Source of the DNA: Parabacteroides sp. | GTDB lineage: Bacteria; Bacteroidota; Bacteroidia; Bacteroidales; Tannerellaceae | Assembly: GCA_017937385.1 (NCBI GenBank) | Contig: JAGBDR010000009.1 | Location: 107,721-171,720, forward strand | Reading direction: 5' to 3' | Length of the DNA stretch: 64,000 nucleotides | Shown here: positions 1-64,000 of the stretch, piece by piece | Position numbering within the stretch: the stretch's first letter is position 1 | How the letters are laid out: each line of letters opens with the position of its first letter | Translations under genes and position numbers: made by a program | The notes under the pieces: model-generated | What the model was told of the DNA's origin: nothing | What the model saw: the letters and a program-made list of their open reading frames with translations, nothing else | The model's database searches: none

Positions 1-2
1 AA

Positions 3-230
3 GTCAGCTGCGAAGAACTGGACTTCCTCAACGAAGTGGCCAAGAAATGCGGTGTGACCGGTTCTCGCGTGATGGGCGGCGGTTTCGGCGGTTGTACGAT
101 CAACTTGGTGAAAGAAGAGAAATATGATGCATTCGTAAAAGAAGCATTCGAATCTTACACAGCCAAATTCGGACACGAACCTAAATTATATAATGTAGTC
201 ATCAGCGACGGCGCACGCAAACTCGCATAA
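3..230 (+). CDS. galK: Galactokinase, C-terminal fragment (runs off window start)
   Basis: GHMP kinase motif GSRVMGGGFGGCTINLV and C-terminal DGA(R/K) typical of GalK. Confidence 0.9.
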   Translation, partial: VSCEELDFLNEVAKKCGVTGSRVMGGGFGGCTINLVKEEKYDAFVKEAFESYTAKFGHEPKLYNVVISDGARKLA

Positions 231-261
231 CAACAAATCAATTATAATTCCATAAGAAGTC

Positions 262-954
262 ATGACAACCGCTTTTTATCAGAACGAAACCAAATTCTAT
301 GTTGCAGTAGATTGTATCATACTCGGATTCGATCAGAAAGAGCTCAATGTATTACTTTATAAACGTAAGTTCGAACCCATGATGGGACAATGGTCGCTGA
401 TGGGCGGTTTCATCAAAGCGGGTGAAAGTATCGAGGAAGCCGCGTCGCGCGTGCTGACCGAATGTACCGGCATCGATAATCTTTTTATGGAACAGGTAGG
501 TGCTTACGGAGATGTTACCCGCGATCTCGGAGAACGGGTTATCTCCGTAGCATACTATTCACTTGTCAACATGCACGACTTCAGTACCGAGACACTGAAG
601 GAACACAATGCGGCCTGGACCAGGATCAGCGAAGTCCCGCAACTTATTTTCGACCACAACCGGATGATCGCCGATACCCTGTCCCGCCTGCGTAGAAAAG
701 CGGCAACCCGTCCTGTCGGATTCAATCTGCTCCCGGAAAAATTCACGTTGCCACAATTGCAGAGCCTATATGAAGCCATCTACCAGACTCAACTGGACAA
801 GCGCAACTTCCGCAAGAAACTGAATGCGATGGACATTCTGGAGAAGTTGGATGAAAAAGACAAGAAAAGTTCCAAAAGAGGCGCTTTCTATTATATGTTC
901 AACAAAGAAAAATACGACCGACTGTTAGAACAGGGTTTCTACTTCTCTTTATAA
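262..954 (+). CDS. araR: NrtR-family (Nudix + winged HTH) transcriptional regulator, arabinose repressor
   Basis: AVDCIILGF...W(S)LMGGF Nudix-like N-domain, LLPEKFTLPQLQSLYE...DKRNFRKK wHTH; sits directly before araDAB as in Bacteroides. Confidence 0.85.
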   Translation: MTTAFYQNETKFYVAVDCIILGFDQKELNVLLYKRKFEPMMGQWSLMGGFIKAGESIEEAASRVLTECTGIDNLFMEQVGAYGDVTRDLGERVISVAYYSLVNMHDFSTETLKEHNAAWTRISEVPQLIFDHNRMIADTLSRLRRKAATRPVGFNLLPEKFTLPQLQSLYEAIYQTQLDKRNFRKKLNAMDILEKLDEKDKKSSKRGAFYYMFNKEKYDRLLEQGFYFSL

Positions 955-978
955 GGAAAGAGCGCGGATGCCTTTTCC

Positions 979-1041
979 GTTCCATGGGCATGGAACAAAG
1001 ATTGCATGGGCATGAAAATAAAATGGCATGGGCATGGAACA
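979..1041. repeat. 22-bp-period array of CATGGGCATG palindromic cores (3 copies)
   Basis: CATGGGCATG at 983, 1005, 1027; first copy is GTTCCATG-GG-CATGGAAC (979-996). Confidence 0.85.
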
Positions 1042-1080
1042 AAAATAGCATTCCGAAGGAATAAAAGCAAAAACAAGGGC

Positions 1081-1109
1081 AAGCTATGTTGTAGAACATA
1101 GCTTTTTTT
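1081..1109 (+). terminator. Intrinsic terminator after araR
   Basis: AAGCTATGTT-GTAG-AACATAGCTT followed by a T run. Confidence 0.8.
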
Positions 1110-1124
1110 GTGCACTCGCCGTAC

Positions 1125-1145
1125 AAAAGTGTTACTTTTACACCC
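1125..1145. promoter_or_regulatory. Probable AraR operator, possibly overlapping the araDAB promoter
   Basis: AAAAGTGTTACTTTTACACCC, with GTGT-N7-ACAC dyad; resembles the Bacteroides AraR motif as I recall it; lies 36 nt upstream of the araD ATG. Confidence 0.7.
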
Positions 1146-1181
1146 GAACACATACAAACCACAAACAAACACAGTATAAGT

Positions 1182-1868
1182 ATGGTTGAAGAGTTAAAAG
1201 AAAAGGTTTTCAAAGCCAATCTAGACCTGGTAAAACACGGATTGGTCATTTTTACCTGGGGGAACGTAAGTGCCATAGACCGGGAAAAAGGTTTGGTCGT
1301 AATCAAACCCTCCGGAGTTTCTTACGAAACGATGAAGGTTGGCGACATGGTAGTACTCGATCTGGACGGGAATACGGTGGAAGGCGATCTCAAACCCTCA
1401 TCGGACACACCGACCCACTTGGTCCTATACAACGCTTTTCCAGAAATCGGGGGAATCGTACACACCCACTCGACATTCGCAACCTCTTGGGCACAGGCCG
1501 GCCTCGACATTCCGAATATCGGTACCACGCACGCCGATTATTTCAGTGATGCCATTCCCTGCACACGCCCGATGACAAAGGAAGAAGTGGAAGGGGATTA
1601 CGAGAAAGAGACCGGAAACGTGATTGTCGAACGCTTCAAAGAGCTGAATCCCGTACACATACCAGGCGTCCTGGTAGGCAACCACGGCCCGTTCGCCTGG
1701 GGCAAGAATGCGGCAGAAGCCGTCTACAACGCAGTCGTAATGGAACAGGTGGCGAAGATGGCGTATCTCTCGTATGGCATCAACCCGCATTTGACCATGA
1801 ATCCATATCTTATCAAAAAGCATTTCGAACGCAAGCACGGCCCGAATGCTTACTACGGACAAAAATAA
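1182..1868 (+). CDS. araD: L-ribulose-5-phosphate 4-epimerase
   Basis: [23 protein letters not shown] class II aldolase/epimerase motifs; start taken at MVEELKE (1182). Confidence 0.95.
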
Positions 1869-1895
1869 ACAACAAACGAATTAAATCAATAAGCC

Positions 1896-3404
1896 ATGAC
1901 AAATTTTAAAGATCTTGAAGTATGGTTCGTAACGGGAGCACAGCTTCTGTACGGAGGTGACGCGGTCATCCAGGTGGATGCCCATTCCAACGAAATGGTA
2001 AAAGGACTGAACGAATCCGGAAACCTGCCGGTAAAAGTAGTCTACAAAGGAACGGTCAACTCGGCCAAAGAGGTGACCGCCGCATTCAAAGCCGCCAACA
2101 ACGAGGATAAATGTATCGGTGTCATTACCTGGATGCACACTTTCTCTCCGGCCAAAATGTGGATACACGGCCTGCAGGAACTGAAAAAGCCGTTGCTTCA
2201 CTTCCACACCCAGTTTAACAAGGAGATTCCCTGGGAAACGATGGACATGGACTTCATGAACCTGAACCAGTCAGCCCACGGCGACCGCGAATTCGGCCAC
2301 ATCGTAACCCGGATGCGCAAAAACCGCAAAGTCGTGGTCGGCCACTGGCAAGATCCGAAAGCACAAGCCAAGATTGCAGGCTGGATGCGCGTGGCAGCTG
2401 CCTGGGCCGACGCGCAGGATATGCTGATCCTCCGTTTCGGCGACCAGATGAACAACGTGGCCGTCACCGACGGTGACAAGGTGGAAGCCGAACAGGTATT
2501 AGGCTATCATGTAGACTACTACCCCATCAACGACGTGATGGCATACTACAACGCCATTACAGACCAAGAGGTCGAAGCGCTCGTGTCCGAATATTTCAGC
2601 CTATACGACCATGATCCTTCCCTCGAACAGGAAGGAACCGTAGCATACGAAAAAGTATGGAATTCGGCCAAAGCCGAAATCGCGATCCGGTGTGTCTTGA
2701 AAGAAACCGGTGCAAAAGGTTTCACGACAAACTTCAACGATTTGGGCGAGTTCGACCAAATCCCCGGACTCGCTTCCCAGCGCCTCATGGCCGAAGGATA
2801 CGGATTCGGAGCGGAAGGCGACTGGAAAACGGCCGCCCTCTATCGCACGACCTGGTTCATGAGCCAAGGGATGCCGCAAGGATGCTCTTTCCTGGAAGAT
2901 TACACCCTGCATTTCGACGGCGAACGGAGTGCCATTCTGCAGGCACACATGCTGGAGGTCTGCCCGATGATCGCCGAGACGAAACCCAAACTGGAAGTCC
3001 ATCGCTTAAGCATCGGCATCGACAGCGAAACCGCCCGCCTGGTATTCACCAGCAAGCAAGGAACGGGTGTCGCCGCTACAATCGTAGACCTCGGCAACCG
3101 CTTCCGCCTGATCGTAAACAAAGTGGAATGCATCAAGAGCAAACCGCTCCCCAAACTGCCCGTAGCAAGTGCTTTATGGATTCCGATGCCGAACCTCGAA
3201 GTGGGCGCTGCCGCCTGGATCCTGGCCGGTGGCACACATCACACCAGCTTCTCTTACGACCTGACCCCGGAATACTGGCAAGACTTTGCTGAAATGGCAG
3301 GTATCGAAATCGTCATAATCAATGAGAACACGACGATCGACGCATTCAAGAAAGAATTGCGCCTGAACGAAATCTATTATATGTTGAACAAAGCACTTTG
3401 CTGA
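1896..3404 (+). CDS. araA: L-arabinose isomerase
   Basis: [49 protein letters not shown] motifs. Confidence 0.97.
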
Positions 3405-3405
3405 T

Positions 3406-5004
3406 ATGCCGACAAACGCTAAATCCATCATCGAAACCGGAAAAGCCGTATTGGGCATCGAACTGGGCTCTACCCGCATCAAGGCAGTCCTAATCGACCC
3501 GGAGAACCGGCCGATCGCACAAGGCAGCCACATCTGGGAAAACCAATTGGTAGACGGCCTCTGGACATACAGCATCGAAGCGATCTGGAGCGGTCTACAG
3601 GACTGTTACAAGGACCTCCGTGCAAATGTCCGGAAACAATATGGCACAGACATCCAGACACTGGCCGCTATCGGCATCAGTGCCATGATGCACGGCTACA
3701 TGGCTTTCAATCAAGAAGAAGAGATCCTCGTCCCGTTCCGTACCTGGCGGAATACCAATACGGCACAAGCGGCCGCCGAACTGTCAAAACGGTTCGCCTA
3801 CAACATCCCGCTGCGCTGGAGCATCTCCCATCTTTACCAGGCCATCCTGAACGACGAGCCGCACGTACCGGAGATCCATTATCTGACAACGCTCGCCGGC
3901 TATATCCACTGGCAACTGACCGGCGAGAAAGTTCTGGGCATCGGTGACGCATCCGGTATGCTTCCGATCGATCCGGAAAGCAAGTCCTATTCCGCTCCGA
4001 TGGTCGCCCAATTCGACCAGCTCGTAGCCCCGAAAGGGTATGGCTGGAAGCTACTTGACATCCTGCCCCGCATCCTGCCGGCAGGTAAGGACGCCGGCCA
4101 TCTGACCCCGGAAGGAGCCGGACAGCTCGACACTTCCGGCCACCTGCAAGCCGGAATCCCGTTCTGTCCGCCCGAAGGCGATGCCGGGACCGGCATGGTT
4201 GCGACCAATGCTGTCCGCCAACGTACCGGAAACGTCTCGGCCGGAACCTCGTCATTCTCCATGATCGTTTTGGAAAAAGAGTTATCACGGCCGTATGAAA
4301 TGATCGACATTGTCACCACTCCGGACGGCAGCCCGGTGGCGATGGTGCACTGCAACAACTGCACGTCCGATCTCAATGCTTGGGTCAACCTCTTCCGCGA
4401 ATACCAGGAATTGTTGGGCATACCGGTCGATATGGATGAAGTGTTCGGCAAGCTCTATACGCACGCGCTTACCGGCGATGCGGATTGCGGCGGGCTCCTC
4501 TCCTACAACTACATTTCCGGCGAACCGGTTGCCGGGCTGACCGACGGCCGTCCCCTATTCCTGCGTTCAGCCAACGACAAGTTCAACCTGGCCAATTTCA
4601 TCCGGACCCATCTATATGGCGCAGTCGGCGTTCTCAAACTCGGCAACGACATCCTGTTCAAGCAAGAACAGGTCAAGGTGGACCGCATCACCGGCCATGG
4701 CGGACTGTTCAAAACCAAGCACGTCGGGCAACGGGTACTGGCCGCCGCCCTCAACTCACCCATATCGGTCATGGAAACAGCCGGAGAAGGAGGTGCATGG
4801 GGCATCGCGTTGCTTGCCTTATATGCGGTAAGCAATCCGAAAGACCTGCCACTCGATGTGTATTTGGAAGAAGAGGTTTTCAATGGAGACACCGGTGTCG
4901 AAATCGTTCCGACGCCCGAAGAAGTAGCCGGTTTCAACACCTATATCGCGCACTACAAGGCAGCTCTTCCTGTCGAAGAGGCGGCCACACGGTTCAAGGG
5001 ATAG
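3406..5004 (+). CDS. araB: FGGY-family sugar kinase (ribulokinase role in ara operon)
   Basis: [43 protein letters not shown]; operon context. Confidence 0.85.
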
Positions 5005-5050
5005 GCTTCTCAGGCTATTCAAGGCAAGGCTATTGGCCATCCATTCCAAG

Positions 5051-5110
5051 AATGGGCATTGTAAGCACCTTATGATGCCCATTCTACCACCTTTACAATG
5101 CCCATCGTAA
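5051..5110. repeat. 23-bp-period degenerate ATGCCCAT/ATGGGCAT array
   Basis: AATGGGCATT at 5051, GATGCCCATT at 5074, AATGCCCATC at 5097. Confidence 0.6.
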
Positions 5111-5175
5111 AGACCTTACAATCGGGATCGGCACAATAGGTTACTCCGGATGATGGTCATTAGGGATATATTGCC

Positions 5176-5183
5176 TATCTTTG
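5176..5183 (+). promoter_or_regulatory. Bacteroidota sigma-A -7 box upstream of tkt
   Basis: TATCTTTG matches TAnnTTTG, 28 nt before ATG. Confidence 0.65.
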
Positions 5184-5211
5184 CAACAAAAATAAAAAAC
5201 ACTTCATCACA

Positions 5212-7239
5212 ATGAACGATATTAATTTAATGAACAAAGCAGCGGACAATATCCGTATCCTGGCTGCGTCAATGGTAGAAAAAGCGAAATCCGGCCACCC
5301 CGGCGGTGCAATGGGCGGGGCCGATTTTGTGAACGTACTGTTTTCAGAGTTCCTCGTGTATGACCCTAAAAATCCCACATGGGAAGGCAGGGACCGCTAC
5401 TTCCAGGACCCGGGACACATGTCGCCGATGCTTTATTCAGTACTCGCCCTCACCGGTAAATTCACGATCGACGAACTGAAAGAGTTCCGCCAGTGGGGTA
5501 GCGTGACCCCGGGACACCCCGAAGTCAACGTGATGCGTGGTATCGAAAACACATCCGGCCCGCTGGGACAAGGCCATACCTACGCCGTAGGTGCCGCTAT
5601 CGCAGCCAAGTTCCTGAAAGCACGCCTGGGTGACGTCATGAATCAGACGATTTATACCTATATTTCCGACGGTGGCATCCAGGAAGAAATTTCCCAGGGA
5701 GCCGGACGTATAGCCGGCACGCTGGGACTGGACAACCTGATTATGTTCTACGATGCCAATAACATCCAGCTCTCCACAACCGTGAGCGAAGTGACGACAG
5801 AGAATGTAGCCATGAAATACGAAGCCTGGGGCTGGAAAGTCATCACCATCAACGGAAACGATGTGACGGAAATCCGCTGGGCATTGACCGAAGCGAAAGC
5901 CGAAACATCCCGTCCGACCCTGATCATCGGCAACACGATCATGGGTAAAGGTGCCGTAGGAGCAGACAAGAGCAGCTACGAAAACAAGGTGTCTACACAC
6001 GGACAACCCCTTTCGGCAGCCGGCGTTTCAATCGCAGACACCATCCTGAACTTAGGAGGAAACCCGGACGACCCGTTCCAGATCTTCCCCGAAGTGGCAG
6101 AGCTGTATGCCAAACGTGCCAAAGAACTGGAAGCAATCGTTGCGGAACGCCATGTCGCCCAGGCTGAATGGGCGAAAGCCAATCCGGAACTGGCAGCCAA
6201 GATGGAGTTATGGTTCTCCGGCAAGGCACCCGTCATCGACTGGAAGGCGATCGAACAGAAACCGAACGTCGCGACCCGTGCCGCTTCAGCGACCGTTTTA
6301 GGCGTGCTGGCAACCCAAGTGGAAAATATGATCGTTTCTTCAGCCGACCTTTCCAATTCGGACAAGACCGACGGCTTCCTGAAGAAAACACACGCGCTCG
6401 TGAAAGGTGATTTCAGCGGTGCTTTCCTCCAGGCAGGCGTGGCTGAGCTGACGATGGCCTGCATCTGCATCGGTATGTCGCTCCACGGAGGTGTAATCGT
6501 GGCTTGCGGTACGTTCTTCGTATTCTCCGACTACATGAAACCGGCGATCCGCATGGCAGCCTTGATGGAACAGCCCGTCAAGTTCATCTGGTCGCACGAT
6601 GCTTTCCGCGTGGGCGAAGACGGGCCGACACACGAACCGGTCGAACAGGAAGCGCAAATCCGCCTGATGGAGAAACTGAAGAACCACAAGGGGCACAACT
6701 CCATGTTGGTACTTCGTCCGGCAGACGTGACCGAAACGACCATTGCCTGGAAGATGGCGATGGAAAACACGGCCACACCGACTGCCCTGATTCTTTCCCG
6801 CCAGAACATCACCGACCTGCCCGCCAAGGAAAGCCGTTACGACGAAGCCTTGCAGGCCGAAAAGGGTGCCTATATTGTAGAAAGCGATGAAAACCCGGAT
6901 GTAATCATGGTCGCTTCCGGATCGGAAGTTTCCACGTTGGAAGAGGGAGCCGCCTTGCTCCGCGCCGACGGCATCAAGGTCCGCATCGTATCAGTTCCGT
7001 CTGAAGGCCTGTTCCGCAGCCAGAGCAAAGAATACCAGGAATCCGTCATTCCGGCAGGAAGCAAGGTATTCGGTCTGACCGCCGGTCTGCCGGTCAACTT
7101 AGAAGGTCTGGTAGGTGCCAACGGCAAGGTCTGGGGACTCGAATCATTCGGCTTCTCCGCTCCATACAAAGTACTGGACGAAAAACTCGGTTTCACGGGA
7201 CAGAACGTATACAATCAGGTAAAAGAATTATTGAACTAA
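5212..7239 (+). CDS. tkt: Transketolase
   Basis: SGHPGGAMG, GHPE, SGPLGQG, SDGGIQE, SHDAFRVGEDGPTHEPVEQ. Confidence 0.97.
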   Translation: MNDINLMNKAADNIRILAASMVEKAKSGHPGGAMGGADFVNVLFSEFLVYDPKNPTWEGRDRYFQDPGHMSPMLYSVLALTGKFTIDELKEFRQWGSVTPGHPEVNVMRGIENTSGPLGQGHTYAVGAAIAAKFLKARLGDVMNQTIYTYISDGGIQEEISQGAGRIAGTLGLDNLIMFYDANNIQLSTTVSEVTTENVAMKYEAWGWKVITINGNDVTEIRWALTEAKAETSRPTLIIGNTIMGKGAVGADKSSYENKVSTHGQPLSAAGVSIADTILNLGGNPDDPFQIFPEVAELYAKRAKELEAIVAERHVAQAEWAKANPELAAKMELWFSGKAPVIDWKAIEQKPNVATRAASATVLGVLATQVENMIVSSADLSNSDKTDGFLKKTHALVKGDFSGAFLQAGVAELTMACICIGMSLHGGVIVACGTFFVFSDYMKPAIRMAALMEQPVKFIWSHDAFRVGEDGPTHEPVEQEAQIRLMEKLKNHKGHNSMLVLRPADVTETTIAWKMAMENTATPTALILSRQNITDLPAKESRYDEALQAEKGAYIVESDENPDVIMVASGSEVSTLEEGAALLRADGIKVRIVSVPSEGLFRSQSKEYQESVIPAGSKVFGLTAGLPVNLEGLVGANGKVWGLESFGFSAPYKVLDEKLGFTGQNVYNQVKELLN

Positions 7240-7241
7240 AC

Positions 7242-7306
7242 GATTTATGATTTCAGATTTATGATTTATGAAGAGTTGATAAATCATAAATCTGAAATCA
7301 TAAATC
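7242..7306. repeat. Perfect 28-bp inverted repeat built from 7-bp units (GATTTAT), 9-nt loop
   Basis: GATTTAT-GATTTCA-GATTTAT-GATTTAT (7242-7269) is the exact reverse complement of 7279-7306. Confidence 0.95.
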
Positions 7307-7329
7307 CCAAACTCCTCTAACAGATAAAT

Positions 7330-7767
7330 ATGAAGACATTAGGTTTATGTAGTGACCATGCAGGGTATGAACTGAAAGAATTCGTAAAACAAATACTCGA
7401 CTCGAAAGGGTTGGCCTATCGAGATTTCGGAACCTGCTCGACAGATAGTTGTGATTATCCCGATTACGCCCATCCGCTTGCCGAAGCAGTAGAAGCCGGC
7501 GAAGTATATCCCGGAATAGCAATCTGCGGAACCGGCAACGGCATCGCCATGACACTCAATAAACACCAGGGAATACGGGCCGCTCTGTGCTGGCAGGAAG
7601 AGATTGCACGCCTCGCCCGTGAGCACAATGATGCCAACGTACTTGTAATGCCCGGCAGATTTATCAGCCAAGAGGAAGCCACTCACACGGTCGAGGCCTT
7701 TCTGAACACTCCGTTCGAAGGCGGTCGACATCAGCGTAGGATCGACAAAATCCCTAAAATCAGGTAA
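7330..7767 (+). CDS. rpiB: Ribose-5-phosphate isomerase B
   Basis: SDHAG, DYPD, CGTGNG, ANK-like LNKHQGIRAA, AREHNDANVL, FEGGRHQRR. Confidence 0.96.
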   Translation: MKTLGLCSDHAGYELKEFVKQILDSKGLAYRDFGTCSTDSCDYPDYAHPLAEAVEAGEVYPGIAICGTGNGIAMTLNKHQGIRAALCWQEEIARLAREHNDANVLVMPGRFISQEEATHTVEAFLNTPFEGGRHQRRIDKIPKIR

Positions 7768-7776
7768 AACACTATT

Positions 7777-9453
7777 ATGGCAACATTAGACTTCATTGTT
7801 ATAGGGCTATTTGCTATAGCCCTAATTGGAATTATTGTATGGGTACTTAAACAAAAACAAAACAACTCCGCCGACTATTTCCTCGGCGGACGGGATGCCA
7901 CCTGGCTCGCCATCGGTGCATCCATTTTCGCCTCCAATATCGGTTCCGAACATCTGATCGGGCTGGCCGGAGCCGGAGCTTCCAGCGGTATGGCGATGGC
8001 TCATTGGGAAATCCAAGGATGGATGATTCTGATCCTCGGATGGGTATTCGTTCCTTTCTATACACGCAGCATGGTATACACGATGCCTGAGTTTCTGGAA
8101 AAACGGTATAACCCGCAATCCCGCACCATCCTCTCTTTCATCTCCTTAATCAGTTATGTATTGACCAAAGTAGCCGTTACGGTCTATGCCGGCGGGTTGG
8201 TATTCCAACAGGTTTTCGGCATCAAGGAGCTGTGGGGGATCGATTTCTTCTGGATTGCAGCGATCGGGCTGGTTTTGCTGACCGCTCTTTACACGATCGT
8301 TGGCGGAATGAAATCCGTTCTTTACACCTCTGTGCTCCAAACCCCTATCCTTCTGTTGGGCTCACTGATTATCCTCGTACTCGGCTTTAAGGCATTAGGC
8401 GGTTGGGATGAAATGATGGCGGCCTGTCGCTCCGTTGTCGTAAACGACTACGGCGATACCATGACACAACTGATCCGTGACAACCGCGACCCGCAATATC
8501 CGTGGCTCGGTGCGCTGATCGGCTCCTCTATCATCGGATTCTGGTACTGGTGTACCGACCAATACATCGTGCAGCGTGTCCTTTCAGGCAAAGACATGAA
8601 ACAAGCCCGCCGTGGCGCTATCTTCGGAGCCTACCTGAAATTGCTTCCAGTATTCCTCTTCCTGATTCCGGGAATGATCGCTTTTGCATTGAGCAAGAAC
8701 GGAGTGGCCATCAATGGCGAAGTATTCAAACTGTCCATTCCGGATGCAGCTTTCCCGACACTGGTAGCGAAATTGCTTCCGGCAGGCGTGAAAGGGCTTG
8801 TCGTATGTGGTATCCTGGCAGCCCTGATGAGCTCACTGGCCTCTCTGTTCAACTCGTCGGCGATGCTGTTCACCATCGACTTCTATAAACGTTTCAAACC
8901 GGAAACGCCCGAAAAGAAATTAGTTGTCATCGGCCAGATCGCAACGGTGGTAATCGTGATTTTAGGTATTCTCTGGATTCCGATCATGCGCAGTGTCGGA
9001 GATGTCCTCTATAATTACCTGCAAGACGTACAATCCGTATTGTCGCCGGGTATCGCCGCCGCATTCCTGTTAGGCATTTGCTGGAAACGAACTTCCGCCC
9101 AAGGAGGCATGTGGGGAATGCTGGCAGGCATCATCATCGGTATTACCCGTTTAGGTGCCAAAGTCTTTTACAGCAATACGGCCGACGCATCCGACAACCT
9201 GTTCAAAGCCCTGTTCTACGACATGAACTGGCTGTTCTTCTGCGGATGGATGTTCCTCTTCTGCATCGTCGTGACAATTGTCGTCAGCCTTTGCACGAAA
9301 GCCCCCGAAACAGCAAGAATACAAGGCTTAGTGTTCGGAACGGCAACCCCGGAAGAACGGGCCGCCACACGTGCCAGCTGGAACCATTGGGATGTGATCC
9401 ATTCCGCAATCATTTTAGGCATCACGGCTGCATTCTACTGGTATTTCTGGTAA
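7777..9453 (+). CDS. Sodium:solute symporter (SSS/SGLT family), probable arabinose permease
   Basis: SIFASNIGSEH, TMPEFLEKRY, WYWCTDQYIVQR, AALMSSL motifs; many TM segments; ara cluster context. Confidence 0.9.
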   Translation: MATLDFIVIGLFAIALIGIIVWVLKQKQNNSADYFLGGRDATWLAIGASIFASNIGSEHLIGLAGAGASSGMAMAHWEIQGWMILILGWVFVPFYTRSMVYTMPEFLEKRYNPQSRTILSFISLISYVLTKVAVTVYAGGLVFQQVFGIKELWGIDFFWIAAIGLVLLTALYTIVGGMKSVLYTSVLQTPILLLGSLIILVLGFKALGGWDEMMAACRSVVVNDYGDTMTQLIRDNRDPQYPWLGALIGSSIIGFWYWCTDQYIVQRVLSGKDMKQARRGAIFGAYLKLLPVFLFLIPGMIAFALSKNGVAINGEVFKLSIPDAAFPTLVAKLLPAGVKGLVVCGILAALMSSLASLFNSSAMLFTIDFYKRFKPETPEKKLVVIGQIATVVIVILGILWIPIMRSVGDVLYNYLQDVQSVLSPGIAAAFLLGICWKRTSAQGGMWGMLAGIIIGITRLGAKVFYSNTADASDNLFKALFYDMNWLFFCGWMFLFCIVVTIVVSLCTKAPETARIQGLVFGTATPEERAATRASWNHWDVIHSAIILGITAAFYWYFW

Positions 9454-9502
9454 CAGGTATAAACATACTTGTTACCATTTCCAGAGCTTTCAGGCATTCA
9501 TA

Positions 9503-12385
9503 CTATTTCCCGCAAACATCCTTAAACGGGCAATATGCGCAAGCTTTGCCGTTCGGGGTTTGGACGAAGGGGATTTCCGGATCGAAGATTTCATCCAAGC
9601 AATTCCGCAGACCGTTTTCAAACTCCGTGCGATAGTCGGCAAAGTCCAGGACCTGTTCCGTCTTGAACCGGTCCGTACGACGGTAAACAGCGGGATCGAA
9701 AGAGGGAGAAAAGAGGGTACGCATGTAATAGATGCCTGGTTGGATGGCGGCTGCCCCATACATCCAGGCATACATAAAGACCTGCATGACCGCTTTGGAA
9801 CGATCCGTTTCTTCCTTGTCGAAAAGGGATTCGACAGAGGTGAACTGCGTCGTTCCGCTTCCACTCTTATAGTCGATGATGCGGACAATGCCACGCACTT
9901 CGTCTATACGGTCGATGAATCCTTTCAACTGGATCTCGCTCTTATCCGTCAGCGGGAAGAGGCACTTGATTTTCTTTTCTGACTCGATATAGCGAAAGGG
10001 CGTCAGCTTGGCATCCCGTTCCAAAACTTTCTCCACATATTTGCGGATCATCTCGCCGATCAGGAAGTTCTGCCCGGTGAGCGGACGAACGACATCTGTC
10101 TTGAAGAAAATTTCGGCAAAGGCACGGGCAACCGCACCCGTCAGTTGCGGTGTATCTTTGCGGATCGCCTTCAGCAGGTCGGCCGTCACCATCTTGCCGC
10201 AGAAAGGTTGGTACAGTTCTTCCATCACCTTGTGCAGGATGCTCCCGAAGACATTGCTCTCGATCGTCTCGCTGACCTCCTCCTCTTCCCGTATCCCTTC
10301 GACCACGGAGAAATAGAATTTAAGCGGACAATCCAGATACGTATTGACCGCACTTGCCGATATTGCCCGCTCCCCGCCACGGCGGAAAGCCGCCAGACGG
10401 CTCATGACCTCCTCCGTCTTGGCCACCTGCAAAGCGGGTATCCTGGAAGAAGAGACGTTATAGACGACCAGCTTGTTCTGTATCGGTTCCTCATAATGAT
10501 AATGCAGTTGGTGCACAAAACGGCTGACCTCGCCTGTCTGCAACCCGTTGCTCCGGGTATCATAAAGCAGGCTGACATGGCTGGCACGATAAATCAACCG
10601 GTAGAAATGGTATGCCCAAACACTGTCCTGGTGCTCATAGGTCGGCAAACCGAAGCCTCGGCGAAGGTTATAAGGGATGAAAGAATTGGCCGCTTTCCTC
10701 AGCGGGAAGATCCCTTCATTCATCGAAAGGATGATCAAGCGGTCAAAGTCGAGCGCACGTGTCTCCAGAACCCCCATGATCTGCAAACCGGAAAGCGGTT
10801 CGCCGTGAAAAGGGATCGTAATCGTGTCTGTCACCCGTTTCAGCAACCGGAAATAGGTGTCGATTTTCATTTCTACATTCGCCTCCCGCATGACCTCCTT
10901 CATTCGGTTGACAGTGGCGAAATAGTGGAAGATAAACTCCTGTTCAATATCATTAATTGACAATTGACTATTGACTATTGACAATTCTTGGTCGTCCTTC
11001 TCCTTGTCAATTGCCCTATTGAGCTCCTGCAACACGTTGATCAAGTAATCGGAAAACGTTTCCACCGCAGTTACCGGAGTAAAGAGGATGGACAACAAAG
11101 GGGTCCGGTTCAGATCGTCATAAGATATGTAGATCTTGTTGTTTTCCGTAATGTCTTTTACCAGGCCGGCGACCACCTCCGGCGCGGTAGTCGAGATATA
11201 CCGGTGGTTCAAGATCGGCAAGACGTCCCGGAAATAGAACACCGGCTGCCGGTCCACATACCGGATATTTTTCTGCAAAGCCAGAATATACTCCATCAGA
11301 GAGGCGACCGGCGTACCGGCCAACGGGTATCCCATCGTCACGTTGATCCGCCGGATCTGTTCGGGGATGGCATTCAGGACCGGAATCAGCAAATGCTCGT
11401 CCGGCAGAATCACGGCCGTCCGCAATGCCTCTTCCGCGCTCATTTCATCTTCCTTGCAAAGCTCGCTCAAGATACGGTGCACTTGCTTGGCTTGACCGAT
11501 TCCGGAAGGGATGCCGATGACTTCAATGGACAATTGAGAATTGTCAATTGTCCATTGTCCATTGTCAATTGTCAATTGAGAGGGGAATTGCCGCAAATTG
11601 CGTTCCACAAAATAGGAGGCTTTGTTGTCCGGGTCCGTCACTTTCGGCGAGGCATAGTCCCAATAGAAATCGGCGATCTCCCGCCTTTGCAACTCAGAGA
11701 GGAAACGTTCCTCCGCCACAGAAAGGGCATTCAAACCAACAAACACAATTTTCACATAAGGAAGGTCACAACATTCGTTTTTCTCCATCTGCTCGACCAC
11801 TTCCTGGAAAATCATGCCCTCATATCCCTTGCCCTCGGCAGCAAGCGCCTCCCGCAAATCGATATACAAGGCGTATAAGATCTGCCAGACCGCCAAAAAC
11901 TGTTCCTGGTTTGGTGTATCTCCTTTCGGATAGAAAGAAGACCAGAAAGTCCGGATCGCCGCAATCTGTTCGGGACTCAGAAAATTGAAATCATTCTCAA
12001 TCTCACGCAGATCCGTCACGTTGGTGAAAAGCATACGGGCGTCAACCATATACTTGTCGATATCGTCGAAGTCATTCAACAGCATTTCACCCCAATAAAG
12101 GAACTCGTCGAACGTTTCGGATGAACCGCTACGGCGCAGATAAATATCATACAATTTGAACAACATACTGATCCGGTCCGCTGTCTGCTTCCCGCTCAAT
12201 TGTACAAACAAATCATTGATCGTCAGGATTGTCGGAGAGAAAAGCGGCTTCTCCGACACTTCCGACAGATATTTCTGGAAGAACAGCCCCGTACGGCGGT
12301 TCGGAAAGACAAAAGCCAACCGGCTGATTTCCGCCCCATATTTAGCATAAAAAAGGGAGGCAACCTGATATAAGAATGGTTTCAC
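9503..12385 (-). CDS. AddB/RexB-like PD-(D/E)XK nuclease with inactive helicase scaffold and Fe-S cysteines
   Basis: FVFPNRR, GLQIMGVLETR, SASAVNTYLDCPLKFY, GFIDRID...IIDYKSG, CAYCPFKDVC. Confidence 0.85.
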   Translation of the reverse strand: MKPFLYQVASLFYAKYGAEISRLAFVFPNRRTGLFFQKYLSEVSEKPLFSPTILTINDLFVQLSGKQTADRISMLFKLYDIYLRRSGSSETFDEFLYWGEMLLNDFDDIDKYMVDARMLFTNVTDLREIENDFNFLSPEQIAAIRTFWSSFYPKGDTPNQEQFLAVWQILYALYIDLREALAAEGKGYEGMIFQEVVEQMEKNECCDLPYVKIVFVGLNALSVAEERFLSELQRREIADFYWDYASPKVTDPDNKASYFVERNLRQFPSQLTIDNGQWTIDNSQLSIEVIGIPSGIGQAKQVHRILSELCKEDEMSAEEALRTAVILPDEHLLIPVLNAIPEQIRRINVTMGYPLAGTPVASLMEYILALQKNIRYVDRQPVFYFRDVLPILNHRYISTTAPEVVAGLVKDITENNKIYISYDDLNRTPLLSILFTPVTAVETFSDYLINVLQELNRAIDKEKDDQELSIVNSQLSINDIEQEFIFHYFATVNRMKEVMREANVEMKIDTYFRLLKRVTDTITIPFHGEPLSGLQIMGVLETRALDFDRLIILSMNEGIFPLRKAANSFIPYNLRRGFGLPTYEHQDSVWAYHFYRLIYRASHVSLLYDTRSNGLQTGEVSRFVHQLHYHYEEPIQNKLVVYNVSSSRIPALQVAKTEEVMSRLAAFRRGGERAISASAVNTYLDCPLKFYFSVVEGIREEEEVSETIESNVFGSILHKVMEELYQPFCGKMVTADLLKAIRKDTPQLTGAVARAFAEIFFKTDVVRPLTGQNFLIGEMIRKYVEKVLERDAKLTPFRYIESEKKIKCLFPLTDKSEIQLKGFIDRIDEVRGIVRIIDYKSGSGTTQFTSVESLFDKEETDRSKAVMQVFMYAWMYGAAAIQPGIYYMRTLFSPSFDPAVYRRTDRFKTEQVLDFADYRTEFENGLRNCLDEIFDPEIPFVQTPNGKACAYCPFKDVCGK
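10955..10986. repeat. Intragenic 7-bp tandem repeat (AATTGAC/TATTGAC), in frame in the AddB-like gene
   Basis: AATTGAC AATTGAC TATTGAC TATTGAC AATT; encodes LSIVNSQLSIN. Confidence 0.85.
11525..11580. repeat. Intragenic 7-bp tandem repeat (8 units, AATTGTC type), in frame in the AddB-like gene
   Basis: AATGGAC AATTGAG AATTGTC AATTGTC CATTGTC CATTGTC AATTGTC AATTGAG; encodes SQLTIDNGQWTIDNSQLSI. Confidence 0.9.
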
Positions 12386-12409
12386 TGTATCTTCTCTATT
12401 TTTAATTCT

Positions 12410-13420
12410 TTAACTCCTCAATTCGCTAACACCCAACACCTCCTCGATCGCCAGCAACTCCTCCTCTGAAAAGCCCGTAACCTGCAGTGCCTTCAAATTA
12501 TCCATCAACTGTGCGACCGAGCTGGCCCCAACCAAGACACTCGTTACCCGGTCGTCTTTCAACAACCAAGCCAGTGCCATCTCCGCAAGTGTCTGACCGC
12601 GTTGTTTGGCCAGTTCATTCAGCTGGCGGATTTTATGGATCTTTTCCTCCGTCACCTGTTCGCGTTGCAGATGCCCCGTCGATTTGGCGGCACGCGAATT
12701 TTCGGGGATGCCGTTCAGATATTTGTCCGTCAACAGACCCTGCGCCAACGGCGAAAAAGCGATCATACCCACTCCTTCCTGTTCCAACAAAGGCAACAGC
12801 TCCGGTTCGGTCCAGCGATCCAGCATGGAATATCGTGCCTGATGAATCAAACAAGGTACCCGGTGTTCCCTCAAGACGGCGAGTGCCTTTTCGGTCTGTT
12901 CGGCGTTATAATTTGAGATTCCGACATACAAGGCTTTCCCCTGCCGGATAATATCGGCCAACGCCCCCATCGTTTCCTCGACCGGTGTCAGCGGGTCCGG
13001 ACGATGCGAATAGAAAATGTCCACATATTCCAGCCCCATCCGTTTCAAGCTCTGGTCCAGGCTTGCCATCAGATATTTGCGGCTTCCCCAGTTGCCGTAC
13101 GGACCGGGCCACATATCATATCCGGCTTTTGTAGAAATAACAAGCTCGTCCCGGTAACGACCCAATCCTTTCTTCAGGATACGGCCAAAATTCTCCTCCG
13201 CCGATCCGTATACAGGACCATAATTGTTGGCAAGGTCAAAATGGGTAATCCCATTGTCGAAAGCAGTATAGGCAATCTGAATAAAATGGTTGAACACATC
13301 CACACTGCCAAAATTGTGCCACAGCCCTAAAGAGATAGCCGGCAGCAGCAATCCGCTCCGTCCGCAACGCCTGTAAACCATATCGGCATACCGGTTATCA
13401 TTTGCTTTGTATATTTCCAT
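12410..13420 (-). CDS. mgrA: Aldo-keto reductase, L-glyceraldehyde-3-phosphate reductase (YghZ/MgrA type)
   Basis: SLGLWHNFG, FDLANNYGP, GSAEENFG, ISTKAGY, DIFYSHRPD, SPLAQGLLT. Confidence 0.88.
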   Translation of the reverse strand: MEIYKANDNRYADMVYRRCGRSGLLLPAISLGLWHNFGSVDVFNHFIQIAYTAFDNGITHFDLANNYGPVYGSAEENFGRILKKGLGRYRDELVISTKAGYDMWPGPYGNWGSRKYLMASLDQSLKRMGLEYVDIFYSHRPDPLTPVEETMGALADIIRQGKALYVGISNYNAEQTEKALAVLREHRVPCLIHQARYSMLDRWTEPELLPLLEQEGVGMIAFSPLAQGLLTDKYLNGIPENSRAAKSTGHLQREQVTEEKIHKIRQLNELAKQRGQTLAEMALAWLLKDDRVTSVLVGASSVAQLMDNLKALQVTGFSEEELLAIEEVLGVSELRS

Positions 13421-13456
13421 ATTCTGATATTTTTAGACAAAAGTAAGGAAAGGCTG

Positions 13457-13522
13457 ACAAAAGTACAAAAGAACAAAAGGACAAAATAGGCTTCTTATGT
13501 TCTTTTGTTTTTATGTCCTTTT
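13457..13522. repeat. Hairpin of 8-bp tandem units (ACAAAAGN / reverse complement)
   Basis: ACAAAAGT ACAAAAGA ACAAAAGG ACAAAATA, then TATGTTCT TTTGTTTT TATGTCCT TTT. Confidence 0.65.
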
Positions 13523-13536
13523 ATCAAAAAATATCC

Positions 13537-13590
13537 GATGCCCATGTATTCTCCATTCCATGCCCATGCATTTCCAATTGCATGGGACAC
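13537..13590. repeat. 22-bp-period CATGCCCATG array
   Basis: GATGCCCATG at 13537, CATGCCCATG at 13559, degenerate CATGGGACAC at 13581. Confidence 0.7.
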
Positions 13591-13662
13591 CAAACCTTGC
13601 AGCCAAACAGGAAAGATAGGAAAGCAAACAGAATATTCTAAAAACAAACGATCCGAATAAAA

Positions 13663-13735
13663 CAAAAAAAGGCTATCCGTCACGGACAGCCAATCTTCAT
13701 TGTTAACCTTAAATCTAATACCATGAAAAACACAG
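13663..13735 (-). ncRNA. Candidate ~70-nt small RNA with own promoter and intrinsic terminator
   Basis: Minus-strand TATATTTG -7 box (13738-13745), then GTGTTTTTCATGGTATTAGATTTAAGGTTAACAATGAAGATT, then GGCTGTCCGTGACGGATAGCC-T7; resembles a multicopy Bacteroidales intergenic motif from memory. Confidence 0.65.
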
Positions 13736-14064
13736 TGCAAATATAGAGCTTTTATGTTATACAGCATACAGTTTTATTTGGAAATCTCACTTGTTTAAAT
13801 CTATTTAACTAAAACATGCTATAAAACATAACTAATCAGCATTAGCTACTACGAATGGAAACCAATTTCGATCCATCTCCTGATTCAGCAGAAAAGAAAT
13901 ACAAAGACAAAATCATCTTTCATTCTGATGTATTATACAAATAATATTATTCATATTATCACAATAATAAGCCATATACTTTCAAATAGAAACATACACA
14001 ACCTTAAAACAAAAAAGCTCCATTCTATTCGCCGGACCAGTATTACATTTTGAAACTTATATAA

Positions 14065-14072
14065 TATATTTG
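14065..14072 (+). promoter_or_regulatory. -7 box of gltBD promoter
   Basis: TATATTTG 53 nt upstream of the gltB ATG. Confidence 0.6.
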
Positions 14073-14125
14073 CCGAACATTTTGACAACTGAATAAATAT
14101 TACACAAACATAAAGTCAACAAACA

Positions 14126-17100
14126 ATGAAAGAAAGAAGACTTTTGAACAACAAACAAGGATTATACGATCCCGCCAACGAGCATGACGCTTGCGGCGTA
14201 GGGCTGGTCGTAAATATCCACGGCGGTAAATCGCACGACATTGTAGAGTCTGCCCTTAAGGTATTGGAAAACATGCGGCACCGAGGTGCGGAAGGGGCAG
14301 ACAATAAGACCGGCGACGGCGCAGGTATCCTACTGCAAATCCCACACGAATTCATCTTATTGCAAGGCATACCTGTACCGGAAAAGGGTAAATATGGAAC
14401 CGGACTGGTCTTCTTTCCCAAAGACGAGGGACAACGCTCGGCCATCCTCAGCATCATGATCGAAGAGATCGAAAAAGAAGGACTGACCTTGATGCACCTG
14501 CGCAAAGTGCCTGTCAACACAGACATCTTAGGAAAAGACGCACAAGACACGGAGCCGGAAATCAAACAGGTGTTCATCACCGGATGTGACGACCAACAGG
14601 CGTTGGAATTGAAACTCTACATCATCCGCAAACGGATCGAGAAACGGATGGCGGCCTCCGACCTGCCGGACAAGAAAGCGTTCTATGTGGTGTCGCTTTC
14701 CACCAAAAGCATTATATATAAAGGTATGCTGGAGTCCATGCAGCTTCGCCACTACTTCCCCGACCTGACGAATCACTATCTGACAAGCGGGTTGGCACTC
14801 GTCCACTCCCGTTTCAGCACGAACACCTTCCCGACCTGGAGCTTGGCACAACCCTTCCGGCTTTTGGCACACAACGGGGAGATCAACACGATACGAGGCA
14901 ACCGGGGATGGATGGAAGCACGCGAAAGCGTCCTCTCCTCTCCCCGCATCCCGAACATAGAAGAAATACGCCCGATCATCCAGCCGGGTATGAGCGACAG
15001 CGCTTCGCTGGACAACGTGCTGGAGTTCTTCGTGGCGTCCGGCATGAGCCTGCCCCACGCAATGGCGATGCTGGTTCCGGAAAGTTTCAACGAGAAGAAC
15101 CCGATATCGGAAGACTTGAAAGCGTTCTACGAATACCACTCCATCCTCATGGAACCTTGGGACGGTCCGGCCGCCCTGCTCTTCAGCGACGGACGGTATG
15201 CCGGTGGGATGCTGGACCGCAACGGCCTGCGCCCGGCACGTTACCTGATCACGAAAAACGGCATGATGGTCGTAGCTTCCGAAGTGGGCGTGATGGACTT
15301 CGAGCCGGGCGAGATAGAGGAAAAGGGACGCCTGCAACCGGGCAAGATCTTGCTGGTCGATACGGAAGAGGGCAAGATCTATTACGACGGCGAGCTGAAA
15401 AAGCAACTGGCCGACGCACAGCCTTACCGCGTCTGGCTGGCCAACAACCGAGTGGAACTGGACGAGTTGAAATCGGGACGCCGTGTCCCGCATACCGTCA
15501 CCGGATATGACAAGAGGCTGCGTGCTTTCGGATACAGCCGGGAGGATATCGAACGCATCATCACCCCGATGTGCACAGGCAGCGCCGAACCGGTCGGTTC
15601 GATGGGAAACGACACGCCAGTGGCCATCCTATCCGAACGCCCGCAACTGTTGTTCAACTATTTCCGCCAACAGTTCGCCCAAGTGACGAACCCGCCGATC
15701 GACCCGCTCCGTGAAGAGCTGGTCATGAGCCTGACGGAATATATCGGTGCCGTAGGGAGCAATATCCTCACCCCGAACGAGGCCCATTGCAAGATGGTGC
15801 GCCTCGCCCATCCGATACTGACCAACACGCAATTGGATATTCTTTGCCATATCCGCTACAAAGGTTTCAAGTCTGTCAAACTGCCGATGCTCTTCGAAGC
15901 CGCGCGAGGCAGCGAAGGGTTGAAAGCCGCCCTCGACCGGCTTTGCAAACAGGCGGAACAATCGGTCGCAGATGGCGTAAACTACATCATCCTGAGCGAC
16001 AAGGAGGTAGACGAAACGCATGCTCCTATCCCTTCACTCCTTGCCGTCAGTGCCGTACACCATCATCTGATCTCCGTCCAGAAACGGGTACAAACCGCAT
16101 TGATCGTAGAGACTGGCGAAATGCGCGAAGTCATGCACGCCGCCCTGCTCTTAGGCTACGGGGCAAGCGCCATCAACCCGTATATGTCGTTCGCCATCCT
16201 CCAGGAGTTGGTGGACAAACAGGAGATACAGCTCAACTACGAGATGGCACGCAAGAATTATATCAAAGCGCTTTGCAAAGGCCTACTCAAGGTGATGAGC
16301 AAAATGGGAATCAGTACGATCCGCAGCTACCGGGGCGCCAAACTGTTCGAGGCCGTCGGCCTTTCGCCCGCACTCACCGATGCCTACTTCGGAGGAACCA
16401 CCAGCAGCGTAGGCGGCATCCGGCTACAAGAAATAGCCGCCGATGCCATCACCCTGCACCATCAGGCTTTCCATGAAACGGTAGACAGCCTGACGCTGGA
16501 ACACAAAGGGCTCTACAGCTTCCGCAAAGACGGCGAGAAACATGCCTGGAACCCGGAAACGATCTCGACCCTCCAACTGGCCACCCGCTTGGGCAGCTAT
16601 AAGAAGTTCAAGGAATACACCCGCCTCGTAGATGAAAAGGACAGACCGATCTTCCTCCGGGACTTCCTGACTTTCCGGACGGGGAAACCGGTCCCGGTCG
16701 AAGAAGTGGAACCGGCCGTCAAAATCATGAAGCGCTTCGTCACGGGAGCCATGAGCTTCGGTTCGATCAGCAAGGAGGCACACGAAACAATCGCCATGGC
16801 GATGAACAAGATACACGGACGCAGCAACACCGGGGAAGGAGGCGAAGACTCCGCCCGTTTCACGCCCCGCGAAGACGGCCTCTCCCTCCGTTCCGCCATC
16901 AAGCAGGTGGCGTCCGGGCGCTTCGGCGTGACGGCTGAATATTTGGTGAACGCGGACGAAATCCAAATCAAGGTCGCCCAAGGGGCCAAGCCGGGCGAAG
17001 GCGGACAGTTGCCGGGATTCAAGGTGAACGACGTGATTGCCCGGACCCGCCACTCCATCCCGGGCATCTCGCTCATCTCCCCGCCGCCTCACCATGACAT

Positions 17101-18649
17101 TTACTCGATCGAAGACTTGGCACAACTGATTTTCGACCTGAAGCATGTCAACCCGCAAGCCGAGATCAGTGTAAAATTGGTATCGGAAAGCGGTGTCGGG
17201 ACGATCGCCGCAGGTGTGGCCAAGGCAAAGGCCGACCGCATTGTCATCTCGGGAGCCGAAGGAGGGACGGGAGCTTCGCCGATAAGCTCCATCCGCTATG
17301 CCGGACTCCCGCCCGAATTAGGATTGTCGGAAACGCAACAGACATTAGTCATGAACAACCTGCGCGGACAGGTCCGCCTGCAAACCGACGGGCAGTTGAA
17401 GACCGGGCGCGACATCGTCCTGATGGCGCTGTTGGGAGCCGAAGAGTTCGGTTTCGCCACCTCCGCCCTGATTGTCTTAGGCTGCGTCATGATGCGCAAA
17501 TGCCACCAGAACACCTGCCCGGTAGGGGTTGCCACCCAAAACGAAGAACTGCGCAAGCGGTTCCACGGCCGCCACGAATACTTGGTGAACTTCTTCACCT
17601 TCCTTGCAGAAGAGGTTCGGGAATATCTGGCGGAGATGGGCTTCCGGCGGTTGGATGACATCATCGGGCGGACTGATCTGATCGCCCGGCGTTCTGAAGC
17701 ATCCCTGGCAGCCGGCAAATACGCGCTGCTCGATTTCACCCGGTTGCTGCACACTCCGGCACAAACCGTCCCCCATGCAGTCCGCCATACGACAGGGCAG
17801 GTACATCCGACCGGCCCGGTAAAAGACCTCGATATCATCCGGCACGCCTTGCCCGCCATCGAACACCAACAGGAAGTTTCGTTGGACTATGCCATCGCCA
17901 ACACCGACCGTTCGGTGGGCGCCATGCTCTCCGGCGAGATTGCCAAACGATACGGCAACGCCGGGCTGCCGGAACACACGCTTCATATCAAGTTCAAAGG
18001 ATCGGCCGGACAGAGCTTCGGCGCCTTCTTAGCACATGGTGTTGACTTCCGCTTGGAAGGGGAAGCCAACGACTATTTAGGCAAAGGCCTGAGCGGCGGA
18101 CGCATCAGCGTACTACCACCGGTACGCTCGACCTTCGTAGCCGAAAACAACACGATCGCCGGAAACACCTTGATGTATGGGGCGACAAGCGGTGAAGTGT
18201 ATATCAACGGACGTGTAGGCGAACGTTTCTGCGTACGCAACTCCGGTGCCATTGCCGTCGTGGAAGGAGTCGGCGACCATTGTTGCGAATATATGACCGG
18301 AGGCCGTGTGGTGGTCCTCGGACGTACCGGCCGCAACTTCGCCGCCGGCATGAGCGGAGGGGTCGCCTACGTGTGGAACAAGGAGGGGGATTTCGACTAC
18401 TACTGCAACATGGAGATGGTCGAACTCTCGCTGATCGAAGACAGCACGACACGCAAGGAGCTGCACGAGCTGATCCGCAAGCATTACCACTTCACCGGCA
18501 GCCACCTCGCAGGCCAAATGCTCGACAACTGGGACAAGTATGTGGATGAGTTCATCCAGATCGTCCCGATCGAATACAAAAAGGTCCTGCAGGAAGAGCA
18601 AATGAAGAAGTTACAGCAAAAGATCGAAGAGATGCAGCGCGACTACTAA
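14126..18649 (+). CDS. gltB: Glutamate synthase large subunit
   Basis: EHDACGVG N-terminal Ntn motif, HSRFSTNT, AHNGEINT, EPWDGPA, QGAKPGEGGQLPG, CHQNTCPVGVATQ. Confidence 0.98.
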   Translation: MKERRLLNNKQGLYDPANEHDACGVGLVVNIHGGKSHDIVESALKVLENMRHRGAEGADNKTGDGAGILLQIPHEFILLQGIPVPEKGKYGTGLVFFPKDEGQRSAILSIMIEEIEKEGLTLMHLRKVPVNTDILGKDAQDTEPEIKQVFITGCDDQQALELKLYIIRKRIEKRMAASDLPDKKAFYVVSLSTKSIIYKGMLESMQLRHYFPDLTNHYLTSGLALVHSRFSTNTFPTWSLAQPFRLLAHNGEINTIRGNRGWMEARESVLSSPRIPNIEEIRPIIQPGMSDSASLDNVLEFFVASGMSLPHAMAMLVPESFNEKNPISEDLKAFYEYHSILMEPWDGPAALLFSDGRYAGGMLDRNGLRPARYLITKNGMMVVASEVGVMDFEPGEIEEKGRLQPGKILLVDTEEGKIYYDGELKKQLADAQPYRVWLANNRVELDELKSGRRVPHTVTGYDKRLRAFGYSREDIERIITPMCTGSAEPVGSMGNDTPVAILSERPQLLFNYFRQQFAQVTNPPIDPLREELVMSLTEYIGAVGSNILTPNEAHCKMVRLAHPILTNTQLDILCHIRYKGFKSVKLPMLFEAARGSEGLKAALDRLCKQAEQSVADGVNYIILSDKEVDETHAPIPSLLAVSAVHHHLISVQKRVQTALIVETGEMREVMHAALLLGYGASAINPYMSFAILQELVDKQEIQLNYEMARKNYIKALCKGLLKVMSKMGISTIRSYRGAKLFEAVGLSPALTDAYFGGTTSSVGGIRLQEIAADAITLHHQAFHETVDSLTLEHKGLYSFRKDGEKHAWNPETISTLQLATRLGSYKKFKEYTRLVDEKDRPIFLRDFLTFRTGKPVPVEEVEPAVKIMKRFVTGAMSFGSISKEAHETIAMAMNKIHGRSNTGEGGEDSARFTPREDGLSLRSAIKQVASGRFGVTAEYLVNADEIQIKVAQGAKPGEGGQLPGFKVNDVIARTRHSIPGISLISPPPHHDIYSIEDLAQLIFDLKHVNPQAEISVKLVSESGVGTIAAGVAKAKADRIVISGAEGGTGASPISSIRYAGLPPELGLSETQQTLVMNNLRGQVRLQTDGQLKTGRDIVLMALLGAEEFGFATSALIVLGCVMMRKCHQNTCPVGVATQNEELRKRFHGRHEYLVNFFTFLAEEVREYLAEMGFRRLDDIIGRTDLIARRSEASLAAGKYALLDFTRLLHTPAQTVPHAVRHTTGQVHPTGPVKDLDIIRHALPAIEHQQEVSLDYAIANTDRSVGAMLSGEIAKRYGNAGLPEHTLHIKFKGSAGQSFGAFLAHGVDFRLEGEANDYLGKGLSGGRISVLPPVRSTFVAENNTIAGNTLMYGATSGEVYINGRVGERFCVRNSGAIAVVEGVGDHCCEYMTGGRVVVLGRTGRNFAAGMSGGVAYVWNKEGDFDYYCNMEMVELSLIEDSTTRKELHELIRKHYHFTGSHLAGQMLDNWDKYVDEFIQIVPIEYKKVLQEEQMKKLQQKIEEMQRDY

Positions 18650-18661
18650 GCCGCCTGCGGC

Positions 18662-18790
18662 GACATCCCGATGTCACCTGAAACGACATCCCGATGTGGC
18701 AGGCAGGGACATACCGATGTCGCAAGCAGGGACATCCCGATGTCGCAAGCAGGGACATACCGATGTCACAGGCAGGGACATACCGATGTC
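18662..18790. repeat. Six-copy 23-bp-period array of a 14-bp palindrome GACAT(A/C)CCGATGTC
   Basis: Cores at 18662, 18685, 18708, 18731, 18754, 18777 separated by 9-nt near-identical linkers. Confidence 0.95.
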
Positions 18791-18859
18791 GCCGGACCGC
18801 CGGCTGCGACTCCATATTTGAAACAGGATAAACAACAATCAATCAAAAGAATAAGACAA

Positions 18860-20305
18860 ATGGGAAATCCAAAAGCATTCCTCACCATACACCGGCAAGA
18901 AGCCGGCTATCGCCCCGTCCACGAACGGATCGACGACTTCAGCGAAGTCGAACAAACGCTCAACAGCAGCGACCGCCGCACGCAGGCCTCCCGTTGCATG
19001 GACTGCGGCGTACCCTTCTGCCACTGGGCCTGTCCGTTGGGCAACAAACAACCCGAATGGCAAGACCTGCTCTACAAAGGCAAATGGCGCGAAGCCTTCC
19101 ACATACTGGAACAGACCTGCGACTTTCCGGAGTTTACCGGACGCATCTGCCCCGCCCTCTGCGAGAAGAGCTGTGTACTGAAATTGAGTTGCGACGAACC
19201 TGTCACGATACGCGAGAACGAAGCGGCCATCGTGGAAGCGGCTTTCCGCGAAGGATACATCCAACCGGTCCGCCCCGTCCGCAACGGCAAGCGGGTGGCC
19301 GTGATCGGAAGCGGTCCTGCCGGATTGGCAGCCGCGAACCAACTGAACCGCCGGGGCTATGAAGTGACGGTATTCGAAAAATACGAACTGCCGGGTGGCC
19401 TGCTCCGGTTCGGTATTCCGAACTTCAAATTAGGGAAGAACATCATCGACCGGCGCATCCGGCTGATGGAACAGGAAGGAATCATCTTCAAGGTCAACAC
19501 GCTGGTCGGAAGCGACGTATCGGCCAAAGAAATCGTTTCGACATTCGATGCCGTCTGTGTCGCCATCGGTTCCGAAGTGCCGCGCGACCTCCCCATCGAA
19601 GGGCGTAACCTGAAAGGGGTTCATTTCGCCCTCGACCTGTTGTCGCAACAGAACCGCCTCCTCGAAGGCATCGCCATCCCGCCCCAAAGTATCATCGACT
19701 GCAAGGGAAAGAAAGTACTCGTCATCGGTGGCGGCGACACGGGAAGCGATTGTGTCGGGACCGCCAACCGCCACAAAGCGACAAGCGTGACACAAATCGA
19801 GATCATGCCCCAGCCGCCCATCGGACAGAACCCGGCAACTCCCTGGCCTCTGTACCCGCAAGTGCTGAAAACGAGCAGCAGCCACGAAGAGGGATGCGTC
19901 CGTCGTTGGAACTTAGCCTCCGTCCGTTTTGTAGGCGACAAGAACACGTTGAAAGGCGTCGAAGTCGAAGAGGTGGAATGGCTGCCGGCTCTGGAAGGAG
20001 AACGGCCGGAAATGCGCAGGAGCGGACGCACGGAGGTGATCGAAGCCGACCTCGTGTTTCTCGCGATGGGTTTCATCCACCCCGAACAGGAAGGCCTCAT
20101 CAAAGAACTGTCCCTCGCTACCGACGCACGCGGCAACATCGCCGTCGATCCGGCCACCAACCGGATAGCCGGCACCAACATCTTCGCCGCAGGCGATGCC
20201 ATCAGCGGAGCCAGCCTCGTCGTCCGCGCCATGGCCTCCGGCCGCAAGACAGCCGTCGCCATCGACGTGGCAATTGGCAATGGACAATTGAAAATTGAAA
20301 ATTAA
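18860..20305 (+). CDS. gltD: Glutamate synthase small subunit
   Basis: MGNPKAF start, CMDCGVPFCHWACP, GSGPAGL, IGGGDTGSDC, FAAGDA; the ORF-track 5' extension (18671) only reads through the repeat array. Confidence 0.96.
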   Translation: MGNPKAFLTIHRQEAGYRPVHERIDDFSEVEQTLNSSDRRTQASRCMDCGVPFCHWACPLGNKQPEWQDLLYKGKWREAFHILEQTCDFPEFTGRICPALCEKSCVLKLSCDEPVTIRENEAAIVEAAFREGYIQPVRPVRNGKRVAVIGSGPAGLAAANQLNRRGYEVTVFEKYELPGGLLRFGIPNFKLGKNIIDRRIRLMEQEGIIFKVNTLVGSDVSAKEIVSTFDAVCVAIGSEVPRDLPIEGRNLKGVHFALDLLSQQNRLLEGIAIPPQSIIDCKGKKVLVIGGGDTGSDCVGTANRHKATSVTQIEIMPQPPIGQNPATPWPLYPQVLKTSSSHEEGCVRRWNLASVRFVGDKNTLKGVEVEEVEWLPALEGERPEMRRSGRTEVIEADLVFLAMGFIHPEQEGLIKELSLATDARGNIAVDPATNRIAGTNIFAAGDAISGASLVVRAMASGRKTAVAIDVAIGNGQLKIEN

Positions 20306-20385
20306 AAAAGATAAGAGAAACAAAGAAACAAACAATATGTTCAACCCCCCAATTGTCAATTGTCCATTGTCAATTGTCAATTGAA
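20272..20385. repeat. Inverted pair of 7-bp tandem tracts spanning the gltD stop and asnB leader
   Basis: AATTGGC AATGGAC AATTGAA AATTGAA AATTAA (20272-20305) versus AATTGTC AATTGTC CATTGTC AATTGTC AATTGAA (20351-20385). Confidence 0.85.
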
Positions 20386-20400
20386 AAAATCCTTTTTCCC

Positions 20401-22068
20401 ATGTGTGGTATAACAGCAATCTTCAACATCCATAGCGACAGCGCTGCCGACCTTCGTCAGCAAGCCCTGAAAATGAGTAAACGCATCCGTCATCGCGGTC
20501 CGGACTGGAGCGGCATCTATCAAGGCAAGACCGCCATTCTCGCCCACGAACGCCTTTCCATCGTCGACCCGGCATCCGGCGGGCAACCGTTGAAAAGCAA
20601 GGACGGCAAACTGATCCTCACCGTCAACGGCGAGATATACAACCACCGCGAACTCCGTGAACAGTTGAAAGACGAATATGAATTCCAGACCGGAAGCGAC
20701 TGCGAAGTGATCCTCGCGCTCTATCGCAAGTATGGCGTGGGATGCGTGGAAAAACTGAGCGGTATCTTCGGATTCGCCCTCTACGACGAAGCGAACGACT
20801 GTTACCTGATCGCCCGCGACCCGATCGGTGTCATACCTTTATATATCGGGCACGATGATGAAGGACATCTCCTCGTCTCGTCCGAACTGAAAGGGCTCGA
20901 AGGATTCGCCGCCACTTACGCCCCGTTTCCTCCCGGACACTATTTCTACAGCCGCGACAAGGATTTCACCCGGTGGTACGTCCGCGACTGGATGCAATAT
21001 GAAAACGTGAAGGACAATCCCGCCCGTGTAGAGGAGCTGCACGACGCCCTCGAAGCCGCCGTACGCCGCCAACTGATGAGTGATGTGCCCTACGGCGTAC
21101 TCCTTTCCGGAGGCTTGGATTCTTCCATCACCTCTGCCATCGCCAAGAAATACGCCGCCAAGCGTATCGAAACCGAAGGGAAAGCGGATGCGTGGTGGCC
21201 TCAACTGCACTCTTTTGCCGTCGGTCTCAAAGGCGCACCCGACTTGGCAGCCGCCCGGAAAGTGGCCGAACATCTCGGCACCGTCCACCACGAGATCCAC
21301 TACACGATCGAGGAAGGACTCGATGCCATCCGCGACGTGATCTACTACATCGAGACCTACGATGTGACGACCGTCCGTGCCTCCACCCCGATGTACCTGT
21401 TGGCCCGTGTTATCAAGTCGATGGGTATCAAGATGGTGCTGAGCGGAGAAGGGGCGGATGAAGTGTTCGGTGGTTACCTTTATTTCCACAAAGCTCCGGA
21501 TGCGAAGGCATTCCACGAAGAGACTGTCCGCAAACTGAGCAAGCTCTATCTGTACGACTGCCTCCGGGCGAACAAGAGCCTGTGCGCCTGGGGAGTGGAA
21601 GGGCGCGTTCCATTCCTCGACAAAGAGTTCCTCGATGTTGCCATGCACCTCAATCCTGAAGCCAAGATGTGTCCCGGCAGCATGATCGAGAAGAAAATCC
21701 TCCGCGAAACCTTTGCCGATATGCTTCCCCCGGAAATCGCCTGGCGGCAGAAGGAACAGTTTTCCGACGGTGTCGGCTACAGTTGGATCGACACGCTGAA
21801 GAGAGTGACCGCAGAAGCCGTCAGCGATGCCGAAATGGCGAATGCCGCCCAGCGCTTCCCGATCAACACGCCTCAAAACAAAGAAGAATACTTCTACCGC
21901 ACCATCTTTGAAGAACATTTCCCCAGCGAAAGCGCGGCCCGTAGCGTGCCGAGCGTACCGAGCGTCGCCTGCTCCACCGCAGAAGCCCTTGCCTGGGATG
22001 CCTCCTTCAAGAACCTGAACGATCCCAGCGGACGGGCGGTAAAGGGGGTACACGAAGCAGCATACTAA
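20401..22068 (+). CDS. asnB: Asparagine synthase B (glutamine-hydrolysing)
   Basis: MCGI start at 20401, RHRGPDWSG, HERLSIVD, NGEIYNH, LLSGGLDSS, SGEGADE, WRQKEQFSDGVG. Confidence 0.97.
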   Translation: MCGITAIFNIHSDSAADLRQQALKMSKRIRHRGPDWSGIYQGKTAILAHERLSIVDPASGGQPLKSKDGKLILTVNGEIYNHRELREQLKDEYEFQTGSDCEVILALYRKYGVGCVEKLSGIFGFALYDEANDCYLIARDPIGVIPLYIGHDDEGHLLVSSELKGLEGFAATYAPFPPGHYFYSRDKDFTRWYVRDWMQYENVKDNPARVEELHDALEAAVRRQLMSDVPYGVLLSGGLDSSITSAIAKKYAAKRIETEGKADAWWPQLHSFAVGLKGAPDLAAARKVAEHLGTVHHEIHYTIEEGLDAIRDVIYYIETYDVTTVRASTPMYLLARVIKSMGIKMVLSGEGADEVFGGYLYFHKAPDAKAFHEETVRKLSKLYLYDCLRANKSLCAWGVEGRVPFLDKEFLDVAMHLNPEAKMCPGSMIEKKILRETFADMLPPEIAWRQKEQFSDGVGYSWIDTLKRVTAEAVSDAEMANAAQRFPINTPQNKEEYFYRTIFEEHFPSESAARSVPSVPSVACSTAEALAWDASFKNLNDPSGRAVKGVHEAAY

Positions 22069-22077
22069 CGAATCGAC

Positions 22078-22116
22078 AATGGGGAAAGAACGACACTTAG
22101 CCGTCCTTTCCCCATT
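22078..22116. terminator. Bidirectional terminator between convergent asnB and OmpA genes
   Basis: AATGGGGAAAG...CTTTCCCCATT stem. Confidence 0.7.
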
Positions 22117-22170
22117 TACCTGTCAGATGTCCGATCGTCGTCGGACATACCTCGTTTATAATCCCTGTTC

Positions 22171-22872
22171 TTATCGCAATGTCCCTTGCTGTGCTTCCTG
22201 AACCATCTTCTCGCTGGGCAGGATGATGATCTCGACACGGCGGTTCTGGGCACGTCCTGCTTCTGTACTATTGTCGGCAACCGGTTCATGAACGCCTTTG
22301 CCTTCATAAGCCATACGTTTGCTGCTCACACCTTGATCTTCCATCAAATAGTCGAAGACGCTCTTGGCACGCTTTTCAGACAAGGTCTGGTTATAATCCA
22401 CCCGGCCAGTATTATCGGTATGCCCGATAATCTTGATATCCGTATCAGGATTTGCTTCCAGACTCGATGCCAACGCACGAAGTGCGCTTTTGGAAGCAGG
22501 GCTGACTGTACTGGAATTGACTGCAAACAAAATACCGGAATCAAAAGTCACCTTCAGTGCTTCCCCGTCATTGATTGTCTCGACCGTTACGGATTCTTCC
22601 TCCGGCAAGGAGGCTTCCAGTTCCTTTTCCAATTCTTTCTTCTGTTTGTCCATCTTCTTTCCAATCAAGGCACCCGCAGTTCCCCCTACGGCAGCACCGA
22701 TGATCGAACCTAACGCGGTATTACCGGCCAAAGCACCGACTCCAGCGCCGACAGCCGCACCTCCGCCAACCCCGATAGCGGTTCCCTTGGCGGTATTGTT
22801 CCATGTTCCACAACTCGTAAAAACAACTGCCATACAAAGCAGTAAAACCGATAATAACTTAAAATTTTTCAT
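22171..22872 (-). CDS. OmpA-family lipoprotein with glycine-zipper
   Basis: Lipobox VFTSC, GxxxG zipper, GHTDNTG...YNQTLSEKRA...NRRVEI. Confidence 0.92.
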   Translation of the reverse strand: MKNFKLLSVLLLCMAVVFTSCGTWNNTAKGTAIGVGGGAAVGAGVGALAGNTALGSIIGAAVGGTAGALIGKKMDKQKKELEKELEASLPEEESVTVETINDGEALKVTFDSGILFAVNSSTVSPASKSALRALASSLEANPDTDIKIIGHTDNTGRVDYNQTLSEKRAKSVFDYLMEDQGVSSKRMAYEGKGVHEPVADNSTEAGRAQNRRVEIIILPSEKMVQEAQQGTLR

Positions 22873-22917
22873 CTTCTTATTCTTTTATAAACTACATTGT
22901 AACTATACAACAGTCTA

Positions 22918-23244
22918 CTAATCGAACATGTTGATGGAATCGCAATATTCAAGTTCTCCTTGCACGATAAATGTAATCTCTTCAGACGAGAACTTGCCGA
23001 CACCGTCTTTCTGCGCATTCTTGACAACAAACCCGATCAATTCATCTTCATCAATATCAATTTCAGCATTGTCATCGGAATTTTCATCTAAGAAACCCTT
23101 TGACTCATAAAACTCATAAATCAGGTCTACAATATAATTAATATCGTCATTACTGAATTTTCCTTTCAATTCCTGGGGAAGATAGTTCTGGATAAATGCT
23201 ACAGAATCGTCTTCATCGTAAATCAAATCGTCTTTTTCACTCAT
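22918..23244 (-). CDS. Acidic hypothetical protein
   Basis: 108-aa ORF with its own -7 box (TATGTTTG, minus strand, 23274-23281); no family recognised. Confidence 0.75.
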   Translation of the reverse strand: MSEKDDLIYDEDDSVAFIQNYLPQELKGKFSNDDINYIVDLIYEFYESKGFLDENSDDNAEIDIDEDELIGFVVKNAQKDGVGKFSSEEITFIVQGELEYCDSINMFD

Positions 23245-23362
23245 ATCTTTTAAATTTTAGTTGATAGTGGTTGCAAACATAAACAAAAATATCCGTTATC
23301 CATGCAGGCACCTGTAAAAAACGCCAATATATATTACATTTGTACCCCAAATTCTACAAAAC

Positions 23363-24295
23363 ATGAATGCAAAGGTAAAAGGATATTTCTTAGGAGCGAT
23401 CGCTGCTGCGACTTACGGGACAAACCCTTTGTTTGCCCTTCCATTGTATAAAGACGGAATGGATCCTGATTCGGTTCTCTTTTTCAGGTACTTGTTTGCA
23501 ATTCCCATACTCGGCATGATGATCAAAGGCAGAGGAAGAAGTTTCAAAGTAGAACATAAGGCTGTGATTCCGCTGATTGCCATGGGCCTGTTGGTCGCCT
23601 TTTCTTCGCTTGCCTTATTCCAAAGTTACAACTATATGGAGGTCGGGATTGCCTCAACCCTTCTTTTCGTTTACCCGATTCTGGTCGCACTCATCATGGC
23701 ATTCGTATTCAAGGAAAGACTAACCTTCCAAACAGTCTTTTGCATCCTACTGGCCCTGGCAGGCATCGGCTTGCTCTACAAGAACGGAGATGGCACGACG
23801 CTCAGTCTTACCGGAATCCTATTGGTTATGGCTTCGGCCCTCTCCTATGCGATCTATATAATAGGTGTAAACCGGTCGACACTGAAAACCGTAGCTACGC
23901 TTCCGCTGACTTTCTATATACTGCTTTTCGGTGCATCCCTGTTCTTAGTCCGTGTAGGATTCGGAAAAGACCTTTATATCGTAGACAAATGGTACCTATG
24001 GGGAAATTTGGCTGCACTCGCCGTCTTCCCTACCGCCATCTCATTCCTCTGCACCACCAGTTCCGTACAGTATATCGGTTCGACACCGACCGCCATATTA
24101 GGTGCACCTGAACCGGTCACAGCCGTATTTTTCGGAGTTGCGGTATTTGGAGAATCCTTGACACCAAGGATCGGTTGCGGCATATTACTGATCATTTTAG
24201 CTGTCACAATCATCATTGCAGGCAGCAACATAACAAGTCATTTGATCCGTTTCAGAAAGCTCTTTCCCCGGTTGCCAATCAAAAGAAAACGGTAG
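23363..24295 (+). CDS. EamA/DMT-family transporter
   Basis: Ten TM segments in two EamA repeats; TACATTTG -7 box at 23335-23342. Confidence 0.88.
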   Translation: MNAKVKGYFLGAIAAATYGTNPLFALPLYKDGMDPDSVLFFRYLFAIPILGMMIKGRGRSFKVEHKAVIPLIAMGLLVAFSSLALFQSYNYMEVGIASTLLFVYPILVALIMAFVFKERLTFQTVFCILLALAGIGLLYKNGDGTTLSLTGILLVMASALSYAIYIIGVNRSTLKTVATLPLTFYILLFGASLFLVRVGFGKDLYIVDKWYLWGNLAALAVFPTAISFLCTTSSVQYIGSTPTAILGAPEPVTAVFFGVAVFGESLTPRIGCGILLIILAVTIIIAGSNITSHLIRFRKLFPRLPIKRKR

Positions 24296-24389
24296 ACAAC
24301 CTCTCTTTTTTCAAAAAAACCCGCCGCAATCGGTTGCAGTATTCGAAGAAAGGAGTAAATTTGCACATTGAAAATAAAAATGATTAGAA

Positions 24390-25409
24390 ATGATCAATAA
24401 GATTAACGCACTGCTTAAGGAAATAGAGAACCTGAAAGCGGCAAACGCAGAAGAGCTGGAAGCATTACGCATTAAATACCTCAGCAAAAAAGGCGAAATA
24501 TCTTTGCTGATGAACGATTTCCGCAACGTAGCGGCAGACCAGAAGCGTGAAGTCGGCCAGCACCTCAACAAGCTGAAAGAGGCAACTCAAAATAGAATAA
24601 ACGAACTGAAAGCCGGTTTCGAGAATGTACAGATGACAAACGATGACATCGACCTCACCCGTACAGCTTATCCTATTGAGTTAGGCACCCGCCATCCGCT
24701 TTCACTCGTAAAGAAAGAAATCTGCGACATCTTCGGACGTTTGGGATTCAGCATTGCTGAAGGACCGGAAATCGAAGACGATTGGCATGTGTTCTCTTCT
24801 CTAAACTTTGCAGAAGACCATCCTGCCCGTGACATGCAGGATACTTTCTTTATCCAACATAATCCGGACGTATTACTCCGGACACATACTTCTTCCGTAC
24901 AGACGCGTGTCATGGAGAACCAAGAGCCTCCTATCCGCATCATCTGTCCGGGACGTGTCTATCGCAACGAAGCGATCTCCTATCGCGCACACTGTTTCTT
25001 CCATCAGGTAGAAGCCTTGTATGTAGACAAAAATGTTTCTTTCGCCGACTTGAAACAGGCATTGTTGTTCTTCGCCAAAGAAATGTTCAGCGCAGACACG
25101 AAAATCCGTTTGCGTCCATCTTATTTCCCGTTCACCGAACCTTCCGCCGAAATGGATATTTCCTGTAACATCTGTGGAGGAAAAGGTTGCCCGTTCTGTA
25201 AAGGGACCGGTTGGGTGGAAATCCTCGGTTGCGGTATGGTAGACCCGAATGTACTTGAAAACTGCGGTATCGACAGCAAAGTATATTCCGGCTATGCGTT
25301 AGGAATGGGTATCGAACGTATAACAAACCTGAAATACCAAGTAAAAGACTTGCGCATGTTCTCTGAAAACGATATCCGTTTCCTGAGACAGTTCGAGTCA
25401 GCCAATTAG
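24390..25409 (+). CDS. pheS: Phenylalanine-tRNA ligase alpha subunit
   Basis: HPARDMQDTF, LLRTHTSSVQ, PGRVYR, FRPSYFPFTEPS-like, GWVEILGCGMV; TAAATTTG -7 box at 24356-24363. Confidence 0.98.
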   Translation: MINKINALLKEIENLKAANAEELEALRIKYLSKKGEISLLMNDFRNVAADQKREVGQHLNKLKEATQNRINELKAGFENVQMTNDDIDLTRTAYPIELGTRHPLSLVKKEICDIFGRLGFSIAEGPEIEDDWHVFSSLNFAEDHPARDMQDTFFIQHNPDVLLRTHTSSVQTRVMENQEPPIRIICPGRVYRNEAISYRAHCFFHQVEALYVDKNVSFADLKQALLFFAKEMFSADTKIRLRPSYFPFTEPSAEMDISCNICGGKGCPFCKGTGWVEILGCGMVDPNVLENCGIDSKVYSGYALGMGIERITNLKYQVKDLRMFSENDIRFLRQFESAN

Positions 25410-25491
25410 TAGTTGAGAACCTAAATCATTTACCATCTTCCCCGGGTCCTTTAACCAGCCCGGGGAAAAACACACTAAAAATAGAAATGGT

Positions 25492-25878
25492 ATGATAAAG
25501 GTCTTACTACTTATAACAGGAGGAGCAATCGGCACAGTATTCCGCTTCGGAGTTTCCACGTGGATACAGCGTTCGATGCTACACTCCTTCCCTTTCGGGA
25601 TACTTTCGGTCAATGTGATCGGCTCTTTTCTGATCGGCTTTTGCTGGAGCATAGCCGAAACGTGTAATTTCTCTGCAGGCGCAAGAGCATTTCTTTTTAC
25701 CGGACTGTTCGGCGGATTTACCACATTCTCTTCGTTTGCATTAGATACGATGTCGCTGATGAGGACAGGCGAATACAAATGGGCATTCTTGAATCTGATC
25801 GCCAGCAATATATTAGGATTGTTAGCCGTATTCTTAGGACTGCTTCTTGGTAAGAATTTCATGTCGTTAATAAAATAA
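25492..25878 (+). CDS. crcB: Fluoride channel Fluc/CrcB
   Basis: GGAIG, FPFGIL.VN..GSF, TGLFGGFTTFSSF. Confidence 0.93.
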   Translation: MIKVLLLITGGAIGTVFRFGVSTWIQRSMLHSFPFGILSVNVIGSFLIGFCWSIAETCNFSAGARAFLFTGLFGGFTTFSSFALDTMSLMRTGEYKWAFLNLIASNILGLLAVFLGLLLGKNFMSLIK

Positions 25879-25881
25879 GGT

Positions 25882-26526
25882 ATGCGTAAAGAAGAACGAT
25901 ATAAAGGAGTATTGAACTGGTTCAACGAGCATGTACCGGTTGCCGAAACGGAGTTGCATTACGACAATCCGTATCAGTTGCTTATCGCCGTGATCCTGTC
26001 TGCCCAATGCACCGACAAACGGGTGAATATGATTACTCCTGCCCTTTTCCGGGATTTTCCGACACCCGAAGTCATGGCGGCTTCCACACCGGAAGTTATT
26101 TTCGAATATATCCGGAGTGTCTCTTATCCCAACAACAAATCGAAACATTTAGTCGGCATGGCGAAAAAGCTGATGTCCGATTTCGGCGGCATTGTGCCAT
26201 CCGATATCGATGAGTTGCAAAAACTGCCCGGCGTAGGCCGCAAAACAGCAAACGTTATTGCCTCAGTCGTCTACAACAAGCCTGCAATGGCGGTCGACAC
26301 CCACGTGTTCCGTGTAGCCAACCGCATCGGACTGACAAACAACAGTAAAACTCCACTGGAAACGGAAAAGGAACTGGTGAAACACATCCCGGAGGAACAA
26401 ATCCCAATCGCCCACCACTGGCTGATCCTGCACGGACGTTACATTTGCATCGCCCGCAAGCCTAAATGTGAGGAATGTGGCCTCAAACCCTGGTGTAAAT
26501 ATTTCCTGAGTCCCCAGAAAACATAA
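25882..26526 (+). CDS. nth: Endonuclease III
   Basis: LSAQCTDKRVN, LPGVGRKTAN HhH, VDTHV, CIARKPKCEEC Fe-S. Confidence 0.97.
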   Translation: MRKEERYKGVLNWFNEHVPVAETELHYDNPYQLLIAVILSAQCTDKRVNMITPALFRDFPTPEVMAASTPEVIFEYIRSVSYPNNKSKHLVGMAKKLMSDFGGIVPSDIDELQKLPGVGRKTANVIASVVYNKPAMAVDTHVFRVANRIGLTNNSKTPLETEKELVKHIPEEQIPIAHHWLILHGRYICIARKPKCEECGLKPWCKYFLSPQKT

Positions 26527-26531
26527 CGGCA

Positions 26532-27431
26532 ATGAAAGCTGACAAGCGGGAAATAGTAACATTCGTTATAGCTGCTCTCGCTACGCTGGTGGCAGTCTGG
26601 TTCTTTTTAGGCAACATGCAAAAAGAGAAAGAGACGGTGCGGACTGATCTATATGCATTCGTTGCCCCGGCATCAGATGCGGTCCTGAGTGTAAACCGAC
26701 CTGCCGCTTTCGCCCACTATATCCTATCCCGGAAACCGGAACGGGAGGCTTTCGCTTCGAAAATTCCGGATATCTACCTTTCCATCATTCAAAACAACCG
26801 GAATCTCCCGTGGTTGCTCCTATCGTTTCATCCACAAGGAGTCGTTCTATATGCAAAAGCGGAAAACAATCTCGCCGGCCGGATAGAGCAGAACACCTTG
26901 CAAAAGGTATTCGGTTCGTTCGCTCCACAAAAGCAACAAAAGGACGGCATCACTTTCATCTATTACCCGGATATTGGGAACCGCTTTTTCGGTTATTACC
27001 AACACGATGGCGTATGGGTGGCAAGTTACAGCAAGAAACTGCTTGAAGAAGTCGCCCAAATCCAACGGAACCAGCAAAGCTATTTGCTTCCCGACCAAGA
27101 CCGCTTGCGCAAGTCGTTCGACAAGAACGCCCCGTTGAATCTGATGGTACAAGCGGATAGCCTCGACCTCTACATTTCCCTCTCCGATTCGACCGAATGG
27201 CGTATCCGGAAAGGTTGGTTGGGTGCCGACCTTTTCCTGAACGAAAACCACCTTTGCTATTTCTGCAACCTCCCTTATGATCCGGCCACCGACAGCTTAT
27301 ACACCTCTTTAGGCGATACCCTGGCGTTACGGCTGGAGCAAGCCTTTCCGCAATTCCACGTGTCCAACCAGACGACACAGGAGAATGGCCGGGTGTTCTA
27401 CACGGGATGTTTCGTGGCTAAAGAACAATAG
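26532..27431 (+). CDS. Membrane-anchored hypothetical protein
   Basis: 299-aa ORF with one N-terminal TM helix; cotranscribed with nth. Confidence 0.75.
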   Translation: MKADKREIVTFVIAALATLVAVWFFLGNMQKEKETVRTDLYAFVAPASDAVLSVNRPAAFAHYILSRKPEREAFASKIPDIYLSIIQNNRNLPWLLLSFHPQGVVLYAKAENNLAGRIEQNTLQKVFGSFAPQKQQKDGITFIYYPDIGNRFFGYYQHDGVWVASYSKKLLEEVAQIQRNQQSYLLPDQDRLRKSFDKNAPLNLMVQADSLDLYISLSDSTEWRIRKGWLGADLFLNENHLCYFCNLPYDPATDSLYTSLGDTLALRLEQAFPQFHVSNQTTQENGRVFYTGCFVAKEQ

Positions 27432-27533
27432 AAAAGGAATAGACCGGAATTTTCATGAAATATCGGCTGAAGGTGCCCATTTTACAAGAAATTGCCTACT
27501 TTTGCAGTTATTCATCACCTAAACTAAATTAGT

Positions 27534-27791
27534 ATGCCACAAATCAGTGTTTTTTACGGAATCATTATCCTGATGAACTTTACAGACCATGCACCGGCCC
27601 ATTTCCATGCTTGGTATAATGAATACAAAGTAATCGTCAGCATCAAGGAAGGAATTGTAAAAGGCGAAATGCCGGGAAGGGCACTCAAAATGATTCTTGA
27701 ATGGCTGGAACAGCATAGGGAAGAACTAATGGAAAACTGGGAAAACGCCCAAAACGGCGACCCGCTAAAAAAGATTGCACCTTTAAATTAA
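27534..27791 (+). CDS. DUF4160-family protein (putative toxin)
   Basis: MPQIS.FYGI.I.M...DH.PAHFHA.Y pattern; own -7 box TACTTTTG at 27497-27504. Confidence 0.8.
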   Translation: MPQISVFYGIIILMNFTDHAPAHFHAWYNEYKVIVSIKEGIVKGEMPGRALKMILEWLEQHREELMENWENAQNGDPLKKIAPLN

Positions 27792-27800
27792 GAGACAAAT

Positions 27801-28040
27801 ATGTTTACAGAAGTAGTAAAAGCCGAATATGTGGACGGATACCGCATCCGGCTATGGTTCAACAACCACGTGACGAAAGTCGTAGACTTGCAGGCTTCGC
27901 TGAAAGGCAAGATATTCGAACCGTTAAAAGACTTGAAAGTCTTCAAGCGGTTCACCATCAAGTATAACACGATAGAATGGGAAAACGGGGCAGACTTTGC
28001 ACCGGAATATTTGCTTTCATTACCGGAAATCAAGTGTTGA
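27801..28040 (+). CDS. DUF2442-family protein (putative antitoxin)
   Basis: Y.I.LWFNN...KVVDL...F..F.I..NTIEWENGADFAPEYL pattern. Confidence 0.8.
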   Translation: MFTEVVKAEYVDGYRIRLWFNNHVTKVVDLQASLKGKIFEPLKDLKVFKRFTIKYNTIEWENGADFAPEYLLSLPEIKC

Positions 28041-28055
28041 AGTGAGAGTCTACAA

Positions 28056-28520
28056 TCACAACAACTCCCTCAACATCCGCAACGCCGCCTCCGCCGCCAG
28101 CCGGATGTTCTCCCCGCGCTCCGTCCCGAAATGGTAGCATTCGGACACGACCTTGTCTTTCAGAGCGGCGGCAATCCAGACGGTCCCGACCGGCTTTTCC
28201 GGCGTACCGCCGCCGGGACCGGCTACGCCCGATGTGGCAACCGCACAGTCGCAGCCCAACACCCAGATCGCTCCCACCGCCATCTGCTCGACGACCGGGC
28301 GGCTGACGGCTCCGAACTGTGCCAAGCTCTCTTCCGAAACGCCCAAGACCTGTTGTTTCACTTCATTGCTGTAAGAAACGACTCCCCCGCAAAAGTAATC
28401 GGAGCTGCCGGCCACACGGGTTATCAGATGTGCGATGTATCCGCCGGTACAACTTTCAGCCGTTCCCATCGTCAAGTGGCGGGAACGAAGTAGCCCGCCT
28501 ATTTCTTCTTCTATCTTCAT
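28056..28520 (-). CDS. CinA C-terminal domain / NMN amidohydrolase (PncC)
   Basis: TAESCTGG, GSSDYF, GAVS, SGVAGPGGGTPEKPVGTVW. Confidence 0.92.
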   Translation of the reverse strand: MKIEEEIGGLLRSRHLTMGTAESCTGGYIAHLITRVAGSSDYFCGGVVSYSNEVKQQVLGVSEESLAQFGAVSRPVVEQMAVGAIWVLGCDCAVATSGVAGPGGGTPEKPVGTVWIAAALKDKVVSECYHFGTERGENIRLAAEAALRMLRELL

Positions 28521-28583
28521 ATTGATTTTCCTTTTTCTATTCGATCATCCCAAAAAGTTTCCCCTTAAGAGAAACCCAAATTC

Positions 28584-28662
28584 CATAACGAGGGAACTTG
28601 AGTTCCATAGGCATGAAACTTGAGTCCCATGCCCATGAGATTCGAGTCCCATGCCCATGGAA
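28584..28662. repeat. 22-bp-period CATGCCCATG array
   Basis: Cores at 28606 (CATAGGCATG), 28628, 28650, with a degenerate copy at 28584. Confidence 0.8.
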
Positions 28663-28673
28663 TATCCGCCGCG

Positions 28674-29702
28674 TTACTTCAACTTCGCCTCTACCCGGGC
28701 AAAGGGAGCCGCATCCATCGGGCAGAACTGTTTGTCGAGATACTTGTAATAGCCCGTTATGGCGACCATCGCCGCATTGTCTGTCGTGAAAGAGAATTTC
28801 GGGATATGCACCTTCCAGCCGAAACGCTTCGCATGATCGAGAAAAGCATCCCGCAGGCCGGAATTGGCCGACACGCCGCCGGCAACAGCCACCTCCTTGA
28901 TGTTCAGATCTTTCGCCGCCCGGCGCAGTTTATCCATCAGAATATCGATCACCGTCGCCTGCAAAGAGGCACAAAGATCTTGCTTGTTCTTTTCGATGAA
29001 ATCGGGATCTTCCTGTAGTTTGTCGCGCAAGGTATACAGGAAAGAGGTCTTCAATCCACTGAAACTATAGTCGTAACCGGGGATATGCGGCTTGCTGAAT
29101 GCAAAAGCCTTCGGGTTTCCTTCGTTGGCAAGGCGGTTCACGACCGGACCGCCGGGATAACCCAGTCCCATCACTTTCGCACATTTGTCGAACGCCTCAC
29201 CGGCAGCATCGTCGATCGTCTGCCCGATCACCTCCATATCGTTGTAAGCGTTCACCTTGATGATCTGCGAGTTCCCACCCGAAACCAACAGGCAAAGGAA
29301 CGGGAACGAAGGGGCATGATCGTCTTCGGGCGTCTCCTTGATGAAATGGGCCAGCACGTGTGCCTGCAAATGGTTGACTTCGACCATCGGGATCTCCAAC
29401 GACGCCGCCAATCCTTTGGCAAAGGAGGTCCCGACCAGCAACGACCCCATCAAACCCGGTCCGCGGGTAAATGCAACGGCACTCAGTTCGGATTTGTCGA
29501 TACCGGCACGCTTGATCGCCTCGGCAACTACCGGGATGATATTCTGTTGATGGGCACGGGAAGCCAATTCGGGAACAACACCGCCATAGGCTTCATGAAC
29601 TGCCTGACTGGCAATCACATTCGACAGCATCACGCCATCGCGTATTACGGAGGAAGAAGTATCATCGCACGATGATTCGATTCCTAATATAGTCACACTC
29701 AT
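28674..29702 (-). CDS. tsaD: tRNA N6-adenosine threonylcarbamoyltransferase
   Basis: LGIESSCDDT, GGVVPELASRAH, GPGL.GSL, SGGNSQ, DDAAGEAFDK, FSFSGLKT, TDNAAM. Confidence 0.97.
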   Translation of the reverse strand: MSVTILGIESSCDDTSSSVIRDGVMLSNVIASQAVHEAYGGVVPELASRAHQQNIIPVVAEAIKRAGIDKSELSAVAFTRGPGLMGSLLVGTSFAKGLAASLEIPMVEVNHLQAHVLAHFIKETPEDDHAPSFPFLCLLVSGGNSQIIKVNAYNDMEVIGQTIDDAAGEAFDKCAKVMGLGYPGGPVVNRLANEGNPKAFAFSKPHIPGYDYSFSGLKTSFLYTLRDKLQEDPDFIEKNKQDLCASLQATVIDILMDKLRRAAKDLNIKEVAVAGGVSANSGLRDAFLDHAKRFGWKVHIPKFSFTTDNAAMVAITGYYKYLDKQFCPMDAAPFARVEAKLK

Positions 29703-29718
29703 ATCTTCGTTTCAATTT

Positions 29719-32700
29719 TTGTGCAAATTAACGAAATCTATTCGGGATATTGTTGTAGTTTTGCGCTTAAATTATAGGAAAGATATCAAAGGACTTAAAT
29801 ACATAATCATCACCCTGTTCGCCCTGTTCTGGATATTCTATGCGACTCCGGCCCTCTTGTTGCGCATTCCATACGTGCAACGACAAGTGGCCCATATAGC
29901 AACAGCAGAATTATCCGAACGCTTAGGCGTGCCCGTACGGATCGGGAATGTAGACATCGAGTGGTTCAACCGCCTGGTGTTGGAAGACCTGTATCTGGAG
30001 GACGAAAGCGGAGCCTTGCTGTTCGACGCCAACCATGTGTCGGCGGGCTTCGAAATTCTGCCTTTGCTGAACGGCAAAATCGTGTTTTCGACAGTCCGCC
30101 TGTTCGGTTTCTCCGTCCATTTGAATAAGGAAACACCGGCCGACAAACTGAACCTGCAATTCGTCATCGACGCATTCGCCCGTAAAGACACGGTGAAAAG
30201 GCAACCAGCCATCGACCTCCGCTTCAACTCAATCCTGATACGCCGCGGCAACTTCCGCTACGATGTGAAGAACGCAGCTGCCACTCCCGGAAAGTTCAAT
30301 GCCAAACATATCGACATCCGGAACATAAGCGCCAAGATCTCGATGAAGTCCTTCAACAAGGACAGCCTCAATGCCAACATCAAGAAGATGAGTTTCGACG
30401 AAGCCTCAGGCTTTTCGCTGAACAAACTGTCGCTCAACATCGTGGCCAACAAAGACAGCGCGACCATCCGCAACTTTGAAATCAAGCTGCCCGAAACGGA
30501 TCTCCGGATAGACCGCGCCCATATCCATACGCAGGAGGCGACCGACAGTTCCAGCTGGCTGGACCATTCGCCCGTCGAACTGAACATCGTGCCTTCGCAG
30601 ATCTGCCTGAAAGACCTCTCCGCCTTTGTCCCGGCATTCCGCAACTTCTCGGAAACCATCGAGCTTTCGGCCGAAGCATCCGGTTATATCAACCAAATCG
30701 ACCTGAAACGGCTGACACTGAAATACAGCGACAAGATGCAATTCACCGGCATGATGGAAATGAAAGGCATCACGCACCCGGAAGAGGCCTATATCTTCGG
30801 GCAGGTCAACAGGATGTATATCACGACCGAAGGCATTTCAGGCCTTGTCAACAACTTCAACAAACGCCCGGTCAAGCTGCCGGACGCAATTGTCCGGTTG
30901 GGAACGGTCAACTTCACCGGAGAGATATCCGGTTTCTTCGACAACTTAGTGGCTTTCGGCAAATTCTCGTCGGCGATCGGTTCCGTCCAGACCGACCTGA
31001 TATTCGGTAGCGATAAGGAAAAGGAGATCGCCGCCTACCTGAAAGGGCACCTCTCGACCTCCACCCTGCACGTAGACCAGCTCTTCCCGGACGGTAATCC
31101 GTACGGGACAGCCCAACTGGACGTCACGTTAGACGCACGTCGTCCTGTCAACGGGAGATTCTCTGGCGACATCCAGGCGAATATAAACGAGTTCGAATAT
31201 AAAGGTTACCCATACGAAAACATACGTCTCTCCGGCAACTTCAAGGAAAACGGCTTCAACGGCGTGCTGGACATCGACGATCCGAACGGCAAACTGTATG
31301 CCGAAGGTTTGTTCCTCCACGAAGGTCGGAACTCCAGGTTCAACTTCACCTCGCGGCTGGACCATTTCCGGCCGGACAGCCTCCATCTGACGAACCAATA
31401 TGAAGCGCCGGACATCTCCTGTTCGCTGAACGCCGACTTCACCGGAAACAACATCGACAACCTGGAAGGGAGCATTACGCTTGACAGCCTCTCTTTCAAG
31501 ACCGCGCCGGACAGCTTTTTCCTGAAAAAGTTCAAGGTGGAAGCGACAGGCCACTCGCTGGACCGCCACCTGGCCATCACCTCCGATATCCTGAACGGCG
31601 AGGTGACGGGAGCTTACTCGTTCACGACAATCGTCCCCAGCTTCATGCAGACGCTAAAAGGCTACGTCCCGGCGCTGATCAACGTCACGCAAAAGAAACA
31701 GAAGGTGATGGAAAACAACTTCTCCCTCCTCCTGACCGTCGAAAACACAGAGGCCTTGTCCAACACCCTGAAACTGCCGGTCACGCTGTTGAGTCAGGGG
31801 CGCATCACGGGGCATTACAACAACCAGTACAACCGCTTCCGCCTCGAAGCCTACCTGCCCAAATTCAACATTGGCAAGTCCATGTTCGAATCCGGCTACC
31901 TGACGTGCGACAATCCGGAAGACCGGGTGAACCTCAGGCTCAAGGCGACCCACTACAACACCAAAGGATTGCGCAACTACATGGACCTGCAAGCAGATGC
32001 CAAAGACAACCGGATACAGACACACGTGGGCTGGGCAAACAACAAAGAGCGCCTGTTCAAAGCCGACCTCTCCGCCTCCACCCTCTTCATTGAGGAAGAA
32101 CAGGAAAAAGGGCCGGCCAAACTGCGTACGGAAATCTCACTCGACAAGAGTCCGCTGGTCCTGAACGACTCCACTTGGTACATCGCCCCGTCGACCATCA
32201 CCCTGGCAGACGGCAAGGTCGGGATACGGGACTTCTCCGTCTCCAACGGCACCGAATATCTCCATATAAACGGAACCGTCTCGCCGGACCCTGCCGACAC
32301 GCTGTTGCTGGACCTGAAACAGGTCGAGCTAAGCTACATCTTCGACATCCTGAACATACCGGTGCTCCAGTTCGCGGGAAAGGCGACCGGGACGTTCAAC
32401 ATCACAGACCTCTACGGCAGCCGGATCCTGAACACCGACCTCGAAATACGGGACTTCGCGTTCAACCAGGTTCCGTTGGGTCGCCTCAACCTGTTCAGCG
32501 AATGGGACGACCAGCAACAGGGAATCCTGATGTTAGGCAGCATCTACAAGAACGACACGACCTGGACCGACGTCAGCGGCTATATCTATCCGGTCGGCAA
32601 AAACGCGGGGCTTTCCCTCTTCTTCGACGCGAACGACATCGACATCGCGTTCTTGCATCCATTTGTCGAACACATCGCCAAGGATATGCAAGGGCGCGGC

Positions 32701-34281
32701 TTCGGCAACGTCCACCTGCACGGTCCTTTCAAGGAGCTGAGTGTGGAAGGGGATGCTTTCGTCCTCGACGGCGGCTTAGGCATCGAATACCTGAACACCT
32801 ACTACCATTTCTCCGATTCGCTCCACCTGCGGCCCGATGCGATCATCGCCCGCAACGTCACCGTGCACGACAAATTCGGCAATCCGGCAAAGTTAAACCT
32901 GACGGTCAACCACAAGCATTTCAAGGATGTCAGCTTCGACATGGAGGTCCAGACGCATAACATGCTGGTGTTCGACGCGACCAAGAAACAGAATCCGCTG
33001 ATCTACGGGACCGTCTTCGGAACCGGGACCGCCTCGGTCAAAGGGAACAGCCGGTTGATCAATTTCGACATCAACATGCAGAGCAATCCCAAGACCTCCG
33101 TCAAACTCGACTTCATGAACAATTCCTCGGCGGCAGAGTATGACTTCATCACCTTTGTCGACAAAAAGAAGCTGCGGGAAATGGCGCTTACACAGCCCGC
33201 CGACTCCATCAAGCCACTTGTCTTCCAAGACACAGACGAAGGGGCGGAACTGCGCATGAACTTCCTGCTCGACATCACGCCGGATGCCGACATCGAGTTG
33301 ATTATGGACCCCGTCGCCGGCGACAAGATAGCGGGCAACTGCAACGGAAGCCTCCAGGTACAGTACGGGACGAAGAGCGACCTGCGCATGTACGGGAACA
33401 TCGGGATCGTGCAAGGCAACTACAACTTCAGCCTGCAACAGCTCATCCACAAAAACTTCAAGATACGGGACGGCAGCACCATCAGTTTCCGGGGAGATCC
33501 TTTCCAGGCAACGATGAATGTAAACGCCATCTACAACGTGACAGCCAACATACAGGACCTGGACCCCAGCCTGACCTACGAAAGCTCCCGCCGCAACACG
33601 CCGGTCAACTGCGTCCTGAAACTGGACGGCTTGCTGCGGAACCCGACGATCTCGTTCGACCTCGAACTGCCGAGTTCCAACGAAGAGCTCCAACGGCAGG
33701 TCAAAAGCTTAGTCGACACGGAAGACATGATGACCCGGCAAATCATCTATCTACTGGTCCTGAACAAATTCTATACGCCGGAATACAATGCGCAATACAA
33801 GTCGAACGATTTCAGCGCAGTGGCTTCCTCTGCCCTTTCTTCCCAGATATCCAGCATCATGAACAGCTTCACCGACAAGGTGCAGCTCGGTACCAATATC
33901 CGGACCAGCCAGGACGGTATCGAGGATACGGAGGTGGAAATGTTGTTGTCCAGCCAATTACTGAACAACCGGCTGATATTCAACGGAAACTTCGGATATA
34001 AGAACAGCACGGTGAACAACCAGAAGAACGCCTTCATCGGCGAGTTCGACCTCGAATACCTGTTGACGCCCAACGGCGATATCCGCCTGAAGGCTTACAA
34101 CCATGCCAACGATATGTATATGATCCTCAAGCAAGCCATGACCACCCAGGGCGTCGGCATCATGTACAAGAAAGACTTCACCCGCTTCTCCGAAATCTTC
34201 CGCCGCCGGAAGAAATATCCTTTGCTCTCCCCAGCTCTCCTTCCCGCTGCCACACCGGACAGCACGCAGACGAAACGTTGA
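29719..34281 (+). CDS. tamB: Translocation and assembly module TamB (DUF490); start uncertain
   Basis: About 1500 aa, N-terminal TM anchor, beta-taco repeats, C-terminal SQLLNNRLIFNGN...FDLEYLLT..G..RLKAYN. Confidence 0.85.
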   Translation: MCKLTKSIRDIVVVLRLNYRKDIKGLKYIIITLFALFWIFYATPALLLRIPYVQRQVAHIATAELSERLGVPVRIGNVDIEWFNRLVLEDLYLEDESGALLFDANHVSAGFEILPLLNGKIVFSTVRLFGFSVHLNKETPADKLNLQFVIDAFARKDTVKRQPAIDLRFNSILIRRGNFRYDVKNAAATPGKFNAKHIDIRNISAKISMKSFNKDSLNANIKKMSFDEASGFSLNKLSLNIVANKDSATIRNFEIKLPETDLRIDRAHIHTQEATDSSSWLDHSPVELNIVPSQICLKDLSAFVPAFRNFSETIELSAEASGYINQIDLKRLTLKYSDKMQFTGMMEMKGITHPEEAYIFGQVNRMYITTEGISGLVNNFNKRPVKLPDAIVRLGTVNFTGEISGFFDNLVAFGKFSSAIGSVQTDLIFGSDKEKEIAAYLKGHLSTSTLHVDQLFPDGNPYGTAQLDVTLDARRPVNGRFSGDIQANINEFEYKGYPYENIRLSGNFKENGFNGVLDIDDPNGKLYAEGLFLHEGRNSRFNFTSRLDHFRPDSLHLTNQYEAPDISCSLNADFTGNNIDNLEGSITLDSLSFKTAPDSFFLKKFKVEATGHSLDRHLAITSDILNGEVTGAYSFTTIVPSFMQTLKGYVPALINVTQKKQKVMENNFSLLLTVENTEALSNTLKLPVTLLSQGRITGHYNNQYNRFRLEAYLPKFNIGKSMFESGYLTCDNPEDRVNLRLKATHYNTKGLRNYMDLQADAKDNRIQTHVGWANNKERLFKADLSASTLFIEEEQEKGPAKLRTEISLDKSPLVLNDSTWYIAPSTITLADGKVGIRDFSVSNGTEYLHINGTVSPDPADTLLLDLKQVELSYIFDILNIPVLQFAGKATGTFNITDLYGSRILNTDLEIRDFAFNQVPLGRLNLFSEWDDQQQGILMLGSIYKNDTTWTDVSGYIYPVGKNAGLSLFFDANDIDIAFLHPFVEHIAKDMQGRGFGNVHLHGPFKELSVEGDAFVLDGGLGIEYLNTYYHFSDSLHLRPDAIIARNVTVHDKFGNPAKLNLTVNHKHFKDVSFDMEVQTHNMLVFDATKKQNPLIYGTVFGTGTASVKGNSRLINFDINMQSNPKTSVKLDFMNNSSAAEYDFITFVDKKKLREMALTQPADSIKPLVFQDTDEGAELRMNFLLDITPDADIELIMDPVAGDKIAGNCNGSLQVQYGTKSDLRMYGNIGIVQGNYNFSLQQLIHKNFKIRDGSTISFRGDPFQATMNVNAIYNVTANIQDLDPSLTYESSRRNTPVNCVLKLDGLLRNPTISFDLELPSSNEELQRQVKSLVDTEDMMTRQIIYLLVLNKFYTPEYNAQYKSNDFSAVASSALSSQISSIMNSFTDKVQLGTNIRTSQDGIEDTEVEMLLSSQLLNNRLIFNGNFGYKNSTVNNQKNAFIGEFDLEYLLTPNGDIRLKAYNHANDMYMILKQAMTTQGVGIMYKKDFTRFSEIFRRRKKYPLLSPALLPAATPDSTQTKR

Positions 34282-34558
34282 CCTACCGGGATGTGTCGAT
34301 ATAAGCAACCTTACATATCTTTCATCGACAATCCTTTGCACGAAAGGGAATAGCCTTTCAACTCACCTGTCGCACGCAGGAAAACGGTGGCCATTTCCGA
34401 AACCGCCGTTTCGGAAACAGCGGTTTCGGAACGGTAAAAGTAATGCTATTTTCGGCAAAACAGGCAATTGATACGGATATATTCAACAAATAATCTCCAA
34501 TTTCCTATTTTAGCACACCGACCAGACAGATTTCATCACATAACAAGTATACGGAAAT

Positions 34559-35503
34559 ATGGAACAAAAGAAACAGAGAAAAAAGTCTTCCCTGTCATTA
34601 CTCGAATATGCCCGGAAGCGTATCGCATGGAAAGTACAACTCAACAAGACGAGCACGGCGGAACTCTACCGGGCAACGGTCAACCACTTCCTGAAATTCA
34701 CCGGCAACGAGCGGTTCCGGCTGGAAGAGCTGAACCGGACGTTGGTAGCCGACTTCGCCGCCTACCTGCAAAACAAAGGGCTGGCGACCAACACGGTCAA
34801 CTCCTACCTGAGCAGCCTCCGTGCCATCTACAACGCCGCGTGCTACGACCGATCGATCTTCCCGGCTGACCATCCGTTCAGAGGATTGAAGCTCAAACGG
34901 GAACCGACCGTGAAGCGTGCGGTCCCCGTCGCATTTATCCAAAAATTGGCGAACCTCCGGACAACCGATTCCCCCAAACAGGAACTGGCGACTGATATGG
35001 CCCTGTTCAGTTTCTTAGCGTGCGGAATGCCGTTTATCGACATGGCGCATCTGACGGCAAGTAACCTCCGGAACGGCGAGCTGGTCTACAACCGCCGGAA
35101 GACCGGGGCGCAAGTCCGCATGGAGATCACCCCCGTCATGTGGCAGATCATCCGCAAATATACGCCCACCGACGGGGAACGGGAGTTCCTTTTCCCGATC
35201 CTCCCGACACGCACACCGACTCATTCGCAGTACAAACACTGTCTGGCTTCGCACAACAAGCACCTGAAAGTGATCGGAAACAAACTTTGCATTCCCATCC
35301 TCTTCACCTCCTACGTGACGCGCCACAGCTGGGCATCCGCCGCCCTGCAATCCGGAATCTCCGTGGCAGTCATCAGCCAGGGACTGGGACATAGTTCGGA
35401 AAAAACGACGCGCTATTACCTGAGTGAACTGGATGTATCGGAATTAACAAAGGCAAACCGCATCATTTCGGCTCCGATCAATTGCCTGTTGGGAGAAGGA
35501 TAG
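34559..35503 (+). CDS. Tyrosine site-specific recombinase (phage-integrase family, SAM-like N-domain), probable invertase
   Basis: NTVNSYL.SLRAIYN, Y.RRKTG, YVTRHSWAS, ISQGLGHSSEKTTRYY. Confidence 0.92.
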   Translation: MEQKKQRKKSSLSLLEYARKRIAWKVQLNKTSTAELYRATVNHFLKFTGNERFRLEELNRTLVADFAAYLQNKGLATNTVNSYLSSLRAIYNAACYDRSIFPADHPFRGLKLKREPTVKRAVPVAFIQKLANLRTTDSPKQELATDMALFSFLACGMPFIDMAHLTASNLRNGELVYNRRKTGAQVRMEITPVMWQIIRKYTPTDGEREFLFPILPTRTPTHSQYKHCLASHNKHLKVIGNKLCIPILFTSYVTRHSWASAALQSGISVAVISQGLGHSSEKTTRYYLSELDVSELTKANRIISAPINCLLGEG

Positions 35504-35786
35504 GACGGGATTCGGTCCTTATTTATGAAATAAGGTATATAGATTATAACAAACTTGTTATCATTATATTAGATTGATTCAAGTTTGAGATAACGGATAT
35601 ATTTCCTTATATCGGAAGGCAAATATAGCGAAAAAAGGAAAGGATGGAGACTTTTTTAATGAAAAAAAGACCTTTCCATCTCTTTATTACCTGAAACCTT
35701 ACATTATCTATATAAAACCGGGATGTTCCTTGTTTCAGGAACAGGGCCTGGTTACACGTCTTTTGCAAAAAGGTAACACGCCTTTA

Positions 35787-35812
35787 TAGAGACGCAACCT
35801 GCTGCGTCTCTA
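35787..35812. repeat. REP-like palindrome
   Basis: TAGAGACGCA-ACCTGC-TGCGTCTCTA. Confidence 0.8.
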
Positions 35813-35884
35813 CCTGTATTGAGGACGTCCTATTTTCCAATCGTCCGTCCTTTTTTTAATGTCCTATCGACATTTATGTGCTAC

Positions 35885-35912
35885 GTAGAGACGCATGGCC
35901 ATGCGTCTCTAC
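35885..35912. repeat. Perfect 28-bp palindrome (REP-like)
   Basis: GTAGAGACGCATGG|CCATGCGTCTCTAC. Confidence 0.9.
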
Positions 35913-35961
35913 AACCCCGTCACACCTTATTTCATAAATAAGTTACTACCCAAAGTATCGG

Positions 35962-37059
35962 ATGGAAGAGAAGAAAAACATAGAGAAACAACACGTCTCC
36001 ATTGACATTTCTTACGGAAAATATTCGCAAGCGGTCCTGTTGTATGCCACCACCGACCTGACCGGCAAACAGATTGCCGAGCAATGCGGCGTCAGCCTGT
36101 CCGGATTCAGGATCTACTTGAGGCGGCACTACCGCGAACTGGTGCTCAAACGGAACAATGCCGAACCGGAGGAAAGCGCCTGCTTCACGAAGGACGGCAA
36201 ACTGCGTGGCAAACGGGGACAGACACCCGCCGCCCACCAAAAATACAAAGAGGCCATCGAAGCCTGCGACAACTTCGACTACATCGAATACAACGTCTCA
36301 CAAATCGCCCGCATGTTCGGACATGACGGGACCGCCTTGGGGAACCAGTTGAAACTGCACTACCCGGAGATCCTCGAACGGCGCGAAAAGACACGGATAC
36401 GCCTCGGACTCGCGGACAATTTCCTGCGGGGCGTCCATCCCAACAGCGTGAAAGAATATGCCGTCGCCGTCGAACTCTACCGCACCACCGACCGCAACCT
36501 GCCCTCCATCGCCGATGAATGCGAAGTCTCGCTCGCCGGGCTCAGCCAGCATTTGCGCTTCTACCACAAAGACTTGGTGAAGCAGAAAAGCGCCCTCTAC
36601 CGGCAAGCGGCAGGCAGCCGCCAGCCGGGCAAGCCGGGTGGCAACGGACGCGCCTCCGAACCCTCCTTCGGCACGTACGAAAAATACCGCGAGTCGATCG
36701 AGCTGTACCGCACGACCGGCCTGACCGCCAAGGAGGTCGTCGCCCGTACCGGCGTCACGCTCGGAGGCTTCTGCAACCACCTGCGCAAATGGCACCGCGA
36801 CCTGATGCTCGAACGGCGGGGCGGTACTCCCGAAGCCGATTGCAACCGGTGCGACCTCGACCTGAGCCAAAGCAAACGCTACCTCAAATCGACCGCCGCC
36901 AAATATGCCCCCGTCATCGAAAGCCTCAAAGCCCGTCCGCGGCCGGTCGCCCACGCAGCCGCCGAGTTCGGCGTGGACCCCGACAACTTCCGACGCTACC
37001 TGCGGACGCACGAGCCGGAACTGGCGGAGCGGTTCGGCAAGAAAAAGAAAATCAAATAA
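35962..37059 (+). CDS. Hypothetical protein with five tandem HTH-like repeats
   Basis: Repeated KY..A..LY.TT.L....IA...GV....F..YLR.H...L motif. Confidence 0.8.
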   Translation: MEEKKNIEKQHVSIDISYGKYSQAVLLYATTDLTGKQIAEQCGVSLSGFRIYLRRHYRELVLKRNNAEPEESACFTKDGKLRGKRGQTPAAHQKYKEAIEACDNFDYIEYNVSQIARMFGHDGTALGNQLKLHYPEILERREKTRIRLGLADNFLRGVHPNSVKEYAVAVELYRTTDRNLPSIADECEVSLAGLSQHLRFYHKDLVKQKSALYRQAAGSRQPGKPGGNGRASEPSFGTYEKYRESIELYRTTGLTAKEVVARTGVTLGGFCNHLRKWHRDLMLERRGGTPEADCNRCDLDLSQSKRYLKSTAAKYAPVIESLKARPRPVAHAAAEFGVDPDNFRRYLRTHEPELAERFGKKKKIK

Positions 37060-37078
37060 CAATCAAATTATAACAAGT

Positions 37079-37678
37079 ATGATACGAAAACTGATCATCA
37101 TGATGTTTCTGTTAGCTGTCCCCCTGGCGTTCTACGCACAGGACAACAGATTGGCCGGACAAAGAGGTTCGGTCGTCGGGATCAAGACCAACCTCCCTTA
37201 CTGGGGAGTGCTGGGTACTTTCAACGCAGGCGTGGAGTTCCGCTTGGCACGCCGCTGGAGTTTAGACATCGAAGCCGGCCTGAACCCGTTCGACGGGAAG
37301 AAAGACGACGACAGCTATGGCAAATCGCTCAAACACCTGCGCCTGCACCCCGAACTGCGCTACTGGTTCTGCGAAACGGGCTACAGGCATTTCGTCGGGC
37401 TGCACGTCCCCTACCTATTATATAATGTATCGGACATCCGGATGTTCGGCCTCGAAGGCAAACGCCGCCAAGGCTGGGGCACGGGCGTGGGGCTGAGCTA
37501 CGGCTACTCGTTCCTGCTCTCGAAGCACTGGAACTTGGAAGCGACCGTCGGCGCGGGCTACCTCTACCTCGAGTCGGAGAAATACCCCTGCGCCAACTGC
37601 GGACGCCGGAAAGGATACGAGAAAAAGCACTACGTCGGTCCCACCCAGGCGGCCGTCAACCTGATTTACCAATTCTAA
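37079..37678 (+). CDS. DUF3575 outer-membrane beta-barrel protein
   Basis: IKTNLPYW...TFNAGVEF, PELRYWFCE, EATVGAGY, YVGPTQAAVNLIYQF. Confidence 0.85.
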   Translation: MIRKLIIMMFLLAVPLAFYAQDNRLAGQRGSVVGIKTNLPYWGVLGTFNAGVEFRLARRWSLDIEAGLNPFDGKKDDDSYGKSLKHLRLHPELRYWFCETGYRHFVGLHVPYLLYNVSDIRMFGLEGKRRQGWGTGVGLSYGYSFLLSKHWNLEATVGAGYLYLESEKYPCANCGRRKGYEKKHYVGPTQAAVNLIYQF

Positions 37679-37691
37679 TCGTCGCAGCCTT

Positions 37692-39125
37692 ATGAAAATC
37701 AAGAAACAGATACTTCTCGCGGCAAGCCTGATGGCTGTTGCCGCCCTGCAAGCACAAGAAATCAAAGTCAAAGACAAGCGGGTCGAAAAATCGGACGGCA
37801 CATTGATGATCGGGATGACGCTCGACTTCAGCGAAGTGGACGTCCCCGCGGGCCGCAGCGTCGTCTGCACGCCGGTCATCGCCTCGGGCGACAGCATCCG
37901 CCCGCTGGCCCCCGTCATCCTCAACGGCCGCAACCGCCAGATCCTGTATGAACGCACGGGACGCACCTACGCCACCCACGGCGAATACGCCCTGCGCCGC
38001 ACGAACGGCCACGAGCAGACCTTCGACTACACCGCCCACACCCCGCTGGCGCCCTGGATGAAACGCGCCGAAGTCGCCCTCGTCACCGACCTCTGCGGTT
38101 GCGGCTGGGAGGCGTTGCAGAACAACCGTTCGCCGCTCTTCCCGATCCGCCTCGCCGAACCGGTCGTGCTCCGTCCGCAGCTCGCCTACCGCACCCCGGT
38201 GGCCGAAGCGGTCAAAGCCCGCGCCGTCGAAGGCAAAGCGTTCCTCGACTTCCCCGTCAACCGCACGGAGATCCACCCCGACTACCGCAACAACCCGCGT
38301 GAACTGGAGGCCATCCGCGCCACCATCGCCTCAGTCAAGGACGACCCCTACGCCACCATCACCGAAGTCTGGATCAAAGGCTTCGCCTCGCCCGAAGGAC
38401 GTTACACGGCCAACGCCTACTTGGCGGAAAACCGCGCCAAGGCCCTCAGCGACTACGTGAAGAAGCTCTACCGTTTCGACGCCGCCACCGCCTTCACCAT
38501 CGAGTCGGAACCGGAAGACTGGCAAGGATTAGAAAAGCAACTCTCGGAGAGCAACCTCCCCGACAAGGCGGAACTCCTCGCCATCGTCCGCGACCCGGAA
38601 CCCGCCGACCTCGACAAGAAAGAAGGAAAACTCAAAAACCTGAACGGAGGAAGCTCCTATAAGATATTGTTGCGCGATGTCTATCCCGCCCTGCGCCATT
38701 CGGACTACGCCGTGCGCTACACCATCCGCAACTTCACTGTTGAAGAGGCAAAAGAACTGCTCTACACCGACCCGAAGAAGCTGAGCCTGAACGAAATGTT
38801 CCAGGTGGCACAGACCTACGAGCCGGGTAGCAAACAGTTCAGCGAAGTATTCGAAATTGCCGTTCGCCTGTACCCCGACGACCCCGTGTCGAACCTGAAT
38901 GCAGCCAACACCGCCATTCAGAACGGGCAGTTGGAACAGGCGAAGCGCCACCTGGCGAAAGCCGGGACATCGGCCGAGAAGCAACTGGCGGAAGCTGCTG
39001 TTGCCATGCTGGAAGGCAAACTCGACTGGGCTGAACAGCTATTGGCACCCCTGAAGGACAACGCGGAGGTGGCAGCAGCTGCGACTGGCAACCTGGAGCA
39101 AATCCGGTTGAAGAGAGAAGAATAA
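37692..39125 (+). CDS. DUF3868 / OmpA-like periplasmic protein with C-terminal TPR
   Basis: Signal peptide, FLDFPVN...YRNNPREL, GFASPEG....N..LAENRA, YPALR, A.NLNAA. Confidence 0.85.
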   Translation: MKIKKQILLAASLMAVAALQAQEIKVKDKRVEKSDGTLMIGMTLDFSEVDVPAGRSVVCTPVIASGDSIRPLAPVILNGRNRQILYERTGRTYATHGEYALRRTNGHEQTFDYTAHTPLAPWMKRAEVALVTDLCGCGWEALQNNRSPLFPIRLAEPVVLRPQLAYRTPVAEAVKARAVEGKAFLDFPVNRTEIHPDYRNNPRELEAIRATIASVKDDPYATITEVWIKGFASPEGRYTANAYLAENRAKALSDYVKKLYRFDAATAFTIESEPEDWQGLEKQLSESNLPDKAELLAIVRDPEPADLDKKEGKLKNLNGGSSYKILLRDVYPALRHSDYAVRYTIRNFTVEEAKELLYTDPKKLSLNEMFQVAQTYEPGSKQFSEVFEIAVRLYPDDPVSNLNAANTAIQNGQLEQAKRHLAKAGTSAEKQLAEAAVAMLEGKLDWAEQLLAPLKDNAEVAAAATGNLEQIRLKREE

Positions 39126-39149
39126 ATCAATTAAAAAAAAGAATCGACT

Positions 39150-39596
39150 ATGGCTATCAAGTATAAATTAGTACAAAGAAAAGACTTTTCAAAAGACGCG
39201 CCGAAAGACGCAAAGAAGTATTTCGCGCAAATCGTATCCAACGGTACGGTCACGTTCGACGAACTGTGTGAAGGGATTGCAGAAGAATCCGCATTGACCA
39301 GTGGCGACGTGAAAGGCATGATCGACCGGTTGACCAAAGCATTGGTCCGCCACCTGAAAGCAGGCCGCAACGTGCAGATCGGCGAGTTAGGCAATTTCCG
39401 CCCGACGCTCGGAAGCAAAGGCGCCGCCTCTGAAAAAGAGTTCGACGCCGGCACCATGATGAAGAAACCGGGCATGATGTTCACACCCGGCAAAGCGTTG
39501 CAGAACATGCGCACGCAAATCACCTTCGAACGCATCAGCAAGAAAGAGGAAACGACAACAGGAGGAGGAGAAGAAGAAAGGCCGGGCGAGCTCTAA
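39150..39596 (+). CDS. Bacteroidales HU-related DNA-binding protein
   Basis: VTFDELC..IA..S.LT.GDVKG....L...L..G..VQIGELGNFRP; acidic Gly-rich tail GGGEEERPGEL. Confidence 0.88.
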   Translation: MAIKYKLVQRKDFSKDAPKDAKKYFAQIVSNGTVTFDELCEGIAEESALTSGDVKGMIDRLTKALVRHLKAGRNVQIGELGNFRPTLGSKGAASEKEFDAGTMMKKPGMMFTPGKALQNMRTQITFERISKKEETTTGGGEEERPGEL

Positions 39597-39611
39597 ACAG
39601 CCCCACCGGAG

Positions 39612-39726
39612 AGCTGCCGCAGCCGTTGTCCAAGATCTGCTGCAGCTCTCCTCCGACATCTGCTGCAGCTCCCGAAAGAGATCTGCAGCAGCTCTCGGAA
39701 GGCATCTGCAGCAGCTCTCGGAAGAT
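39612..39726. repeat. 23-bp-period array of ATCTGC(T/A)GCAGCTC
   Basis: Cores at 39635, 39658, 39681, 39704, plus a degenerate copy at 39612. Confidence 0.9.
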
Positions 39727-39768
39727 ACTTACGATAGCCATAAAACAAGATGAAATAAACGACAGAAT

Positions 39769-41355
39769 ATGATAAACGACAAGATAAAAACAGTGGGCCT
39801 ACTGGCACTCTTCGCACTCCTGCCGGCTTGTGCGGATGACGCGCCATTCGACAAGGGCCACGAGCCGGAGAGCGGAACACACGAGTACTACCTCCGTCTG
39901 ACACTCCGGCACCCGGAAGCCGGCCTCCCGACCCGGTCGACCCCGACCGGAGGCGAACCAGGCGACGGACACGAGCCGGGGCAAGACCACGAGACACGCA
40001 TCGACGACCTGACGTTGCTCTTCTACCGGGGCACGGACGGCGTGAACTCGGACGCCTCGACCCCGATCGACAAAATCATCTACCTCGACCGCGACGCGAT
40101 GGAGGGCGACAACCGTACCGAACCGGTGCCGGTGAACCTGCCGGCAGGCGAATACGACCTGCTCACGGTGGCCAACAGCGGCGACCTGCGCCCGCAATTG
40201 CAGGGCAAGACCCTCGGAGGCGTGCGCGACTACCTGTTGCAACAGGCATGGACGGAAGACGAAGAGGGCCGGTGCTCACGCTTCGTCATGACCTCCGACG
40301 GACATACCCCCGACCGCGTCAGCATCTGCAACCTCAACACGACCGACAACCCCGCCTCGGCAACCGTCGAAGTGGAACGCCTCGCGGCACGTATCGACTA
40401 CCGCACGCGGCACGAAACCTACACGGTCGATGATGCCACCTACGGACATGCCGCCGCCTCGATCACCGGCGCCGTCGTGCTCAACAAGATGAAGGCCGGC
40501 TCCTTCCTGCTGAAACGCACCGCCGCGCCTGACAACGGGCGGCTGACGGCGGCTTCGGCTCTCACCTACCTCGGCGACGAACGGCCGGCGGAAGGAGGCG
40601 TGCAGCGCAACTACGTGGCGGACCCCTGGAGCCTGCAGAAAAAAGCCGCGCCCGTCAACGCCGCACTGGCAAAGCTCTACGACAACTACTATACGTCGTT
40701 CGGCCCCTCGCAAGCCGCCTGGGAAGCCGCCATCCGGACCGGCACGGCGGCCGACGGCTGGCAACGGCTCGACTACACGCAGGAAAACACCATGAGCCGC
40801 GAGGCGCAATCGGACGCCTACCGAACGATGGTGGTCTTCCAGGCACGCTACACCCCCGAAGGGTATGAACCGGGACAGACCTTCTACCGCGTGAAAGGCC
40901 GCATCTTCCCGACCCGCGCCGAAGCGGAAGCGGCGGCCCAGGGGACAGGCGCGTTGGTGCGCGAATACCACGACGGGCTGTGCTACTACGTCTGGCGCGT
41001 GCGCCACTCCAACGACGGCAACGACGCCACGCAGGGCATCATGGAATATGCCATCGTGCGCAACAACATCTACCGCCTCCTGGTCGCCTCGATCGACGGA
41101 TTAGGCGATGAAGTCCCGTTCCCCGAACCGGACGGGAAAGACCCGGACCCGGTCGACCCTGACGACCCCGATCCCGATGAACCGGATCCCGACGAGCCTG
41201 ACCCCGACAATCCGGACCCGGACAACCCCGATCCGGACGAACCTGATCCGGACAACCCGGACCCCGATAATCCCGACCCCGAAGAACCGCCTATCACAAT
41301 CGTCGTGACGGTGGAAGAATGGACCCAATTAAACGAACATGACATTTATCTATAA
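39769..41355 (+). CDS. Type V pilus major subunit, Mfa1-like lipoprotein
   Basis: Lipobox LLPAC, PTR|S maturation-like site, VERLAARID, YAIVRNNIYRL.V..I.GLG, Pro/Asp-rich linker, terminal VVTVEEW strand. Confidence 0.88.
   Translation: MINDKIKTVGLLALFALLPACADDAPFDKGHEPESGTHEYYLRLTLRHPEAGLPTRSTPTGGEPGDGHEPGQDHETRIDDLTLLFYRGTDGVNSDASTPIDKIIYLDRDAMEGDNRTEPVPVNLPAGEYDLLTVANSGDLRPQLQGKTLGGVRDYLLQQAWTEDEEGRCSRFVMTSDGHTPDRVSICNLNTTDNPASATVEVERLAARIDYRTRHETYTVDDATYGHAAASITGAVVLNKMKAGSFLLKRTAAPDNGRLTAASALTYLGDERPAEGGVQRNYVADPWSLQKKAAPVNAALAKLYDNYYTSFGPSQAAWEAAIRTGTAADGWQRLDYTQENTMSREAQSDAYRTMVVFQARYTPEGYEPGQTFYRVKGRIFPTRAEAEAAAQGTGALVREYHDGLCYYVWRVRHSNDGNDATQGIMEYAIVRNNIYRLLVASIDGLGDEVPFPEPDGKDPDPVDPDDPDPDEPDPDEPDPDNPDPDNPDPDEPDPDNPDPDNPDPEEPPITIVVTVEEWTQLNEHDIYL
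41140..41289 (+). repeat. Degenerate 15-bp coding repeat encoding PD(N/E)PD units
   Basis: DPDPVDPDDPDPDEPDPDEPDPDNPDPDNPDPDEPDPDNPDPDNPDPEEPP. Confidence 0.9.
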
Positions 41356-41367
41356 ACAGACAGCAAA

Positions 41368-42378
41368 ATGAAAACATACAGACACTATATCGCCGGAGCG
41401 TTCGCCGCGCTCCTCTCGTCCGGCCTCGCCTCTTGCGACTACATCCACGACAAGGACCTGCAGCCGTGCGACCATTACCTGCGTTTCACGTACACCTATA
41501 ATATGAAGTTTGCCGACGCTTTCACCCACGAGCTGACCAACCAGGCCACCGAGAAGACGACCGGCCTGTACATCTTCGACCGCGAAGGGAAGTTCATCCG
41601 CTCCGAAAGCTATCCCGCCGGGGCGTTGAAAGAGGGGCGCGTCCGCCTCGACCTCGAACCGGGCGACTACAAGCTGATGGCGTGGACGGGACTGAACGAA
41701 ACAGACTATGCCTACCCGGCTCCCGCCACCGGCGAGACAATCGGCCAGTGGCAGGTGGCAACCAAGGCTCAAAACGGGACGGTATCGCGCGAACTGTCGG
41801 GACTTTTCCAAGGAACGCTCGACCTCACCATTCCGGAAGGCAAGGCAACCGACTATGAACTGCCGCTCGTGAAGCAGACCAACAAAATCCGTTTCGTCCT
41901 GATCGACGCCAACCGCGGGACGGGATTGAACGCCGACGACTTCACCATCCGCGCCGTGACACGCTGCGGCAAGCTCGACGCGCAGGGAGAGCCGGCAGGG
42001 ACGGACACCTATGTCTGGACCCCCTACCTGCAAACCGTCCGGACTGTCACCGACGCCAAAGAGACAGCAACTAAGACGCAAGCCGTCGTTGCGGAGCTGA
42101 ACACGCTACGCCTGATCGACGGCACGGAAACCGCCTTGCAGCTCTCGCACAAGGAGGAAACGACGCCCTTCTTCAACGTCAGCCTGACCGACTTCCTGTT
42201 GCTCACGAAGATGGAGTCCCACCAGATAGGCGCACAAGAATACCTTGACCGGCAGGACGAATATACGGTCGTGATCTACCTCGACCTCGCCGGCGGCAGA
42301 GCGCACTGCCTCGAAGTCATCGTAAACGACTGGACAGTCCGCCTCGACGAGTTGAACTTAAACAGGAAAGGGGCTTGA
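41368..42378 (+). CDS. FimB/Mfa2-family pilus anchor lipoprotein
   Basis: Lipobox LASC-D, C...LRFTYTYNM..ADAF, LYIFD..G.F, C-terminal VIVNDW. Confidence 0.88.
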   Translation: MKTYRHYIAGAFAALLSSGLASCDYIHDKDLQPCDHYLRFTYTYNMKFADAFTHELTNQATEKTTGLYIFDREGKFIRSESYPAGALKEGRVRLDLEPGDYKLMAWTGLNETDYAYPAPATGETIGQWQVATKAQNGTVSRELSGLFQGTLDLTIPEGKATDYELPLVKQTNKIRFVLIDANRGTGLNADDFTIRAVTRCGKLDAQGEPAGTDTYVWTPYLQTVRTVTDAKETATKTQAVVAELNTLRLIDGTETALQLSHKEETTPFFNVSLTDFLLLTKMESHQIGAQEYLDRQDEYTVVIYLDLAGGRAHCLEVIVNDWTVRLDELNLNRKGA

Positions 42379-42379
42379 C

Positions 42380-43663
42380 ATGACGAACAGACGATTCGAC
42401 ACAACCGTACGCCTCGCCCTCTTCGCCCTCCTCGCAGGGCTGTTGGCAGGTTGCAGCGCAGACGAAACCCCTGCCCGTCCCGAAACCGTCACCGCCACCC
42501 TCTCCCTCCGCACCGAAGCGGGCGACCGGCTGACAAAGGCGGTAAACGAGAGCGACATCAACACCTTGGATGTCTACATCCTGAACGGGACAACGGTGGA
42601 ACAACATCTGACGAAAGACAACTTTACAAACAACAACGGGACAGCCACCGTAGAACTGACAGCCGGTACGAAAACCATCCGTGCAGTGGCAAACGCCGAC
42701 AATTCATACGAGGAGACGGCTCCGGCAAACACAGCGGTCAATGCTTTGGGTGATTGGTTGGACAATGATGCCACCGCCATGCCGATGTCCACTACCTTAG
42801 ACACGACTTGGAATGTCTCGACCACGCCAACCGAATATGAAGTCCGCCTCAACCGCATGGTGGCAAAGATGAATGTAAAGGTGGTGGACGAACGGGCAAA
42901 TCAAACTCCGGCAGTTTCTTCCGTCACCATCGACGGCTTGCTGGCAGGGATGACGAACTTGTACAGAAGCGGGTATGGGACGATTGATTTGCCTACCAAT
43001 GTGACAGCAACAGATTGGTCTTGGGAGAATCTCACATTCAATACGACAACAGCAGAAGCGACCCATGAAGATTTCTACCTTCACGAAAACAAAGGCACAT
43101 TCCCCGTCACCGTGAAGTTAGGAGATAATACCGAACGTACAGGTAGCTTCACCGCCACGATCCCCCGTAACCATATCTTCCCGCTGGTCATCCATCTCAC
43201 GGATTACAGCCTTTCGTTCAAGGTCACGTATCAACTGGCGGCTATCGGCACGTTGCCGGTCAGCAAAGGTCCTTCAAACACATATAATATTGAACTGCCT
43301 GAAGGATGTACCTACGAGGTTGAGGTTACGGCACAAAACAATTCAGGAACCGGCTGGAACAACGCTTCGTGGACATGGGGTACTCCGGGAACCGGCAATG
43401 CGTCCATTACGGTCAATCAAACGGATTGGCCGGATGGCACAGCCATTTCCGACGCAGCTCCCACCTTTACCTTCACCGGAAAGGTTTCCGCACAACACGT
43501 CAGCGGCACTTGCGATATTCCCGTCACTTTGACGGACAATGGGAAAACGATAAACTTCACTATCAAAATGTCTACCAGTGAACTAAACGACAGTGAACTG
43601 AATAAAACGACAACGAAATCCGTTCACCCGGCAAGTCCTCGCCAGATAGACATTGATTTATAA
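42380..43663 (+). CDS. Minor/tip type V pilin lipoprotein
   Basis: Lipobox LAGC, LTK|A site, L.RMVAK, IPRNHI pilin motif. Confidence 0.75.
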   Translation: MTNRRFDTTVRLALFALLAGLLAGCSADETPARPETVTATLSLRTEAGDRLTKAVNESDINTLDVYILNGTTVEQHLTKDNFTNNNGTATVELTAGTKTIRAVANADNSYEETAPANTAVNALGDWLDNDATAMPMSTTLDTTWNVSTTPTEYEVRLNRMVAKMNVKVVDERANQTPAVSSVTIDGLLAGMTNLYRSGYGTIDLPTNVTATDWSWENLTFNTTTAEATHEDFYLHENKGTFPVTVKLGDNTERTGSFTATIPRNHIFPLVIHLTDYSLSFKVTYQLAAIGTLPVSKGPSNTYNIELPEGCTYEVEVTAQNNSGTGWNNASWTWGTPGTGNASITVNQTDWPDGTAISDAAPTFTFTGKVSAQHVSGTCDIPVTLTDNGKTINFTIKMSTSELNDSELNKTTTKSVHPASPRQIDIDL

Positions 43664-43688
43664 TCAACTAAAATTAGGAATTAGAGCA

Positions 43689-46600
43689 ATGAAACATAGA
43701 AATCTATTCATACAATTCTTACGGAGCATTCCCTTGCTCCTCATCCTCCTGCTCTTCAATGGGGGCGCACTTAGGGCGCAAAACAATCCACAATATGCGA
43801 CAGGAGACCAAATGAAGGTAACCAGCGATATAGAGACTCATTTGTGGTTTTTTCCGGACGGGACACGAATTAGTGTAGCTCAAGAGGGAACGGGAAATAT
43901 ATCTCACATCATAAGCAGGGATCATAATGGAGAATCTTGGCAATATTCAGGTTCCGAAAGTGTAATGATAACCATCGAACGTACAGATGATGATACAAAA
44001 CCGTTGTCCGTACTTGTGGTAGAGTATGGAGATCAAACTCCCCTACCAGCTCAGCAAATCACTGTTAAATGGGACAATAATGAGACACAAATATTCAGTA
44101 ATAATATAGAAGAAAGGACTGTTTATCTACGATTAAAAGAACCTATTACATCTAAGAAGATCGAACTTACATTTCAACCAAATAGTACCCAATTTGATAT
44201 TAAGAAAATCTACTCTTTACCAAGCATCCAGCACAAAGCTGCCAAATGGCACAAAATGCGTAGTAAAACCACGACTTATGGAGATACTTTCGATAAAACG
44301 GAGTTTTTCGAACTTACGGGAGACGATTATGTAAACCGCCAAGTACAAGCAACTCACGTTATGACCGACACAATCTATATGCGTAGAGGAACAAGAGTGA
44401 ACTTGACATTGCCAAATAAACTCGATGATAATCAACTAACTCAAAACTCCATGAACAGCTACATCCGTTGGTACAGCTATCGGACAGGGACAACCTATTT
44501 GACGGAACATAGAACACAGAATGGGACGTTTCCTAATGTGGGTGTATATGACTTATTGACTCCAGCAAATTCAAACGAAGGTGCTTCTGATGCCATTACA
44601 CGCTTTGATAATGGATATCTCTTACTTCCATTTACAACTAAAAGTTTGTTTGCCGGTATGAACTTTTACTTTCCTACAGATGATGAATTTAAAGCCTGGT
44701 TTCCCTCTTTTGAAAATAGTTCTAAAATAGATAACAATTTGTATGTTGTCGCTTGTGATGTTTCGCAATATGCAGATTATGGAACAGACGAAACTATAAC
44801 AGGAACCCAACTTGCAGAGAAATTTAAAAACAGTGATTATTGTGAACCGACTTTGACCCACCGCCTCATTTATTATATCAAAGCCGTAGAAGAAGAAGAG
44901 CCGCCATACGAGGAATACACAATCAATATGCCGGCCACTCGTGTCCGTAGCTATACAACCGAACTTGTAACCCTTTCAAAGATGGCCCGCAATTATTTAT
45001 CTCAAAACGGAACAGAAGAGGCGGCTACACTGGTTGCGACTATTGACGCTAATGATAATTCTGCGGGTATTGAGTTATGTAACCAACACGATTATGACGG
45101 AGGAAAACAAGATCAACTAATACTCACCGGAACAGATCGAAACATTACATTCCGTTATCCACGTGTGAATGATGATCAAACCAGAACAGTTATTCCTGAA
45201 ACAGATAACGGTCAACCGCTAACTGCGACAATTGTTGTAAGGCATCAAAATTCAGATAAAGTAGTCGCCAAGTTCCACCTCAACTTCGTCAGAGGAGGAC
45301 GTCTGCTTACACAGAGTATGGTAAAACTGTTAGACGGCGAAGAAGTAAACGGCCAAACATTAGATCGGTATAATACAACCCAATGGGCTACCCTCGGCTA
45401 TCGTACCCCTAAGAAAATTGATGAAGATCCCAACAATGAAGTACTGACGGAATTGACAATGGATTATGACGAATCGGAGGATATTGAATCAGATAATCAT
45501 ATAAAAGGTTATTACCCCTACCCATTAGCTTGGAATTCGAGCAGTTATGGATTTTATGACGGAACAAAGAAAAATAGCGGGTTTAACGGAAACAAAAACT
45601 GTGCGGAATGGGGTAATTATGCAATTACAACAAAGTATGTAGAATGTGGCGGTGAAGGAGAATGGGAAAAAAGTAATATCACAAGGCCCAACACAACAGG
45701 CGCCTATGAACCCAAAGGTTACCACCTCTATATCGATGCCTCCGACCGGCCAGGAACAATTTTCCGTGCTCCCTTCCGTAAGAAGTTATGTTCAAATGCC
45801 CAACTGACATTCTCGGCATGGGTAAAGGTAGCCCGTGAAGGCATAGCAGACAATGCCGGTATGCTATTAACCATCATGGGAAAAACAGTTGATGAAAAAG
45901 GCTATGATAAATACGTACCGGTCTACCGTTACCTGACAGGGCAGATTCCTGCCACTTATGTAGCATCAGCCAATTTGCCGGGATTTAGCACGGAGCCGAA
46001 ATCCAACGAATGGTTCCATGTTTATTTCACATTCATGAATGGTAATATAGACTACGAGGACTATTACTTGCAAGTCGATAACTACTCGGCTTCCACGGCA
46101 GGTGCCGATATGTACCTTGATGACGTACGGGTCTATATGGCGAAACCCAAAGCCCTTGTCAAGCAAAAGAAAATCACGTGTAATGAATTTACATTGATGA
46201 CTTTGGCGTTGGATTGGGAAACATTGCTTGCACGTATCAATGCTTCAGAAGAGGAAACAGACGAAACAATAACAGCCTCAATAGACTTCTGCTTTGTGGA
46301 CAGCCTCGATTATGCCAAAGCAATCTATGTGGATCATCTACCGACAGCAGAAGCAATCCAAGCATCTTGGATGCCTATTACAACAGATAAAACAAGGCAT
46401 GTCGGTCACTTGTCTTTCAACTTGAATTTCTCAAAGAATGACGAATATCCTGAATCCGAAGACAAATCTGTATTCTCGGAGCATAGTAACCAATTTTACC
46501 GGACAGGGACAAAGGAGGATGGCAACCGCCAACTCATCGGTGATTTCAATTCGGCACTGCAACAGAACCGCCGGTATATGATTCTGATCCGCGAAAATCA

Positions 46601-49600
46601 AGGGAATAGAGATGATGAAAATGTAGATGGTTTCACAGACGCTTACGATGATTGCTCCATATCGGCCTCATTCTCCGTGGAGAGCCAAAACCAAGTGCTT
46701 ATCAACGGCGAAGTATTGAAACCGGAAAAAGAACAAGAATACTGCGTCGGACAAACCATCGAACTGGCAATGCAGTTGAGGGTTGAAGATAAAGACGAGA
46801 ACGGAAATACGATATATAAACCTTACGAAGGATCTACCGTTTACTACGATTGGTATTTCAATTCGCCAAGGGAAGGTACGGAAGAAGATTTTGAAACACA
46901 GCAATCGGAATATGACAATGTTACCGTAAAAGAAGCATTGGTACTACTCCGGGAACACTATCCCAACGTTACAGCAGAAGCATATACCGACACGGACGGA
47001 ACAACAAAATATCGGTTGCCCTCAGATGTTACAGCCAAGGATGATTTTACAAATAACCATATCGACCTAATCAACGCTAAGCTGAACGAACCGGGACGCG
47101 ATGCCGCTGTAAACCGTAGGTTGATCTTACGCCGGGAGAGACTGACAGTCCGCCTTTTGGATAACGATGGACGTAGTTTGAAAATCATTCCTATTCCAAT
47201 AACAGAAAATGAAAAAGCTCTTATTTGTGCAGAGCCTGTCGATCTGCGCATGACACCTTTCGGAAGTGCGCCCAGCGTGCAGCCTGGATTCGAGTATATG
47301 AACTATCCGGAAGAGACGTATAATCCGGCTATGCGTATCGGGTTGAAGCATATAGAAAACTCAACACAAACAAACCAGATTACCGTCAACCTCCGTAACA
47401 TCAAATATGCACGAGAGTTAGATGAATATGGAGCCAATAAACCCACCCATGTAGGTTTGATGTCCAGCGGTATGGATGAATCAGATGTCCTTAATGACAT
47501 TTACCTGATCGGTTCTACCGACCCGGCTTATAAGGATTTGTTTACCGAGTCGAATTCCCCATACACCTACGTAATCGGAAAGGTTCATTCTTTTTATGCC
47601 CAACCGCGTAAATTGGGAGATGAAATTAATGGGACAAATGTCATGAAAATCCACTTTAAGGATGGTGAACAGATGACCGAAGGCGACAAGGACCTCAAAT
47701 TCGACCCCAAGGAAGGGTACGAATATACCTTTATGGTCCGGTATGAAGAACATTACAATACGGGTACCCGAGCCGATGACAATGAGAATAGCGACGACGA
47801 CAAATTACCCGTTCCCTGTTATGGCAACTTCATCATGACCATGAAAGTCGTCCCCGAATACCTGGTTTGGCAAGGCACAACAACAGGCCTCAACTGGAAC
47901 GACGATTCGCAATGGAAACGGGCGACGAATGAGGATATACATGCCAATAATATTATTCCCAATTATGGGAACAATTACAATGATAACCCCGGCTACGTTC
48001 CCATGCGGTTCTCGAAGATCATCATCCCAAGAGATGGCAAAGTGGAATTGTATAAGGCAGGATTCGAGGGTGATAAAACAAAATACCGTAATGTTGAGTG
48101 GAAAACTGAAATCAATGACGATGCACACAAACACATGGATCCGCCGGCAACCGATGAATATCGCAAACACCCGATCCAATACGATATGATGGTATATGGG
48201 AAAAAGGGCGATGATGGCAATTACACCGATATGCACACCGACCCCTACACCGTAAACCGTTGCGAAGAGGTGCATTTCGAACCGGGAGCCGAGATGATGC
48301 ACGCCGAACTGTTGTCGTATAAAAACCAGCTTTCATCAGATGACATAACCTATCAAAAAGCCTGGGTAGAATACGAATTGGAGAAAGGCCGCTGGTATGC
48401 CCTCTCCTCTCCTTTGCAAAACGTCTTCTCCGGTGATTTCTATACCGGCAAGGACGGCAAGGAGGCTTCAGAATATTTCACACCTATTCAATGGAATAAC
48501 AACAACAGCCGTCTGAACCCGACCGTCTATCAACGCGGATGGAAAGGGAGTAGCGCAACGATGGTGGGTACCGGTACAGACGCTACCGGAGAACGTGCCA
48601 TTGCCGGCAACTGGAGTGCCCTATATAATAAGGTAGACGAAAACTATGGTGAAAACGGCTTCTCGCTTCGGGTACAAGATATTGAAGGTACTGGTAGTAA
48701 AGCCTTGTTCCGTCTCCCGAAAGCGGATGTATCCTATACATATAATAGTAATGACGGAAATACTTCATCAGGAACGATAAGTCGTGAAAACAGCCACAAG
48801 TTAAGAATCGATAATCTGAATGATAATAATAACGGCATGACCGTCCCACTTGCAGCAAACGACAACAACCCGTACTATTTAGTCGGTAACCCGTTCATGG
48901 CACAGTTGAAGATGGAAGAGTTCTTCAATAAGAATACTTCACTTGCAAAAACCTATTGGTTGGTGGATGAAAACAACCAACAAATAGCAGCAAACGGAAA
49001 CAACGACGCATGGACTGCCAACGGCAAGGATGGCAACAACGGAACGGTTCCGCCTTTAACCTCTTTCTTTGTAAAGAAGGCGGATAATGCAACTACTGTA
49101 CCAAATGAGGTCACTTTCACCGCCGATATGCAAACACTGGATACAGAAGCGACTACAGCAAGCGAACCCAATACCCCGGCCCTCTACCTGACCATCACAA
49201 CGGCCGACGGACGGCAAAGCCACGCTTCGATCGCCTACGATGCAGCTTCAGACAAAGGCTATCGCACGGATGAAGACGCCGAATTGTTCTTAGATTCCAA
49301 CTTGGGCAACGTGCCGATGGTCTATACCGTAGCCGGCACAATGGCAGCAAGCGTCAACCGCACCTCCGACCTCTACGACATCCCGGTAGGCGTGTACGGA
49401 GGCGACAAGGCTTCCAACGTGGTACTCTCGTTCGACGGTATGGAATCGTTCGCCAGCGTCAGCCTTTACGATGCCGTCCGCAAAATCGAGACGCCGTTGC
49501 ACGAAGGCAAAAAGATCGAAATCCCTGCCGCCACAGCCGGTCGTTACTTCCTCCGCGCCGGTATGCCGACCGCCAACGAAACAATCGCCCGCAATGCGTT

Positions 49601-49814
49601 CCGTATCTATACGGTAGGCAGAGAGCAAGTCATCGTGACCGCGGCCAACGCCCCGTTGAAGACCATTCTCGTCCATACGGTCAGCGGCAAGCAGGTACGC
49701 AGCATCCAAGCCGACGGAATGCAGTGGCAATTCCGCCTGCCCACAGGCCTCTACCTCGTCACCGCCATTGACAAAGAAGGCCTTCAGGAAACAGAAAAGA
49801 TTGTCGTGAAGTAA
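43689..49814 (+). CDS. Large secreted surface protein/adhesin with probable T9SS C-terminal sorting domain
   Basis: Sec signal MKHRNLF...LRAQ; YLVWQG..NWND..QW and YLVGNPF motifs; C-terminal ...VSGKQVR....LPTGLYLV...EKIVVK. Confidence 0.8.
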   Translation: MKHRNLFIQFLRSIPLLLILLLFNGGALRAQNNPQYATGDQMKVTSDIETHLWFFPDGTRISVAQEGTGNISHIISRDHNGESWQYSGSESVMITIERTDDDTKPLSVLVVEYGDQTPLPAQQITVKWDNNETQIFSNNIEERTVYLRLKEPITSKKIELTFQPNSTQFDIKKIYSLPSIQHKAAKWHKMRSKTTTYGDTFDKTEFFELTGDDYVNRQVQATHVMTDTIYMRRGTRVNLTLPNKLDDNQLTQNSMNSYIRWYSYRTGTTYLTEHRTQNGTFPNVGVYDLLTPANSNEGASDAITRFDNGYLLLPFTTKSLFAGMNFYFPTDDEFKAWFPSFENSSKIDNNLYVVACDVSQYADYGTDETITGTQLAEKFKNSDYCEPTLTHRLIYYIKAVEEEEPPYEEYTINMPATRVRSYTTELVTLSKMARNYLSQNGTEEAATLVATIDANDNSAGIELCNQHDYDGGKQDQLILTGTDRNITFRYPRVNDDQTRTVIPETDNGQPLTATIVVRHQNSDKVVAKFHLNFVRGGRLLTQSMVKLLDGEEVNGQTLDRYNTTQWATLGYRTPKKIDEDPNNEVLTELTMDYDESEDIESDNHIKGYYPYPLAWNSSSYGFYDGTKKNSGFNGNKNCAEWGNYAITTKYVECGGEGEWEKSNITRPNTTGAYEPKGYHLYIDASDRPGTIFRAPFRKKLCSNAQLTFSAWVKVAREGIADNAGMLLTIMGKTVDEKGYDKYVPVYRYLTGQIPATYVASANLPGFSTEPKSNEWFHVYFTFMNGNIDYEDYYLQVDNYSASTAGADMYLDDVRVYMAKPKALVKQKKITCNEFTLMTLALDWETLLARINASEEETDETITASIDFCFVDSLDYAKAIYVDHLPTAEAIQASWMPITTDKTRHVGHLSFNLNFSKNDEYPESEDKSVFSEHSNQFYRTGTKEDGNRQLIGDFNSALQQNRRYMILIRENQGNRDDENVDGFTDAYDDCSISASFSVESQNQVLINGEVLKPEKEQEYCVGQTIELAMQLRVEDKDENGNTIYKPYEGSTVYYDWYFNSPREGTEEDFETQQSEYDNVTVKEALVLLREHYPNVTAEAYTDTDGTTKYRLPSDVTAKDDFTNNHIDLINAKLNEPGRDAAVNRRLILRRERLTVRLLDNDGRSLKIIPIPITENEKALICAEPVDLRMTPFGSAPSVQPGFEYMNYPEETYNPAMRIGLKHIENSTQTNQITVNLRNIKYARELDEYGANKPTHVGLMSSGMDESDVLNDIYLIGSTDPAYKDLFTESNSPYTYVIGKVHSFYAQPRKLGDEINGTNVMKIHFKDGEQMTEGDKDLKFDPKEGYEYTFMVRYEEHYNTGTRADDNENSDDDKLPVPCYGNFIMTMKVVPEYLVWQGTTTGLNWNDDSQWKRATNEDIHANNIIPNYGNNYNDNPGYVPMRFSKIIIPRDGKVELYKAGFEGDKTKYRNVEWKTEINDDAHKHMDPPATDEYRKHPIQYDMMVYGKKGDDGNYTDMHTDPYTVNRCEEVHFEPGAEMMHAELLSYKNQLSSDDITYQKAWVEYELEKGRWYALSSPLQNVFSGDFYTGKDGKEASEYFTPIQWNNNNSRLNPTVYQRGWKGSSATMVGTGTDATGERAIAGNWSALYNKVDENYGENGFSLRVQDIEGTGSKALFRLPKADVSYTYNSNDGNTSSGTISRENSHKLRIDNLNDNNNGMTVPLAANDNNPYYLVGNPFMAQLKMEEFFNKNTSLAKTYWLVDENNQQIAANGNNDAWTANGKDGNNGTVPPLTSFFVKKADNATTVPNEVTFTADMQTLDTEATTASEPNTPALYLTITTADGRQSHASIAYDAASDKGYRTDEDAELFLDSNLGNVPMVYTVAGTMAASVNRTSDLYDIPVGVYGGDKASNVVLSFDGMESFASVSLYDAVRKIETPLHEGKKIEIPAATAGRYFLRAGMPTANETIARNAFRIYTVGREQVIVTAANAPLKTILVHTVSGKQVRSIQADGMQWQFRLPTGLYLVTAIDKEGLQETEKIVVK

Positions 49815-49844
49815 GATATCAAGGGTTTCCCTGATACAGATCCG

Positions 49845-49885
49845 GGAGGGTGTACCGAGATTCATTCCAGGCACACCCTCCTTTT
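49845..49885 (+). terminator. Intrinsic terminator ending the pilus operon
   Basis: GGAGGGTGT...ACACCCTCC followed by TTTTT. Confidence 0.75.
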
Positions 49886-50015
49886 TATCCTGCCGGCAAA
49901 AAAGAGCATTAAAGATACAGCTAAAATTTTATCTATATCTGAACGTAAAGTTCAAGAACTACTCACCGAATAATCTAAACTTTCCCCATATCTTTCCTTC
50001 GAACTATATCAAAAC

Positions 50016-50070
50016 ACAGAAGACCGCAGATTCATTATTGCAAACCAATAAAAAATCTGCGGTCTTCTGT
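50016..50070 (-). terminator. 17-bp-stem hairpin downstream of the AspT/YidE gene
   Basis: ACAGAAGACCGCAGATT (50016-50032) / AATCTGCGGTCTTCTGT (50054-50070). Confidence 0.65.
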
Positions 50071-50108
50071 CTAATTCGCGTTCTCCACGCCTCCTATCAT
50101 TCCACGCC

Positions 50109-51785
50109 CTACGCGAAGAACAAGATCAGCAATTGCGCCGTCAATACCCGGAGGAACATCGTCAGCGGGTAAACCGTTGCATACCCTACCGACGGAGCAT
50201 CGTTTCCGGCTGTTGCGTTCGAATAAGCCAATGCAGGCGGGTCGGTCGTACTACCGGCAATAAGCCCCATAAGCGTAAAATAGTTGACCTTGCAGAAATA
50301 GCGGCCGATACAGCCGATGATCATCAACGGGACAAACGTGATAATGAAACCGTAGCCAATCCAGGCAAAACCACCGTTATTCACAATCGTATCGACAAAA
50401 CCGTCACCCGCACTGATACCGACACAGGCAAGGAACAACGTAATACCCACCTCACGCAACATCAAATTGGCACTCTGTGTCGTATAAGTAATCAACTTAT
50501 AGTGATAACCGAAACGGCTGACCAAAATCGCCACAATCAGCGGACCACCAGCCAGACCTAACTTCACCGGCTGCGGAATACCCGGGAATGTAATGGGAAT
50601 GCTACCCAAGACGATACCCAGTGCGATACCGATAAAGATTGTGATCAGGTTCGGTTCGTTCAGACGCTTCATCGAGTTGCCCAACACCTTTTCCACATTG
50701 CCGACGGCCGTTTCCGTACCGACCACATTCACACGGTCGCCCACCTGCAAAGTCAGTCCCGGTTTAGCAACCAGATCCATACCGGCACGGCTGATGCGGG
50801 TAATATTGATACCGTACAACTTGCGCAGCTTCAACTGTCCCAGCCGCTTGCCGTTCAACTCCGGTTTCGTGATCAGGATACGACGGTTGATGAACTGGCT
50901 CTCCATACGAATCCACTGTTTACGCTCCATGTCGATCTCCTCCCCGATAAAGGTCTTGATTGTCTCGGCATCCGTCTCGGTCGTGATGACAAAGACCTTG
51001 TCGTTTTCCTGCAACAACGTATTGGCGGAAGCGATCTCGATCTGTTTGTTGCTGTCACGCCAGATACGGGAAATGACGAAATCGCGATGTTCCAACAGGT
51101 TCGACAATTCGGCCACCGTCTTGTTGAAGATCGCCGGGTTCTTCACCACTAATGAAATCGGCTTGGCCTCATTGGTGTGCGAAGCATCTTCGTTGTTCAA
51201 CTGCTCATTTTCCTTATCGAAATTTATACGGAAAATATACTTAATCAAAATAATAGACAGGATGATACCGATCACACCCAACGGATAAGCGACGGCATAT
51301 CCCAAAGCGATCGTATTGTCAGCCACTCCGTGCATATCGGAAAACGCCTGCTGAGCCGCTCCCAAGCCCGGAGTATTCGTGACCGCTCCCGACAAGATAC
51401 CGACCATCGTAGGCATCGGAATACCGGTTACATAATGCAGGATGATAGCTGTCACGACACCGAGAAACACGATTCCACATGCCAGCATATTCAACGTTAT
51501 CCCTCCTTGCTTAAAGGAAGAAAAGAAACCCGGTCCGACCTGCATACCCACAGAGTAGACAAAAAGTATCAATCCGAACTCCTTAAAAAAGTGAATCACA
51601 TTGTGGTTGATCGTAAAACCGAAATGGCCTAAAATGATCCCCACAAATAACACGAGAGTAATTCCCAATGATACGCCAAAGACCTTAATTTTACCCAATT
51701 GAATGCCCGCGGCGATCACAAAGGAAAGCAGAAGTATGGAGTGGCCAATGCCTTCGCCCCATAACAAATCATTAATCCAATTCAT
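50109..51785 (-). CDS. AspT/YidE/YbjL-family transporter with two TrkA-C domains
   Basis: [60 protein letters not shown]. Confidence 0.92.
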
Positions 51786-51897
51786 AAATAAAAAGTGTAG
51801 TTATAATCTTAAATTTGCCTTAGAGGCTGCAAAGGTAGACATTTACTTTGTGTTTAACAACATAAATATTACCTTTACGCACCAAATATTTTAAAAG

Positions 51898-52746
51898 ATG
51901 AAAAAGATCTATTATATCCTTTCAGGCTTATTGGCCTGCTTTTCTCCAGCTTTCGGACAGAGCGATGCTGACACCGTAACCTCCGCATCGGAACAGGTTC
52001 CTGCGAAAATAGTCACTATCAGCACGAGTGCCGGGACCTTGAAAGCCAAACTGTATAACGACGTTCCGAACCACGTCCGGACCTTTATCGAACGTGCCAA
52101 ACAGGGCGAATACAACGGGACATTGTTCACCCGCGTGCTCCCTGAATTCATGATACAGGGCGGCGCCCCCGATTCGCGCAATGCTCCGGCCGGTGCCCGT
52201 TGCGGTTTCGGAGACCGCAATTCGGAAATCATGCCGGAGATAAAGCCTCACCACTTCAACAAACGAGGCGCATTGGCTGCTCCCCGCCAGAACGACGACA
52301 TCAACCCGCAAAAGAAATCAGATATGTCGCAATTCTATATCGTACAAGGGAAAGTCTACACCAACGGCGAACTGGATACGCTGGAAATGATTGCCAACCA
52401 GGATATCAAAGAAAAGGCCATGCAGAAGTTCTTCTATCCTGTCCGCGCCGAACTGCGTATGCAGAAAGCCAGCAACAAACGCGAATACCAGAAACGCCTG
52501 CGCAAGATCAATGCCCAAGTCGACTCGATGGTGCGTGCCACACCCGGCCACTTGCTGTTCACCGAAGAACAACGGAAAGCCTACACCACCGAAGGCGGCT
52601 GCCACCATTTAGACGGTCATTATACCGTATATGGCGAACTCATTGAAGGATTCGACGTACTCGATGCCATCGCCGGGCAACCTCGCGACGCGTATGACCG
52701 CCCGAAAAAAGACATCCGGATTATTCAATTGACAATTGAGAATTGA
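51898..52746 (+). CDS. Periplasmic cyclophilin-type peptidyl-prolyl isomerase
   Basis: Y.GTLFTRV...FMIQGG, RGALAAPR, SQFYIV, HLDGHYTVYGE. Confidence 0.9.
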   Translation: MKKIYYILSGLLACFSPAFGQSDADTVTSASEQVPAKIVTISTSAGTLKAKLYNDVPNHVRTFIERAKQGEYNGTLFTRVLPEFMIQGGAPDSRNAPAGARCGFGDRNSEIMPEIKPHHFNKRGALAAPRQNDDINPQKKSDMSQFYIVQGKVYTNGELDTLEMIANQDIKEKAMQKFFYPVRAELRMQKASNKREYQKRLRKINAQVDSMVRATPGHLLFTEEQRKAYTTEGGCHHLDGHYTVYGELIEGFDVLDAIAGQPRDAYDRPKKDIRIIQLTIEN

Positions 52747-52754
52747 CAATTTAT
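52727..52754 (+). repeat. 7-bp tandem tract supplying the cyclophilin stop codon
   Basis: AATTGAC AATTGAG AATTGAC AATTTAT; reads QLTIEN*. Confidence 0.75.
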
Positions 52755-52762
52755 CTTTCATT

Positions 52763-53173
52763 ATGCTTAAACGAGACTTCATTATGATACAGATCGAAGA
52801 ACTGGCCAAAGTAGTTCTTCAGATCATTATGAACCGCAACACGAATGCGGCCCGTCATACTCCGGAGTTAGTCCAAACCGTGTACAACTCCCTTAAGCTG
52901 GACCGTCCAACCCTCATGACGGCCTCGCCCGAAGAGCTTGTCCGCCAACTCGACAGTGACGACAACGGCGGAATCCTACGCCTTGAGATAGCGGTCAAGA
53001 CTTTGATCGAAGAGAGCTATCTCTACCCTGACAAGGAGCAAGCGATATTGCAAAAAGCCAAGATGCTCCTGGAATATCTCCAGGCACACGACAATACGTT
53101 CTCCTTAGAGCGCGTGAATATGCTGGACGAATTGGAACGGCGCATGAAGCCTTACAATAAACCGACGGCATAA
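52763..53173 (+). CDS. Hypothetical helical protein
   Basis: 136-aa ORF starting MLKRDFIMIQIEEL; no family recognised with confidence. Confidence 0.7.
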   Translation: MLKRDFIMIQIEELAKVVLQIIMNRNTNAARHTPELVQTVYNSLKLDRPTLMTASPEELVRQLDSDDNGGILRLEIAVKTLIEESYLYPDKEQAILQKAKMLLEYLQAHDNTFSLERVNMLDELERRMKPYNKPTA

Positions 53174-53219
53174 TCCGTTTAATAGAACAGTCGGATAACT
53201 ATTTTAACCCAGGAATGAA

Positions 53220-54275
53220 ATGAGAAGAACGTTCAGCCTCTTATTGATTTGTCTGATCGCTTTATACGGCCGGATCGGATATCAAATGATCCACAACACC
53301 GATTTGCCCCAATGCCAACCGGAAGGAAACCTCTCCGATGTGGCAGATGAAGTAATCGCGGTTCCTTTGGAAACGAACGGACATTGCTCGTTGAAAAAGA
53401 TCAAAATGATCAAGCGCGACCGGGAAGATATCTTTCTCGTCAGCGACCGCCAACTTTACCATTTCAACAGCTCCGGCCAATTTCTCGGACAGATAACAGC
53501 ACAGCGGCCCGGCATGAAACAGCCCGTCGAACTGGTTGATTATGCGCTCGATCCCATCCATGACCGGCTGATCGTTATCGGAAACAGGCATGAAGTCTAT
53601 TATTACGATTACGACGGACAACTGCTTCACCAAAGCATGCTTCCCCACGAGGCTTCGTGGAAAACATTCGGGCATATAGCTTACTACGACAACTATCTGT
53701 GGACGACAATCGACCTGGTCAACACCGAAAACCAAGAAGCTCCGACCGTCGAACAATGGCTGTACCAATTTGATCTGGGTTTCCAAGAAGTCGGGAAACG
53801 TAAATTAGATGCCGCCGATTTAGGACGGATGGATATCAACCACAAGACAAATCCCGAAATAGCCGTCAAAGACGGACACGTTTATGTACAGGCTCCCTCC
53901 TTACAACCAGCCCATATCTTGAACGACACGCTTTATCTTATCAACAGCAACCAGCTGGCCATCACGGAAGACTATGCCCAAATTCTACCTTTACAGATCG
54001 GGGCACGCTTTCTGCTCTCCACCCACTGCGATCCGATCCTGCCGGAACGCAGTTACACGTTTTGTTACGACCAGCAAAAAGCAAAAGCCTATAACGTACA
54101 AGGAGGATTGGAAGACAATTTCTACAAGACCGGCAAAGTTTCCGAACTTCAATCCATAGACCTTAAAAGCAACACCTATTGCTTTTACAAAAGTGGCCAA
54201 GAACTCGCCGACTCTTTTCCTGAACGGGCAAACAAAGACAATCCGGTCTTATTCATCGTCAAAATGAAAGCCTGA
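53220..54275 (+). CDS. Six-bladed beta-propeller protein (Bacteroidales DUF4934/DUF5128-like)
   Basis: LSDVADEVIAVPLET, LYHFNSSGQFL..I, YDYDGQLL blade motifs; N-terminal anchor. Confidence 0.75.
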   Translation: MRRTFSLLLICLIALYGRIGYQMIHNTDLPQCQPEGNLSDVADEVIAVPLETNGHCSLKKIKMIKRDREDIFLVSDRQLYHFNSSGQFLGQITAQRPGMKQPVELVDYALDPIHDRLIVIGNRHEVYYYDYDGQLLHQSMLPHEASWKTFGHIAYYDNYLWTTIDLVNTENQEAPTVEQWLYQFDLGFQEVGKRKLDAADLGRMDINHKTNPEIAVKDGHVYVQAPSLQPAHILNDTLYLINSNQLAITEDYAQILPLQIGARFLLSTHCDPILPERSYTFCYDQQKAKAYNVQGGLEDNFYKTGKVSELQSIDLKSNTYCFYKSGQELADSFPERANKDNPVLFIVKMKA

Positions 54276-54298
54276 CTTCACGGCCAGGCTTTCATTTT
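54261..54298. terminator. Bidirectional terminator
   Basis: AAAATGAAAGCCTG-N10-CAGGCTTTCATTTT. Confidence 0.8.
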
Positions 54299-54304
54299 CA
54301 GGAA

Positions 54305-55060
54305 TTAAAAAATCCGTCCACAAAGGCGTATCTTCATAACCGGATAAACAGTCAGCTTATCCATTACTTTCGAGAATGTATCGTCCGGATCGACTTCATC
54401 CAACAAGTTGCTGACGTTGCCATAATCCGTATAGACATCCGGTTTGCCATGGAACTGAACGCCCAGTTCGAACATCATGCCAATCCGCTTCTTCGGTACG
54501 GCACGGCCGAATCCCAATCCTACATACGGGCGGAAACTTGAAACCGTCAAACCGCCTGATACATTACCGTTCTTGTCTACCGGAATCGTATAGTCGCCGA
54601 TAACGACACCCGCCTTGCCAGCCTCGGCGACCAAATCTTTCAACTGATCGCTATGACCGCTAATCTTCAGCAAAGTTCCCCCGCCAAAATAAGCACCGGC
54701 AGTCAAAAAGAAAGCACCTTTCTTGAACGGATAATAATTCACAAGCAATTCACCGGAAACCCGCTTGATACTTCCTTCCATTTCGATCGTGGAGGGAGCG
54801 TTCATCCCTTCTGCCGCTTCCACATCGACATCCACATCCGTGCTCATACTGAAATTCGGCATAATGGAAAAACCGCCGCGCAAAGCGAAGTGGGAAGTAA
54901 TAGGTGTCGCCACATTCACATCGACTCCGGTAGTACCGATTCCGACACCTGCTGCCAAAGAATTAAACACGCCCAATTCTTTCTGGGCCACGACATCACT
55001 CACAGTCACTCCTGAAAAGGCTAACGAAATAGCGCAAAGTAGAGTCCTAAAACTTTTCAT
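54305..55060 (-). CDS. Outer-membrane beta-barrel protein
   Basis: Signal peptide from MKSFRTLL, GIGTTGVD, RPYVGLGFG, terminal YPVMKIRLCGRIF. Confidence 0.75.
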   Translation of the reverse strand: MKSFRTLLCAISLAFSGVTVSDVVAQKELGVFNSLAAGVGIGTTGVDVNVATPITSHFALRGGFSIMPNFSMSTDVDVDVEAAEGMNAPSTIEMEGSIKRVSGELLVNYYPFKKGAFFLTAGAYFGGGTLLKISGHSDQLKDLVAEAGKAGVVIGDYTIPVDKNGNVSGGLTVSSFRPYVGLGFGRAVPKKRIGMMFELGVQFHGKPDVYTDYGNVSNLLDEVDPDDTFSKVMDKLTVYPVMKIRLCGRIF

Positions 55061-55207
55061 AACTTCTAATAAATGATTTGCATTGAAATAAAGTACGACA
55101 AAGGAAAGAAGAATTTTCGACATACAGCTTGATATAGATAAAAAAAGAGAGCACAAGGGCCGGAACCCTGCGCTCTCTTTTCTATTCCATACCTTTTTTA
55201 CAAAGAC

Positions 55208-55942
55208 CTACTCTTCGCCTTCGTTATCATCTTCCTTCATATTATGGAACACATTCTGGACATCTTCGTCTTCTTCCAGCTTTTCAATCAGCTTTTCAAT
55301 TGATTCTCGCTGTTCGGGAGTCACCTCTTTCACATCGTTCGGAATGCGGACAAATTCGCTGCTGGTGATTTCATATCCATTCTCTTCCAGATATTTCTGG
55401 ATCGACGAGTTCTGGGCAAACTCACCAGAGAGAACGACTTCGTCTTCATCTTCCTCCACTTCATCGACTCCATAGTCGATCAGTTCCAACTCAAGATCTT
55501 CCAACGACATGCCCTCTTTCTTTGTGATATGGAAAACACATTTGTGCTCGAACAAGAACTCCAAGCTACCGGATGTGCCCAAAGAACCACCGTTCTTGTT
55601 GAAATAACTACGCACGTTTGCGACCGTACGAGTCGTGTTGTCGGTTGCCGTCTCCACGAAGATAGCGATACCGAAAGGACCATATCCTTCGTAGTTCATT
55701 TCCTTATAATCGGTAAAATCTTTAGAAACAGCCCGCTTGATCGCACGTTCGACATTTTCTTTCGGCATGTTCTCTTTTTTGGCAGTCTGCATCAATACAC
55801 GCAAACGCGGATTGTTTTCAGGCTCCGGTCCACCCTGCTTGGCGCATATCGTAATTTCTTTACCCAATTTAGTAAATACACGGGCCATATTGCCCCAACG
55901 CTTAAACTTTCTCGCTTTGCGAAACTCAAACGCTCTTCCCAT
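55208..55942 (-). CDS. yebC: YebC/PmpR-family protein
   Basis: MGRAFEFRK, NPRLR, MPKENVERAIK, YEGYGP.G, TDN.TRT, DDVQNVFHN-like. Confidence 0.95.
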   Translation of the reverse strand: MGRAFEFRKARKFKRWGNMARVFTKLGKEITICAKQGGPEPENNPRLRVLMQTAKKENMPKENVERAIKRAVSKDFTDYKEMNYEGYGPFGIAIFVETATDNTTRTVANVRSYFNKNGGSLGTSGSLEFLFEHKCVFHITKKEGMSLEDLELELIDYGVDEVEEDEDEVVLSGEFAQNSSIQKYLEENGYEITSSEFVRIPNDVKEVTPEQRESIEKLIEKLEEDEDVQNVFHNMKEDDNEGEE

Positions 55943-56040
55943 GATGTATGATTTATGATTTATAATTTATGATTTATGAAAGGATTTATGATTTATGATT
56001 TATTTTCGACGCATAAATCATAAATCATAAATCAAGAATC
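55943..56040. repeat. GATTTAT heptamer tract plus 21-bp-arm hairpin filling the pheT-yebC spacer
   Basis: Five units at 55943-55977; (GATTTAT)3 at 55983-56003, 9-nt loop, (ATAAATC)3 at 56013-56033. Confidence 0.92.
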
Positions 56041-56045
56041 CGTTA

Positions 56046-58511
56046 TTATCCTCTCAACTGTGCTCCTAACTTCTGTTCCAAGTTCGTCCGGATCTTCTTC
56101 ATGATCGCTTCAATCTGCTTATCATTCAAAGTCTTTCCCTCATCCTGCAAATAGAAGCTGACCGCATACGACTTCTTGCCTGCCGGCAGGTTCTTTCCCT
56201 CGTACACATCAAACAACGCAACATCTTTCAACAGTTTACGTTCGCTCTCTCTTGCGATCTTTTCTATTTCGGCAAACTGAACATTCTTATCCAGCAACAG
56301 GGCGAGGTCGCGTTTTACAGCCGGGAATTTAGAGATTTCAGAGAAAGTCACCTTGCTCTTCTTGATTTCTTTCATCAGCAAAGTCCAGGAAAGTTCTGCA
56401 TAATAGACTTCCGTGTCGATATCCATCTCCTTACAGATCTTCGGGCTGACGATACCCATCGTACCCAACTGGCGACCGGACGGAGTCGTAATGCTCAAAC
56501 CGGCCGAATAGAGATCGTTCGTCAGATTACCGAAAATAACCTTCTGCAAGTTCACACCCAGACGGACCAGGATATTTTCCACATACGCCTTCAATTCGTA
56601 AACCGAAGACTTTTCATTCGGATGCGCCCAGTTGTTCTCCACGCGACTGCCGCTCACCCAAAGGCCCAGACGGTATTCTTCCAAGAACTCGCCCAGCGTT
56701 TCCCCCTCTTTCTTCCGGTCGATATTGTAATCGTAGCAATTCCCGAATTCAAAGAAACGGATATTGCCATTCTTGCGTTTCGCATTATGTTCGATACTTT
56801 CCAGACCGCCGAACAACAACGTCTGACGCATACAATTCAGATCGGCACTCAGCGGATTCATCAGCATCACACTGTGAGAAACCGGATAAGTGGAAAGAGA
56901 ATCATAATAGGCCGAACGGGTCAGCGAGTTATTCAGAATCTCGTTGAAACCACAACCGCAAAGCTGTTCGGAAATCAGGTTCTGCAATTTATAACTGCAG
57001 TCGGTCGGAGTCTGATAGCTCAGGTTGGACTTCACATGATCGCTGAACTCCACATTATTATATCCGTAAATACGGAGTATGTCTTCAATCACATCGACAT
57101 CACGCTGCACATCGATACGATATACAGGTACATCGATCACCAATCCCTCTGCCGTTTCGGAAACGATCTTCATTTCCAGGCTTGCCAGAATGCTCTTGAC
57201 CGTTTCAACCGGAATCACCTTACCGATCAGCGTGTTGACCTTATTGTAAGTCAGTTCCACACGATACGGTGCAACCGGAGCCGGATAGATGTCCTGAATA
57301 GCTCCCGTAATCGTTCCGCCGGCCAACTCCTGAATCAACAGGGCGGCACGTTTCATCACATCGACCGTCTGGTTCGGGTCCAAGCCACGTTCATAACGGA
57401 AAGAAGCATCCGTGTTCAGGCCGAAGCGACGGGCCGTCTTACGAATCCAAGTCGGATGGAATGTGGCAGATTCCAGGAACACATTCTGTGTCTGTTCCGT
57501 CACGCCGGAATCGAGTCCGCCGAATACACCGGCAATACACATCGGCTCTTCCGCATTGCAAATCATCAGGTCACGATCGGTCAGCGTACGTTCCACACCA
57601 TCGAGCGTCACGAACTTGGTACCTTCCGTCGCCGAGCATACTACAACCTTATTTCCTTTGATCTTATCAGCGTCGAAAGAGTGCAAAGGCTGTCCCACAC
57701 CGTGCAAGATATAATTCGTAACATCCACTACGTTATTAATAGGACGCAAGCCGATCACCTTCAGACGGTTCTGCAACCATTCCGGGCTTTCCTTCACCGT
57801 CACCCCTTTGATCGTAATACCCGAATAACGCAGGCAAGCCTCTTTATTTTCAACAACAACTTCGATAGCCGGAGTTTCATCATCGATCTTGAAAGCATCC
57901 ACATTCGGGCGCTTCAATTCGGCCGGCTTGCCATTCTGTTTCAGGTAAGCGGCCAGATCGCGGGCCACGCCGAAATGGGAAGTGGCATCCACACGGTTCG
58001 GGGTGATATCGACTTCCAGCACGTAGTCGCTCTTTACATTATAATATTCTTTGGCCGGAGTACCGACAACCGCTTCCGCCGGCAGCACGATAATACCGGA
58101 ATGGTCTGTTCCGATACCGATTTCATCTTCAGCACAGATCATGCCGTTCGACTCGACGCCACGGATCTTGGAACGCTTGATCGTAAAGCACTCGTCCCCA
58201 TCATACAATTTAGTACCGTTTACAGCCACTACCACTTTCTGACCGGCAGCCACATTCGGAGCACCACAAACAATCTGAAGGGGTTCCGCGCCACCTACGT
58301 TTACGGTTGTAATGTGCAAGTGATCGGAATTCGGATGTTCTTCGCAAGTAAGAACTTCACCGATGACAAGTCCTTCCAATCCGCCCTTAATGGTTTGAAC
58401 TTCTTCTACTCCGCCGGTTTCCAAACCGATAGAGGTGAGTGCTGCTGCTACTTCTTCAGGCTGTAAATCAAAATCAAGATAATCTTTCAGCCAATTGTAA
58501 GATATATTCAT
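56046..58511 (-). CDS. pheT: Phenylalanine-tRNA ligase beta subunit
   Basis: MNISYNWL, HPNSDHL, IVCGAPNV, ITPNR, FERG, FDVYEG...KSYA. Confidence 0.97.
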   Translation of the reverse strand: MNISYNWLKDYLDFDLQPEEVAAALTSIGLETGGVEEVQTIKGGLEGLVIGEVLTCEEHPNSDHLHITTVNVGGAEPLQIVCGAPNVAAGQKVVVAVNGTKLYDGDECFTIKRSKIRGVESNGMICAEDEIGIGTDHSGIIVLPAEAVVGTPAKEYYNVKSDYVLEVDITPNRVDATSHFGVARDLAAYLKQNGKPAELKRPNVDAFKIDDETPAIEVVVENKEACLRYSGITIKGVTVKESPEWLQNRLKVIGLRPINNVVDVTNYILHGVGQPLHSFDADKIKGNKVVVCSATEGTKFVTLDGVERTLTDRDLMICNAEEPMCIAGVFGGLDSGVTEQTQNVFLESATFHPTWIRKTARRFGLNTDASFRYERGLDPNQTVDVMKRAALLIQELAGGTITGAIQDIYPAPVAPYRVELTYNKVNTLIGKVIPVETVKSILASLEMKIVSETAEGLVIDVPVYRIDVQRDVDVIEDILRIYGYNNVEFSDHVKSNLSYQTPTDCSYKLQNLISEQLCGCGFNEILNNSLTRSAYYDSLSTYPVSHSVMLMNPLSADLNCMRQTLLFGGLESIEHNAKRKNGNIRFFEFGNCYDYNIDRKKEGETLGEFLEEYRLGLWVSGSRVENNWAHPNEKSSVYELKAYVENILVRLGVNLQKVIFGNLTNDLYSAGLSITTPSGRQLGTMGIVSPKICKEMDIDTEVYYAELSWTLLMKEIKKSKVTFSEISKFPAVKRDLALLLDKNVQFAEIEKIARESERKLLKDVALFDVYEGKNLPAGKKSYAVSFYLQDEGKTLNDKQIEAIMKKIRTNLEQKLGAQLRG

Positions 58512-58628
58512 CGCTTTAAAATTTATTCAGTAAAGAGACGGGGGCCGTCCGGCCTACGCCAAATTGACGGACAAAAGTACAAATAATTATTTAATATGTA
58601 GAACAACAGCAAAACGAAAATGAGTTCC

Positions 58629-58708
58629 CATGCCTATGAACGGTCTATTCCATGCCCATGAAACGAAAGTTCCATGCCTATGGAACGAAAATCCCATGCC
58701 CATGGAAC
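58629..58708. repeat. 22-bp-period CATGCC(C/T)ATG array (4 copies)
   Basis: Cores at 58629, 58651, 58673, 58695. Confidence 0.88.
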
Positions 58709-58766
58709 TTTATTTTGCAGACTATTGGAAATCTCCTACATTTGCATTCTAAATCAGAAACAAAAT

Positions 58767-59447
58767 ATGATGCGCATAGACATACTGACCGTACTTCCCG
58801 AAATGATCGAAGGGATGGTAAACTGCTCCATTGTGAAACGGGCACAAGACAAAGGCTTGGCTGAAATACATCTACATAACCTGCGGGACTACACGACCAA
58901 CAAATGGCGGCGTGTAGACGATTATCCATTCGGAGGAGAAGCCGGCATGGTCATGCAGATCGAGCCCATCGACCGGGCCATCTCTGCATTGAAAAGCGAA
59001 AGGGATTATGATGAAGTCATTTATACATCGCCGGACGGGGAAACGTTCAACCAGCCGATGGCAAACAGTATGTCGATGCTGGACAACCTGATTATCCTTT
59101 GCGGACATTACAAAGGAATCGACTACCGCATCCGCGAACATCTGATAACAAAGGAAATATCTGTCGGCGACTATGTCCTGACAGGCGGCGAACTGGCTGC
59201 CGCCATCATCACGGATGCCGTCGTGCGCCTGATTCCCGGAGCAATCGGCGACGAACAAAGCGCCCTCTCCGATTCGTTCCAGGATAACCTGCTGGCTCCT
59301 CCGGTCTATACCCGGCCGGCCGACTACAACGGCTGGAAAGTGCCCGATGTCCTCCTGTCCGGGCACCAGCGGAAAATCGAAGAATGGCGCCTGCAACAGG
59401 CACAGGAACGGACAGCCCGCCTGCGCCCCGATTTATTGAACATCTAA
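58767..59447 (+). CDS. trmD: tRNA (guanine-N1)-methyltransferase
   Basis: [42 protein letters not shown](H) motifs. Confidence 0.96.
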
Positions 59448-59457
59448 AATTAATAAC

Positions 59458-62064
59458 ATGAAAATGAAACATCTGACGGTAGCTGCATTGACCTTATTAT
59501 TGTCTGTTTCTTGCAGCCAGAAACAAGAAGATTATCCGTTTCGGAACCCCGATCTCCCGATCGACGAACGTATAGACGACCTCTTGAAGCGCCTGACCGC
59601 CGAAGAGAAAATCGGACAAATGATGAACACGACTCCGGCCATCGAACGCCTCGGCATTCCCGAATATGACTGGTGGAACGAAGCCCTGCATGGAGTCGCA
59701 CGTGCCGGAAAAGCGACTGTTTTCCCGCAAGCGATCGCAATGGCGGCAACGTTCGATGAAGAAGCCTTGCACAAGACATTCACGATGGTGAGCGACGAAG
59801 CCCGCGCCAAATACCATCAGTATCAAAAAGACAAAGAATACGACCGCTACAAAGGATTGACCTTCTGGACCCCGAATATCAACATTTTCCGTGATCCCCG
59901 TTGGGGCCGCGGCATGGAAACATACGGAGAAGACCCGTATCTGACGGAACGGATGGGCGTTGCCGTCGTGAAAGGGTTGCAGGGGGATAATCCGAAATAC
60001 TTCAAGACACACGCTTGCGCCAAGCATTATGCGGTCCATAGCGGTCCGGAATGGAACCGGCATGAGTTTGATGTTGCCGTGACGCCTCGCGACTTATGGC
60101 AAACGTACCTGCCGGCATTCGAGACTTTGGTAAAGGAAGGCAACGTACAGGAAGTCATGTGCGCCTACAACCGCTATCAAGGCAAACCCTGTTGCAGTAG
60201 CGACAGATTGCTCATCGACATCCTTCGGAACAGTTGGGGATATGACAACATCATCCTTTCAGACTGCGGCGCGATCAACGATTTCTGGGAACGGGACAAA
60301 CGTACGCCCCGCCACGAAACACATCCCGATGCGGAAAGCGCTTCTGCCGATGCCGTCCTGAGCGGAACGGATTTGGAATGCGGAAACAGTTACCGGTCTT
60401 TGGTCAAAGCCTTGAAAGACGGTAAAATAACCGAAAAAGACCTGGATGTTTCCCTCCGTCGCTTGCTGAAAGGGCGCTTTGAGTTGGGTATGTTCGATCC
60501 GGACGAACGGGTTCCATACGCCCAAATCCCGTACAGCGTGGTGGAAAGCCCCGAACATGTGGCACAGGCGCTTGAAATGGCGCACAAGAGCATGGTGTTG
60601 CTGAAGAACAAGAACAACACGCTGCCGTTAAGCAAATCGATCCGGAAAATCGCGGTTGTCGGCCCGAATGCCGCCGACTCGACCATGTTGTGGGCGAACT
60701 ACAACGGTTTCCCGACACATACCGTAACGATCTTGGAGGGTATCCGCAACAAAGTGCCCGACGCAGAAGTCATCTACGAATTGGGATGCAACCACGCCGC
60801 CGACTTTGTCATCCAGGACTTGGGTAGCCACATCACCTCTCCTGCCGGACAAGGATTCGCCTCCGAATTTTTCAACAATACGGAATTCAAAGGGGAAGCC
60901 GTCTACAAAGGTCTGGCAAGCCAACTGCATTATACGACCGGTGGAAACACTCAGTTCGCGCCGAATGTAAACCTGACGAATTTCACGGCCCGCTTCACCG
61001 GCGAGTTTGAAGCGCCCGAAACGGAACAGGTCGAAATCAAACTGTCCGGCAACGACGCTTTCCGCCTCTTCATCGGAGATGAAAAAGTGGCCGAGGTATG
61101 GGAAAACAAATACGGAGCGGAAAAGAGCTATATGCTGAATGCGGAAAAGGGAAAGAAATATCCGATCAAGATCGAATATATGCAACGCACAGGCAGCGCC
61201 GACCTCAACTTCCTGATCGGTACGCGGCGGCCGGTCGACTATGCCGCTACAGCCGCCAAAGTCAAAGATGCGGATGTGATCGTCTATGTCGGAGGTATTT
61301 CGCCTCGCTTGGAAGGGGAAGAAATGCCGGTCAATGTGGAAGGTTTCAAGAAAGGAGACCGCACCCATATCGAAATCCCCCAAGTGCAGCAAGAGATGGT
61401 AAAGGCATTGAAAGCGACAGGCAAACCGGTCGTTTACGTGCTTTGTACGGGTAGCGCCTTGGCTTTGAACTGGGAAGAGGCCAACCTCGATGCCATCCTG
61501 AATGCCTGGTATGGCGGACAGGAAGCCGGAACAGCGGTTGCCGACATCCTGTTTGGCGACTACAACCCGGCGGGCCGTCTGCCGATCACCTTCTATAAAT
61601 CGGTCGACCAGTTGCCGGACTTCGAAGATTACAGCATGAAAGGCCGGACCTACCGCTATATGACCGAAACGCCGCTTTACCCGTTCGGTTACGGTTTGAG
61701 CTACACAGACTTTGCCTATCGGGACGCAAAGTTGTCTTCTGGCAAGATTGCCAAAGACCAGTCCGTCACACTGTCATTCGACATCGCCAACACCGGCAAA
61801 ATGGATGGTGACGAAGTCGCACAAGTCTACATCCAAAACCCGAACGATCCGGCAGGACCGATCAAGGCGCTGAAAGCCTTCAAACGTGTCCACGTAAAAG
61901 CCGGCGACAGCCAGAAAGTCAACATCGAACTGGCTCCCGAAGCCTTCCACTCCTTCAACGACAACACCCAGACCATGGAAGTCCGCCCCGGAAAGTACCA
62001 AATACTCTACGGCGGTTCATCCAGTGACAAGGCGTTACAGAAATTGGAGTTGACAATCGAATAA
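59458..62064 (+). CDS. GH3 beta-glucosidase/xylosidase lipoprotein with PA14 and Fn3-like domains
   Basis: Lipobox SVSC, WWNEALHGV, WTPNINIFRDPRWGRG.ETYGEDP, KHYAVH, SDCGA nucleophile, LPITFY. Confidence 0.93.
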   Translation: MKMKHLTVAALTLLLSVSCSQKQEDYPFRNPDLPIDERIDDLLKRLTAEEKIGQMMNTTPAIERLGIPEYDWWNEALHGVARAGKATVFPQAIAMAATFDEEALHKTFTMVSDEARAKYHQYQKDKEYDRYKGLTFWTPNINIFRDPRWGRGMETYGEDPYLTERMGVAVVKGLQGDNPKYFKTHACAKHYAVHSGPEWNRHEFDVAVTPRDLWQTYLPAFETLVKEGNVQEVMCAYNRYQGKPCCSSDRLLIDILRNSWGYDNIILSDCGAINDFWERDKRTPRHETHPDAESASADAVLSGTDLECGNSYRSLVKALKDGKITEKDLDVSLRRLLKGRFELGMFDPDERVPYAQIPYSVVESPEHVAQALEMAHKSMVLLKNKNNTLPLSKSIRKIAVVGPNAADSTMLWANYNGFPTHTVTILEGIRNKVPDAEVIYELGCNHAADFVIQDLGSHITSPAGQGFASEFFNNTEFKGEAVYKGLASQLHYTTGGNTQFAPNVNLTNFTARFTGEFEAPETEQVEIKLSGNDAFRLFIGDEKVAEVWENKYGAEKSYMLNAEKGKKYPIKIEYMQRTGSADLNFLIGTRRPVDYAATAAKVKDADVIVYVGGISPRLEGEEMPVNVEGFKKGDRTHIEIPQVQQEMVKALKATGKPVVYVLCTGSALALNWEEANLDAILNAWYGGQEAGTAVADILFGDYNPAGRLPITFYKSVDQLPDFEDYSMKGRTYRYMTETPLYPFGYGLSYTDFAYRDAKLSSGKIAKDQSVTLSFDIANTGKMDGDEVAQVYIQNPNDPAGPIKALKAFKRVHVKAGDSQKVNIELAPEAFHSFNDNTQTMEVRPGKYQILYGGSSSDKALQKLELTIE

Positions 62065-62069
62065 AAAAC

Positions 62070-62117
62070 AAATGCCGCAGACCTCCGGATCATCCGGAAA
62101 AAGCCTGCGGCATTTTA
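62070..62117. terminator. Bidirectional terminator
   Basis: AAATGCCGCAG...CTGCGGCATTT. Confidence 0.75.
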
Positions 62118-62133
62118 TGTCACATAGGTTTTT

Positions 62134-63108
62134 CTATCCGATATACGTTTCCATGAACTTGGCGCCTGGAACCGGTGAGATCGTCACGATATCCGTATCG
62201 GCCGGGATCAGGACGGTTTGTCCTTGGTGGATATACATTTCATTGCCTTTGTTGTCGCGGATAGAGGCTTTTCCTTCCATACAGATATAGACGACAAAAG
62301 AATCCAGTTCGGAGAAATCGCGAACCATGATCGTATCGATATCCAGCAAATTGGTGGTAAAATACTTGCATGCGGCCAGTTCTACCGTCGCGTTCGTATG
62401 CGCTTTGTAATGCGTGCGGTAGTCCGGATACAACGTATAATCGATCGCATCCTTTGCCAGTTCGGTGTGCAACTCACGCCCTTTGCCGTCCGGTCCTTTA
62501 CGGTCGTAATCATATATACGGTAGGTGATGTTGCTCGTCTGTTGAATTTCAGCAATGAAACAACCGGCACCGATGGCATGTACGCGGCCGGCAGGAAGAA
62601 AGAAGACATCGCCCGGGTTCACCTCGTAACGCTGCAACACGTCCATGATCGTATTGTTCTCAACCCGTTTCACATACTCATCCGCATCGATCTGTGTTGA
62701 AAAGCCGGAATACAAACCAGCCCCTTTGGCAGCCTTGATCACATACCACATTTCCGTCTTGCCGAAAGAATTGTGGCGTTTCTTAGCCAATTCATCATCC
62801 GGATGAACCTGGATAGACAAATCATCACGCGCATCGATAAACTTGATCAGCAAAGGGAATGTGGAGCCGAACTGTTCGACCACTTTTTCTCCAAGCAATT
62901 GCTTGCCATACGTGCGGATCAGTTCGTCCAGCGTTTTGCCTTCAAGAGCGCCATTATCTACAACGGAATAATTTCCTTCCACATGTGAAAGTTCCCAACT
63001 TTCACCGATACCATTCTGCACCGGAGCAATTCCCTTGAACGGGCAGATGTCAGAGCCTCCCCAGATAATATTCTTGAGGATAGGCTTAAATGTCATTGGA
63101 TATAACAT
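62134..63108 (-). CDS. manA: Type I mannose-6-phosphate isomerase
   Basis: WGG, IGESWE, FPLLIKFIDA..DLSIQVHP, KTEMWY, PAG.VHAIG, EIQQTSNITYR.YDY; true start MLYP at 63108. Confidence 0.9.
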   Translation of the reverse strand: MLYPMTFKPILKNIIWGGSDICPFKGIAPVQNGIGESWELSHVEGNYSVVDNGALEGKTLDELIRTYGKQLLGEKVVEQFGSTFPLLIKFIDARDDLSIQVHPDDELAKKRHNSFGKTEMWYVIKAAKGAGLYSGFSTQIDADEYVKRVENNTIMDVLQRYEVNPGDVFFLPAGRVHAIGAGCFIAEIQQTSNITYRIYDYDRKGPDGKGRELHTELAKDAIDYTLYPDYRTHYKAHTNATVELAACKYFTTNLLDIDTIMVRDFSELDSFVVYICMEGKASIRDNKGNEMYIHQGQTVLIPADTDIVTISPVPGAKFMETYIG

Positions 63109-63111
63109 GGT

Positions 63112-63232
63112 GATTGACAATTTATGATTTATGATTTGTGATTTATGATTTGTAATTTGTGATTTTGTGTTCAGCCTGTCACGCCGGATTTGATCCGGCA
63201 TCCCATAAATCATAAATCACAAATCATAAATC
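63112..63232. repeat. Heptamer hairpin (GATTT(A/G)T / A(T/C)AAATC) with a nested REP-like palindrome in the loop
   Basis: Left units 63119-63167, right units 63205-63232; loop contains GCCGGAT-TTG-ATCCGGC. Confidence 0.9.
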
Positions 63233-63235
63233 CTT

Positions 63236-64000
63236 TCATTTTTTCTTTACCTTCCGGAGCACGACTGCGCTACGTGCCGGAATATATAACTTGAGCCATT
63301 CTTTTCTCGCCTTTTTATACAAAGGATCGAATAGCGTAAAATGATGAATGGAATCATCGGCAAGCCCGAAACCGCCGAAGCGGGTGGCATCGGTGTTCAG
63401 CACTACTTCATATTCACCTTTAGGCACAAGGAAACCGTAATCGGTAAACGACTGGGCCGGATTGAAATTGAATACGAACACCAAGTCCTTTCGCATATAA
63501 GCCAATATCTGGTCTCCATCGTTATCCCAGACTTTCTGCATCGGAGTGGCCTGGAAGTTCTTCACGCTACGGATCAATTCCAGCATTTCACGATCGAAAT
63601 CGCCTAAGAAATGATATTTCAAGTCCATATTATCGACCAAATTCCATTGGCGACGGGCGTACTTATGCGACCAGCCGTTCCCTTCACGCGGAAAATCGAT
63701 CCACTCCGGATGGCCGAACTCATTCCCCATAAAATTCAGATACCCGCCGTTGATAGTGGAAGCCGTAACAAGACGGATCATCTTATGCAAAGCCATACCG
63801 CGCTCCACCATAAAATTGTGATCGTCTTTCTGCATGTGCCAGTACATATCGGCATCGATCAGGCGGAAGATAATCGTCTTGTCACCCACCAACGCCTGAT
63901 CATGGCTTTCCGCATAACTGATTGTCTTTTCATCGTCACGGCGGTTCGTCGTTTCCCACCAGATGGAAGAGGGATGCCAGTCTTCGTCTTTCCTTTCCTT
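63236..64000 (-). CDS. glgB: 1,4-alpha-glucan branching enzyme, 3' part (runs off window end)
   Basis: YAESHDQALVGDKT, YLNFMGNEFGHPEWIDFPREGN, FNF, LYIPARSAVV. Confidence 0.95.
   Translation of the reverse strand, partial: KERKDEDWHPSSIWWETTNRRDDEKTISYAESHDQALVGDKTIIFRLIDADMYWHMQKDDHNFMVERGMALHKMIRLVTASTINGGYLNFMGNEFGHPEWIDFPREGNGWSHKYARRQWNLVDNMDLKYHFLGDFDREMLELIRSVKNFQATPMQKVWDNDGDQILAYMRKDLVFVFNFNPAQSFTDYGFLVPKGEYEVVLNTDATRFGGFGLADDSIHHFTLFDPLYKKARKEWLKLYIPARSAVVLRKVKKK

Follow-up and report, generated by a model that had tools for sequence, protein, structure and literature searches.

A 64-kb stretch of a Parabacteroides genome (hereafter, the window) raises the question of what kind of element is built from tandem 7-nt units, lies against the stop and start codons of genes and comes with no evident enzyme to move it. 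Seven loci with period-7 tracts had been predicted in the window, and all were found as described when inspected with TRF and on the sequence itself (Table 1). Two heptamer words are involved, (AATTGAC)n, or type A, and (GATTTAT)n, or type B.

Heptamer elements in the window

Table 1. Heptamer elements of the window and an associated stem-loop. Energies (kcal/mol) and z-scores are those of predicted folds.
Position	Strand	Feature	Location	Energy (z)
7242..7306	+	Type-B hairpin	Between transketolase (stop 7237-7239) and rpiB (ATG 7330)	-36 (-10)
10955..10986	-	Solo type-A tract	In frame within AddB-like PD-(D/E)XK nuclease gene
11523..11582	-	Type-A mini-hairpin	In frame within AddB-like gene 9503-12385; encodes QLTIDNGQWTIDNSQLS	-23.9 (-4.6)
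20268..20308	+	Type-A left arm	Last 12 codons and TAA stop of GltD (...AIDVAIGNGQLKIEN, stop)	-39 (-5.5), with 20350..20385
20350..20385	+	Type-A right arm, (CAATTGT)n	Ends 15 nt before asnB ATG (20401)	as above
52726..52751	+	Solo type-A arm	C-terminus and stop of cyclophilin-type PPIase (...IIQLTIEN, stop)	no fold
55941..56034	-	Type-B hairpin	Between pheT stop (56046) and yebC ATG (55942), both minus strand
63111..63232	-	Type-B hairpin	Between upstream gene stop (63236) and mannose-6-P isomerase ATG (63109)	-46.6 (-7.6)
63183..63199		Small GC-rich stem-loop, GCCGGAT-TTG-ATCCGGC	Within loop of hairpin 63111-63232

The flanking genes are housekeeping ones (tkt/rpiB, gltD/asnB, the PPIase gene, yebC/pheT and the mannose-6-P isomerase gene). 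Between tkt and rpiB, four GATTTAT units are followed by a 9-nt loop (GAAGAGTTG) and four ATAAATC units; a variant unit, GATTTCA, is matched by TGAAATC on the opposite arm, and in the orthologous hairpins of three relatives (G079, G081 and G083) units have changed in a compensatory manner and the loop is flipped. Every species examined has some hairpin at this junction, be it one of heptamers, a palindromic array of 23 bp or a GC stem with a T run. The hairpin upstream of yebC consists of two (GATTTAT)n arrays, a canonical loop (TTTCGACGC) and (ATAAATC)3. In relatives the yebC ATG is preceded by no more than a short, degenerate run of heptamers, so the complete hairpin was gained in this lineage. 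Upstream of the mannose-6-P isomerase gene, G050, G081, G082 and G083 have orthologous B hairpins and G006 and G069 have no element; the small GC-rich stem-loop is absent from the orthologous elements.

Type-A arms were found to contribute to proteins. The usual end of GltD (...KYLRDK, stop) is replaced by an arm-derived tail, and most homologues match residues 1-469 of 481 only; this arm pairs with that preceding asnB across a 40-55-nt A-rich loop, and the same spot holds (TCAATTW)n tracts, B-type tracts or nothing in relatives. In relatives the PPIase either has the tail ...IIKVTVDN, with just one CAATTGA unit present at its stop, or is encoded with arrays of other lengths. Two further A elements are translated within the AddB-like nuclease (960 aa, encoded on the minus strand). 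The product of the solo tract (...LSIVNSQLS...) lies in a hypervariable insert which, when aligned with three relatives, proved to be a different repeat-derived peptide in each species; in the mini-hairpin, the variants CAATGGA and AATTCT eliminate TGA stops.

Two separate heptamer families in the genome

The 3.73-Mb genome as a whole contains 503 arms at 304 loci, or about 300 elements, with a median arm length of about 4-5 units; about 1 in 8 intergenic regions holds one. The genome-wide scan gave a period-7 signal far above chance, with 228 exact tracts against 33 of period 6 and 4 of period 8. Among exact tracts of at least two copies, the two leading units accounted for 214 and 205 and the third-ranked one for 13, while unrelated shuffled units gave 0-1 matches. 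Intergenic DNA devoid of arms had no general period-7 signal, and single heptamers were not enriched beyond the arrays. CAATTG was considered as a restriction target, but with an observed/expected ratio of 0.93 it is neither avoided nor enriched. No Rfam family covers the elements, a literature search on the exact heptamer strings gave no relevant paper, and a look-up of exact proteins for strain-level presence or absence returned only the same strain and contigs breaking at the repeat.

The original prediction had merged the two words into one family, RATTKAY, on the grounds that they run into each other in phase at 52741 and 63112. These run-ins are real (the PPIase arm is followed by one B-like unit, AATTTAT, and the first unit of the element at 63111-63232 is A-like, GATTGAC), yet rare: same-strand mixing was observed at 2 of the 304 loci. 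Moreover, only 8 mixed A/B pairs were found, against ∼71 expected under free assortment of arms, and the species distributions of A and B differ. Type-A arrays were detected in 12 of 61 genomes of the family; type-B arrays were restricted to this genome, G050, a single match in G021 (same sample) and a few close relatives. The single-family claim thus failed.

Arm orientation, pairing and placement

The predicted inverted-arm layout was borne out, the order being '+ then -' in 162 cases and the reverse in 6. For 118 simple pairs the predicted stem had a median energy of -29 kcal/mol, with 81% below -20; paired elements ranged from -27 to -47 kcal/mol (z from -4.5 to -10), and solo arms gave no predicted fold.

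Targeting to gene junctions, also claimed earlier, proved non-random. Intergenic DNA holds 305 of the 503 arms (expected, 12%), another 132 overlap the 3′ end of a gene (expected, 1.8%), and only 26 are internal to genes (expected, 77%); these 26, of type A, are translated in frame. About 130 proteins, or about 4-5% of the total, have an arm-encoded C-terminal tail. Left arms begin at or in the upstream stop codon; at 127 co-directional junctions, most of them start no further than about 10 nt from the stop, and most right arms finish 0-15 nt ahead of the downstream ATG; the gene-proximal end is the same arm end in all cases. Solo A arms lie close against the stop with AAUUGAC as the sense strand (36:12), and solo B arms close against the ATG with AUAAAUC as the sense strand (39:9). 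Divergent junctions are depleted of elements; convergent ones have them at near the background rate.

The loops distinguish the two families. Type-B elements have a common 9-nt loop consensus, CATCGACGC, in either orientation, indicating the copying of entire elements; loop orientation was not significantly related to the direction of transcription (P = 0.10). The long type-A loops were all unique (0 similar pairs among 40), and the complementarity between an A arm and its own partner did not exceed that with arms from elsewhere in the genome, so A elements do not resemble unit-copied MITEs. Some loops contain separate, terminator-like GC hairpins. A role of the elements as intrinsic transcription terminators was discarded, since the stems are AT-rich and the flanks have no T/A run beyond partial repeat units.

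Between species, orthologous stems are kept at 28-32 bp with 0-1 mismatch although their units differ, changes being mirrored between arms, and loops appear inverted. Stem mismatches were balanced between G.U (90) and A.C (83), a result which does not favour RNA-level selection on the stem and points to maintenance of complementarity at the DNA level. Where species share a junction, their heptamer types there usually differ, and the slot may simply be permissive.

Search for a mobilising enzyme

The absence of a transposase and of target duplications had been noted from the window alone; both were sought across this genome, and neither was found, nor were direct repeats, a conserved flank or a flank motif at the elements. 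Composite elements were considered, but arms bracketing a gene at 250-6000 nt were in the order '+...-' in only 7 cases against 89 for '-+', and no candidate gene emerged. Multi-copy genes were considered as candidate mobilisers and rejected, as they comprised no more than NtrC-like regulators and genes of conjugative transposons (TraG-like, one neighbour). The elements do not qualify as MITEs: there is no target-site duplication, A loops are unique, and only B has a conserved loop.

Heptamer arms enclose PF05635 genes in related genomes

The original prediction also included the statement that similar arms flank genes for the '23S rRNA intervening-sequence protein', and this lead turned out to be sound. 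In Tannerellaceae relatives, 27 of 35 PF05635 genes (the Avd family, encoding a four-helix-bundle protein of ∼120 aa) lie in the loop between inverted heptamer arms laid out as they are here, and exact period-7 arrays adjoin 22 of 30 PF05635 loci. Both words of this genome are represented. Type-A arms were found at L156 (G023), L163 (G043) and L177 (G069, same genus), and B arms at 6 of the 7 loci recovered by a pattern scan, all PF05635 by Pfam, including L182 of P. massiliensis. At L156 and L182 the order is stop, arm, ORF, arm, ATG, with the three genes co-oriented.

The cassettes also coincide in position with the elements. Sixteen junctions were found to carry a PF05635 cassette in a relative; at seven of them this genome has A or B arms, compared with a 12.6% background (P = 0.002), and at two more it has other heptamer hairpins. 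At one junction P. massiliensis has a cassette with B arms and G069 one with GAATTAC arms, but this genome only a 2-unit solo B arm; the PF05635 proteins of the two relatives at this site are 72% identical. PF05635 was detected in 10 of the 12 genomes with A arrays and in 21 of the 49 others (P = 0.02, uncorrected for phylogeny). No PF05635 gene or remnant was found in this genome, where the best match had an E-value of 2.7 and lay outside any loop.

Origin of the elements

The best explanation of these results, and in our judgement probably the correct one, is that the elements belong, without a gene, to a class of palindromic heptamer-armed cassettes that in related bacteria have a PF05635 gene in the loop. 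Of the earlier interpretation, then, the dispersed junction family and the link to intervening sequences (IVS) stand, and the single RATTKAY family does not; the PF05635 form is at most a putative autonomous one. The elements have the long near-perfect inverted-repeat stem of IVS cassettes, with tandem heptamers in it, but no PF05635/S23p ORF in the loop, and in the window they occur between protein-coding genes or within them, not in an rRNA helix. Because the PF05635 ORF is lacking here though present in relatives with the same arms, the window elements are classed as gene-less derivatives or relatives of IVS-like cassettes, not as full members.

Under this explanation, the A and B families would derive from two master cassettes, one A-armed and one B-armed, as amplified or decayed copies without the gene, and such masters would persist in G069 and P. 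massiliensis. Since relatives hold at most 8 PF05635 genes per genome, the ∼300 copies cannot all be scars of deletion in situ, and a separate copying route is required. Also against the explanation are the lack of a target duplication, a conserved flank and a transposase, the unique A loops and unspecific A-arm complementarity, and the differing heptamer types at shared junctions. Complementarity of the arms could be maintained on DNA by template switching or conversion at the palindrome. Solo arms would be remnants of deletion, retained where they supply a stop codon (A) or, ahead of the ATG, an AU-rich leader (B). All elements would be transcribed together with their operons, and RNase III might cleave the 28-35-bp stem, as it does the heptamer-bearing stem of the Coxiella 23S IVS, so that insertion between cistrons would do almost no harm; this genome has an rnc gene. 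More speculatively, and with well under even chances in our view, each lineage of PF05635 pentamers may recognise a 7-nt word specific to it and help any hairpin with that word to be copied or maintained, gene-less hairpins being amplified in trans like MITEs; the ∼300 A and B copies would then have been stranded when the master genes were lost, with masters left in P. massiliensis (B) and G069 (A).

The arrays might instead be lineage-specific heptameric simple-sequence repeats that grew in place by polymerase slippage and were kept as binding arrays for an abundant RNA- or DNA-binding protein such as S1, a cold-shock or a nucleoid protein, the PF05635 genes being merely tolerated between them. 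This is unlikely, although such binding arrays have been proposed for the TAACTGA repeats of Beggiatoaceae and the GGGAATC repeats of Xanthomonas, the same anatomy has been published for other heptamers, the PPIase tail seems to have grown from a native ...GAC AAT TGA stop, degenerate solo tracts precede ATGs in relatives where full hairpins stand here, and solo B arms lie strand-specifically against the ATG. Against it are the lack of single-heptamer enrichment outside arrays and of a period-7 signal in armless intergenic DNA, a B loop consensus present in either orientation, the matching of arm types within pairs and a patchy, burst-like species distribution; the arming of most PF05635 genes would be unexpected under mere tolerance. 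Highly improbable is a REP/BIME-like origin, with palindromes moved by a RAYT (Y1, IS200/IS605-type) transposase. Palindromes that lie outside genes, as inverted pairs at the ends of these, would fit it, and Y1_Tnp is commoner in genomes with A arrays (10/12 versus 17/49; P = 0.003, uncorrected), but this genome has the highest element load and no Y1_Tnp gene (PF01797), heptamer arrays flank 0 of 10 Y1_Tnp genes in A-positive genomes, and the element ends have no conserved tetranucleotide or guide motif.

Host selection of intercistronic RNA hairpins, as processing or stability sites or for translational coupling (the stem hiding an AU-rich landing site until a terminating ribosome melts it), seems quite unlikely to be the explanation. 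Bacteroidota are not known to use Shine-Dalgarno-led initiation. The base of the stem brings stop and start codons side by side, the predicted stems are strong, some hairpin occurs between tkt and rpiB in every species examined, pairing is kept across species by compensatory changes, and divergent junctions are depleted, all in keeping with such selection. However, G.U mismatches in the sense orientation do not exceed A.C ones, convergent junctions are occupied at about the background rate, 26 arms are translated within ORFs, hybrid A/B pairs are unable to fold, the elements are missing from the same junctions in most related species, and the flipping of loops is the behaviour of a DNA palindrome.

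Relation to known repeats and intervening sequences

The heptamer families at gene boundaries in Xanthomonas, cyanobacteria, Beggiatoaceae and Geobacter are not known to have been given an origin or a partner protein, nor the rRNA intervening sequences and the PF05635 protein a function in about 30 years. This genome provides an extreme, clean case for joining the two. If PF05635 proteins are indeed the partners of the hairpins, this would account for the surplus of heptamer repeats long noticed at gene boundaries in bacteria and tie it to rRNA intervening sequences; whether a four-helix-bundle protein acts on heptamer hairpins is a directly testable question in a gut commensal genus with genetic tools. 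The elements are also relevant to annotation, in that gene ends, start sites and assembly breaks are affected, and to the handling of polycistronic mRNA in Bacteroidota.

Rickettsia palindromic elements likewise interrupt protein-coding genes in frame and add peptide segments to the product, but are unit-length, with a conserved sequence, and are neither tandem heptamers nor centred on junctions. Elhai et al. are said to have described, in 2008, small dispersed repeats within heptamer arrays of Nostoc. REP/BIME sequences, too, are palindromes present in many copies outside genes, next to gene ends and often as inverted pairs, and the same intergenic site differs between related species; they have, however, a fixed hairpin, a conserved tetranucleotide and a RAYT, whereas the elements here are tandem arrays without a RAYT, and no RAYT-array linkage was seen in relatives.

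Among heptamer families, TAACTGA repeats (marine Beggiatoaceae, cyanobacteria and some Bacteroidetes), which lie 1 nt upstream of start codons, and cyanobacterial STRR resemble the elements in having sense arrays right before start codons, a patchy distribution across phyla and few copies inside ORFs; TAACTGA arrays are almost all direct, with 1 inverted pair in 170 sets (PMC4679880), whereas more than half of the loci here are inverted pairs. Heptanucleotide families have also been reported in Geobacter (PMC2700814). The elements have the properties of dispersed heptameric simple-sequence repeats of the Xanthomonas GGGAATC type. Like GGGAATC and Nostoc GGGGAYT, they form hundreds of intergenic arrays, with many convergent inverted pairs, between co-directional genes; GGGAATC has 70-75 inverted pairs, it lies beside or over stops in the sense orientation and upstream of ORFs in the antisense one, and, also as here, positions are conserved between species while length and sequence vary (PMC4692102). 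GGGAATC is G-rich, however, and has been discussed as a G-quadruplex former, which the AT-rich elements cannot be; no gene family is linked to it in PMC4692102, and two families coexist here.

The ORF-bearing 23S rRNA intervening sequences of Coxiella burnetii and Leptospira share with the elements a long, near-perfect stem that includes tandem heptamers, a PF05635/S23p gene in the loop of the full form and the absence of a known transposase, and the IVS stem is a substrate of RNase III. In C. burnetii the IVS lies in helix 45; RNase III cuts its stem, which is 28 bp long and includes tandem heptamers, and their number in the 5′ arm varies between strains (PMC4990558). These sequences are inserted in an rRNA helix, as one copy; those described here occupy mRNA cistron junctions, and sometimes the inside of ORFs, as about 300 gene-less copies with two families of arms.

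Two heptamer families in the Parabacteroides genome

Tandem Repeats Finder returned period-7 tracts at each coordinate of the original prediction, with the sequences read as stated, and the elements of the window proved to be flanked by housekeeping genes, as had been proposed. The analysis was extended to the whole assembly (GCA_017937385.1; 3.73 Mb, 128 contigs, 90.5% complete), in which the window is C94:107721-171720 and whose GltD is 92–93% identical to its counterparts in P. hominis, P. massiliensis and Parabacteroides sp. ASD2025. Exact tracts of period 7 numbered 228 across the genome, compared with 33 of period 6 and 4 of period 8; among exact tracts of at least two copies, 214 had the unit AATTGAC (type A) and 205 had GATTTAT (type B), the next unit reaching 13. 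A tolerant scan gave 503 arms (single arrays, + or − by strand; A+ 131, A− 132, B+ 120, B− 120) at 304 loci, a density of 81 loci per Mb, with arms in 268 of 2131 intergenic segments. Unrelated shuffled heptamers, used as a control, produced 0–1 matches, and intergenic DNA elsewhere in the genome gave no period-7 signal. Arms lay ≤60 nt from 16 of the 256 contig ends (e.g. those of C16, C55, C92, C93 and C97) and short-read contigs deposited publicly for this strain likewise break at the 7242 element, so these repeats fragment assemblies.

Types A and B had been taken for one family; their unlike spread among genomes indicates that they are two. A arrays were present in 12 of 61 sampled family genomes, belonging to 4 genera, while in the same sample B arrays were restricted to this genome and ASD2025 (G050; G numbers denote relatives' genomes), plus a single match in G021. 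BLAST located B elements also in a small clade of close relatives (G079, G081, G082 and G083).

Placement and anatomy of the elements

Genes, including their start codons, were assigned with a simple in-house caller based on codon usage, which gave 2802 genes (86% coding). On this basis 305 of the 503 arms were intergenic (random expectation 12%), 132 overlapped the 3′-end of a gene (1.8%) and 26 were internal to one (77%). At co-directional junctions (127), left arms as a rule started within ∼10 nt of the upstream stop codon or included it, and right arms as a rule ended 0–15 nt short of the first in-frame ATG; divergent junctions were depleted in elements. Solo A arms adjoined the upstream stop and presented AAUUGAC in the mRNA (36:12), and solo B arms adjoined the downstream ATG and presented AUAAAUC (39:9). 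An A arm forms the C-terminus of ∼90 proteins (…IDN*, …QLTMDN*), a B+ arm that of 33 (…DL*) and a B− arm that of 16 (…HKS*). Clear gene-internal arms were of type A in every case, and are readable in frame because CAATGGA-type variants abolish the TGA codons.

Inverted pairs made up more than half of the 304 loci, and their arm order was fixed, with (AATTGAC)n or (GATTTAT)n preceding the complementary array in 162 cases and following it in 6. Mixed A/B pairs numbered 8, about ninefold fewer than under free assortment. Simple pairs had a median predicted folding energy of −29 kcal/mol; for the four pairs of the window the values were −27 to −47 kcal/mol (z −4.5 to −10), and solo arms in the window gave no fold. 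The loop of B elements peaked sharply at 9 nt (consensus CATCGACGC, found in both orientations), and B loci carried a locus-specific variant unit in one arm and its mirror image in the other. A loops were longer and unique, with no resemblance among 40 long ones, and some contained terminator-like GC hairpins or other repeats.

The same junctions in other species

The tkt-rpiB junction bears a B hairpin in this genome and in G079, G081 and G083, and a plain GC hairpin followed by a T run in other species; in G050 and G080 the slot is occupied by an array of 22–23-bp palindromic units. Stem length in the four species with a B hairpin is 28–32 bp, with 0–1 mismatches, despite differing units (GAUUUCA/UGAAAUC, AAUUUAU/AUAAAUU, AAUUUCA/UGAAAUU), and two of the four have the 9–10-nt loop in inverted orientation; arms and loop behaved likewise at the pmi junction. 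With its edges kept (…gcataagaaac / cctctaacagataaaGATG) and a different hairpin-forming insert in nearly every species, the tkt-rpiB junction has the behaviour of a conserved 'hairpin slot'. At yebC-pheT, relatives have merely a short degenerate heptamer tract ahead of the ATG; the full hairpin with its canonical loop is a gain in this genome. At gltD-asnB, where this genome has A arms, P. massiliensis has a B− tract; ASD2025, among others, has (TCAATTW)n, and the site is empty in P. goldsteinii. The AddB-like nuclease gene has two hypervariable sites, at which the repeat-derived peptides differ in each of four species. Exact insertion borders were unreadable because the relatives' DNA is 10–15% divergent.

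Heptamer arms enclose PF05635 genes in relatives

A link between heptamer arms and PF05635 proteins (four-helix bundle, 23S rRNA intervening sequence or IVS), suggested originally, was borne out in relatives. PF05635 genes were found in 31 of 61 family genomes; exact period-7 arrays lay within ∼100 nt of the gene at 22 of the 30 loci listed, and a ∼120-aa ORF was enclosed by inverted arms at 21 of the 28 loci over the Pfam cut-off and at 6 of 7 loci of the genus. The arms, 350–470 nt apart, consisted of tandem 7-nt units (8–9 nt at a few loci), with a locus-specific heptamer (GTAGTTA, GAGGGTA, ATAGGAG, GAATTAC and others). Type-A arms enclosed the gene in G023, G043 and, within the genus, G069 (loci L156, L163 and L177), and near-A arms did so in G008 (L164). 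The transcribed strand of L156 reads upstream stop, 10 nt, (AAUUGAC)n, ORF, (GUCAAUU)n, 12 nt and downstream ATG, the three genes being co-oriented, a layout that matches that of the gene-less A hairpins studied here. A pattern scan for B arms 380–410 nt apart yielded seven loci, six with a PF05635 ORF: in P. massiliensis, Bacteroides oleiciplenus, Mediterranea massiliensis and three MAGs (one Bacteroidaceae, one Verrucomicrobia, one Bacteroidetes). In several of these cassettes the start codon of the ORF is the ATG in the last GATTTATG unit, and the initial units of the right arm supply the protein end …HKS* (CAT AAA TCA TAA).

Of the junctions occupied by a PF05635 cassette in one relative or another, 16 distinct ones have a syntenic counterpart in this genome, where five have A/B pairs, two have A/B solo arms, two have another heptamer hairpin or tract and seven are empty. 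A/B arms thus occur at 7/16 cassette junctions, against a background of 12.6% (P = 0.002). At one junction the cassette is B-armed in P. massiliensis and GAATTAC-armed in G069 (proteins 72% identical), and this genome has only a 2-unit solo B arm. At the serC-side junction this genome has a gene-less B hairpin, and the cassettes of Mediterranea and G042 have B and TAATTGT arms, respectively.

A third heptamer family, (AGTTGAR)n, was met in this genome as a gene-less hairpin, at a junction that holds an A-armed PF05635 cassette in G023. Its arms enclose a PF05635 gene in G081 (L174), and in both G081 and G050 the AddB-like gene contains in-frame inserts of this family (…ESGELKVES…LSTFNSQLS…).

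Other repeats and features

A second kind of intergenic repeat, arrays with a 22–23-bp period, has a short palindrome per unit (CATGGGCATG, GACAT-CCCG-ATGTC, CTGCAG); those at tkt-rpiB in G050 and G080 are similar. The 6-bp palindromes CATATG, CTCGAG and GCGCGC are strongly avoided genome-wide (observed/expected 0.09, 0.17 and 0.18), which suggests restriction-modification pressure.

Locations of repeats and other features (C, contigs of this assembly; L, loci in other genomes)
Feature	Location	Remark
22–23-bp palindromic array	window 983-1051	
22–23-bp palindromic array	window 5057-5122	
22–23-bp palindromic array	window 13538-13584	
22–23-bp palindromic array	window 18662-18792	
22–23-bp palindromic array	window 28581-28659	
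22–23-bp palindromic array	window 39610-39725	
22–23-bp palindromic array	window 58623-58708	
22–23-bp palindromic array	C88:6564	within B-hairpin loop
22–23-bp palindromic array	C90:135701	within B-hairpin loop
tkt-rpiB junction edges	window 7240-7330	orthologues L082-L092
FopS sRNA family (Bacteroidetes, RF04319)	window 13661-13733 (−)	Rfam 76.6 bits, gathering score 56
GC-rich tandem repeat, periods 15/30/45/60 nt (GACCCCGACAACCCG…)	window 41154-41288	within ORF 39769-41355; would encode a proline/aspartate-rich repeat
(AGTTGAR)n hairpin	C3:57313-57389	
B-armed PF05635 cassette, both ORF ends from the heptamer	L183:2068-2476	likewise at other B-armed loci
B-armed PF05635 cassette, both ORF ends from the heptamer	L182:2112-2524	

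Origin and spread of the gene-less elements

On the best reading, the window elements are gene-less relatives of a cassette of the IVS type. Neither a PF05635 gene nor a remnant of one was found in this genome (90.5% complete assembly), nor was any gene found between distant arms, and no Rfam family covers the elements. The absence of a transposase and of target duplications noted originally held genome-wide: no multi-copy transposase, RAYT (REP-associated Y1 transposase) gene, target duplication or conserved flank was found. The transposase domain Y1_Tnp (PF01797) was commoner in genomes with type-A arrays (10/12 versus 17/49 of the 61 Tannerellaceae genomes; P = 0.003, uncorrected for phylogeny, as are all cross-genome associations here), and ten Y1_Tnp genes inspected had no flanking arrays.

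As the ∼300 copies cannot all be scars of gene-bearing cassettes, gene-less copies must multiply somehow. The yebC-pheT gain suggests one candidate, in which copying would be seeded by homology at pre-existing arrays; in another, a PF05635 protein, since lost, would have acted in trans. The elements may have a host-level function, e.g. translational coupling or mRNA processing, but the stem mismatches gave this no support: in the sense orientation, G·U pairs numbered 90 genome-wide and A·C pairs 83. Arm complementarity looks like the outcome of DNA-level maintenance, or of inheritance, and not of selection in sense RNA.

Comparison with known systems

Arm-only heptamer families have been published for Xanthomonas, where they form inverted pairs (PMC4692102), Beggiatoaceae (PMC4679880) and Geobacter (PMC2700814). 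None of the three has been tied to PF05635 in print, and our literature search found no paper tying gene-less heptamer hairpin families to PF05635 cassettes at operon junctions. The placement rules of the Xanthomonas pairs are like those of the elements described here (PMC4692102). The printed prototype of the IVS-like cassette is the 23S rRNA IVS of Coxiella, which has a 28-bp stem with strain-variable tandem heptamers and an S23p/PF05635 ORF in its loop. RNase III cleaves this IVS inside its stem, the cut lying at the first heptamer; mobility of the element, present or past, has been proposed (PMC4990558). An rnc gene is present in the Parabacteroides genome and, by analogy, RNase III would cut the stems of the gene-less elements.

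Follow-up and report, generated by a model that had tools for sequence, protein, structure and literature searches.

In-frame copies of a dispersed heptamer-armed hairpin family probably occupy two linkers of an AddB-like nuclease in Parabacteroides

We asked why two tracts of heptamer repeats are translated in frame within the gene of an AddB-like nuclease in Parabacteroides sp. The gene lies in a 64,000-nt stretch of contig JAGBDR010000009.1, referred to here as the window. An earlier reading of the letters alone (the sequence-only reading) had described the two tracts as in-frame, inverted relative to each other and about 540 nt apart, and the coordinates, the peptides and the inverted arrangement all proved as described (Table 1). 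On the mRNA strand, site 1 consists of the units CAATTGA CAATTGA CAATGGA CAATGGA CAATTGA CAATTCT CAATTGT CCATTGA, that is, six A-side units (four of CAATTGA type, two CAATGGA among these, with the junction unit CAATTCT last) followed by two of CAATTGT type. Both repeat orientations are thus present within site 1 alone, which is itself a palindrome, and its predicted local RNA hairpin has 14 bp and -23.9 kcal/mol. At site 2 the tract first noticed (10955-10986) is of (AATTGAC) type on the forward strand; the mRNA, from the reverse strand, reads GAATTGTCAATAGTCAATAGTCAATTGTCAATTAAT and is translated as ELSIVNSQLSIN (aa 467-478, in which LSIVNSQLSIN is aa 468-478). This tract is the 3' arm of a decayed hairpin that the loop and a remnant of the 5' arm extend to 11014, so that the mRNA carries, from 5' to 3', a one-unit 5' arm remnant (GCAATTGAC), a purine-rich loop (AAGGAGAAGGACGACCAAG) and the four-unit 3' arm (AATTGTC AATAGTC AATAGTC AATTGTC AATT). 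Neither site has more than two identical consecutive units. The loss of the loop at site 1 and of much the larger part of the 5' arm at site 2 makes what is left resemble an inverted pair set far apart.

Table 1. Positions of the host gene, the two elements and their long-range complementarity in the window
Feature	Coordinates	Strand	Description
AddB-like PD-(D/E)XK helicase-nuclease subunit gene (P0001)	9503..12385	-	ORF, 960 aa, GTG start
Site-1 element, palindromic heptamer tract without remaining loop	11523..11580	-	predicted peptide (S)QLTIDNGQWTIDNSQLSI(E), aa 270-287 = 11525-11578
Site-2 element, decayed hairpin	10952..11014	-	predicted peptide AIDKEKDDQELSIVNSQLSIN, aa 458-478
Long-range inverted pair: site-2 arm complementary to 11546-11577 of site 1	10955..10986	+	32 nt, 88% complementary, 559 nt apart

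The AddB fold combines an inactive SF1-like N-terminal half with a C-terminal PD-(D/E)XK nuclease that carries a Cys cluster. The host protein has these features: residues 675-958 match Pfam PDDEXK_1 (E 1e-40), the cysteines C686, C949, C952 and C958 are invariant, and the best Foldseek match of its AlphaFold model (pLDDT 83.9) is AddB chain B (4cej_B, E 3.6e-25, TM 0.54). The model was built on 44 diverse orthologues; a 21-sequence alignment gave an unusable pLDDT of 48. A search of solved structures by sequence returned no match. The NCBIfam equivalog cut-off was not reached (addB_alphas, 71.7 bits compared to 486.5; other addB matches were weak too), and no addA adjoins the gene, whose neighbours are an aldo-keto reductase and an SSF transporter; for these two reasons we call the gene AddB-like. 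Of 61 genomes examined in the genus, 59 contain it with no internal stop.

Where in the protein do the peptides lie? Among the 44 orthologues, the two sites rank first and second of all windows for low conservation and for variation in length (segments of 18-37 and 10-43 aa), and other species carry low-complexity inserts of 50-80 aa at these positions. In the AlphaFold model, site 1 falls in a coil (residues 267-285, block pLDDT 63), and residues 467-474 of site 2 form the lowest-confidence segment (pLDDT below 50), a tip flanked by helices 441-466 and 477-502. Both sites are therefore predicted to be hypervariable surface linkers compatible with the fold; orthologue variability and low-confidence coil agree with a position in linkers, which the sequence-only reading had named as a point to check.

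Orthologues at 51-83% identity (P. distasonis, goldsteinii, gordonii, leei, faecis and Dysgonomonas) have short acidic linkers at both sites. In the tree, the heptamer peptides are limited to one Parabacteroides subclade (at least 88% identity), and they occur only in genomes in which the same heptamer family is found genome-wide, indicating that they are derived and not ancestral. Orthologues from genomes without the heptamer family, in which ancestral coding sequence would have shown the same peptides, carry the acidic linkers instead. Among the relatives, P. acidifaciens has DNEESDDKLSIVN at site 1 and site 2 alike, P. hominis has the element only at site 1, four orthologues (L002, L004, L009 and L107) have full two-arm versions with related loops at site 2, and UMGS1511, with no matches to the Q-family and three to a related family, has decayed remnants. 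In a 97%-identical strain (L032), site 1 has the classic arm-loop-arm form of the hairpin, with 12 nt more, and the 91 differences from the AddB-like gene studied here include 25 that cluster at this site. The loops of the two sites are alike within a genome (23 of 24 nt in L005, 21 of 24 nt in L007), and the residues PSQL are ancestral at the left border of site 1. Unit number across strains, a check proposed along with the sequence-only reading, gave three strains of the same species, all in frame, with the 12 nt as the sole length difference; close relatives differ in steps of 7 aa (21 nt). Two assemblies of the genus break at site 2.

The tracts belong to a family that is dispersed over the whole genome. 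CAATTG[A/T] units form 220 tracts in ~151 elements, compared to none in the shuffled genome, and within the window the 14-mer with at most two mismatches occurs 26 times (0.72 expected). Exact tandem runs of period 7 number 269, with AATTGAC and AAATCAT as the main units, while any other period from 4 to 12 gives at most 33. An element has two inverted arms, each of four to five heptamers, around a variable loop; 66 elements have at least two tracts, and the 63 arm-loop-arm hairpins listed are ordered A-arm to T-arm without exception. The arms (21-35 nt) are complementary including their variant units and thus constitute terminal inverted repeats, and the variant positions are fixed and common across the genome. 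The loops of non-coding copies (11-136 nt) are unrelated to each other and have no common core. About 92% of the elements are non-coding and ~8% coding, the majority being intergenic hairpins, and the same arm-plus-loop units recur at several unlinked loci, both intergenic and at another coding locus. Within the order, the repeats are abundant in ~10 of 25 Parabacteroides genomes but in not one of the 16 other taxonomic families compared, so by its sequence distribution the repeat family appears confined to part of the genus. Rfam held no known RNA family for any hairpin in the window. Our literature search found the CAATTG heptamer repeat and its peptides in no paper and, on in-frame palindromic elements in Bacteroidota, returned only general papers on MITEs, Rickettsia palindromic elements and heptamers. 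Two candidate roles were rejected. The distribution of the elements over tandem, convergent and divergent gaps matches that of gene pairs in general, which speaks against terminators, and outside the tracts CAATTG (an MfeI-type palindrome) is about as frequent as expected (observed/expected 0.96), which speaks against a link to restriction-modification.

In-frame copies are also present in CarA, CarB, MetH (three sites), MurC, an RND pump and the C-terminus of MiaA; the CarB insert is missing in 20 of the 23 orthologues compared. The CAATTGT orientation is free of stops in all frames (QLSIVNC), the consensus CAATTGA arm contains a CAATGGA unit that gives exactly one open frame (IDNGQLTI), and the purine-rich loops encode an E/K/D-rich peptide. 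A second family, GATTTAT, has stops on both strands, and none of its 192 tracts is coding. At the would-be AAT-TGA stops of the AddB-like gene we indeed found AAT-GGA and AAT-TCT, as the sequence-only reading had noticed, but the implied compensation specific to coding copies did not hold up, as CAATGGA is also common in non-coding arms: there it is the second commonest unit (122 of ~790), and of the 202 A-orientation arms outside genes, 107 can be read through as IDNGQLTI in an open frame. Since non-coding arms are often open already, the coding set is better understood as the survivors among copies that were open in the frame of their host, and the variants at would-be stops are ordinary members of the family, explained by this survivorship. 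That the family is designed for openness was rejected as well, given that 45% of whole non-coding hairpins are open in at least one frame compared to 40% of shuffles. Nor are coding copies generally eroded hairpins: coding two-arm copies elsewhere have stems as strong as the non-coding ones (-31.5 versus -29.3 kcal/mol).

The likeness to Rickettsia palindromic elements (RPEs) that had been suggested from the sequence stood up to this comparison. RPEs (Ogata et al. 2000), as outlined in PMC10969869, are a dispersed palindromic family of units of 100-150 bp, conserved both in consensus and in peptide, which lie between genes and in frame in unrelated housekeeping genes, add a peptide segment at fold-compatible positions and have no known transposase. 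The Parabacteroides family is likewise dispersed, palindromic and in frame in several unrelated conserved genes, no Y1 transposase was found for it, and the absence from orthologues typical of RPEs was demonstrated for CarB and for both sites of the AddB-like gene. In contrast to RPEs, only the tandem-heptamer arms are conserved here while the loops vary, there is no sequence relation, the phylum is Bacteroidota, and the coding share is small compared to the much higher share for RPE-1. As only the arms are common and the loops are unrelated, the family works like RPEs but is not a member, and we regard it, from its sequences, as an RPE-like phenomenon in Bacteroidota.

Other repeats resemble the family in part. 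The cyanobacterial STRR and TAACTGA heptanucleotide repeats (Mrazek et al. 2007) are described in PMC4679880 as lineage-specific tandem 7-nt units at hundreds of mostly intergenic sites, often near start codons, with one strand translatable and stops in the other. The CAATTG[A/T] units are also tandem, 7 nt long, lineage-specific and mainly between genes, but they form inverted arms of fixed size with fixed variant positions, and they stand in frame within conserved enzymes, for which no report was found for other heptamer families. ERIC elements, BOX elements and Anabaena MITEs are all known to form in-frame fusions within genes (PMC10969869). With MITEs, REPs and REPINs the elements have in common that they are short, non-autonomous, hairpin-forming repeats with terminal inverted repeats. 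Two MITE traits were not found: the loops lack a conserved internal sequence and size class such as a parent IS would leave (the search for a parent covered Y1), and target-site duplications are lacking in the 63 hairpins (33 with none, 22 sharing 1 nt), which is near the level of permuted flanks. In a search for Y1/RAYT (PF01797) with positive controls, neither G000 nor six of seven further genomes that bear the family gave a match, and G005 has only a 45-residue PF01797 fragment with two stop codons; a REP/REPIN system with a RAYT or IS200 transposase was rejected because none of these eight genomes contains a cognate Y1 (IS200/IS605-like).

We consider it quite likely that the tracts are two in-frame copies of the dispersed hairpin family that persist in permissive linkers of the AddB-like protein. 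Comparison of the genomes suggests that one copy became fixed in linker 1 in the ancestor of the subclade, and that a second copy with the same arms and loop, probably derived from site 1 by copying or gene conversion, took the place of the acidic linker 2. Both would have persisted because no surface loops of the protein are more permissive than the two in which they landed. Later change would have come from slippage, with survival of its in-frame steps, from decay, and from the conversion of arms between related heptamer families. If neutrality is assumed, the elements would be tolerated passengers that do little or nothing in the protein or the mRNA. As to how the family spreads, no Y1 transposase, target-site duplication or loop conserved across non-coding copies was found, and neither site has a clean insertion: the element stands in place of a linker of about its own length. 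A bolder proposal, which we hold only tentatively and think unlikely, is that the heptamer-armed hairpins are an undescribed self-propagating repeat that spreads without a transposase by template switching or gene conversion, with frameshift null alleles of a DNA-repair gene as a by-product of slippage. Several features point this way: arms that appear to be kept alike genome-wide, the invasion of coding linkers of essential enzymes, copying between linkers within one gene, the block switch between CAATTGA and AAGTTGA families at orthologous sites, and a by-product of null alleles at measurable frequency in gut populations.

Alternatively, the repeats could have grown in situ, starting from linker codons that contained CAATTG in the ancestor, through slippage and inverted (template-switch) copying, with gene conversion evening out the loci. 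Growth from a CAATTG seed would account for linkers that are replaced and not lengthened, and PSQL (CAATTG-like) and I-E (ATTGA) are indeed ancestral at the borders of site 1; the lack of a Y1 transposase and of target duplications and the unrelated loops of non-coding copies fit as well. Nevertheless, identical arm-plus-loop units stand at several unlinked intergenic and coding loci, the two AddB-like sites have loops in common, and the variant positions are fixed in arms genome-wide, which argues for the copying of whole units. We therefore regard an origin in situ as rather improbable.

Could gain or loss of a unit switch the gene on and off, as had been proposed from the sequence? Slipped-strand changes of 7 nt would then toggle the AddB-like gene and modulate recombination and repair, and the unit length is indeed not a multiple of 3, as in the SSR contingency loci of Haemophilus and Neisseria, which also have such units inside an ORF. 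Furthermore, site 2 of a sister species has three near-identical AAGTTGA units, and of its 61 independent metagenome contigs from the human gut, two (L078 and L086) lack one unit, which leads to a premature stop; L078 has no other frameshift in the gene. These contigs are of low coverage, however (L086: 1.4), and frameshifts of an unrelated kind turn up in such contigs too (L048, L077); a +7 allele was never observed, and in 43 sister-species contigs site 1 does not vary. The tracts studied here differ from contingency loci in being very short and impure, with no long pure tandem run at either site, and in residing in a housekeeping gene. The three strains and the listed database proteins are all in frame, in a protein search that could not return halves, so no on/off polymorphism was seen in this species; a separate scan of metagenome contigs for its own allele gave 0 matches. 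The same elements occur in the essential genes CarB, MurC and MetH, where switching off would be lethal or auxotrophic. Phase variation is thus unsupported in this species and seems very improbable, although slippage may be a source of null alleles, as the loss of exactly one unit in the two sister-species contigs suggests.

A function of the RNA structure has a similarly slight chance, in our estimation. A local stem, or one across the 540 nt, would regulate mRNA stability, RNase III cleavage or translation of the nuclease, and the site-1 hairpin, the possible duplex between the sites (-47.7 kcal/mol) and the inter-site pairs in the centroid fold of a 741-nt piece would allow for it; coding two-arm copies in other genes keep strong hairpins, so structure could be maintained. 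The pairing of the two tracts in the mRNA suggested by the sequence-only reading is therefore feasible, but it would be the minority state, as in the ensemble 29.5 bases of site 1 pair locally compared to 11.5 with site 2. The z-score of the whole region is just -2.2, the arms at the two AddB-like sites are the decayed ones, relatives with quite different arm sets or none at these sites have an intact gene, Rfam has no family for the hairpins, and a stem in a coding region would be unwound by ribosomes. Finally, an ancestral or convergent low-complexity coding sequence that merely resembles the repeat, favoured only by the similar linker length, is almost certainly the wrong explanation, as it is refuted by the acidic linkers of orthologues without the heptamer family, the lack of such peptides outside the clade, the exact heptamer periodicity of the DNA and its identity to ~150 non-coding copies.

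The two families provide a natural experiment on the translatability of repeats: the family with a stop-free strand enters genes, and its sister with stops on both strands never does. The peptides QLSIVNC, IDNGQLTI, ESGELKV and QLSTFNS may serve as annotation markers of such inserts. The spread of the family poses a puzzle, since no Y1 transposase or target duplication accompanies it, yet identical arm-plus-loop copies exist and the two sites evolve in concert. As in Rickettsia, housekeeping proteins of common gut Bacteroidota can have repeats of a selfish or structural kind written into them, where they are a source of linker evolution, of strain-level variation in protein length, of broken assemblies and of mis-annotation.

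Both heptamer tracts of the AddB-like nuclease gene exist and are read in frame exactly as a sequence-only reading had stated, judging by the sequence and the translation of the ORF. On the mRNA, site 1 is CAATTGA CAATTGA CAATGGA CAATGGA CAATTGA CAATTCT CAATTGT CCATTGA and is translated as QLTIDNGQWTIDNSQLSI, and site 2, a decayed hairpin, is GCAATTGAC-AAGGAGAAGGACGACCAAG-AATTGTCAATAGTCAATAGTCAATTGTCAATT, translated as AIDKEKDDQELSIVNSQLSI. The heptamer repeat matches the window 26 times against 0.72 expected. Because 7 equals 1 modulo 3, (CAATTGT)n encodes the same stop-free peptide, QLSIVNC, in every frame, and in (CAATTGA)n each of the three frames meets TGA once per three units.

Pfam places a PD-(D/E)XK nuclease domain at the C-terminus of the protein (E 1e-40), and AddB models match the protein weakly, below threshold. 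Its AlphaFold model, which rests on 44 orthologues (mean pLDDT 83.9, pTM 0.62), has its best structural match in chain B of the Bacillus AddAB crystal structures (4cej_B, E 3.6e-25, TM 0.54). Because of this match the name AddB-like can be kept for the predicted fold, but not as an equivalog; no addA gene was found among the inspected neighbours of the gene. Among named relatives of this Parabacteroides, P. massiliensis (91%) and P. acidifaciens (88-89%) stand nearest. A neighbouring aldo-keto reductase gene is preceded, just upstream, by a Bacteroidetes FopS sRNA. The genome assembly (G000; 3.73 Mb, G+C 47.8%) is strongly depleted of the palindromes CATATG (observed/expected 0.09), CTCGAG (0.17) and GCGCGC (0.18), a depletion of the kind that restriction-modification systems usually leave behind.

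We compared the gene with 30 + 80 orthologous loci. Orthologues at 51-83% identity, including P. distasonis, P. goldsteinii, P. gordonii, P. leei, P. faecis and Dysgonomonas, have short acidic linkers, PSxYPLPxEEKVxTxIEV at site 1 and NKVMxxLSxEEEEDATQRTNDLE at site 2. In the tree, heptamer-periodic peptides are limited to a subclade at ≥88% identity, and orthologues lacking any heptamer family carry the acidic linkers instead of these peptides. The heptamer peptides are thus derived, not ancestral, and the refuting outcome named in the sequence-only reading did not occur. Two related kinds exist: QLTIDNG/QLSIVNC, encoded by CAATTGA/T, and ELKVESG/QLSTFNS, encoded by AAGTTGA/TCAACTT, the latter only in genomes where the AAGTTGA heptamer is also genome-wide; no AAGTTGA-type heptamer was found in G000. 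UMGS1511, where the CAATTG family has no matches and the related family just three, shows only decayed remnants at the sites.

The genome contains 220 CAATTG-family tracts compared with 0 in a shuffled genome, and 269 tandem runs of period 7 compared with at most 33 for any other period, while CAATTG frequency outside the tracts is unremarkable. The tracts group into about 151 elements, about 92% of them intergenic. At least two tracts are present in 66 elements, and 63 are listed as hairpins in which a CAATTGA-type arm is followed by a loop and then by a CAATTGT-type arm, with arms of 21-35 nt and mutually unrelated loops of 11-136 nt. Fixed variants common to the arms (CAATGGA/TCCATTG and CAATTGAT/ATCAATTG) are mirrored between them. 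Of 25 genomes of the genus, about 10 have this repeat family in abundance; it was not found in 16 other families of the order. The distribution of the elements over tandem, convergent and divergent gaps mirrors that of gene pairs in general, and a terminator role was therefore rejected. Two further elements lie in the window; the arms of one flank a 51-nt spacer between two genes, its right arm stopping ~20 nt before the next ATG.

Variants do occur where stops would fall, as the sequence-only reading had noticed, but they are nothing special. CAATGGA is the second commonest unit in non-coding arms (122 of about 790), and CAATTCT is among the usual terminal units. An open frame reading IDNGQLTI is found in 107 of 202 non-coding arms of the CAATTGA orientation, and whole non-coding hairpins are open in 45% of cases versus 40% of shuffles. 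Because the variants are standard in the family and the openness of whole non-coding hairpins does not exceed that of shuffles, the open frames of the coding copies are a matter of survivorship: roughly one insertion in three is open, and of these just the ones that lie in tolerant loops persist. A second family, GATTTAT/ATAAATC, is equally abundant in G000 but has stops on both strands, and a long ORF reads through 0 of its 192 tracts. About 11 CAATTG-family elements lie inside bona fide proteins, several of them housekeeping proteins: CarA, CarB, MetH (three sites), MurC, an RND pump and a phage-like protein, to which the MiaA C-terminus is added. The CarB insert is missing from 20 of the 23 orthologues compared, and the three MetH-like sites presumably fall at inter-domain linkers, taking the domain boundaries of E. 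coli MetH.

Coordinates of the features discussed (plain numbers, window; C, contigs of G000; other G numbers, other genomes)
Feature	Location	Strand	Remarks
AddB-like nuclease gene	9503-12385	-	2883 nt, 960-aa product
Site 1	11523-11580	-	aa 270-287
Site 2	10952-11014	-	aa 458-478
CAATTG-family element with 51-nt spacer	20272-20385		
CAATTG-family element	52724-52754		
GATTTAT-family example	7242-7306		
FopS sRNA	13661-13733	-	Rfam RF04319, 76.6 bits
CarB	C22:44941-48225		in-frame heptamer hairpin, e.g. KWTIDNGQLTMKKEYRDSDNCQLSIVNCQLE
CarA	C22:43699-44889		in-frame heptamer hairpin
MetH-like	C123:13241-16975		in-frame heptamer hairpins, 3 sites
MurC	C13:41140-42552		in-frame heptamer hairpin
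RND pump	C13:93546-96698		in-frame heptamer hairpin
MiaA C-terminus	C110:7363-8367		in-frame heptamer hairpin
Further proteins	C33:11815-13467; C123:1884-4442		in-frame heptamer hairpins
Low-complexity inserts (L034, L035)	G008:C34:115776-119057; G002:C248:37-3099		
Other ORF of a relative (L040)	G041:C1:1315700-1318700		two in-frame AAGTTGA-family hairpins, …IVESGKVKGESE…AVESGKLKVESENANSDAKQLSPFTFHLST…

Over the whole protein, conservation among 44 orthologues is lowest in the window at aa 461 and second lowest in that at aa 271; large length variation is confined to these segments (10-43 and 18-37 residues, respectively). The AlphaFold model has its lowest confidence at residues 467-474, which form the tip between two long helices, and shows residues 267-285 as coil (pLDDT near 63). 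Neither site looks like a clean insertion: in each, the element stands in place of a linker of about its own length. Two other species of the genus have low-complexity inserts of 50-80 aa in both of these linkers, charged or Ala/Ser/Pro-rich and without heptamer periodicity. The assemblies of genomes G012 and G046 break at site 2.

The loops of the AddB-like elements differ from genome to genome, but within one genome those of sites 1 and 2 are identical at 23/24 nt (locus L005) or 21/24 nt (L007), and DNEESDDKLSIVN is present at both in P. acidifaciens. In P. hominis, site 1 is occupied by a full hairpin, but site 2 keeps the ancestral acidic linker. From these shared loops and the P. hominis state we infer that the two sites are paralogous copies, that site 2 was the later one to be occupied, with copying from site 1 as the simplest route, and that they have probably evolved in concert since then. 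The arm-plus-loop unit also recurs in a further coding gene and at unlinked loci between genes, which argues that whole units are copied. The hairpin loop of L040 is that of the AddB-like gene of the same genome.

In a 97% identical strain (L032), site 1 is an in-frame classic hairpin with 12 additional nt; of the 91 differences from this gene, 25 cluster there, and site 2 differs by one base. Close relatives show length steps of 7 aa (21 nt, three units). We surveyed the site-2 allele of the sister species in 61 human-gut metagenome contigs. It had the standard length in 55, was shorter by 15 nt in one and by 21 nt in another, both in frame, and by 1 nt in two error-prone contigs. Two independent contigs, L078 (OGOL01008646.1) and L086 (OROL01021046.1), lacked exactly one 7-nt AAGTTGA unit, with a premature stop right after ...AVEGGKLKV; these are either real slippage alleles or an artefact of low-coverage contigs, where other frameshifts occur too. 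Site 1 of the sister species, with no identical neighbouring units, was invariant in 43 contigs, and this difference from site 2 suggests that slippage happens where units are identical. The phase variation proposed for the window's gene finds no support, as it has at most two identical neighbouring units and no out-of-frame allele is known.

Pairing of the two tracts in the mRNA, also proposed, is possible but a role for it is unsupported. Local folding energies are -23.9 kcal/mol at site 1 and -17.1 at site 2, and the inter-site duplex (-47.7) is present in the centroid of a 741-nt piece. However, local pairing dominates the ensemble (29.5 site-1 bases pair inside site 1 versus 11.5 with site 2), the z-score of the region is only -2.2, and the gene is kept in relatives with other arm sets or none.

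The likeness to Rickettsia palindromic elements (PMC10969869) holds for behaviour, in which these are the closest analogue; in form the closest are the heptanucleotide repeat families of cyanobacteria and others (PMC4679880). The heptamer hairpins fail the defining features of three known classes: they have no conserved full-length consensus, unlike Rickettsia palindromic elements, neither target duplication nor conserved core, unlike MITEs, and no RAYT, unlike REPINs. Searches found no target-site duplication flanking the elements, no Y1/RAYT transposase in eight family-bearing genomes, no matching Rfam family at the hairpins of the window and, in the papers searched, no description of these repeats or peptides. 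What is new is that internal linkers of conserved enzymes are occupied in frame, that a translatable heptamer family contrasts with an untranslatable one, and that two copies within one gene have evolved in concert. Parabacteroides sp. ASD2025 (L105), a close relative of P. hominis NSJ-79 (L106), has same-loop hairpins at both sites, and this presence/absence polymorphism could date the second copy, at site 2.

Follow-up and report, generated by a model that had tools for sequence, protein, structure and literature searches.

Does the short non-coding segment between a recombinase gene and a type V pilus operon in Parabacteroides sp. act as a switch for that operon? The source organism is uncultured (a MAG) and its pilus is predicted from genes. 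From comparisons of the window, the whole 64-kb stretch of DNA analyzed, with related loci we consider it very likely that this 425-bp segment is a promoter-bearing inverton which is flipped by the adjoining tyrosine site-specific recombinase (Tsr), drives the whole pilus operon and is OFF here. Tsr, probably together with a 77%-identical paralogue encoded on contig C90, would recombine two 17-bp cores, CTTATTTATGAAATAAG. As assembled, the promoter box in the segment would be directed at the 3' end of the recombinase gene, leaving the operon OFF. Inversion would bring the box to a point some 85 nt inward of the right core, from where it could read through HTH-DUF3575-DUF3868-HU-Mfa1-Mfa2-tip-2053aa (ON), and the outcome would be phase-variable type V pili. 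Coordinates of all features are collected in Table 1.

Table 1. Features of the candidate switch and of the operon downstream (positions in the window).
Feature	Position	Strand	Evidence or remark
Tyrosine site-specific recombinase (Tsr, 314 aa), putative invertase	34559-35503	+	Phage_int_SAM_5 2.3e-19, Phage_integrase 1.2e-9
Left inverted repeat, putative recombination site	35518-35536		core CTTATTTATGAAATAAG at 35518-35534
Segment interior, 387 nt, AT-rich, non-coding	35537-35923		homologous segments inverted in related loci
Bacteroidales-type -7 box TATATTTG	35620-35627	-	points at recombinase (OFF)
Hairpin, dispersed palindromic repeat copy, promoter-distal half	35787-35813		-15.6 to -17.5 kcal/mol, either strand
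Second hairpin, same dispersed palindromic repeat family	35885-35912		about -20 kcal/mol, either strand
Right inverted repeat	35924-35942		core 35926-35942 = reverse complement of left core
365-aa protein, five tandem HTH-like repeats, first operon gene	35962-37059	+	Sigma70_r4_2 2e-9; Pfam DUF7317 / Sigma70_r4_2
DUF3575 outer-membrane beta-barrel-like protein, signal peptide	37079-37678	+	Pfam 1.9e-61
DUF3868 protein, weak OmpA/TPR-like tail	37692-39125	+	Pfam 3.9e-8
HU-HIG / HU_rel DNA-binding paralogue	39150-39596	+	PF18291 1.4e-31; TIGR01201 108.6 bits, cutoff 68.6
Five palindromes (ATCTGCWGCAGCTC-like), 23-bp period	39611-39725		within 172-nt gap upstream of major pilin gene
Mfa1-family major fimbrial subunit, lipobox LPAC	39769-41355	+	NF038041 1.8e-53, 182.5 bits, cutoff 130; Fimbrillin_C
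Mfa2-type anchor pilin, lipobox	41368-42378	+	PF08842 2.6e-53
Third pilin-like lipoprotein, FimD tip-adhesin-like N-terminus	42380-43663	+	NF052322 1.4e-10, 40.6 bits, below cutoff 170; lipobox
2053-aa ORF, signal peptide, last gene on strand	43653-49814	+	no Pfam match

The two 19-nt arms are 100% complementary and lie 387 nt apart. Only 14 nt separate the end of the recombinase stop codon from the left arm, and 19 nt lie between the right arm and the ATG of the five-repeat HTH gene. The dyad CTTATTT-ATG-AAATAAG is present in both arms, and the 17-bp core differs from its own reverse complement solely in the central ATG/CAT. Among perfect inverted repeats of at least 19 nt with arms more than 100 nt apart, the pair is unique in the whole window; the remaining inverted-repeat pairs in the window are hairpins or heptamer-repeat elements. 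The original prediction had described the repeat, its dyads, the size of the segment and both spacings, and every one of these was confirmed in the sequence. It was equally right about the adjacent tyrosine recombinase, in which both expected domains were recognized, and about the box, which is the only perfect one and lies on the minus strand, aimed away from the operon. Both hairpins of the segment belong to a dispersed palindromic family with 41 members in the genome. A role as conserved insulator was considered for them and dismissed for the switch family as a whole, since they are confined to the two switches of the source species; they were not found in the switch segments of relatives.

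Alignment of Tsr with the XerC-like protein 4a8e shows RHSW (Arg-II/His), GH and the RYY tyrosine to be present. At the canonical Arg-I position the HMMER alignment has GMP (within GMPF), as opposed to the GLR of XerC-like proteins, and GMPF is shared by BVU2677 of Phocaeicola vulgatus. Overall identity of Tsr to this BVU2677-type recombinase is 34% (E 2e-49).

The segment has no perfect TAnnTTTG other than the -7 box, which inversion would move to about 35833-35840 on the plus strand. As assembled, that strand has no match to this pattern anywhere between 29763 and 47452. A lone match is not significant by itself since the whole window has 35 matches versus 30.6 expected. In a promoter alignment, the -33 element of the predicted promoter is imperfect, reading TTTCC and not TTTG. 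Scans for the sigma-70 consensus, which is unsuited to Bacteroidales, and for intrinsic terminators gave counts near shuffle expectation. The position of the box is conserved: 14 of the 20 homologous loci have a perfect outward-pointing TAnnTTTG 42-127 nt from one end of the segment (null expectation about 13%; binomial tail 1.6e-7, a figure that overstates independence because the loci are related to one another). Twelve of these boxes point toward Tsr and two toward the operon. Their distances are mirrored between orientations, being 42 nt in L030 and 43 nt in L026, and 84 nt in both L038 and L011. We predict that the box is the active promoter.

In 20 of 79 Parabacteroides species the exact core CTTATTTATGAAATAAG was detected as pairs about 400 bp apart that follow recombinase homologues, often at several loci per genome. 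Such pairs were absent from all 104 genomes compared from other genera of the family, and a control pattern gave no matches. At every one of the more than 20 loci examined, a Tsr homologue (44-77% amino acid identity) ends about 15-40 nt upstream of the first core. Cores remain exact across loci while segment interiors diverge past alignment, and the segment keeps its place between the same genes across species. In G007 versus G006, the flanks are 96.6% identical and collinear, the segment is inverted at 82% identity and the breakpoints fall at the cores. Whole-segment inversions that likewise leave the flanks collinear and break at the cores were found between L054 and L055, two paralogues in one MAG, and between L211 and L011 on one side and L051 and L038 on the other.

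Additional tandem cores produce three- or four-armed switches, alternative states of which are visible in public assemblies. The sole difference between L045/46/47 and L049, otherwise 100% identical, is an extra 34-bp core-plus-spacer unit located on the right in forward orientation or on the left in inverted orientation. The same side swap occurs at 100% identity in a second species (L211/L261/L262 versus L260/L263). Such a swap requires two inversions, one between the outer pair and then one between the inner pair. Judging from these alignments, homologous Parabacteroides loci with the same core clearly invert. We infer that the window copy flips as well, and the original reading of the locus as an inverton gains support from the recombinase, the conserved core, the box position and OFF direction, all of which held, and from homologous loci in both orientations. 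One metagenome contig (L200) shows the promoter end twice, once on each side of its segment; it could be a genuine variant or a chimera assembled from two states. A full-text search of the literature for the core sequence returned no relevant paper.

Within the source species only one orientation was seen. The five assemblies, namely the window and L040-L043, which were located by exact protein look-ups, are all OFF with no ON orientation among them, and the right junction of the window's segment, searched for as an exact match in metagenome contigs, gave 0 matches. The paralogous locus on C90, with a segment 93% identical to that of the window, is OFF too. This uniformity, along with the 12 of 14 related loci that are OFF, would fit a fossil switch descended from a working inverton and now permanently locked. 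However, the two arms match perfectly, the ORF of Tsr is uninterrupted and identical cores are kept at the two paralogous loci. Consensus assemblies show the majority state only, wild-type P. vulgatus is mostly OFF in vitro as well (PMC12940148), and the double-inversion footprints in close relatives occur at 100% identity. A permanently locked window copy is very unlikely in our estimation. Still further from being credible is that the arms are repeated by chance or form the termini of a small non-autonomous mobile element with no tie to the recombinase. The two copies of the 41-copy repeat inside the segment might suggest such an origin, but they are missing from relatives' segments, the core is exact in 20 species with a Tsr homologue always adjoining, the source genome has it at the window and C90 loci only, and from species to species the segment has a constant position, flanked by the same genes. 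This explanation is effectively refuted by the Tsr-adjoining cores, the core-bounded inversions and the restriction of core pairs to the genus.

The order HTH-DUF3575-DUF3868-HU-pilus had been proposed from the sequence, and profile scores of the Pfam/NCBIfam type (DUF3575, DUF3868, HU-HIG, NF038041, Mfa2) agree with these identities. As in type V pilus operons, a major stalk subunit and an Mfa2-type anchor, both lipoproteins, are encoded, and the three pilin genes have the lipoboxes LPAC, LASC and LAGC. The true start of the 2053-aa ORF is probably downstream of 43653. The HTH protein consists of five KY..A...Y repeats, modeled by AlphaFold as five helical modules (pLDDT about 80-88), and has more than 865 homologues in Bacteroidales. 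A Foldseek comparison of this model with the PDB gave no match with E <0.5; weak resemblances to tandem HTH folds involved SelB, AraC-type, Tc3 and DUX4 proteins.

Does the switch reach the pilin genes? The largest gap of the operon, 172 nt (39597-39768), separates HU from Mfa1 and contains the array of five phased palindromes. An Rfam scan of 34000-40000 returned only chance miRNA-like matches, located on this array. An array of the same 23-bp period, built from a different palindrome, occupies the equal place in the paralogue and in seven related loci, so that place and period, not sequence, are conserved across nine loci. The two paralogous loci cease to be homologous at the nucleotide level precisely where the HU gene ends. 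A terminator or a second promoter might lie in the gap with its array, so that the pilin genes are only presumably governed by the switch. One alternative is that inversion directly controls the HTH-to-HU module only, the pilins being transcribed or gated at the 172-nt region and coupling to the pilus being indirect or nonexistent. We regard this as unlikely: no perfect plus-strand TAnnTTTG was found in the gap, and some related switches lead straight into DUF3575 with no HTH gene. Locking the promoter ON in P. vulgatus raises all six genes, including Mfa1 and Mfa2, more than 100-fold (PMC12940148). We favor control of the whole operon, with all 14 kb presumably forming a single transcription unit.

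The HTH protein, HU-HIG and the 23-bp palindrome array may form a regulatory layer coupled to the switch; products of a locus that is ON would act in trans, either in exclusive or hierarchical expression of the two paralogous pilus loci or in feedback on inversion, with the array as determinant of locus specificity. This proposal draws on analogy, and we find it possible but rather doubtful. Analogues invoked for such a layer are UpxY/UpxZ of capsule loci and MrpJ/PapB of enterobacterial fimbriae. The source genome does have two paralogous pilus loci with identical recombination cores, and multi-HTH (DUF7317) proteins, HU-HIG and 23-bp arrays might account for the coordination of several pilus loci. 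Control of type V pili through recombinase-flipped promoters would now extend from Bacteroides and Phocaeicola to Parabacteroides, and the genus-restricted core offers a directly searchable marker of phase-variable surface loci in metagenomes.

Promoters of fimbriae flipped by tyrosine recombinases are familiar from E. coli fimS (FimB/FimE) and Proteus mirabilis mrp (MrpI). In mrp, the HTH regulator MrpJ is co-transcribed with the fimbrial genes and ties other cell functions to the fimbrial phase. The fimS and mrp systems are unrelated to that of the window in recombinase subfamily, in promoter type and in the kind of pilus, theirs being chaperone-usher, and the likeness of the HTH gene to MrpJ is a functional analogy only. 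Within the genus, the capsule invertons of P. distasonis resemble the window in having a site-specific integrase followed by a 314-345-bp invertible promoter with a 17-bp dyad-type repeat, but their consensus is GCTACTYRGNRAGTAGC and they serve CPS operons with a NusG/UpxY-like first gene instead of pilus operons (bioRxiv 10.1101/2024.11.17.624012). Tsr-controlled outer-surface, fimbria-like and OMV loci of B. fragilis, including BF2766 with IVp-I/II, are cited in PMC12940148, and a Tsr-dependent aggregative locus of that species is mentioned in PMC12632263. As described there, these systems share with the window local Bacteroidales tyrosine recombinases that invert promoters of surface-appendage operons; the same descriptions set them apart by one Tsr acting on distant promoters and by another repeat family.

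The closest characterized system is that of P. vulgatus ATCC 8482, where invertible promoters of Mfa1 and EPS loci are flipped by the Tsr proteins BVU2684 and BVU2677 and where the BVU2677-type Tsr is reported to invert promoters upon reconstitution in E. coli (PMC12940148). A multi-HTH homologue in P. vulgatus (L114) was ruled out as this switch because it is without the repeat motif and in a different context; the true locus was then located by motif. Re-annotation of that locus showed, as in the window, a Tsr beside a repeat-bounded promoter segment (~270-320 bp) driving a DUF3575-DUF3868-...-Mfa1-Mfa2 operon. Both genomes have two recombinases and one repeat type, and the validated P. vulgatus switches also have a -7 box near one repeat that is aimed away from the operon in the assembly. 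The small P. vulgatus Tsr (327 aa; 34% identical) is, like that of the window, co-oriented with and immediately upstream of its own switch, whereas the Mfa1-side Tsr is a divergently oriented 409-aa arm-domain integrase. The repeat motif is TACTTNNNANGTAANNGAA in place of CTTATTTATGAAATAAG; it occurs as pairs in the P. vulgatus genome and was not found in the related loci compared, even with up to one mismatch allowed. Unlike that of the window, the operon in P. vulgatus contains two DUF3575-DUF3868 pairs and neither a multi-HTH nor an HU gene. The original prediction could match its combination of features to no characterized switch, and this stands insofar as the characterized locus lacks multi-HTH and HU genes; a flipped promoter of DUF3575-DUF3868-Mfa1-Mfa2 was already known from P. 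vulgatus (PMC12940148). The switch itself is a confirmatory and not a surprising result, of a class already demonstrated in related gut bacteria, and what is new is the repeat sequence and the presumably co-transcribed HTH and HU genes.

The original prediction placed a perfect inverted repeat, with an internal dyad, directly after a tyrosine recombinase (Tsr) gene and ahead of a pilus operon, with a promoter box on the minus strand; all of these were found in the sequence as described. Each arm of the repeat contains a 7-3-7 dyad, CTTATTT-ATG-AAATAAG, so that the central ATG/CAT is all that distinguishes the site from its own reverse complement. No other perfect inverted repeat of at least 19 nt in the window has arms separated by more than 100 nt; the remaining ones are hairpins or heptamer-repeat elements. 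The ATG of a 365-aa ORF lies 19 nt beyond the end of the right arm. No perfect TAnnTTTG was found on the plus strand from 29763 to 47452, and the box alone is not significant (35 matches in the window, 30.6 expected). Most relatives have a TTTG that precedes the box by about 17-20 nt, where the window has TTTCC. A dispersed palindromic repeat, hairpin GTAGAGACGCA-N-TGCGTCTCTAC, has 41 copies in this genome. It also occurs in the segment of the paralogous module on contig C90, and is absent from the segments of relatives. The copies within the segment lack a U-tract and are therefore not canonical terminators.

Features of the switch and operon, with identities from Pfam and NCBIfam profiles; positions are those of the window unless a comparison locus (L) is named
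Feature	Position	Remarks
Gene 1, Tsr, 314 aa	34559-35503	Phage_int_SAM_5 + Phage_integrase; stop 14 nt before left arm
Inverted-repeat arms, perfect, 19 nt	35518-35536 / 35924-35942	387 nt between
Promoter box TATATTTG	35620-35627	minus strand; sole perfect TAnnTTTG in segment
Dispersed-repeat hairpins in segment	35787-35813 and 35885-35912	two copies
Gene 2, five HTH-like repeats		Sigma70_r4_2 on first repeat
Gene 3		DUF3575
Gene 4		DUF3868
Gene 5		HU-HIG / HU_rel
Palindrome array	39611-39725
Gene 6, major subunit		Mfa1 family; score above NCBIfam cutoff
Gene 7		Mfa2 anchor
Gene 8		third pilin-like lipoprotein
Gene 9, 2053-aa ORF		no Pfam match
Hairpin, 25-nt arms	50016-50070	between 2053-aa ORF end and convergent gene 50109-51785; likely bidirectional terminator closing the operon
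Palindrome arrays, other loci	L009 4293-4377; L053 6127-6216; L055 8046-8117; L175 3796-3903; L140 10024-10084; L156 3114-3215; L191 13637-13737; L054 7382-7466

Placement of this metagenome-assembled genome (MAG) in Parabacteroides agrees with its protein names, and loci identical to the window's occur in metagenome scaffolds. The window's orientation recurs in all four additional assemblies of its species, and a search for the window's junction in a metagenome contig collection gave no match. At the family level, comparative sequence evidence for flipping is strong. More than 20 loci of other Parabacteroides have a Tsr homologue (44-77% identity) whose end is followed, after about 15-40 nt, by the 17-bp core of the arms, exact or with one mismatch; an inverted second copy comes 146-473 nt farther along. 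The segment interiors of related loci are mostly too diverged to align. The exact core was present in 20 of 79 Parabacteroides species, nearly always as inverted pairs, and in none of 104 genomes across 18 other genera of the family. A reversed control pattern gave no matches in the same survey.

Inversion was apparent in several pairwise comparisons. Genomes G007 and G006 have collinear flanks that are 96.6% identical around an inverted between-core segment; the segment is likewise inverted between paralogues L054 and L055 of one MAG, and in L211 and L011 relative to L051 and L038. In two species (P0009, L045-L049; a mouse-gut Parabacteroides, L211 and L260-L263), assemblies whose flanks and segment match at 100% identity are distinguished only by the place of an extra 34-bp unit of core plus 17-nt spacer, which is forward on the operon side or inverted on the recombinase side, while the promoter segment stays in its majority orientation. 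Such a swap would result if the outer two cores recombined with inversion and the inner two then did the same; the arrangements are otherwise hard to account for. Tandem extra cores at 23-35-bp spacing are common, giving three- or four-armed switches (three tandem cores in G045, locus L012; 2+2 in G005, G078 and L026), and several contigs (L050, L175 and L263) break exactly at a core.

An outward perfect TAnnTTTG was found 42-127 nt from one segment end in 14 of 20 loci, where shuffles predict about 13% (binomial tail 1.6e-7, indicative only since the loci are related). Twelve of these boxes point toward the recombinase and two toward the operon, and in homologous pairs the distances mirror each other (42/43 and 84/84). 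One metagenome contig (L200, VOFJ01003635.1) carries the promoter-and-leader end twice, once on each side of the segment, with one copy inverted; it may be a chimera assembled from ON and OFF molecules or a natural variant with two promoters.

The prediction of a promoter switch is supported, and its most likely mechanism is standard promoter inversion, with recombination between the two cores by the adjacent Tsr. As assembled, the promoter would read antisense into the recombinase gene at its 3' end, leaving the operon OFF; inversion would bring the box to about 35833-35840 of the plus strand, from where transcription would cross the right core and enter the operon with a leader of roughly 110-120 nt. 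The C90 module, ordered recombinase, switch, HTH, DUF3575, DUF3868 and HU, shares 84% nucleotide identity with the window's across 5 kb, and 93% within the switch, and is followed by a different fimbrillin and an Mfa2 gene. Its switch is oriented as in the window, with one tandem core more on the side of the operon. Its Tsr probably acts on the window's switch too, given that both switches have identical cores. In L042, a record of the window's species, the HTH gene is only 95.8% identical to the window over its first 308 nt, compared with 100% in the recombinase flank and 99.2% in the switch interior, possibly reflecting gene conversion with the C90 paralogue.

Operon gaps are 1-24 nt, save 172 nt between the HU and Mfa1 genes, and all three pilins have lipoboxes. 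Gene spacing and the Phocaeicola vulgatus precedent suggest that the whole 14 kb is a single transcript; an internal control point could lie in the 172-nt gap, where the palindrome array sits. Arrays of 3-5 palindromes with a 23-bp period were found 3' of every HU gene examined, including the C90 paralogue, and separate the HU-HIG and major pilin genes in eight HU-bearing loci. No HU gene was detected in L054, where the array directly follows DUF3868. Period and position are conserved, while the palindrome sequence is locus-specific, even between this genome's two paralogues.

The AlphaFold model of the multi-HTH protein has five helical modules (pLDDT about 80-88) with flexible linkers, and a Foldseek search with it gave no significant match. 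More than 865 members of its family (precomputed Pfam DUF7317) occur in Bacteroidales. Homologues with five to seven repeats lie within further surface-structure loci of Bacteroides, Phocaeicola, Prevotella, Alistipes, Butyricimonas and Muribaculaceae, none with an adjacent recombinase: inside glycosyltransferase-rich, capsule-type loci (L079, L059), directly after DUF4906 proteins of about 1035 aa (L100, L087, L066), and in P. vulgatus (L114). The first operon gene of the Parabacteroides switch family is HTH, DUF3575 or HU depending on locus, so inversion can do without the HTH gene. These contexts fit a putative role in regulating surface-structure operons from within the locus, rather than in recombination.

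In P. vulgatus, the Tsr proteins BVU2684 and BVU2677 invert promoters preceding Mfa1 fimbrial and EPS loci, as shown by PCR, double knockout and E. coli reconstitution (PMC12940148). We located this locus through its published repeat motif and annotated it as Tsr (409 aa), switch, DUF3575, DUF3868, DUF3575, DUF3868, Mfa1 and Mfa2, then Tsr (327 aa), switch and EPS genes. The window shares DUF3575, DUF3868, Mfa1 and Mfa2, and its Tsr is closer to the 327-aa protein (34% identity, E 2e-49) than to the 409-aa one (only 23%). Both the window Tsr and the 327-aa Tsr have GMPF at the position of the XerC-like Arg-I motif GLR. Pairwise alignments place Pro at the position of the XerC-like first catalytic arginine in this subfamily of small Tsr proteins (window residues about 155-160, GMPFID; L139:10948-11931), which includes the experimentally active BVU2677-type protein. 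As assembled, the two validated P. vulgatus switches likewise have the box near one repeat and directed away from the operon, which supports the OFF call for the window. The repeat sequences differ, and P. distasonis capsule switches use another again, GCTACTYRGNRAGTAGC (bioRxiv 10.1101/2024.11.17.624012); the window's core had no match in the searchable literature. The window has multi-HTH and HU genes, and a palindrome array after the latter, whereas the P. vulgatus locus does not. The window locus thus belongs to a known kind of switch, experimentally characterised in a neighbouring family; what is new is its genus-restricted recombination core and a putative regulatory add-on.

Follow-up and report, generated by a model that had tools for sequence, protein, structure and literature searches.

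The window analysed here, a stretch of 64,000 nucleotides, comes from an uncultured Parabacteroides and carries the distal end of an Mfa-like (type V) pilus operon, in which the surface-exposed parts of a putative tip pilin and of a giant predicted adhesin vary by strain while the export parts stay constant. In three Parabacteroides species or lineages, each represented by several alleles, the flanks of the locus, the leader of the third pilin (pilin3) and the C-terminal ~210 residues of the giant protein are conserved, and the mature pilin3 and the passenger of the giant protein are divergent mosaics. The conserved leader and tail are rich in GC at third codon positions (GC3) and under purifying selection, and the variable parts are GC3-poor. 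The best explanation of these observations, and in our view a probable one, is that the locus encodes a type V pilus tip module whose export signals are conserved and whose displayed parts have become hypervariable through recombination. The pilus tip would then display parts that form a recombining, partly cross-species pool, with the export signals frozen.

Type V pili are the chief adhesive organelles of gut Bacteroidales, and to our knowledge little is established about their ligands and strain specificity. In the window, all features described below are on the + strand, except for the invertible segment, to which no strand is assigned. A gene for a tyrosine recombinase (34559-35503; Phage_int_SAM_5, E 2.3e-19; Phage_integrase, E 1.2e-9) adjoins the operon and is followed by a candidate invertible promoter segment (35518-35942) with perfect 19-nt inverted repeats, the arms of which (35518-35536 and 35924-35942) are 100% complementary and separated by 387 nt. 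The first gene of the operon encodes a multi-HTH regulator-like protein (35962-37059; Sigma70_r4_2 and HTH matches; GC3 0.77). Next come a DUF3575 outer-membrane beta-barrel-like protein (37079-37678; PF12099, E 1.9e-61), a DUF3868/OmpA-like/TPR protein (37692-39125; PF12984, E 3.9e-8; GC3 0.78) and an HU-family DNA-binding protein (39150-39596; HU-HIG, E 1.4e-31; TIGR01201, 108.6 bits). They precede an Mfa1-family major (stalk) pilin with a Pro-Asp repeat close to its C-terminus (39769-41355; NF038041, 182.5 bits with a cut-off of 130; Fimbrillin_C; GC3 0.79) and an Mfa2-family anchor pilin (41368-42378; PF08842, 181.8 bits, E 2.6e-53). The operon thus possesses both the Mfa1-family major subunit and the Mfa2/FimB-type anchor subunit by which type V pilus operons are recognized. 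The Mfa2 gene forms the conserved left flank of the variable zone, with 95-97% nucleotide identity in the alleles L021 and L022 and a dN/dS of 0.12-0.21. A search of genome contigs with Mfa2 yielded four distant loci from Porphyromonadaceae and Muribaculaceae (31-34% identity), which are uninformative for the borders, and an Rfam search of 33000-52000 found no family.

Pilin3 is a type V pilin whose place in the gene order points to a role at the pilus tip. Its conserved, GC-rich leader (42380-42538; GC 0.65) is composed of a signal peptide, a lipobox LAGC containing Cys25, and an N-terminal extension that runs to Lys53 in the motif LTK, immediately before an Ala. Type V pilins are recognized as lipoprotein precursors that lose their N-terminal extension by cleavage behind an Arg or Lys near position 43-55, and for pilins of Parabacteroides and Bacteroides ovatus, Lys43-54 has been suggested as the cleavage site (PMC4789730). 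Lys53 falls within the latter range, which suggests a putative maturation site. The mature part (42539-43663; GC 0.50), a FimA/FimD-like accessory or tip pilin, is variable: pairwise identity is 0.95 in the leader versus 0.85 in the mature part among seven alleles of the window lineage, and 0.95 versus 0.72 among 113 other cluster representatives. At the nucleotide level, mature pilin3 is 81-86% identical to L021 and L022, compared with 92-94% for the operon head, and its dN/dS is raised (0.4-0.98) while its dS relative to L022 is at background. Homologues of pilin3 bear PF06321. The curated tip-pilin model NF052322 (FimD_tip_adhes) matches pilin3 over the N-terminal 170 residues only, with 40.6 bits (E 1.4e-10), below its cut-off of 170, and a sequence search of the PDB with pilin3 gave only chance-level amylase matches.

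The gene that follows encodes the giant protein of 2,041 residues. Its real start is the ATG at 43689, as a protein recorded in public data (P0001; 2,041 aa, 100% identical) begins there. A Sec signal peptide with a visible hydrophobic core (43689-43781; MKHRNLF...ALRA, then Q) was read by eye from the sequence as MKHRNLFIQFLRSIPLLLILLLFNGGALRA followed by Q. It is succeeded by a hypervariable N-terminal lectin-like domain of the CBM32 or F5/8 type C kind (43839-44222), which coincides with the GC3 minimum. Structure models of the protein were partly confident (mean pLDDT of 61 for the tail and 55 for the N-terminal 440 residues), and the parts used are the C-terminal sorting domain (CTD) and residues 51-178, the latter modelled at pLDDT 70-91. 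The fold of these residues matches CBM32 and fucose-/galactose-binding lectins (E 1e-6 to 1e-4; for example 2v72, TMt 0.65). The window allele has no Pfam match in this domain, and its homologues match PF00754 and PF22633 at residues 46-182. On the basis of the model, the N-terminal domain is predicted to be a CBM32/discoidin-like lectin domain that binds a ligand. It is merely 40-65% identical among near-conspecific alleles, with a dS of 1.18 relative to L021, and dN/dS relative to L022 reaches 2.5 in the first 100 residues of the giant protein.

The signal peptide is followed by the variable, mosaic passenger (43782-49147; GC 0.43; identity 60-99%), which includes the lectin-like domain and gives way to a conserved GC-rich tail of ~210 residues (49148-49814). 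[quoted passage not shown] The model of the CTD has a pLDDT of about 80-89 and matches the RemA CTD (8gl6_D; TMt 0.82, rmsd 1.8 A). Nucleotide identity of the tail to L021 and L022 is 91-96%, with a dN/dS of 0.09-0.16. The same genome encodes the T9SS core component PorM/GldM (TIGR03517, 572.7 bits, above cut-off) and carries the CTD in 13 ORFs; a search for PorV in this 90% complete genome gave NF033710 at 60.6 bits, below cut-off. The giant protein thus shows what is expected of a T9SS cargo, namely a type A CTD, a Sec signal peptide and the machinery in its own genome, and by analogy with Mfa5 of P. gingivalis it would be exported via the T9SS and join the pilus tip as a ligand-binding adhesin. 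A sequence search of the PDB with the giant protein gave no match at E <= 1, the crystal structure of Mfa5 included. Downstream of the gene, a terminator-like hairpin was read from the sequence at 49844-49886 (GGGAGGGTGT...ACACCCTCC, then TTTTT).

A first-pass annotation of this DNA had described a low-GC cassette between 42540 and 49150. Its six GC counts in 60-nt lines (35, 42, 26, 23, 20 and 35) were all exact on recount, and maximum-likelihood change points were found at 42535 (GC 0.605 to 0.506), 43536 (0.517 to 0.409) and 49148 (0.431 to 0.573). The first and last therefore reproduce the two borders, and the additional point divides the left drop into two steps. The GC step is genuine and far outside what chance would produce, but the 6.6-kb zone is not unusually AT-rich: with a GC of 0.443, it ranks at the 14th percentile among 6.6-kb windows of the genome (genome GC 0.478). 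The odder side of the step is the GC-rich operon head and not the low-GC zone, since the head (35962-42539; GC 0.599) exceeds every sampled 6.6-kb window of the genome. Codon usage, which had been proposed as a check, showed that the contrast sits mainly at third codon positions. Compared with the long ORFs of the genome (mean GC3 0.58, sd 0.10), the head genes reach 0.77-0.79 (Mfa2 0.79); pilin3 falls from 0.74 in the leader, which ends at the 42535 change point, to 0.58 in the mature part; and the giant gene shows 0.35, 0.42, 0.49 and 0.51 from the N-terminus and then 0.70 in the tail. The GC3 profile along the locus is therefore V-shaped and not box-shaped. A matching profile was found in 11 loci from four species, GC and identity are correlated along the locus (rho 0.63 and 0.51), and allele classes of species X differ in GC3 (0.34 versus 0.55).

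A foreign low-GC island was rejected because of the ordinary bulk GC of the zone and because other species share its GC profile. The GC3 step would instead separate, over the long term, resident sequence with biased codons from fast-evolving sequence that is repeatedly replaced, with no recent foreign insertion. The low GC3 could result either from import from AT-richer donors or from AT-biased mutation under weaker codon selection.

For the window lineage, three alleles with flanking DNA were compared, with flanks that are 94-97% identical, at the limit for a single species. The contrast is modest: identity is 0.92-0.94 in the head, 0.81-0.86 in the pilin3 body, 0.80-0.86 in the passenger, 0.91-0.96 in the tail and 0.96-0.97 downstream. 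In species X, the corresponding values are 0.97-0.99 for the flanks, 0.55-0.78 for the pilin3 body, 0.04-0.62 for the passenger and 0.96 for the tail. Its alleles have the last ~210 residues of the giant protein 97-100% identical despite passengers that are merely 30-50% identical, and this identity begins abruptly at 'ALTITATT'. Species Y, whose type of locus also occurs in the cultivable laboratory strain P. distasonis ATCC 8503, follows the same pattern. The two bounds originally proposed, the pilin3 leader ending at LTK on the left and the conserved end of the giant protein on the right, thus held up, as did their connection with export, through the lipobox and Lys53 site of the one and the CTD of the other. 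The conservation of the tail applies within lineages; between them, it occurs as lineage-specific types that are just 37-59% alike. Alignment across strains, another check that had been put forward, showed identity to L021 falling at about 42600 and recovering at about 49200, with divergent interiors between similar flanks.

These borders, together with the GC change points at 42535 and 49148 and the conserved leader and tail, are what would be expected if mature pilin3 and passenger moved together as one ~6.6-kb cassette, with leader and tail fixed on either side, as had first been suggested. The breakpoints, however, depend on the strain: beyond about 48000, identity to L022 swings from 0.81 to 0.97 and back, without a recovery confined to 49200. 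Within the giant gene, blocks with a dS of 0.02 adjoin blocks with a dS of 1.2. In species X, a conserved DUF6261 gene splits the zone between its two variable parts, and the alleles L033 and L034 have most of the passenger in common (0.83-1.00) but differ in pilin3 and the N-terminal domain. Moreover, a tract exchanged between species starts at the start codon of the giant gene and not in pilin3. A single travelling cassette is consequently quite improbable; the pilin3 body, the lectin-like domain at the N-terminus of the giant protein, its central passenger and the region ahead of its tail each vary on their own.

Recombination at the locus, the other element of the first-pass annotation, was borne out. 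Along the giant gene, blocks with a dS of 0.02-0.10 alternate with blocks of 0.5-1.2, the flanks having a dS of 0.08-0.16. In the tree of the N-terminal segment, the window allele joins species-Y alleles and leaves out the near-conspecific P0004, whereas the tail tree resolves three lineage clades; AU tests of this conflict gave p = 3e-4 and 1e-4 for groups picked after the identity tables had been inspected. The passenger is 82% identical in nucleotides over 3 kb to that of L024 from species Y (a comparison of lineages W and Y), whereas the best-conserved head genes reach 71%. The mosaics appear to come from homologous recombination between strains, at least once between species, because dS is distributed in blocks, segment trees conflict and a 3-kb stretch is closer between species than the operon head. 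Long-standing polymorphism common to several species would leave patterns identical to those of horizontal transfer.

Rapid evolution in place without recombination would attribute the variation to diversifying or relaxed selection with AT-biased mutation, and the GC step to a difference in codon selection. The raised dN/dS of pilin3 at background dS, the value of 2.5 in the first 100 residues of the giant protein, the GC3 profile kept across species and the ordinary bulk GC of the zone all agree with this. Nevertheless, it is an unlikely account, given discrete blocks that have 5-10 times the synonymous divergence of the flanks and alternate with near-identical ones, incongruent segment trees, a passenger closer between species than the conserved head genes, and the different GC3 of allele classes in species X.

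Another possibility is programmed variation within the genome, by gene conversion from silent cassettes, a shufflon, a diversity-generating retroelement (DGR) or exchange mediated by the adjacent tyrosine recombinase. Besides the presence of this recombinase upstream, it has a precedent in DGRs, which in Bacteroides diversify the tip adhesins of type V pili (bioRxiv 10.1101/2024.11.15.621889). As in that system, the ligand-binding end of the pilus is targeted and the diversified gene lies downstream of those for the anchor and stalk pilins. Unlike it, no template/variable repeat pair was found here, and the variation is between genomes, at kilobase scale and of whole domains, instead of adenine-directed changes in a C-type lectin fold. 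In the 90% complete genome, there is no second copy of parts of 42380-49814, no silent copy and no paralogue of pilin3, of the giant gene or of their leader and tail, the paralogous ends that had been suggested as a check; only a generic CTD similarity of 28-29% was detected. At the flanks of the variable zone, direct and inverted repeats are limited to short chance-level matches. The inverted repeats beside the recombinase gene enclose a 387-bp promoter-like segment 6.6 kb upstream, and species X is equally variable without an integrase beside the operon. Programmed variation is thus highly improbable.

The recombinase gene and the segment with perfect inverted repeats immediately before the operon resemble the invertible promoters of gut Bacteroidales, in which a tyrosine recombinase is associated with Mfa-type pilus or polysaccharide operons. 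The segment probably switches expression of the operon on and off, but such a switch would leave the allelic variation unexplained.

A more trivial explanation is a chimeric metagenome contig joining strains or species at the GC borders, the assembly being in 128 contigs and 90% complete. This is hardly credible, as the identical protein P0001 is recorded from four contigs, the gene order and GC profile recur in independent assemblies (L021-L023, L011 and L031-L036) and the reading frames are unbroken across both borders.

Under the favoured explanation of a recombining tip module, the leader and the CTD would be removed during export and would therefore be absent from the displayed surface. 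Crossovers would resolve within several conserved blocks, namely Mfa2 with the leader, internal conserved motifs and the tail, so that sub-modules would be exchanged independently. Specificity for host glycans or partners, antibody pressure or phage pressure may drive the diversification. A more speculative extension, which we hold to be possible though doubtful, is that Mfa2 plus leader and the ~210-residue tail serve genus-wide as docking sequences for a pool of adhesin modules circulating among Parabacteroides species, by an exchange that needs no recombinase and has its crossovers at cleaved export signals, the GC3 step being the lasting trace of this exchange. In that case, a single genome could suffice to predict exchangeable surface modules, through GC3 steps at maturation sites.

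O-antigen and capsule loci are hypervariable and are replaced by recombination in conserved flanks. They likewise have a variable, lower-GC interior, conserved flanks as crossover sites and alleles common to several lineages. Here, by contrast, the crossover flanks are within coding sequence, at the positions of export signals that probably undergo cleavage, and the interior is a mosaic of sub-modules inside two genes and not a set of whole genes.

The closest known case, with a similar pattern, is mfa5 of the oral relative P. gingivalis. The mfa5 genotypes A-E of the mfa1 fimbrial cluster vary independently of mfa1-mfa4 (Sakae et al. [quoted passage not shown] Both mfa5 and the giant gene come last in a type V pilus operon, their products combine a Sec signal peptide with a T9SS CTD, and the alleles of the giant gene also vary independently of other parts of the operon. 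Unlike Mfa5, the giant protein, of ~2,041 aa, has no vWA match in Pfam or NCBIfam and bears a predicted CBM32/discoidin-like tip; it is an analogue of Mfa5 by position and export signal and not a demonstrated homologue. Furthermore, the neighbouring pilin is here variable too, from its maturation site on, and recombination, sharing across species and a GC3 step are documented, whereas the terms 'recombination' and 'GC content' do not occur in PMC8313007. With mfa5 as a precedent for the principle, the Parabacteroides locus therefore extends a known kind and does not define a new one.

The exposed, ligand-binding part of such proteins may be locatable from sequence alone, by a rule that combines a GC3 step with a maturation site or CTD boundary. 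The N-terminal domains of the giant protein are candidate lectins for glycan-binding studies, and the locus is a candidate strain-typing marker for Parabacteroides. Public data hold more than 900 homologues of the giant protein and more than 400 of pilin3. At the 90% level, the pilins fall into more than 100 distinct clusters, the majority of which seem to come from a single lineage.

The first genes of the Mfa-like pilus operon encode a multi-HTH protein, DUF3575 and DUF3868 proteins and a protein resembling HU. The operon further encodes a stalk pilin of the Mfa1 family (182 bits, the model cut-off being 130), the Mfa2 anchor (E 2.6e-53), a third lipoprotein pilin (pilin3; lipobox LAGC, conserved LTK53/A, leader 42380-42538, mature body 42539-43663) and a giant protein of 2,041 aa (allele P0001), whose true start is the ATG at 43689. 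Contigs with close relatives were sorted into three lineages, each in its own chromosomal context. Lineage W comprises the window and the homologous loci L021, L022 and L023, with only three alleles available with flanking DNA; lineage X (L031-L034) lies between RecQ/ABC-F genes and ffh; lineage Y (L024, L035, L036) is P. distasonis-like, with ETF genes downstream.

The first-pass annotation had proposed a single low-GC cassette of about 6.6 kb (42540-49150) between a conserved pilin leader and a T9SS tail, and a divergent interior between conserved leader, flanks and tail is indeed found in all three lineages. At the nucleotide level, the identities of the window with L021 and L022, respectively, are 0.92 and 0.94 in the operon head, 0.81 and 0.86 in mature pilin3, 0.86 and 0.80 in the passenger (43782-49147), 0.91 and 0.96 in the tail (49148-49814), and 0.97 and 0.96 in downstream DNA. 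In lineage X, the flanks (0.97-0.99) and the pilin3 start (0.98-1.00) enclose a pilin3 body at 0.55-0.78 and a passenger at 0.04-0.62, compared with 0.96 in the last ~500 nt; lineage Y shows the same pattern. A DUF6261 gene (264-282 aa; ~9040-9890 in L031-L034), 92-99% identical between alleles, lies between pilin3 and the giant gene in lineage X and is absent from the window's lineage. An additional 162-residue ORF (~500 nt inserted) right after the giant gene occurs in L022 (16226-16714) and L023 (15958-16446) and is missing from the window.

The left border lies at the LTK/A maturation-like site. Mean pairwise identity of pilin3 residues 1-54 is 0.95 both among 7 W alleles and among 113 other cluster representatives, against 0.85 and 0.72 beyond, and variation starts immediately past LTKAV. 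Maturation after Arg43-53 is known for P. gingivalis pilins, and for pilins of Parabacteroides and Bacteroides ovatus with solved structures, a Lys at 43-54 was suggested as the site (PMC4789730); by analogy, pilin3 would be proteolytically matured near Lys53. On the right, the conserved tail holds as a border within lineages but differs from one lineage to the next: those of the two other lineages are only 37-59% identical to the window's tail. The four X giants turn near-identical exactly at 'ALTITATT...', ~210 residues from the end, after unrelated sequences; their last 240 residues are 97-100% identical, versus 30-50% for the first 1,500. Within the tail, a 74-nt stretch (49272-49345) encodes the motif DEDAELFLDSNLG..P.VYTVAG, which is strongly constrained, since it is invariant in all three tail types; its DNA is 85-86% identical in several genes for giant-like proteins from other species, the surroundings 65-70%.

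The variable zone is shaped by recombination, not by fast evolution alone. Whereas dS is 0.08-0.16 in flanking housekeeping genes, blocks of 0.02-0.10 sit beside blocks of 0.5-1.2 in the giant gene. The dN/dS ratio is 0.2-0.9 in variable parts, 0.09-0.16 in the tail, and 2.5 in the giant's first 100 residues (versus L022). The tail tree has three clean clades corresponding to the lineages; in the tree of giant residues 201-800, the window and allele P0003 group with the lineage-Y alleles P0005 and P0006, to the exclusion of the near-conspecific P0004. AU tests reject congruent alternatives (p = 3e-4 and 1e-4), for groups named after the identity tables had been seen. Passengers of W and Y are 82% identical across ~3 kb, compared with only 71% for the best-conserved head genes, and passenger sequence has likely been shared across species. 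The X alleles fall into two passenger GC3 classes (0.34 and 0.55), which suggests different sources.

The idea that the zone travels as one 6.6-kb cassette did not hold: breakpoints are strain-dependent and parts vary independently. L033 and L034 have the central passenger in common (0.83-1.00) but differ in pilin3, the N-terminal domain (0.06-0.51) and the pre-tail region, and one cross-species tract begins at the giant start codon. The zone comprises at least four independently varying sub-modules: the body of the pilin, the giant's lectin-like tip, the central passenger and the region before the tail. The body of the Mfa1-type stalk pilin is also variable or GC-poor in lineage Y and in a paralogous locus on contig C90.

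Base composition follows these borders in part. The six 60-nt GC counts behind the cassette proposal were all exact on recount, and maximum-likelihood change points at 42535 (0.605 to 0.506) and 49148 (0.431 to 0.573) match its borders; an extra one at 43536 (0.517 to 0.409) makes the left drop two-stepped. The contrast sits at third codon positions, so amino-acid composition does not explain it, and the profile is V-shaped: GC3 is 0.77-0.79 in head genes other than the HU-like one (0.64), 0.74 in pilin3 codons 1-53 and 0.58 in the remainder, 0.35, 0.42, 0.49 and 0.51 in successive parts of the giant gene, and 0.70 in its final 223 codons. Along the locus, GC correlates with identity (Spearman rho 0.63 and 0.51). 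Relative to the whole-genome GC of 47.8%, the outlier is the GC-rich head side: the head (35962-42539, 0.599) exceeds every 6.6-kb window sampled across the assembly, while the zone (0.443) lies at the 14th percentile of such windows, and only the giant's first ~500 codons reach the low GC3 tail of the genome. Codon selection, biased gene conversion or an origin elsewhere could account for the GC-richness of the head. The same GC3 contrast is present in each of 11 loci, which represent four species (GC3 of 0.63-0.87 in Mfa2, 0.34-0.56 in the passenger and 0.64-0.87 in the tail); the step thus characterises this family of loci and is not a recent insertion into this genome.

A programmed mechanism of variation was also considered and dropped, because the genome lacks silent copies and template/variable repeat pairs, and the zone is not bordered by meaningful repeats. 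The stretch 42380-49814 is not duplicated in the genome, even in part; the paralogous leader or tail looked for on the strength of the first-pass annotation is likewise missing, and no integrase adjoins the operon in lineage X. The same genome carries a second, paralogous pilus locus (L020; contig C90, ~145000-153500), in which no homologue of pilin3 or the giant was found. Its recombinase, HTH, DUF3575 and DUF3868 proteins are 76-87% identical to those of the window, its HU protein 62%, Mfa2 36% and Mfa1 28%; GC is 0.60-0.64 in its head and 0.41-0.45 in its stalk pilin.

The giant protein starts with a Sec signal peptide. Its residues 51-178 (model pLDDT 70-91) match the fold of CBM32, discoidin and fucose-/galactose-binding lectins, and PF00754 and PF22633 match giant homologues at this position; the predicted tip domain is lectin-like and may bind a ligand. 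No match was found to sequences of solved structures. The final ~75 residues score above the cut-off of the T9SS type A sorting-domain model, and the modelled CTD superposes on that of RemA in the T9SS translocon (8gl6_D; TMt 0.82, rmsd 1.8 A). PorM/GldM is encoded in the genome (573 bits), along with 13 ORFs that carry a CTD; the PorV search scored below the model cut-off.

[quoted passage not shown] The Parabacteroides locus is a variant of this known tip-adhesin diversification, to which it adds documented recombination, likely cross-species sharing and a conserved GC3 signature; our literature search found no paper on such diversification in Parabacteroides. The giant is an analogue of Mfa5 in operon position and export signal, not an established homologue, and by that analogy would be incorporated into the pilus. 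It is a different and far larger cargo than Mfa5, has no vWA domain and carries a lectin-like tip, and here the adjacent pilin varies too, from its maturation site onward.

A tyrosine recombinase gene adjoins the operon. Between it and the first operon gene lies a candidate invertible segment (35518-35942) bounded by a perfect inverted repeat with 19-nt arms (CTTATTTATGAAATAAGGT and its complement) 387 nt apart, a layout that is, on sequence grounds, that of an invertible promoter. Recombinase and promoter-sized segment would most likely serve on/off switching of the operon; L022 and L023 have the segment in the window's orientation. The gap between the HU-like and Mfa1 genes (39609-39725) holds dense overlapping palindromes built on CTGC(A/T)GCAGCTC, which may serve protein binding or attenuation. 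In the Mfa1-type pilin, a Pro-Asp repeat (PDPDxPDPD...; 41190-41330) close to the C-terminus varies in length between strains and locally lowers identity to 0.63, pilin lengths across strains being 528, 518 and 498 residues. Finally, a palindrome with 25-nt arms (50016-50070) lies in the gap where the giant gene and an Asp-Al_Ex transporter gene converge. Its sequence recurs at several sites in G021, a different species of the genus, so it may be a REP-like element or a shared terminator.
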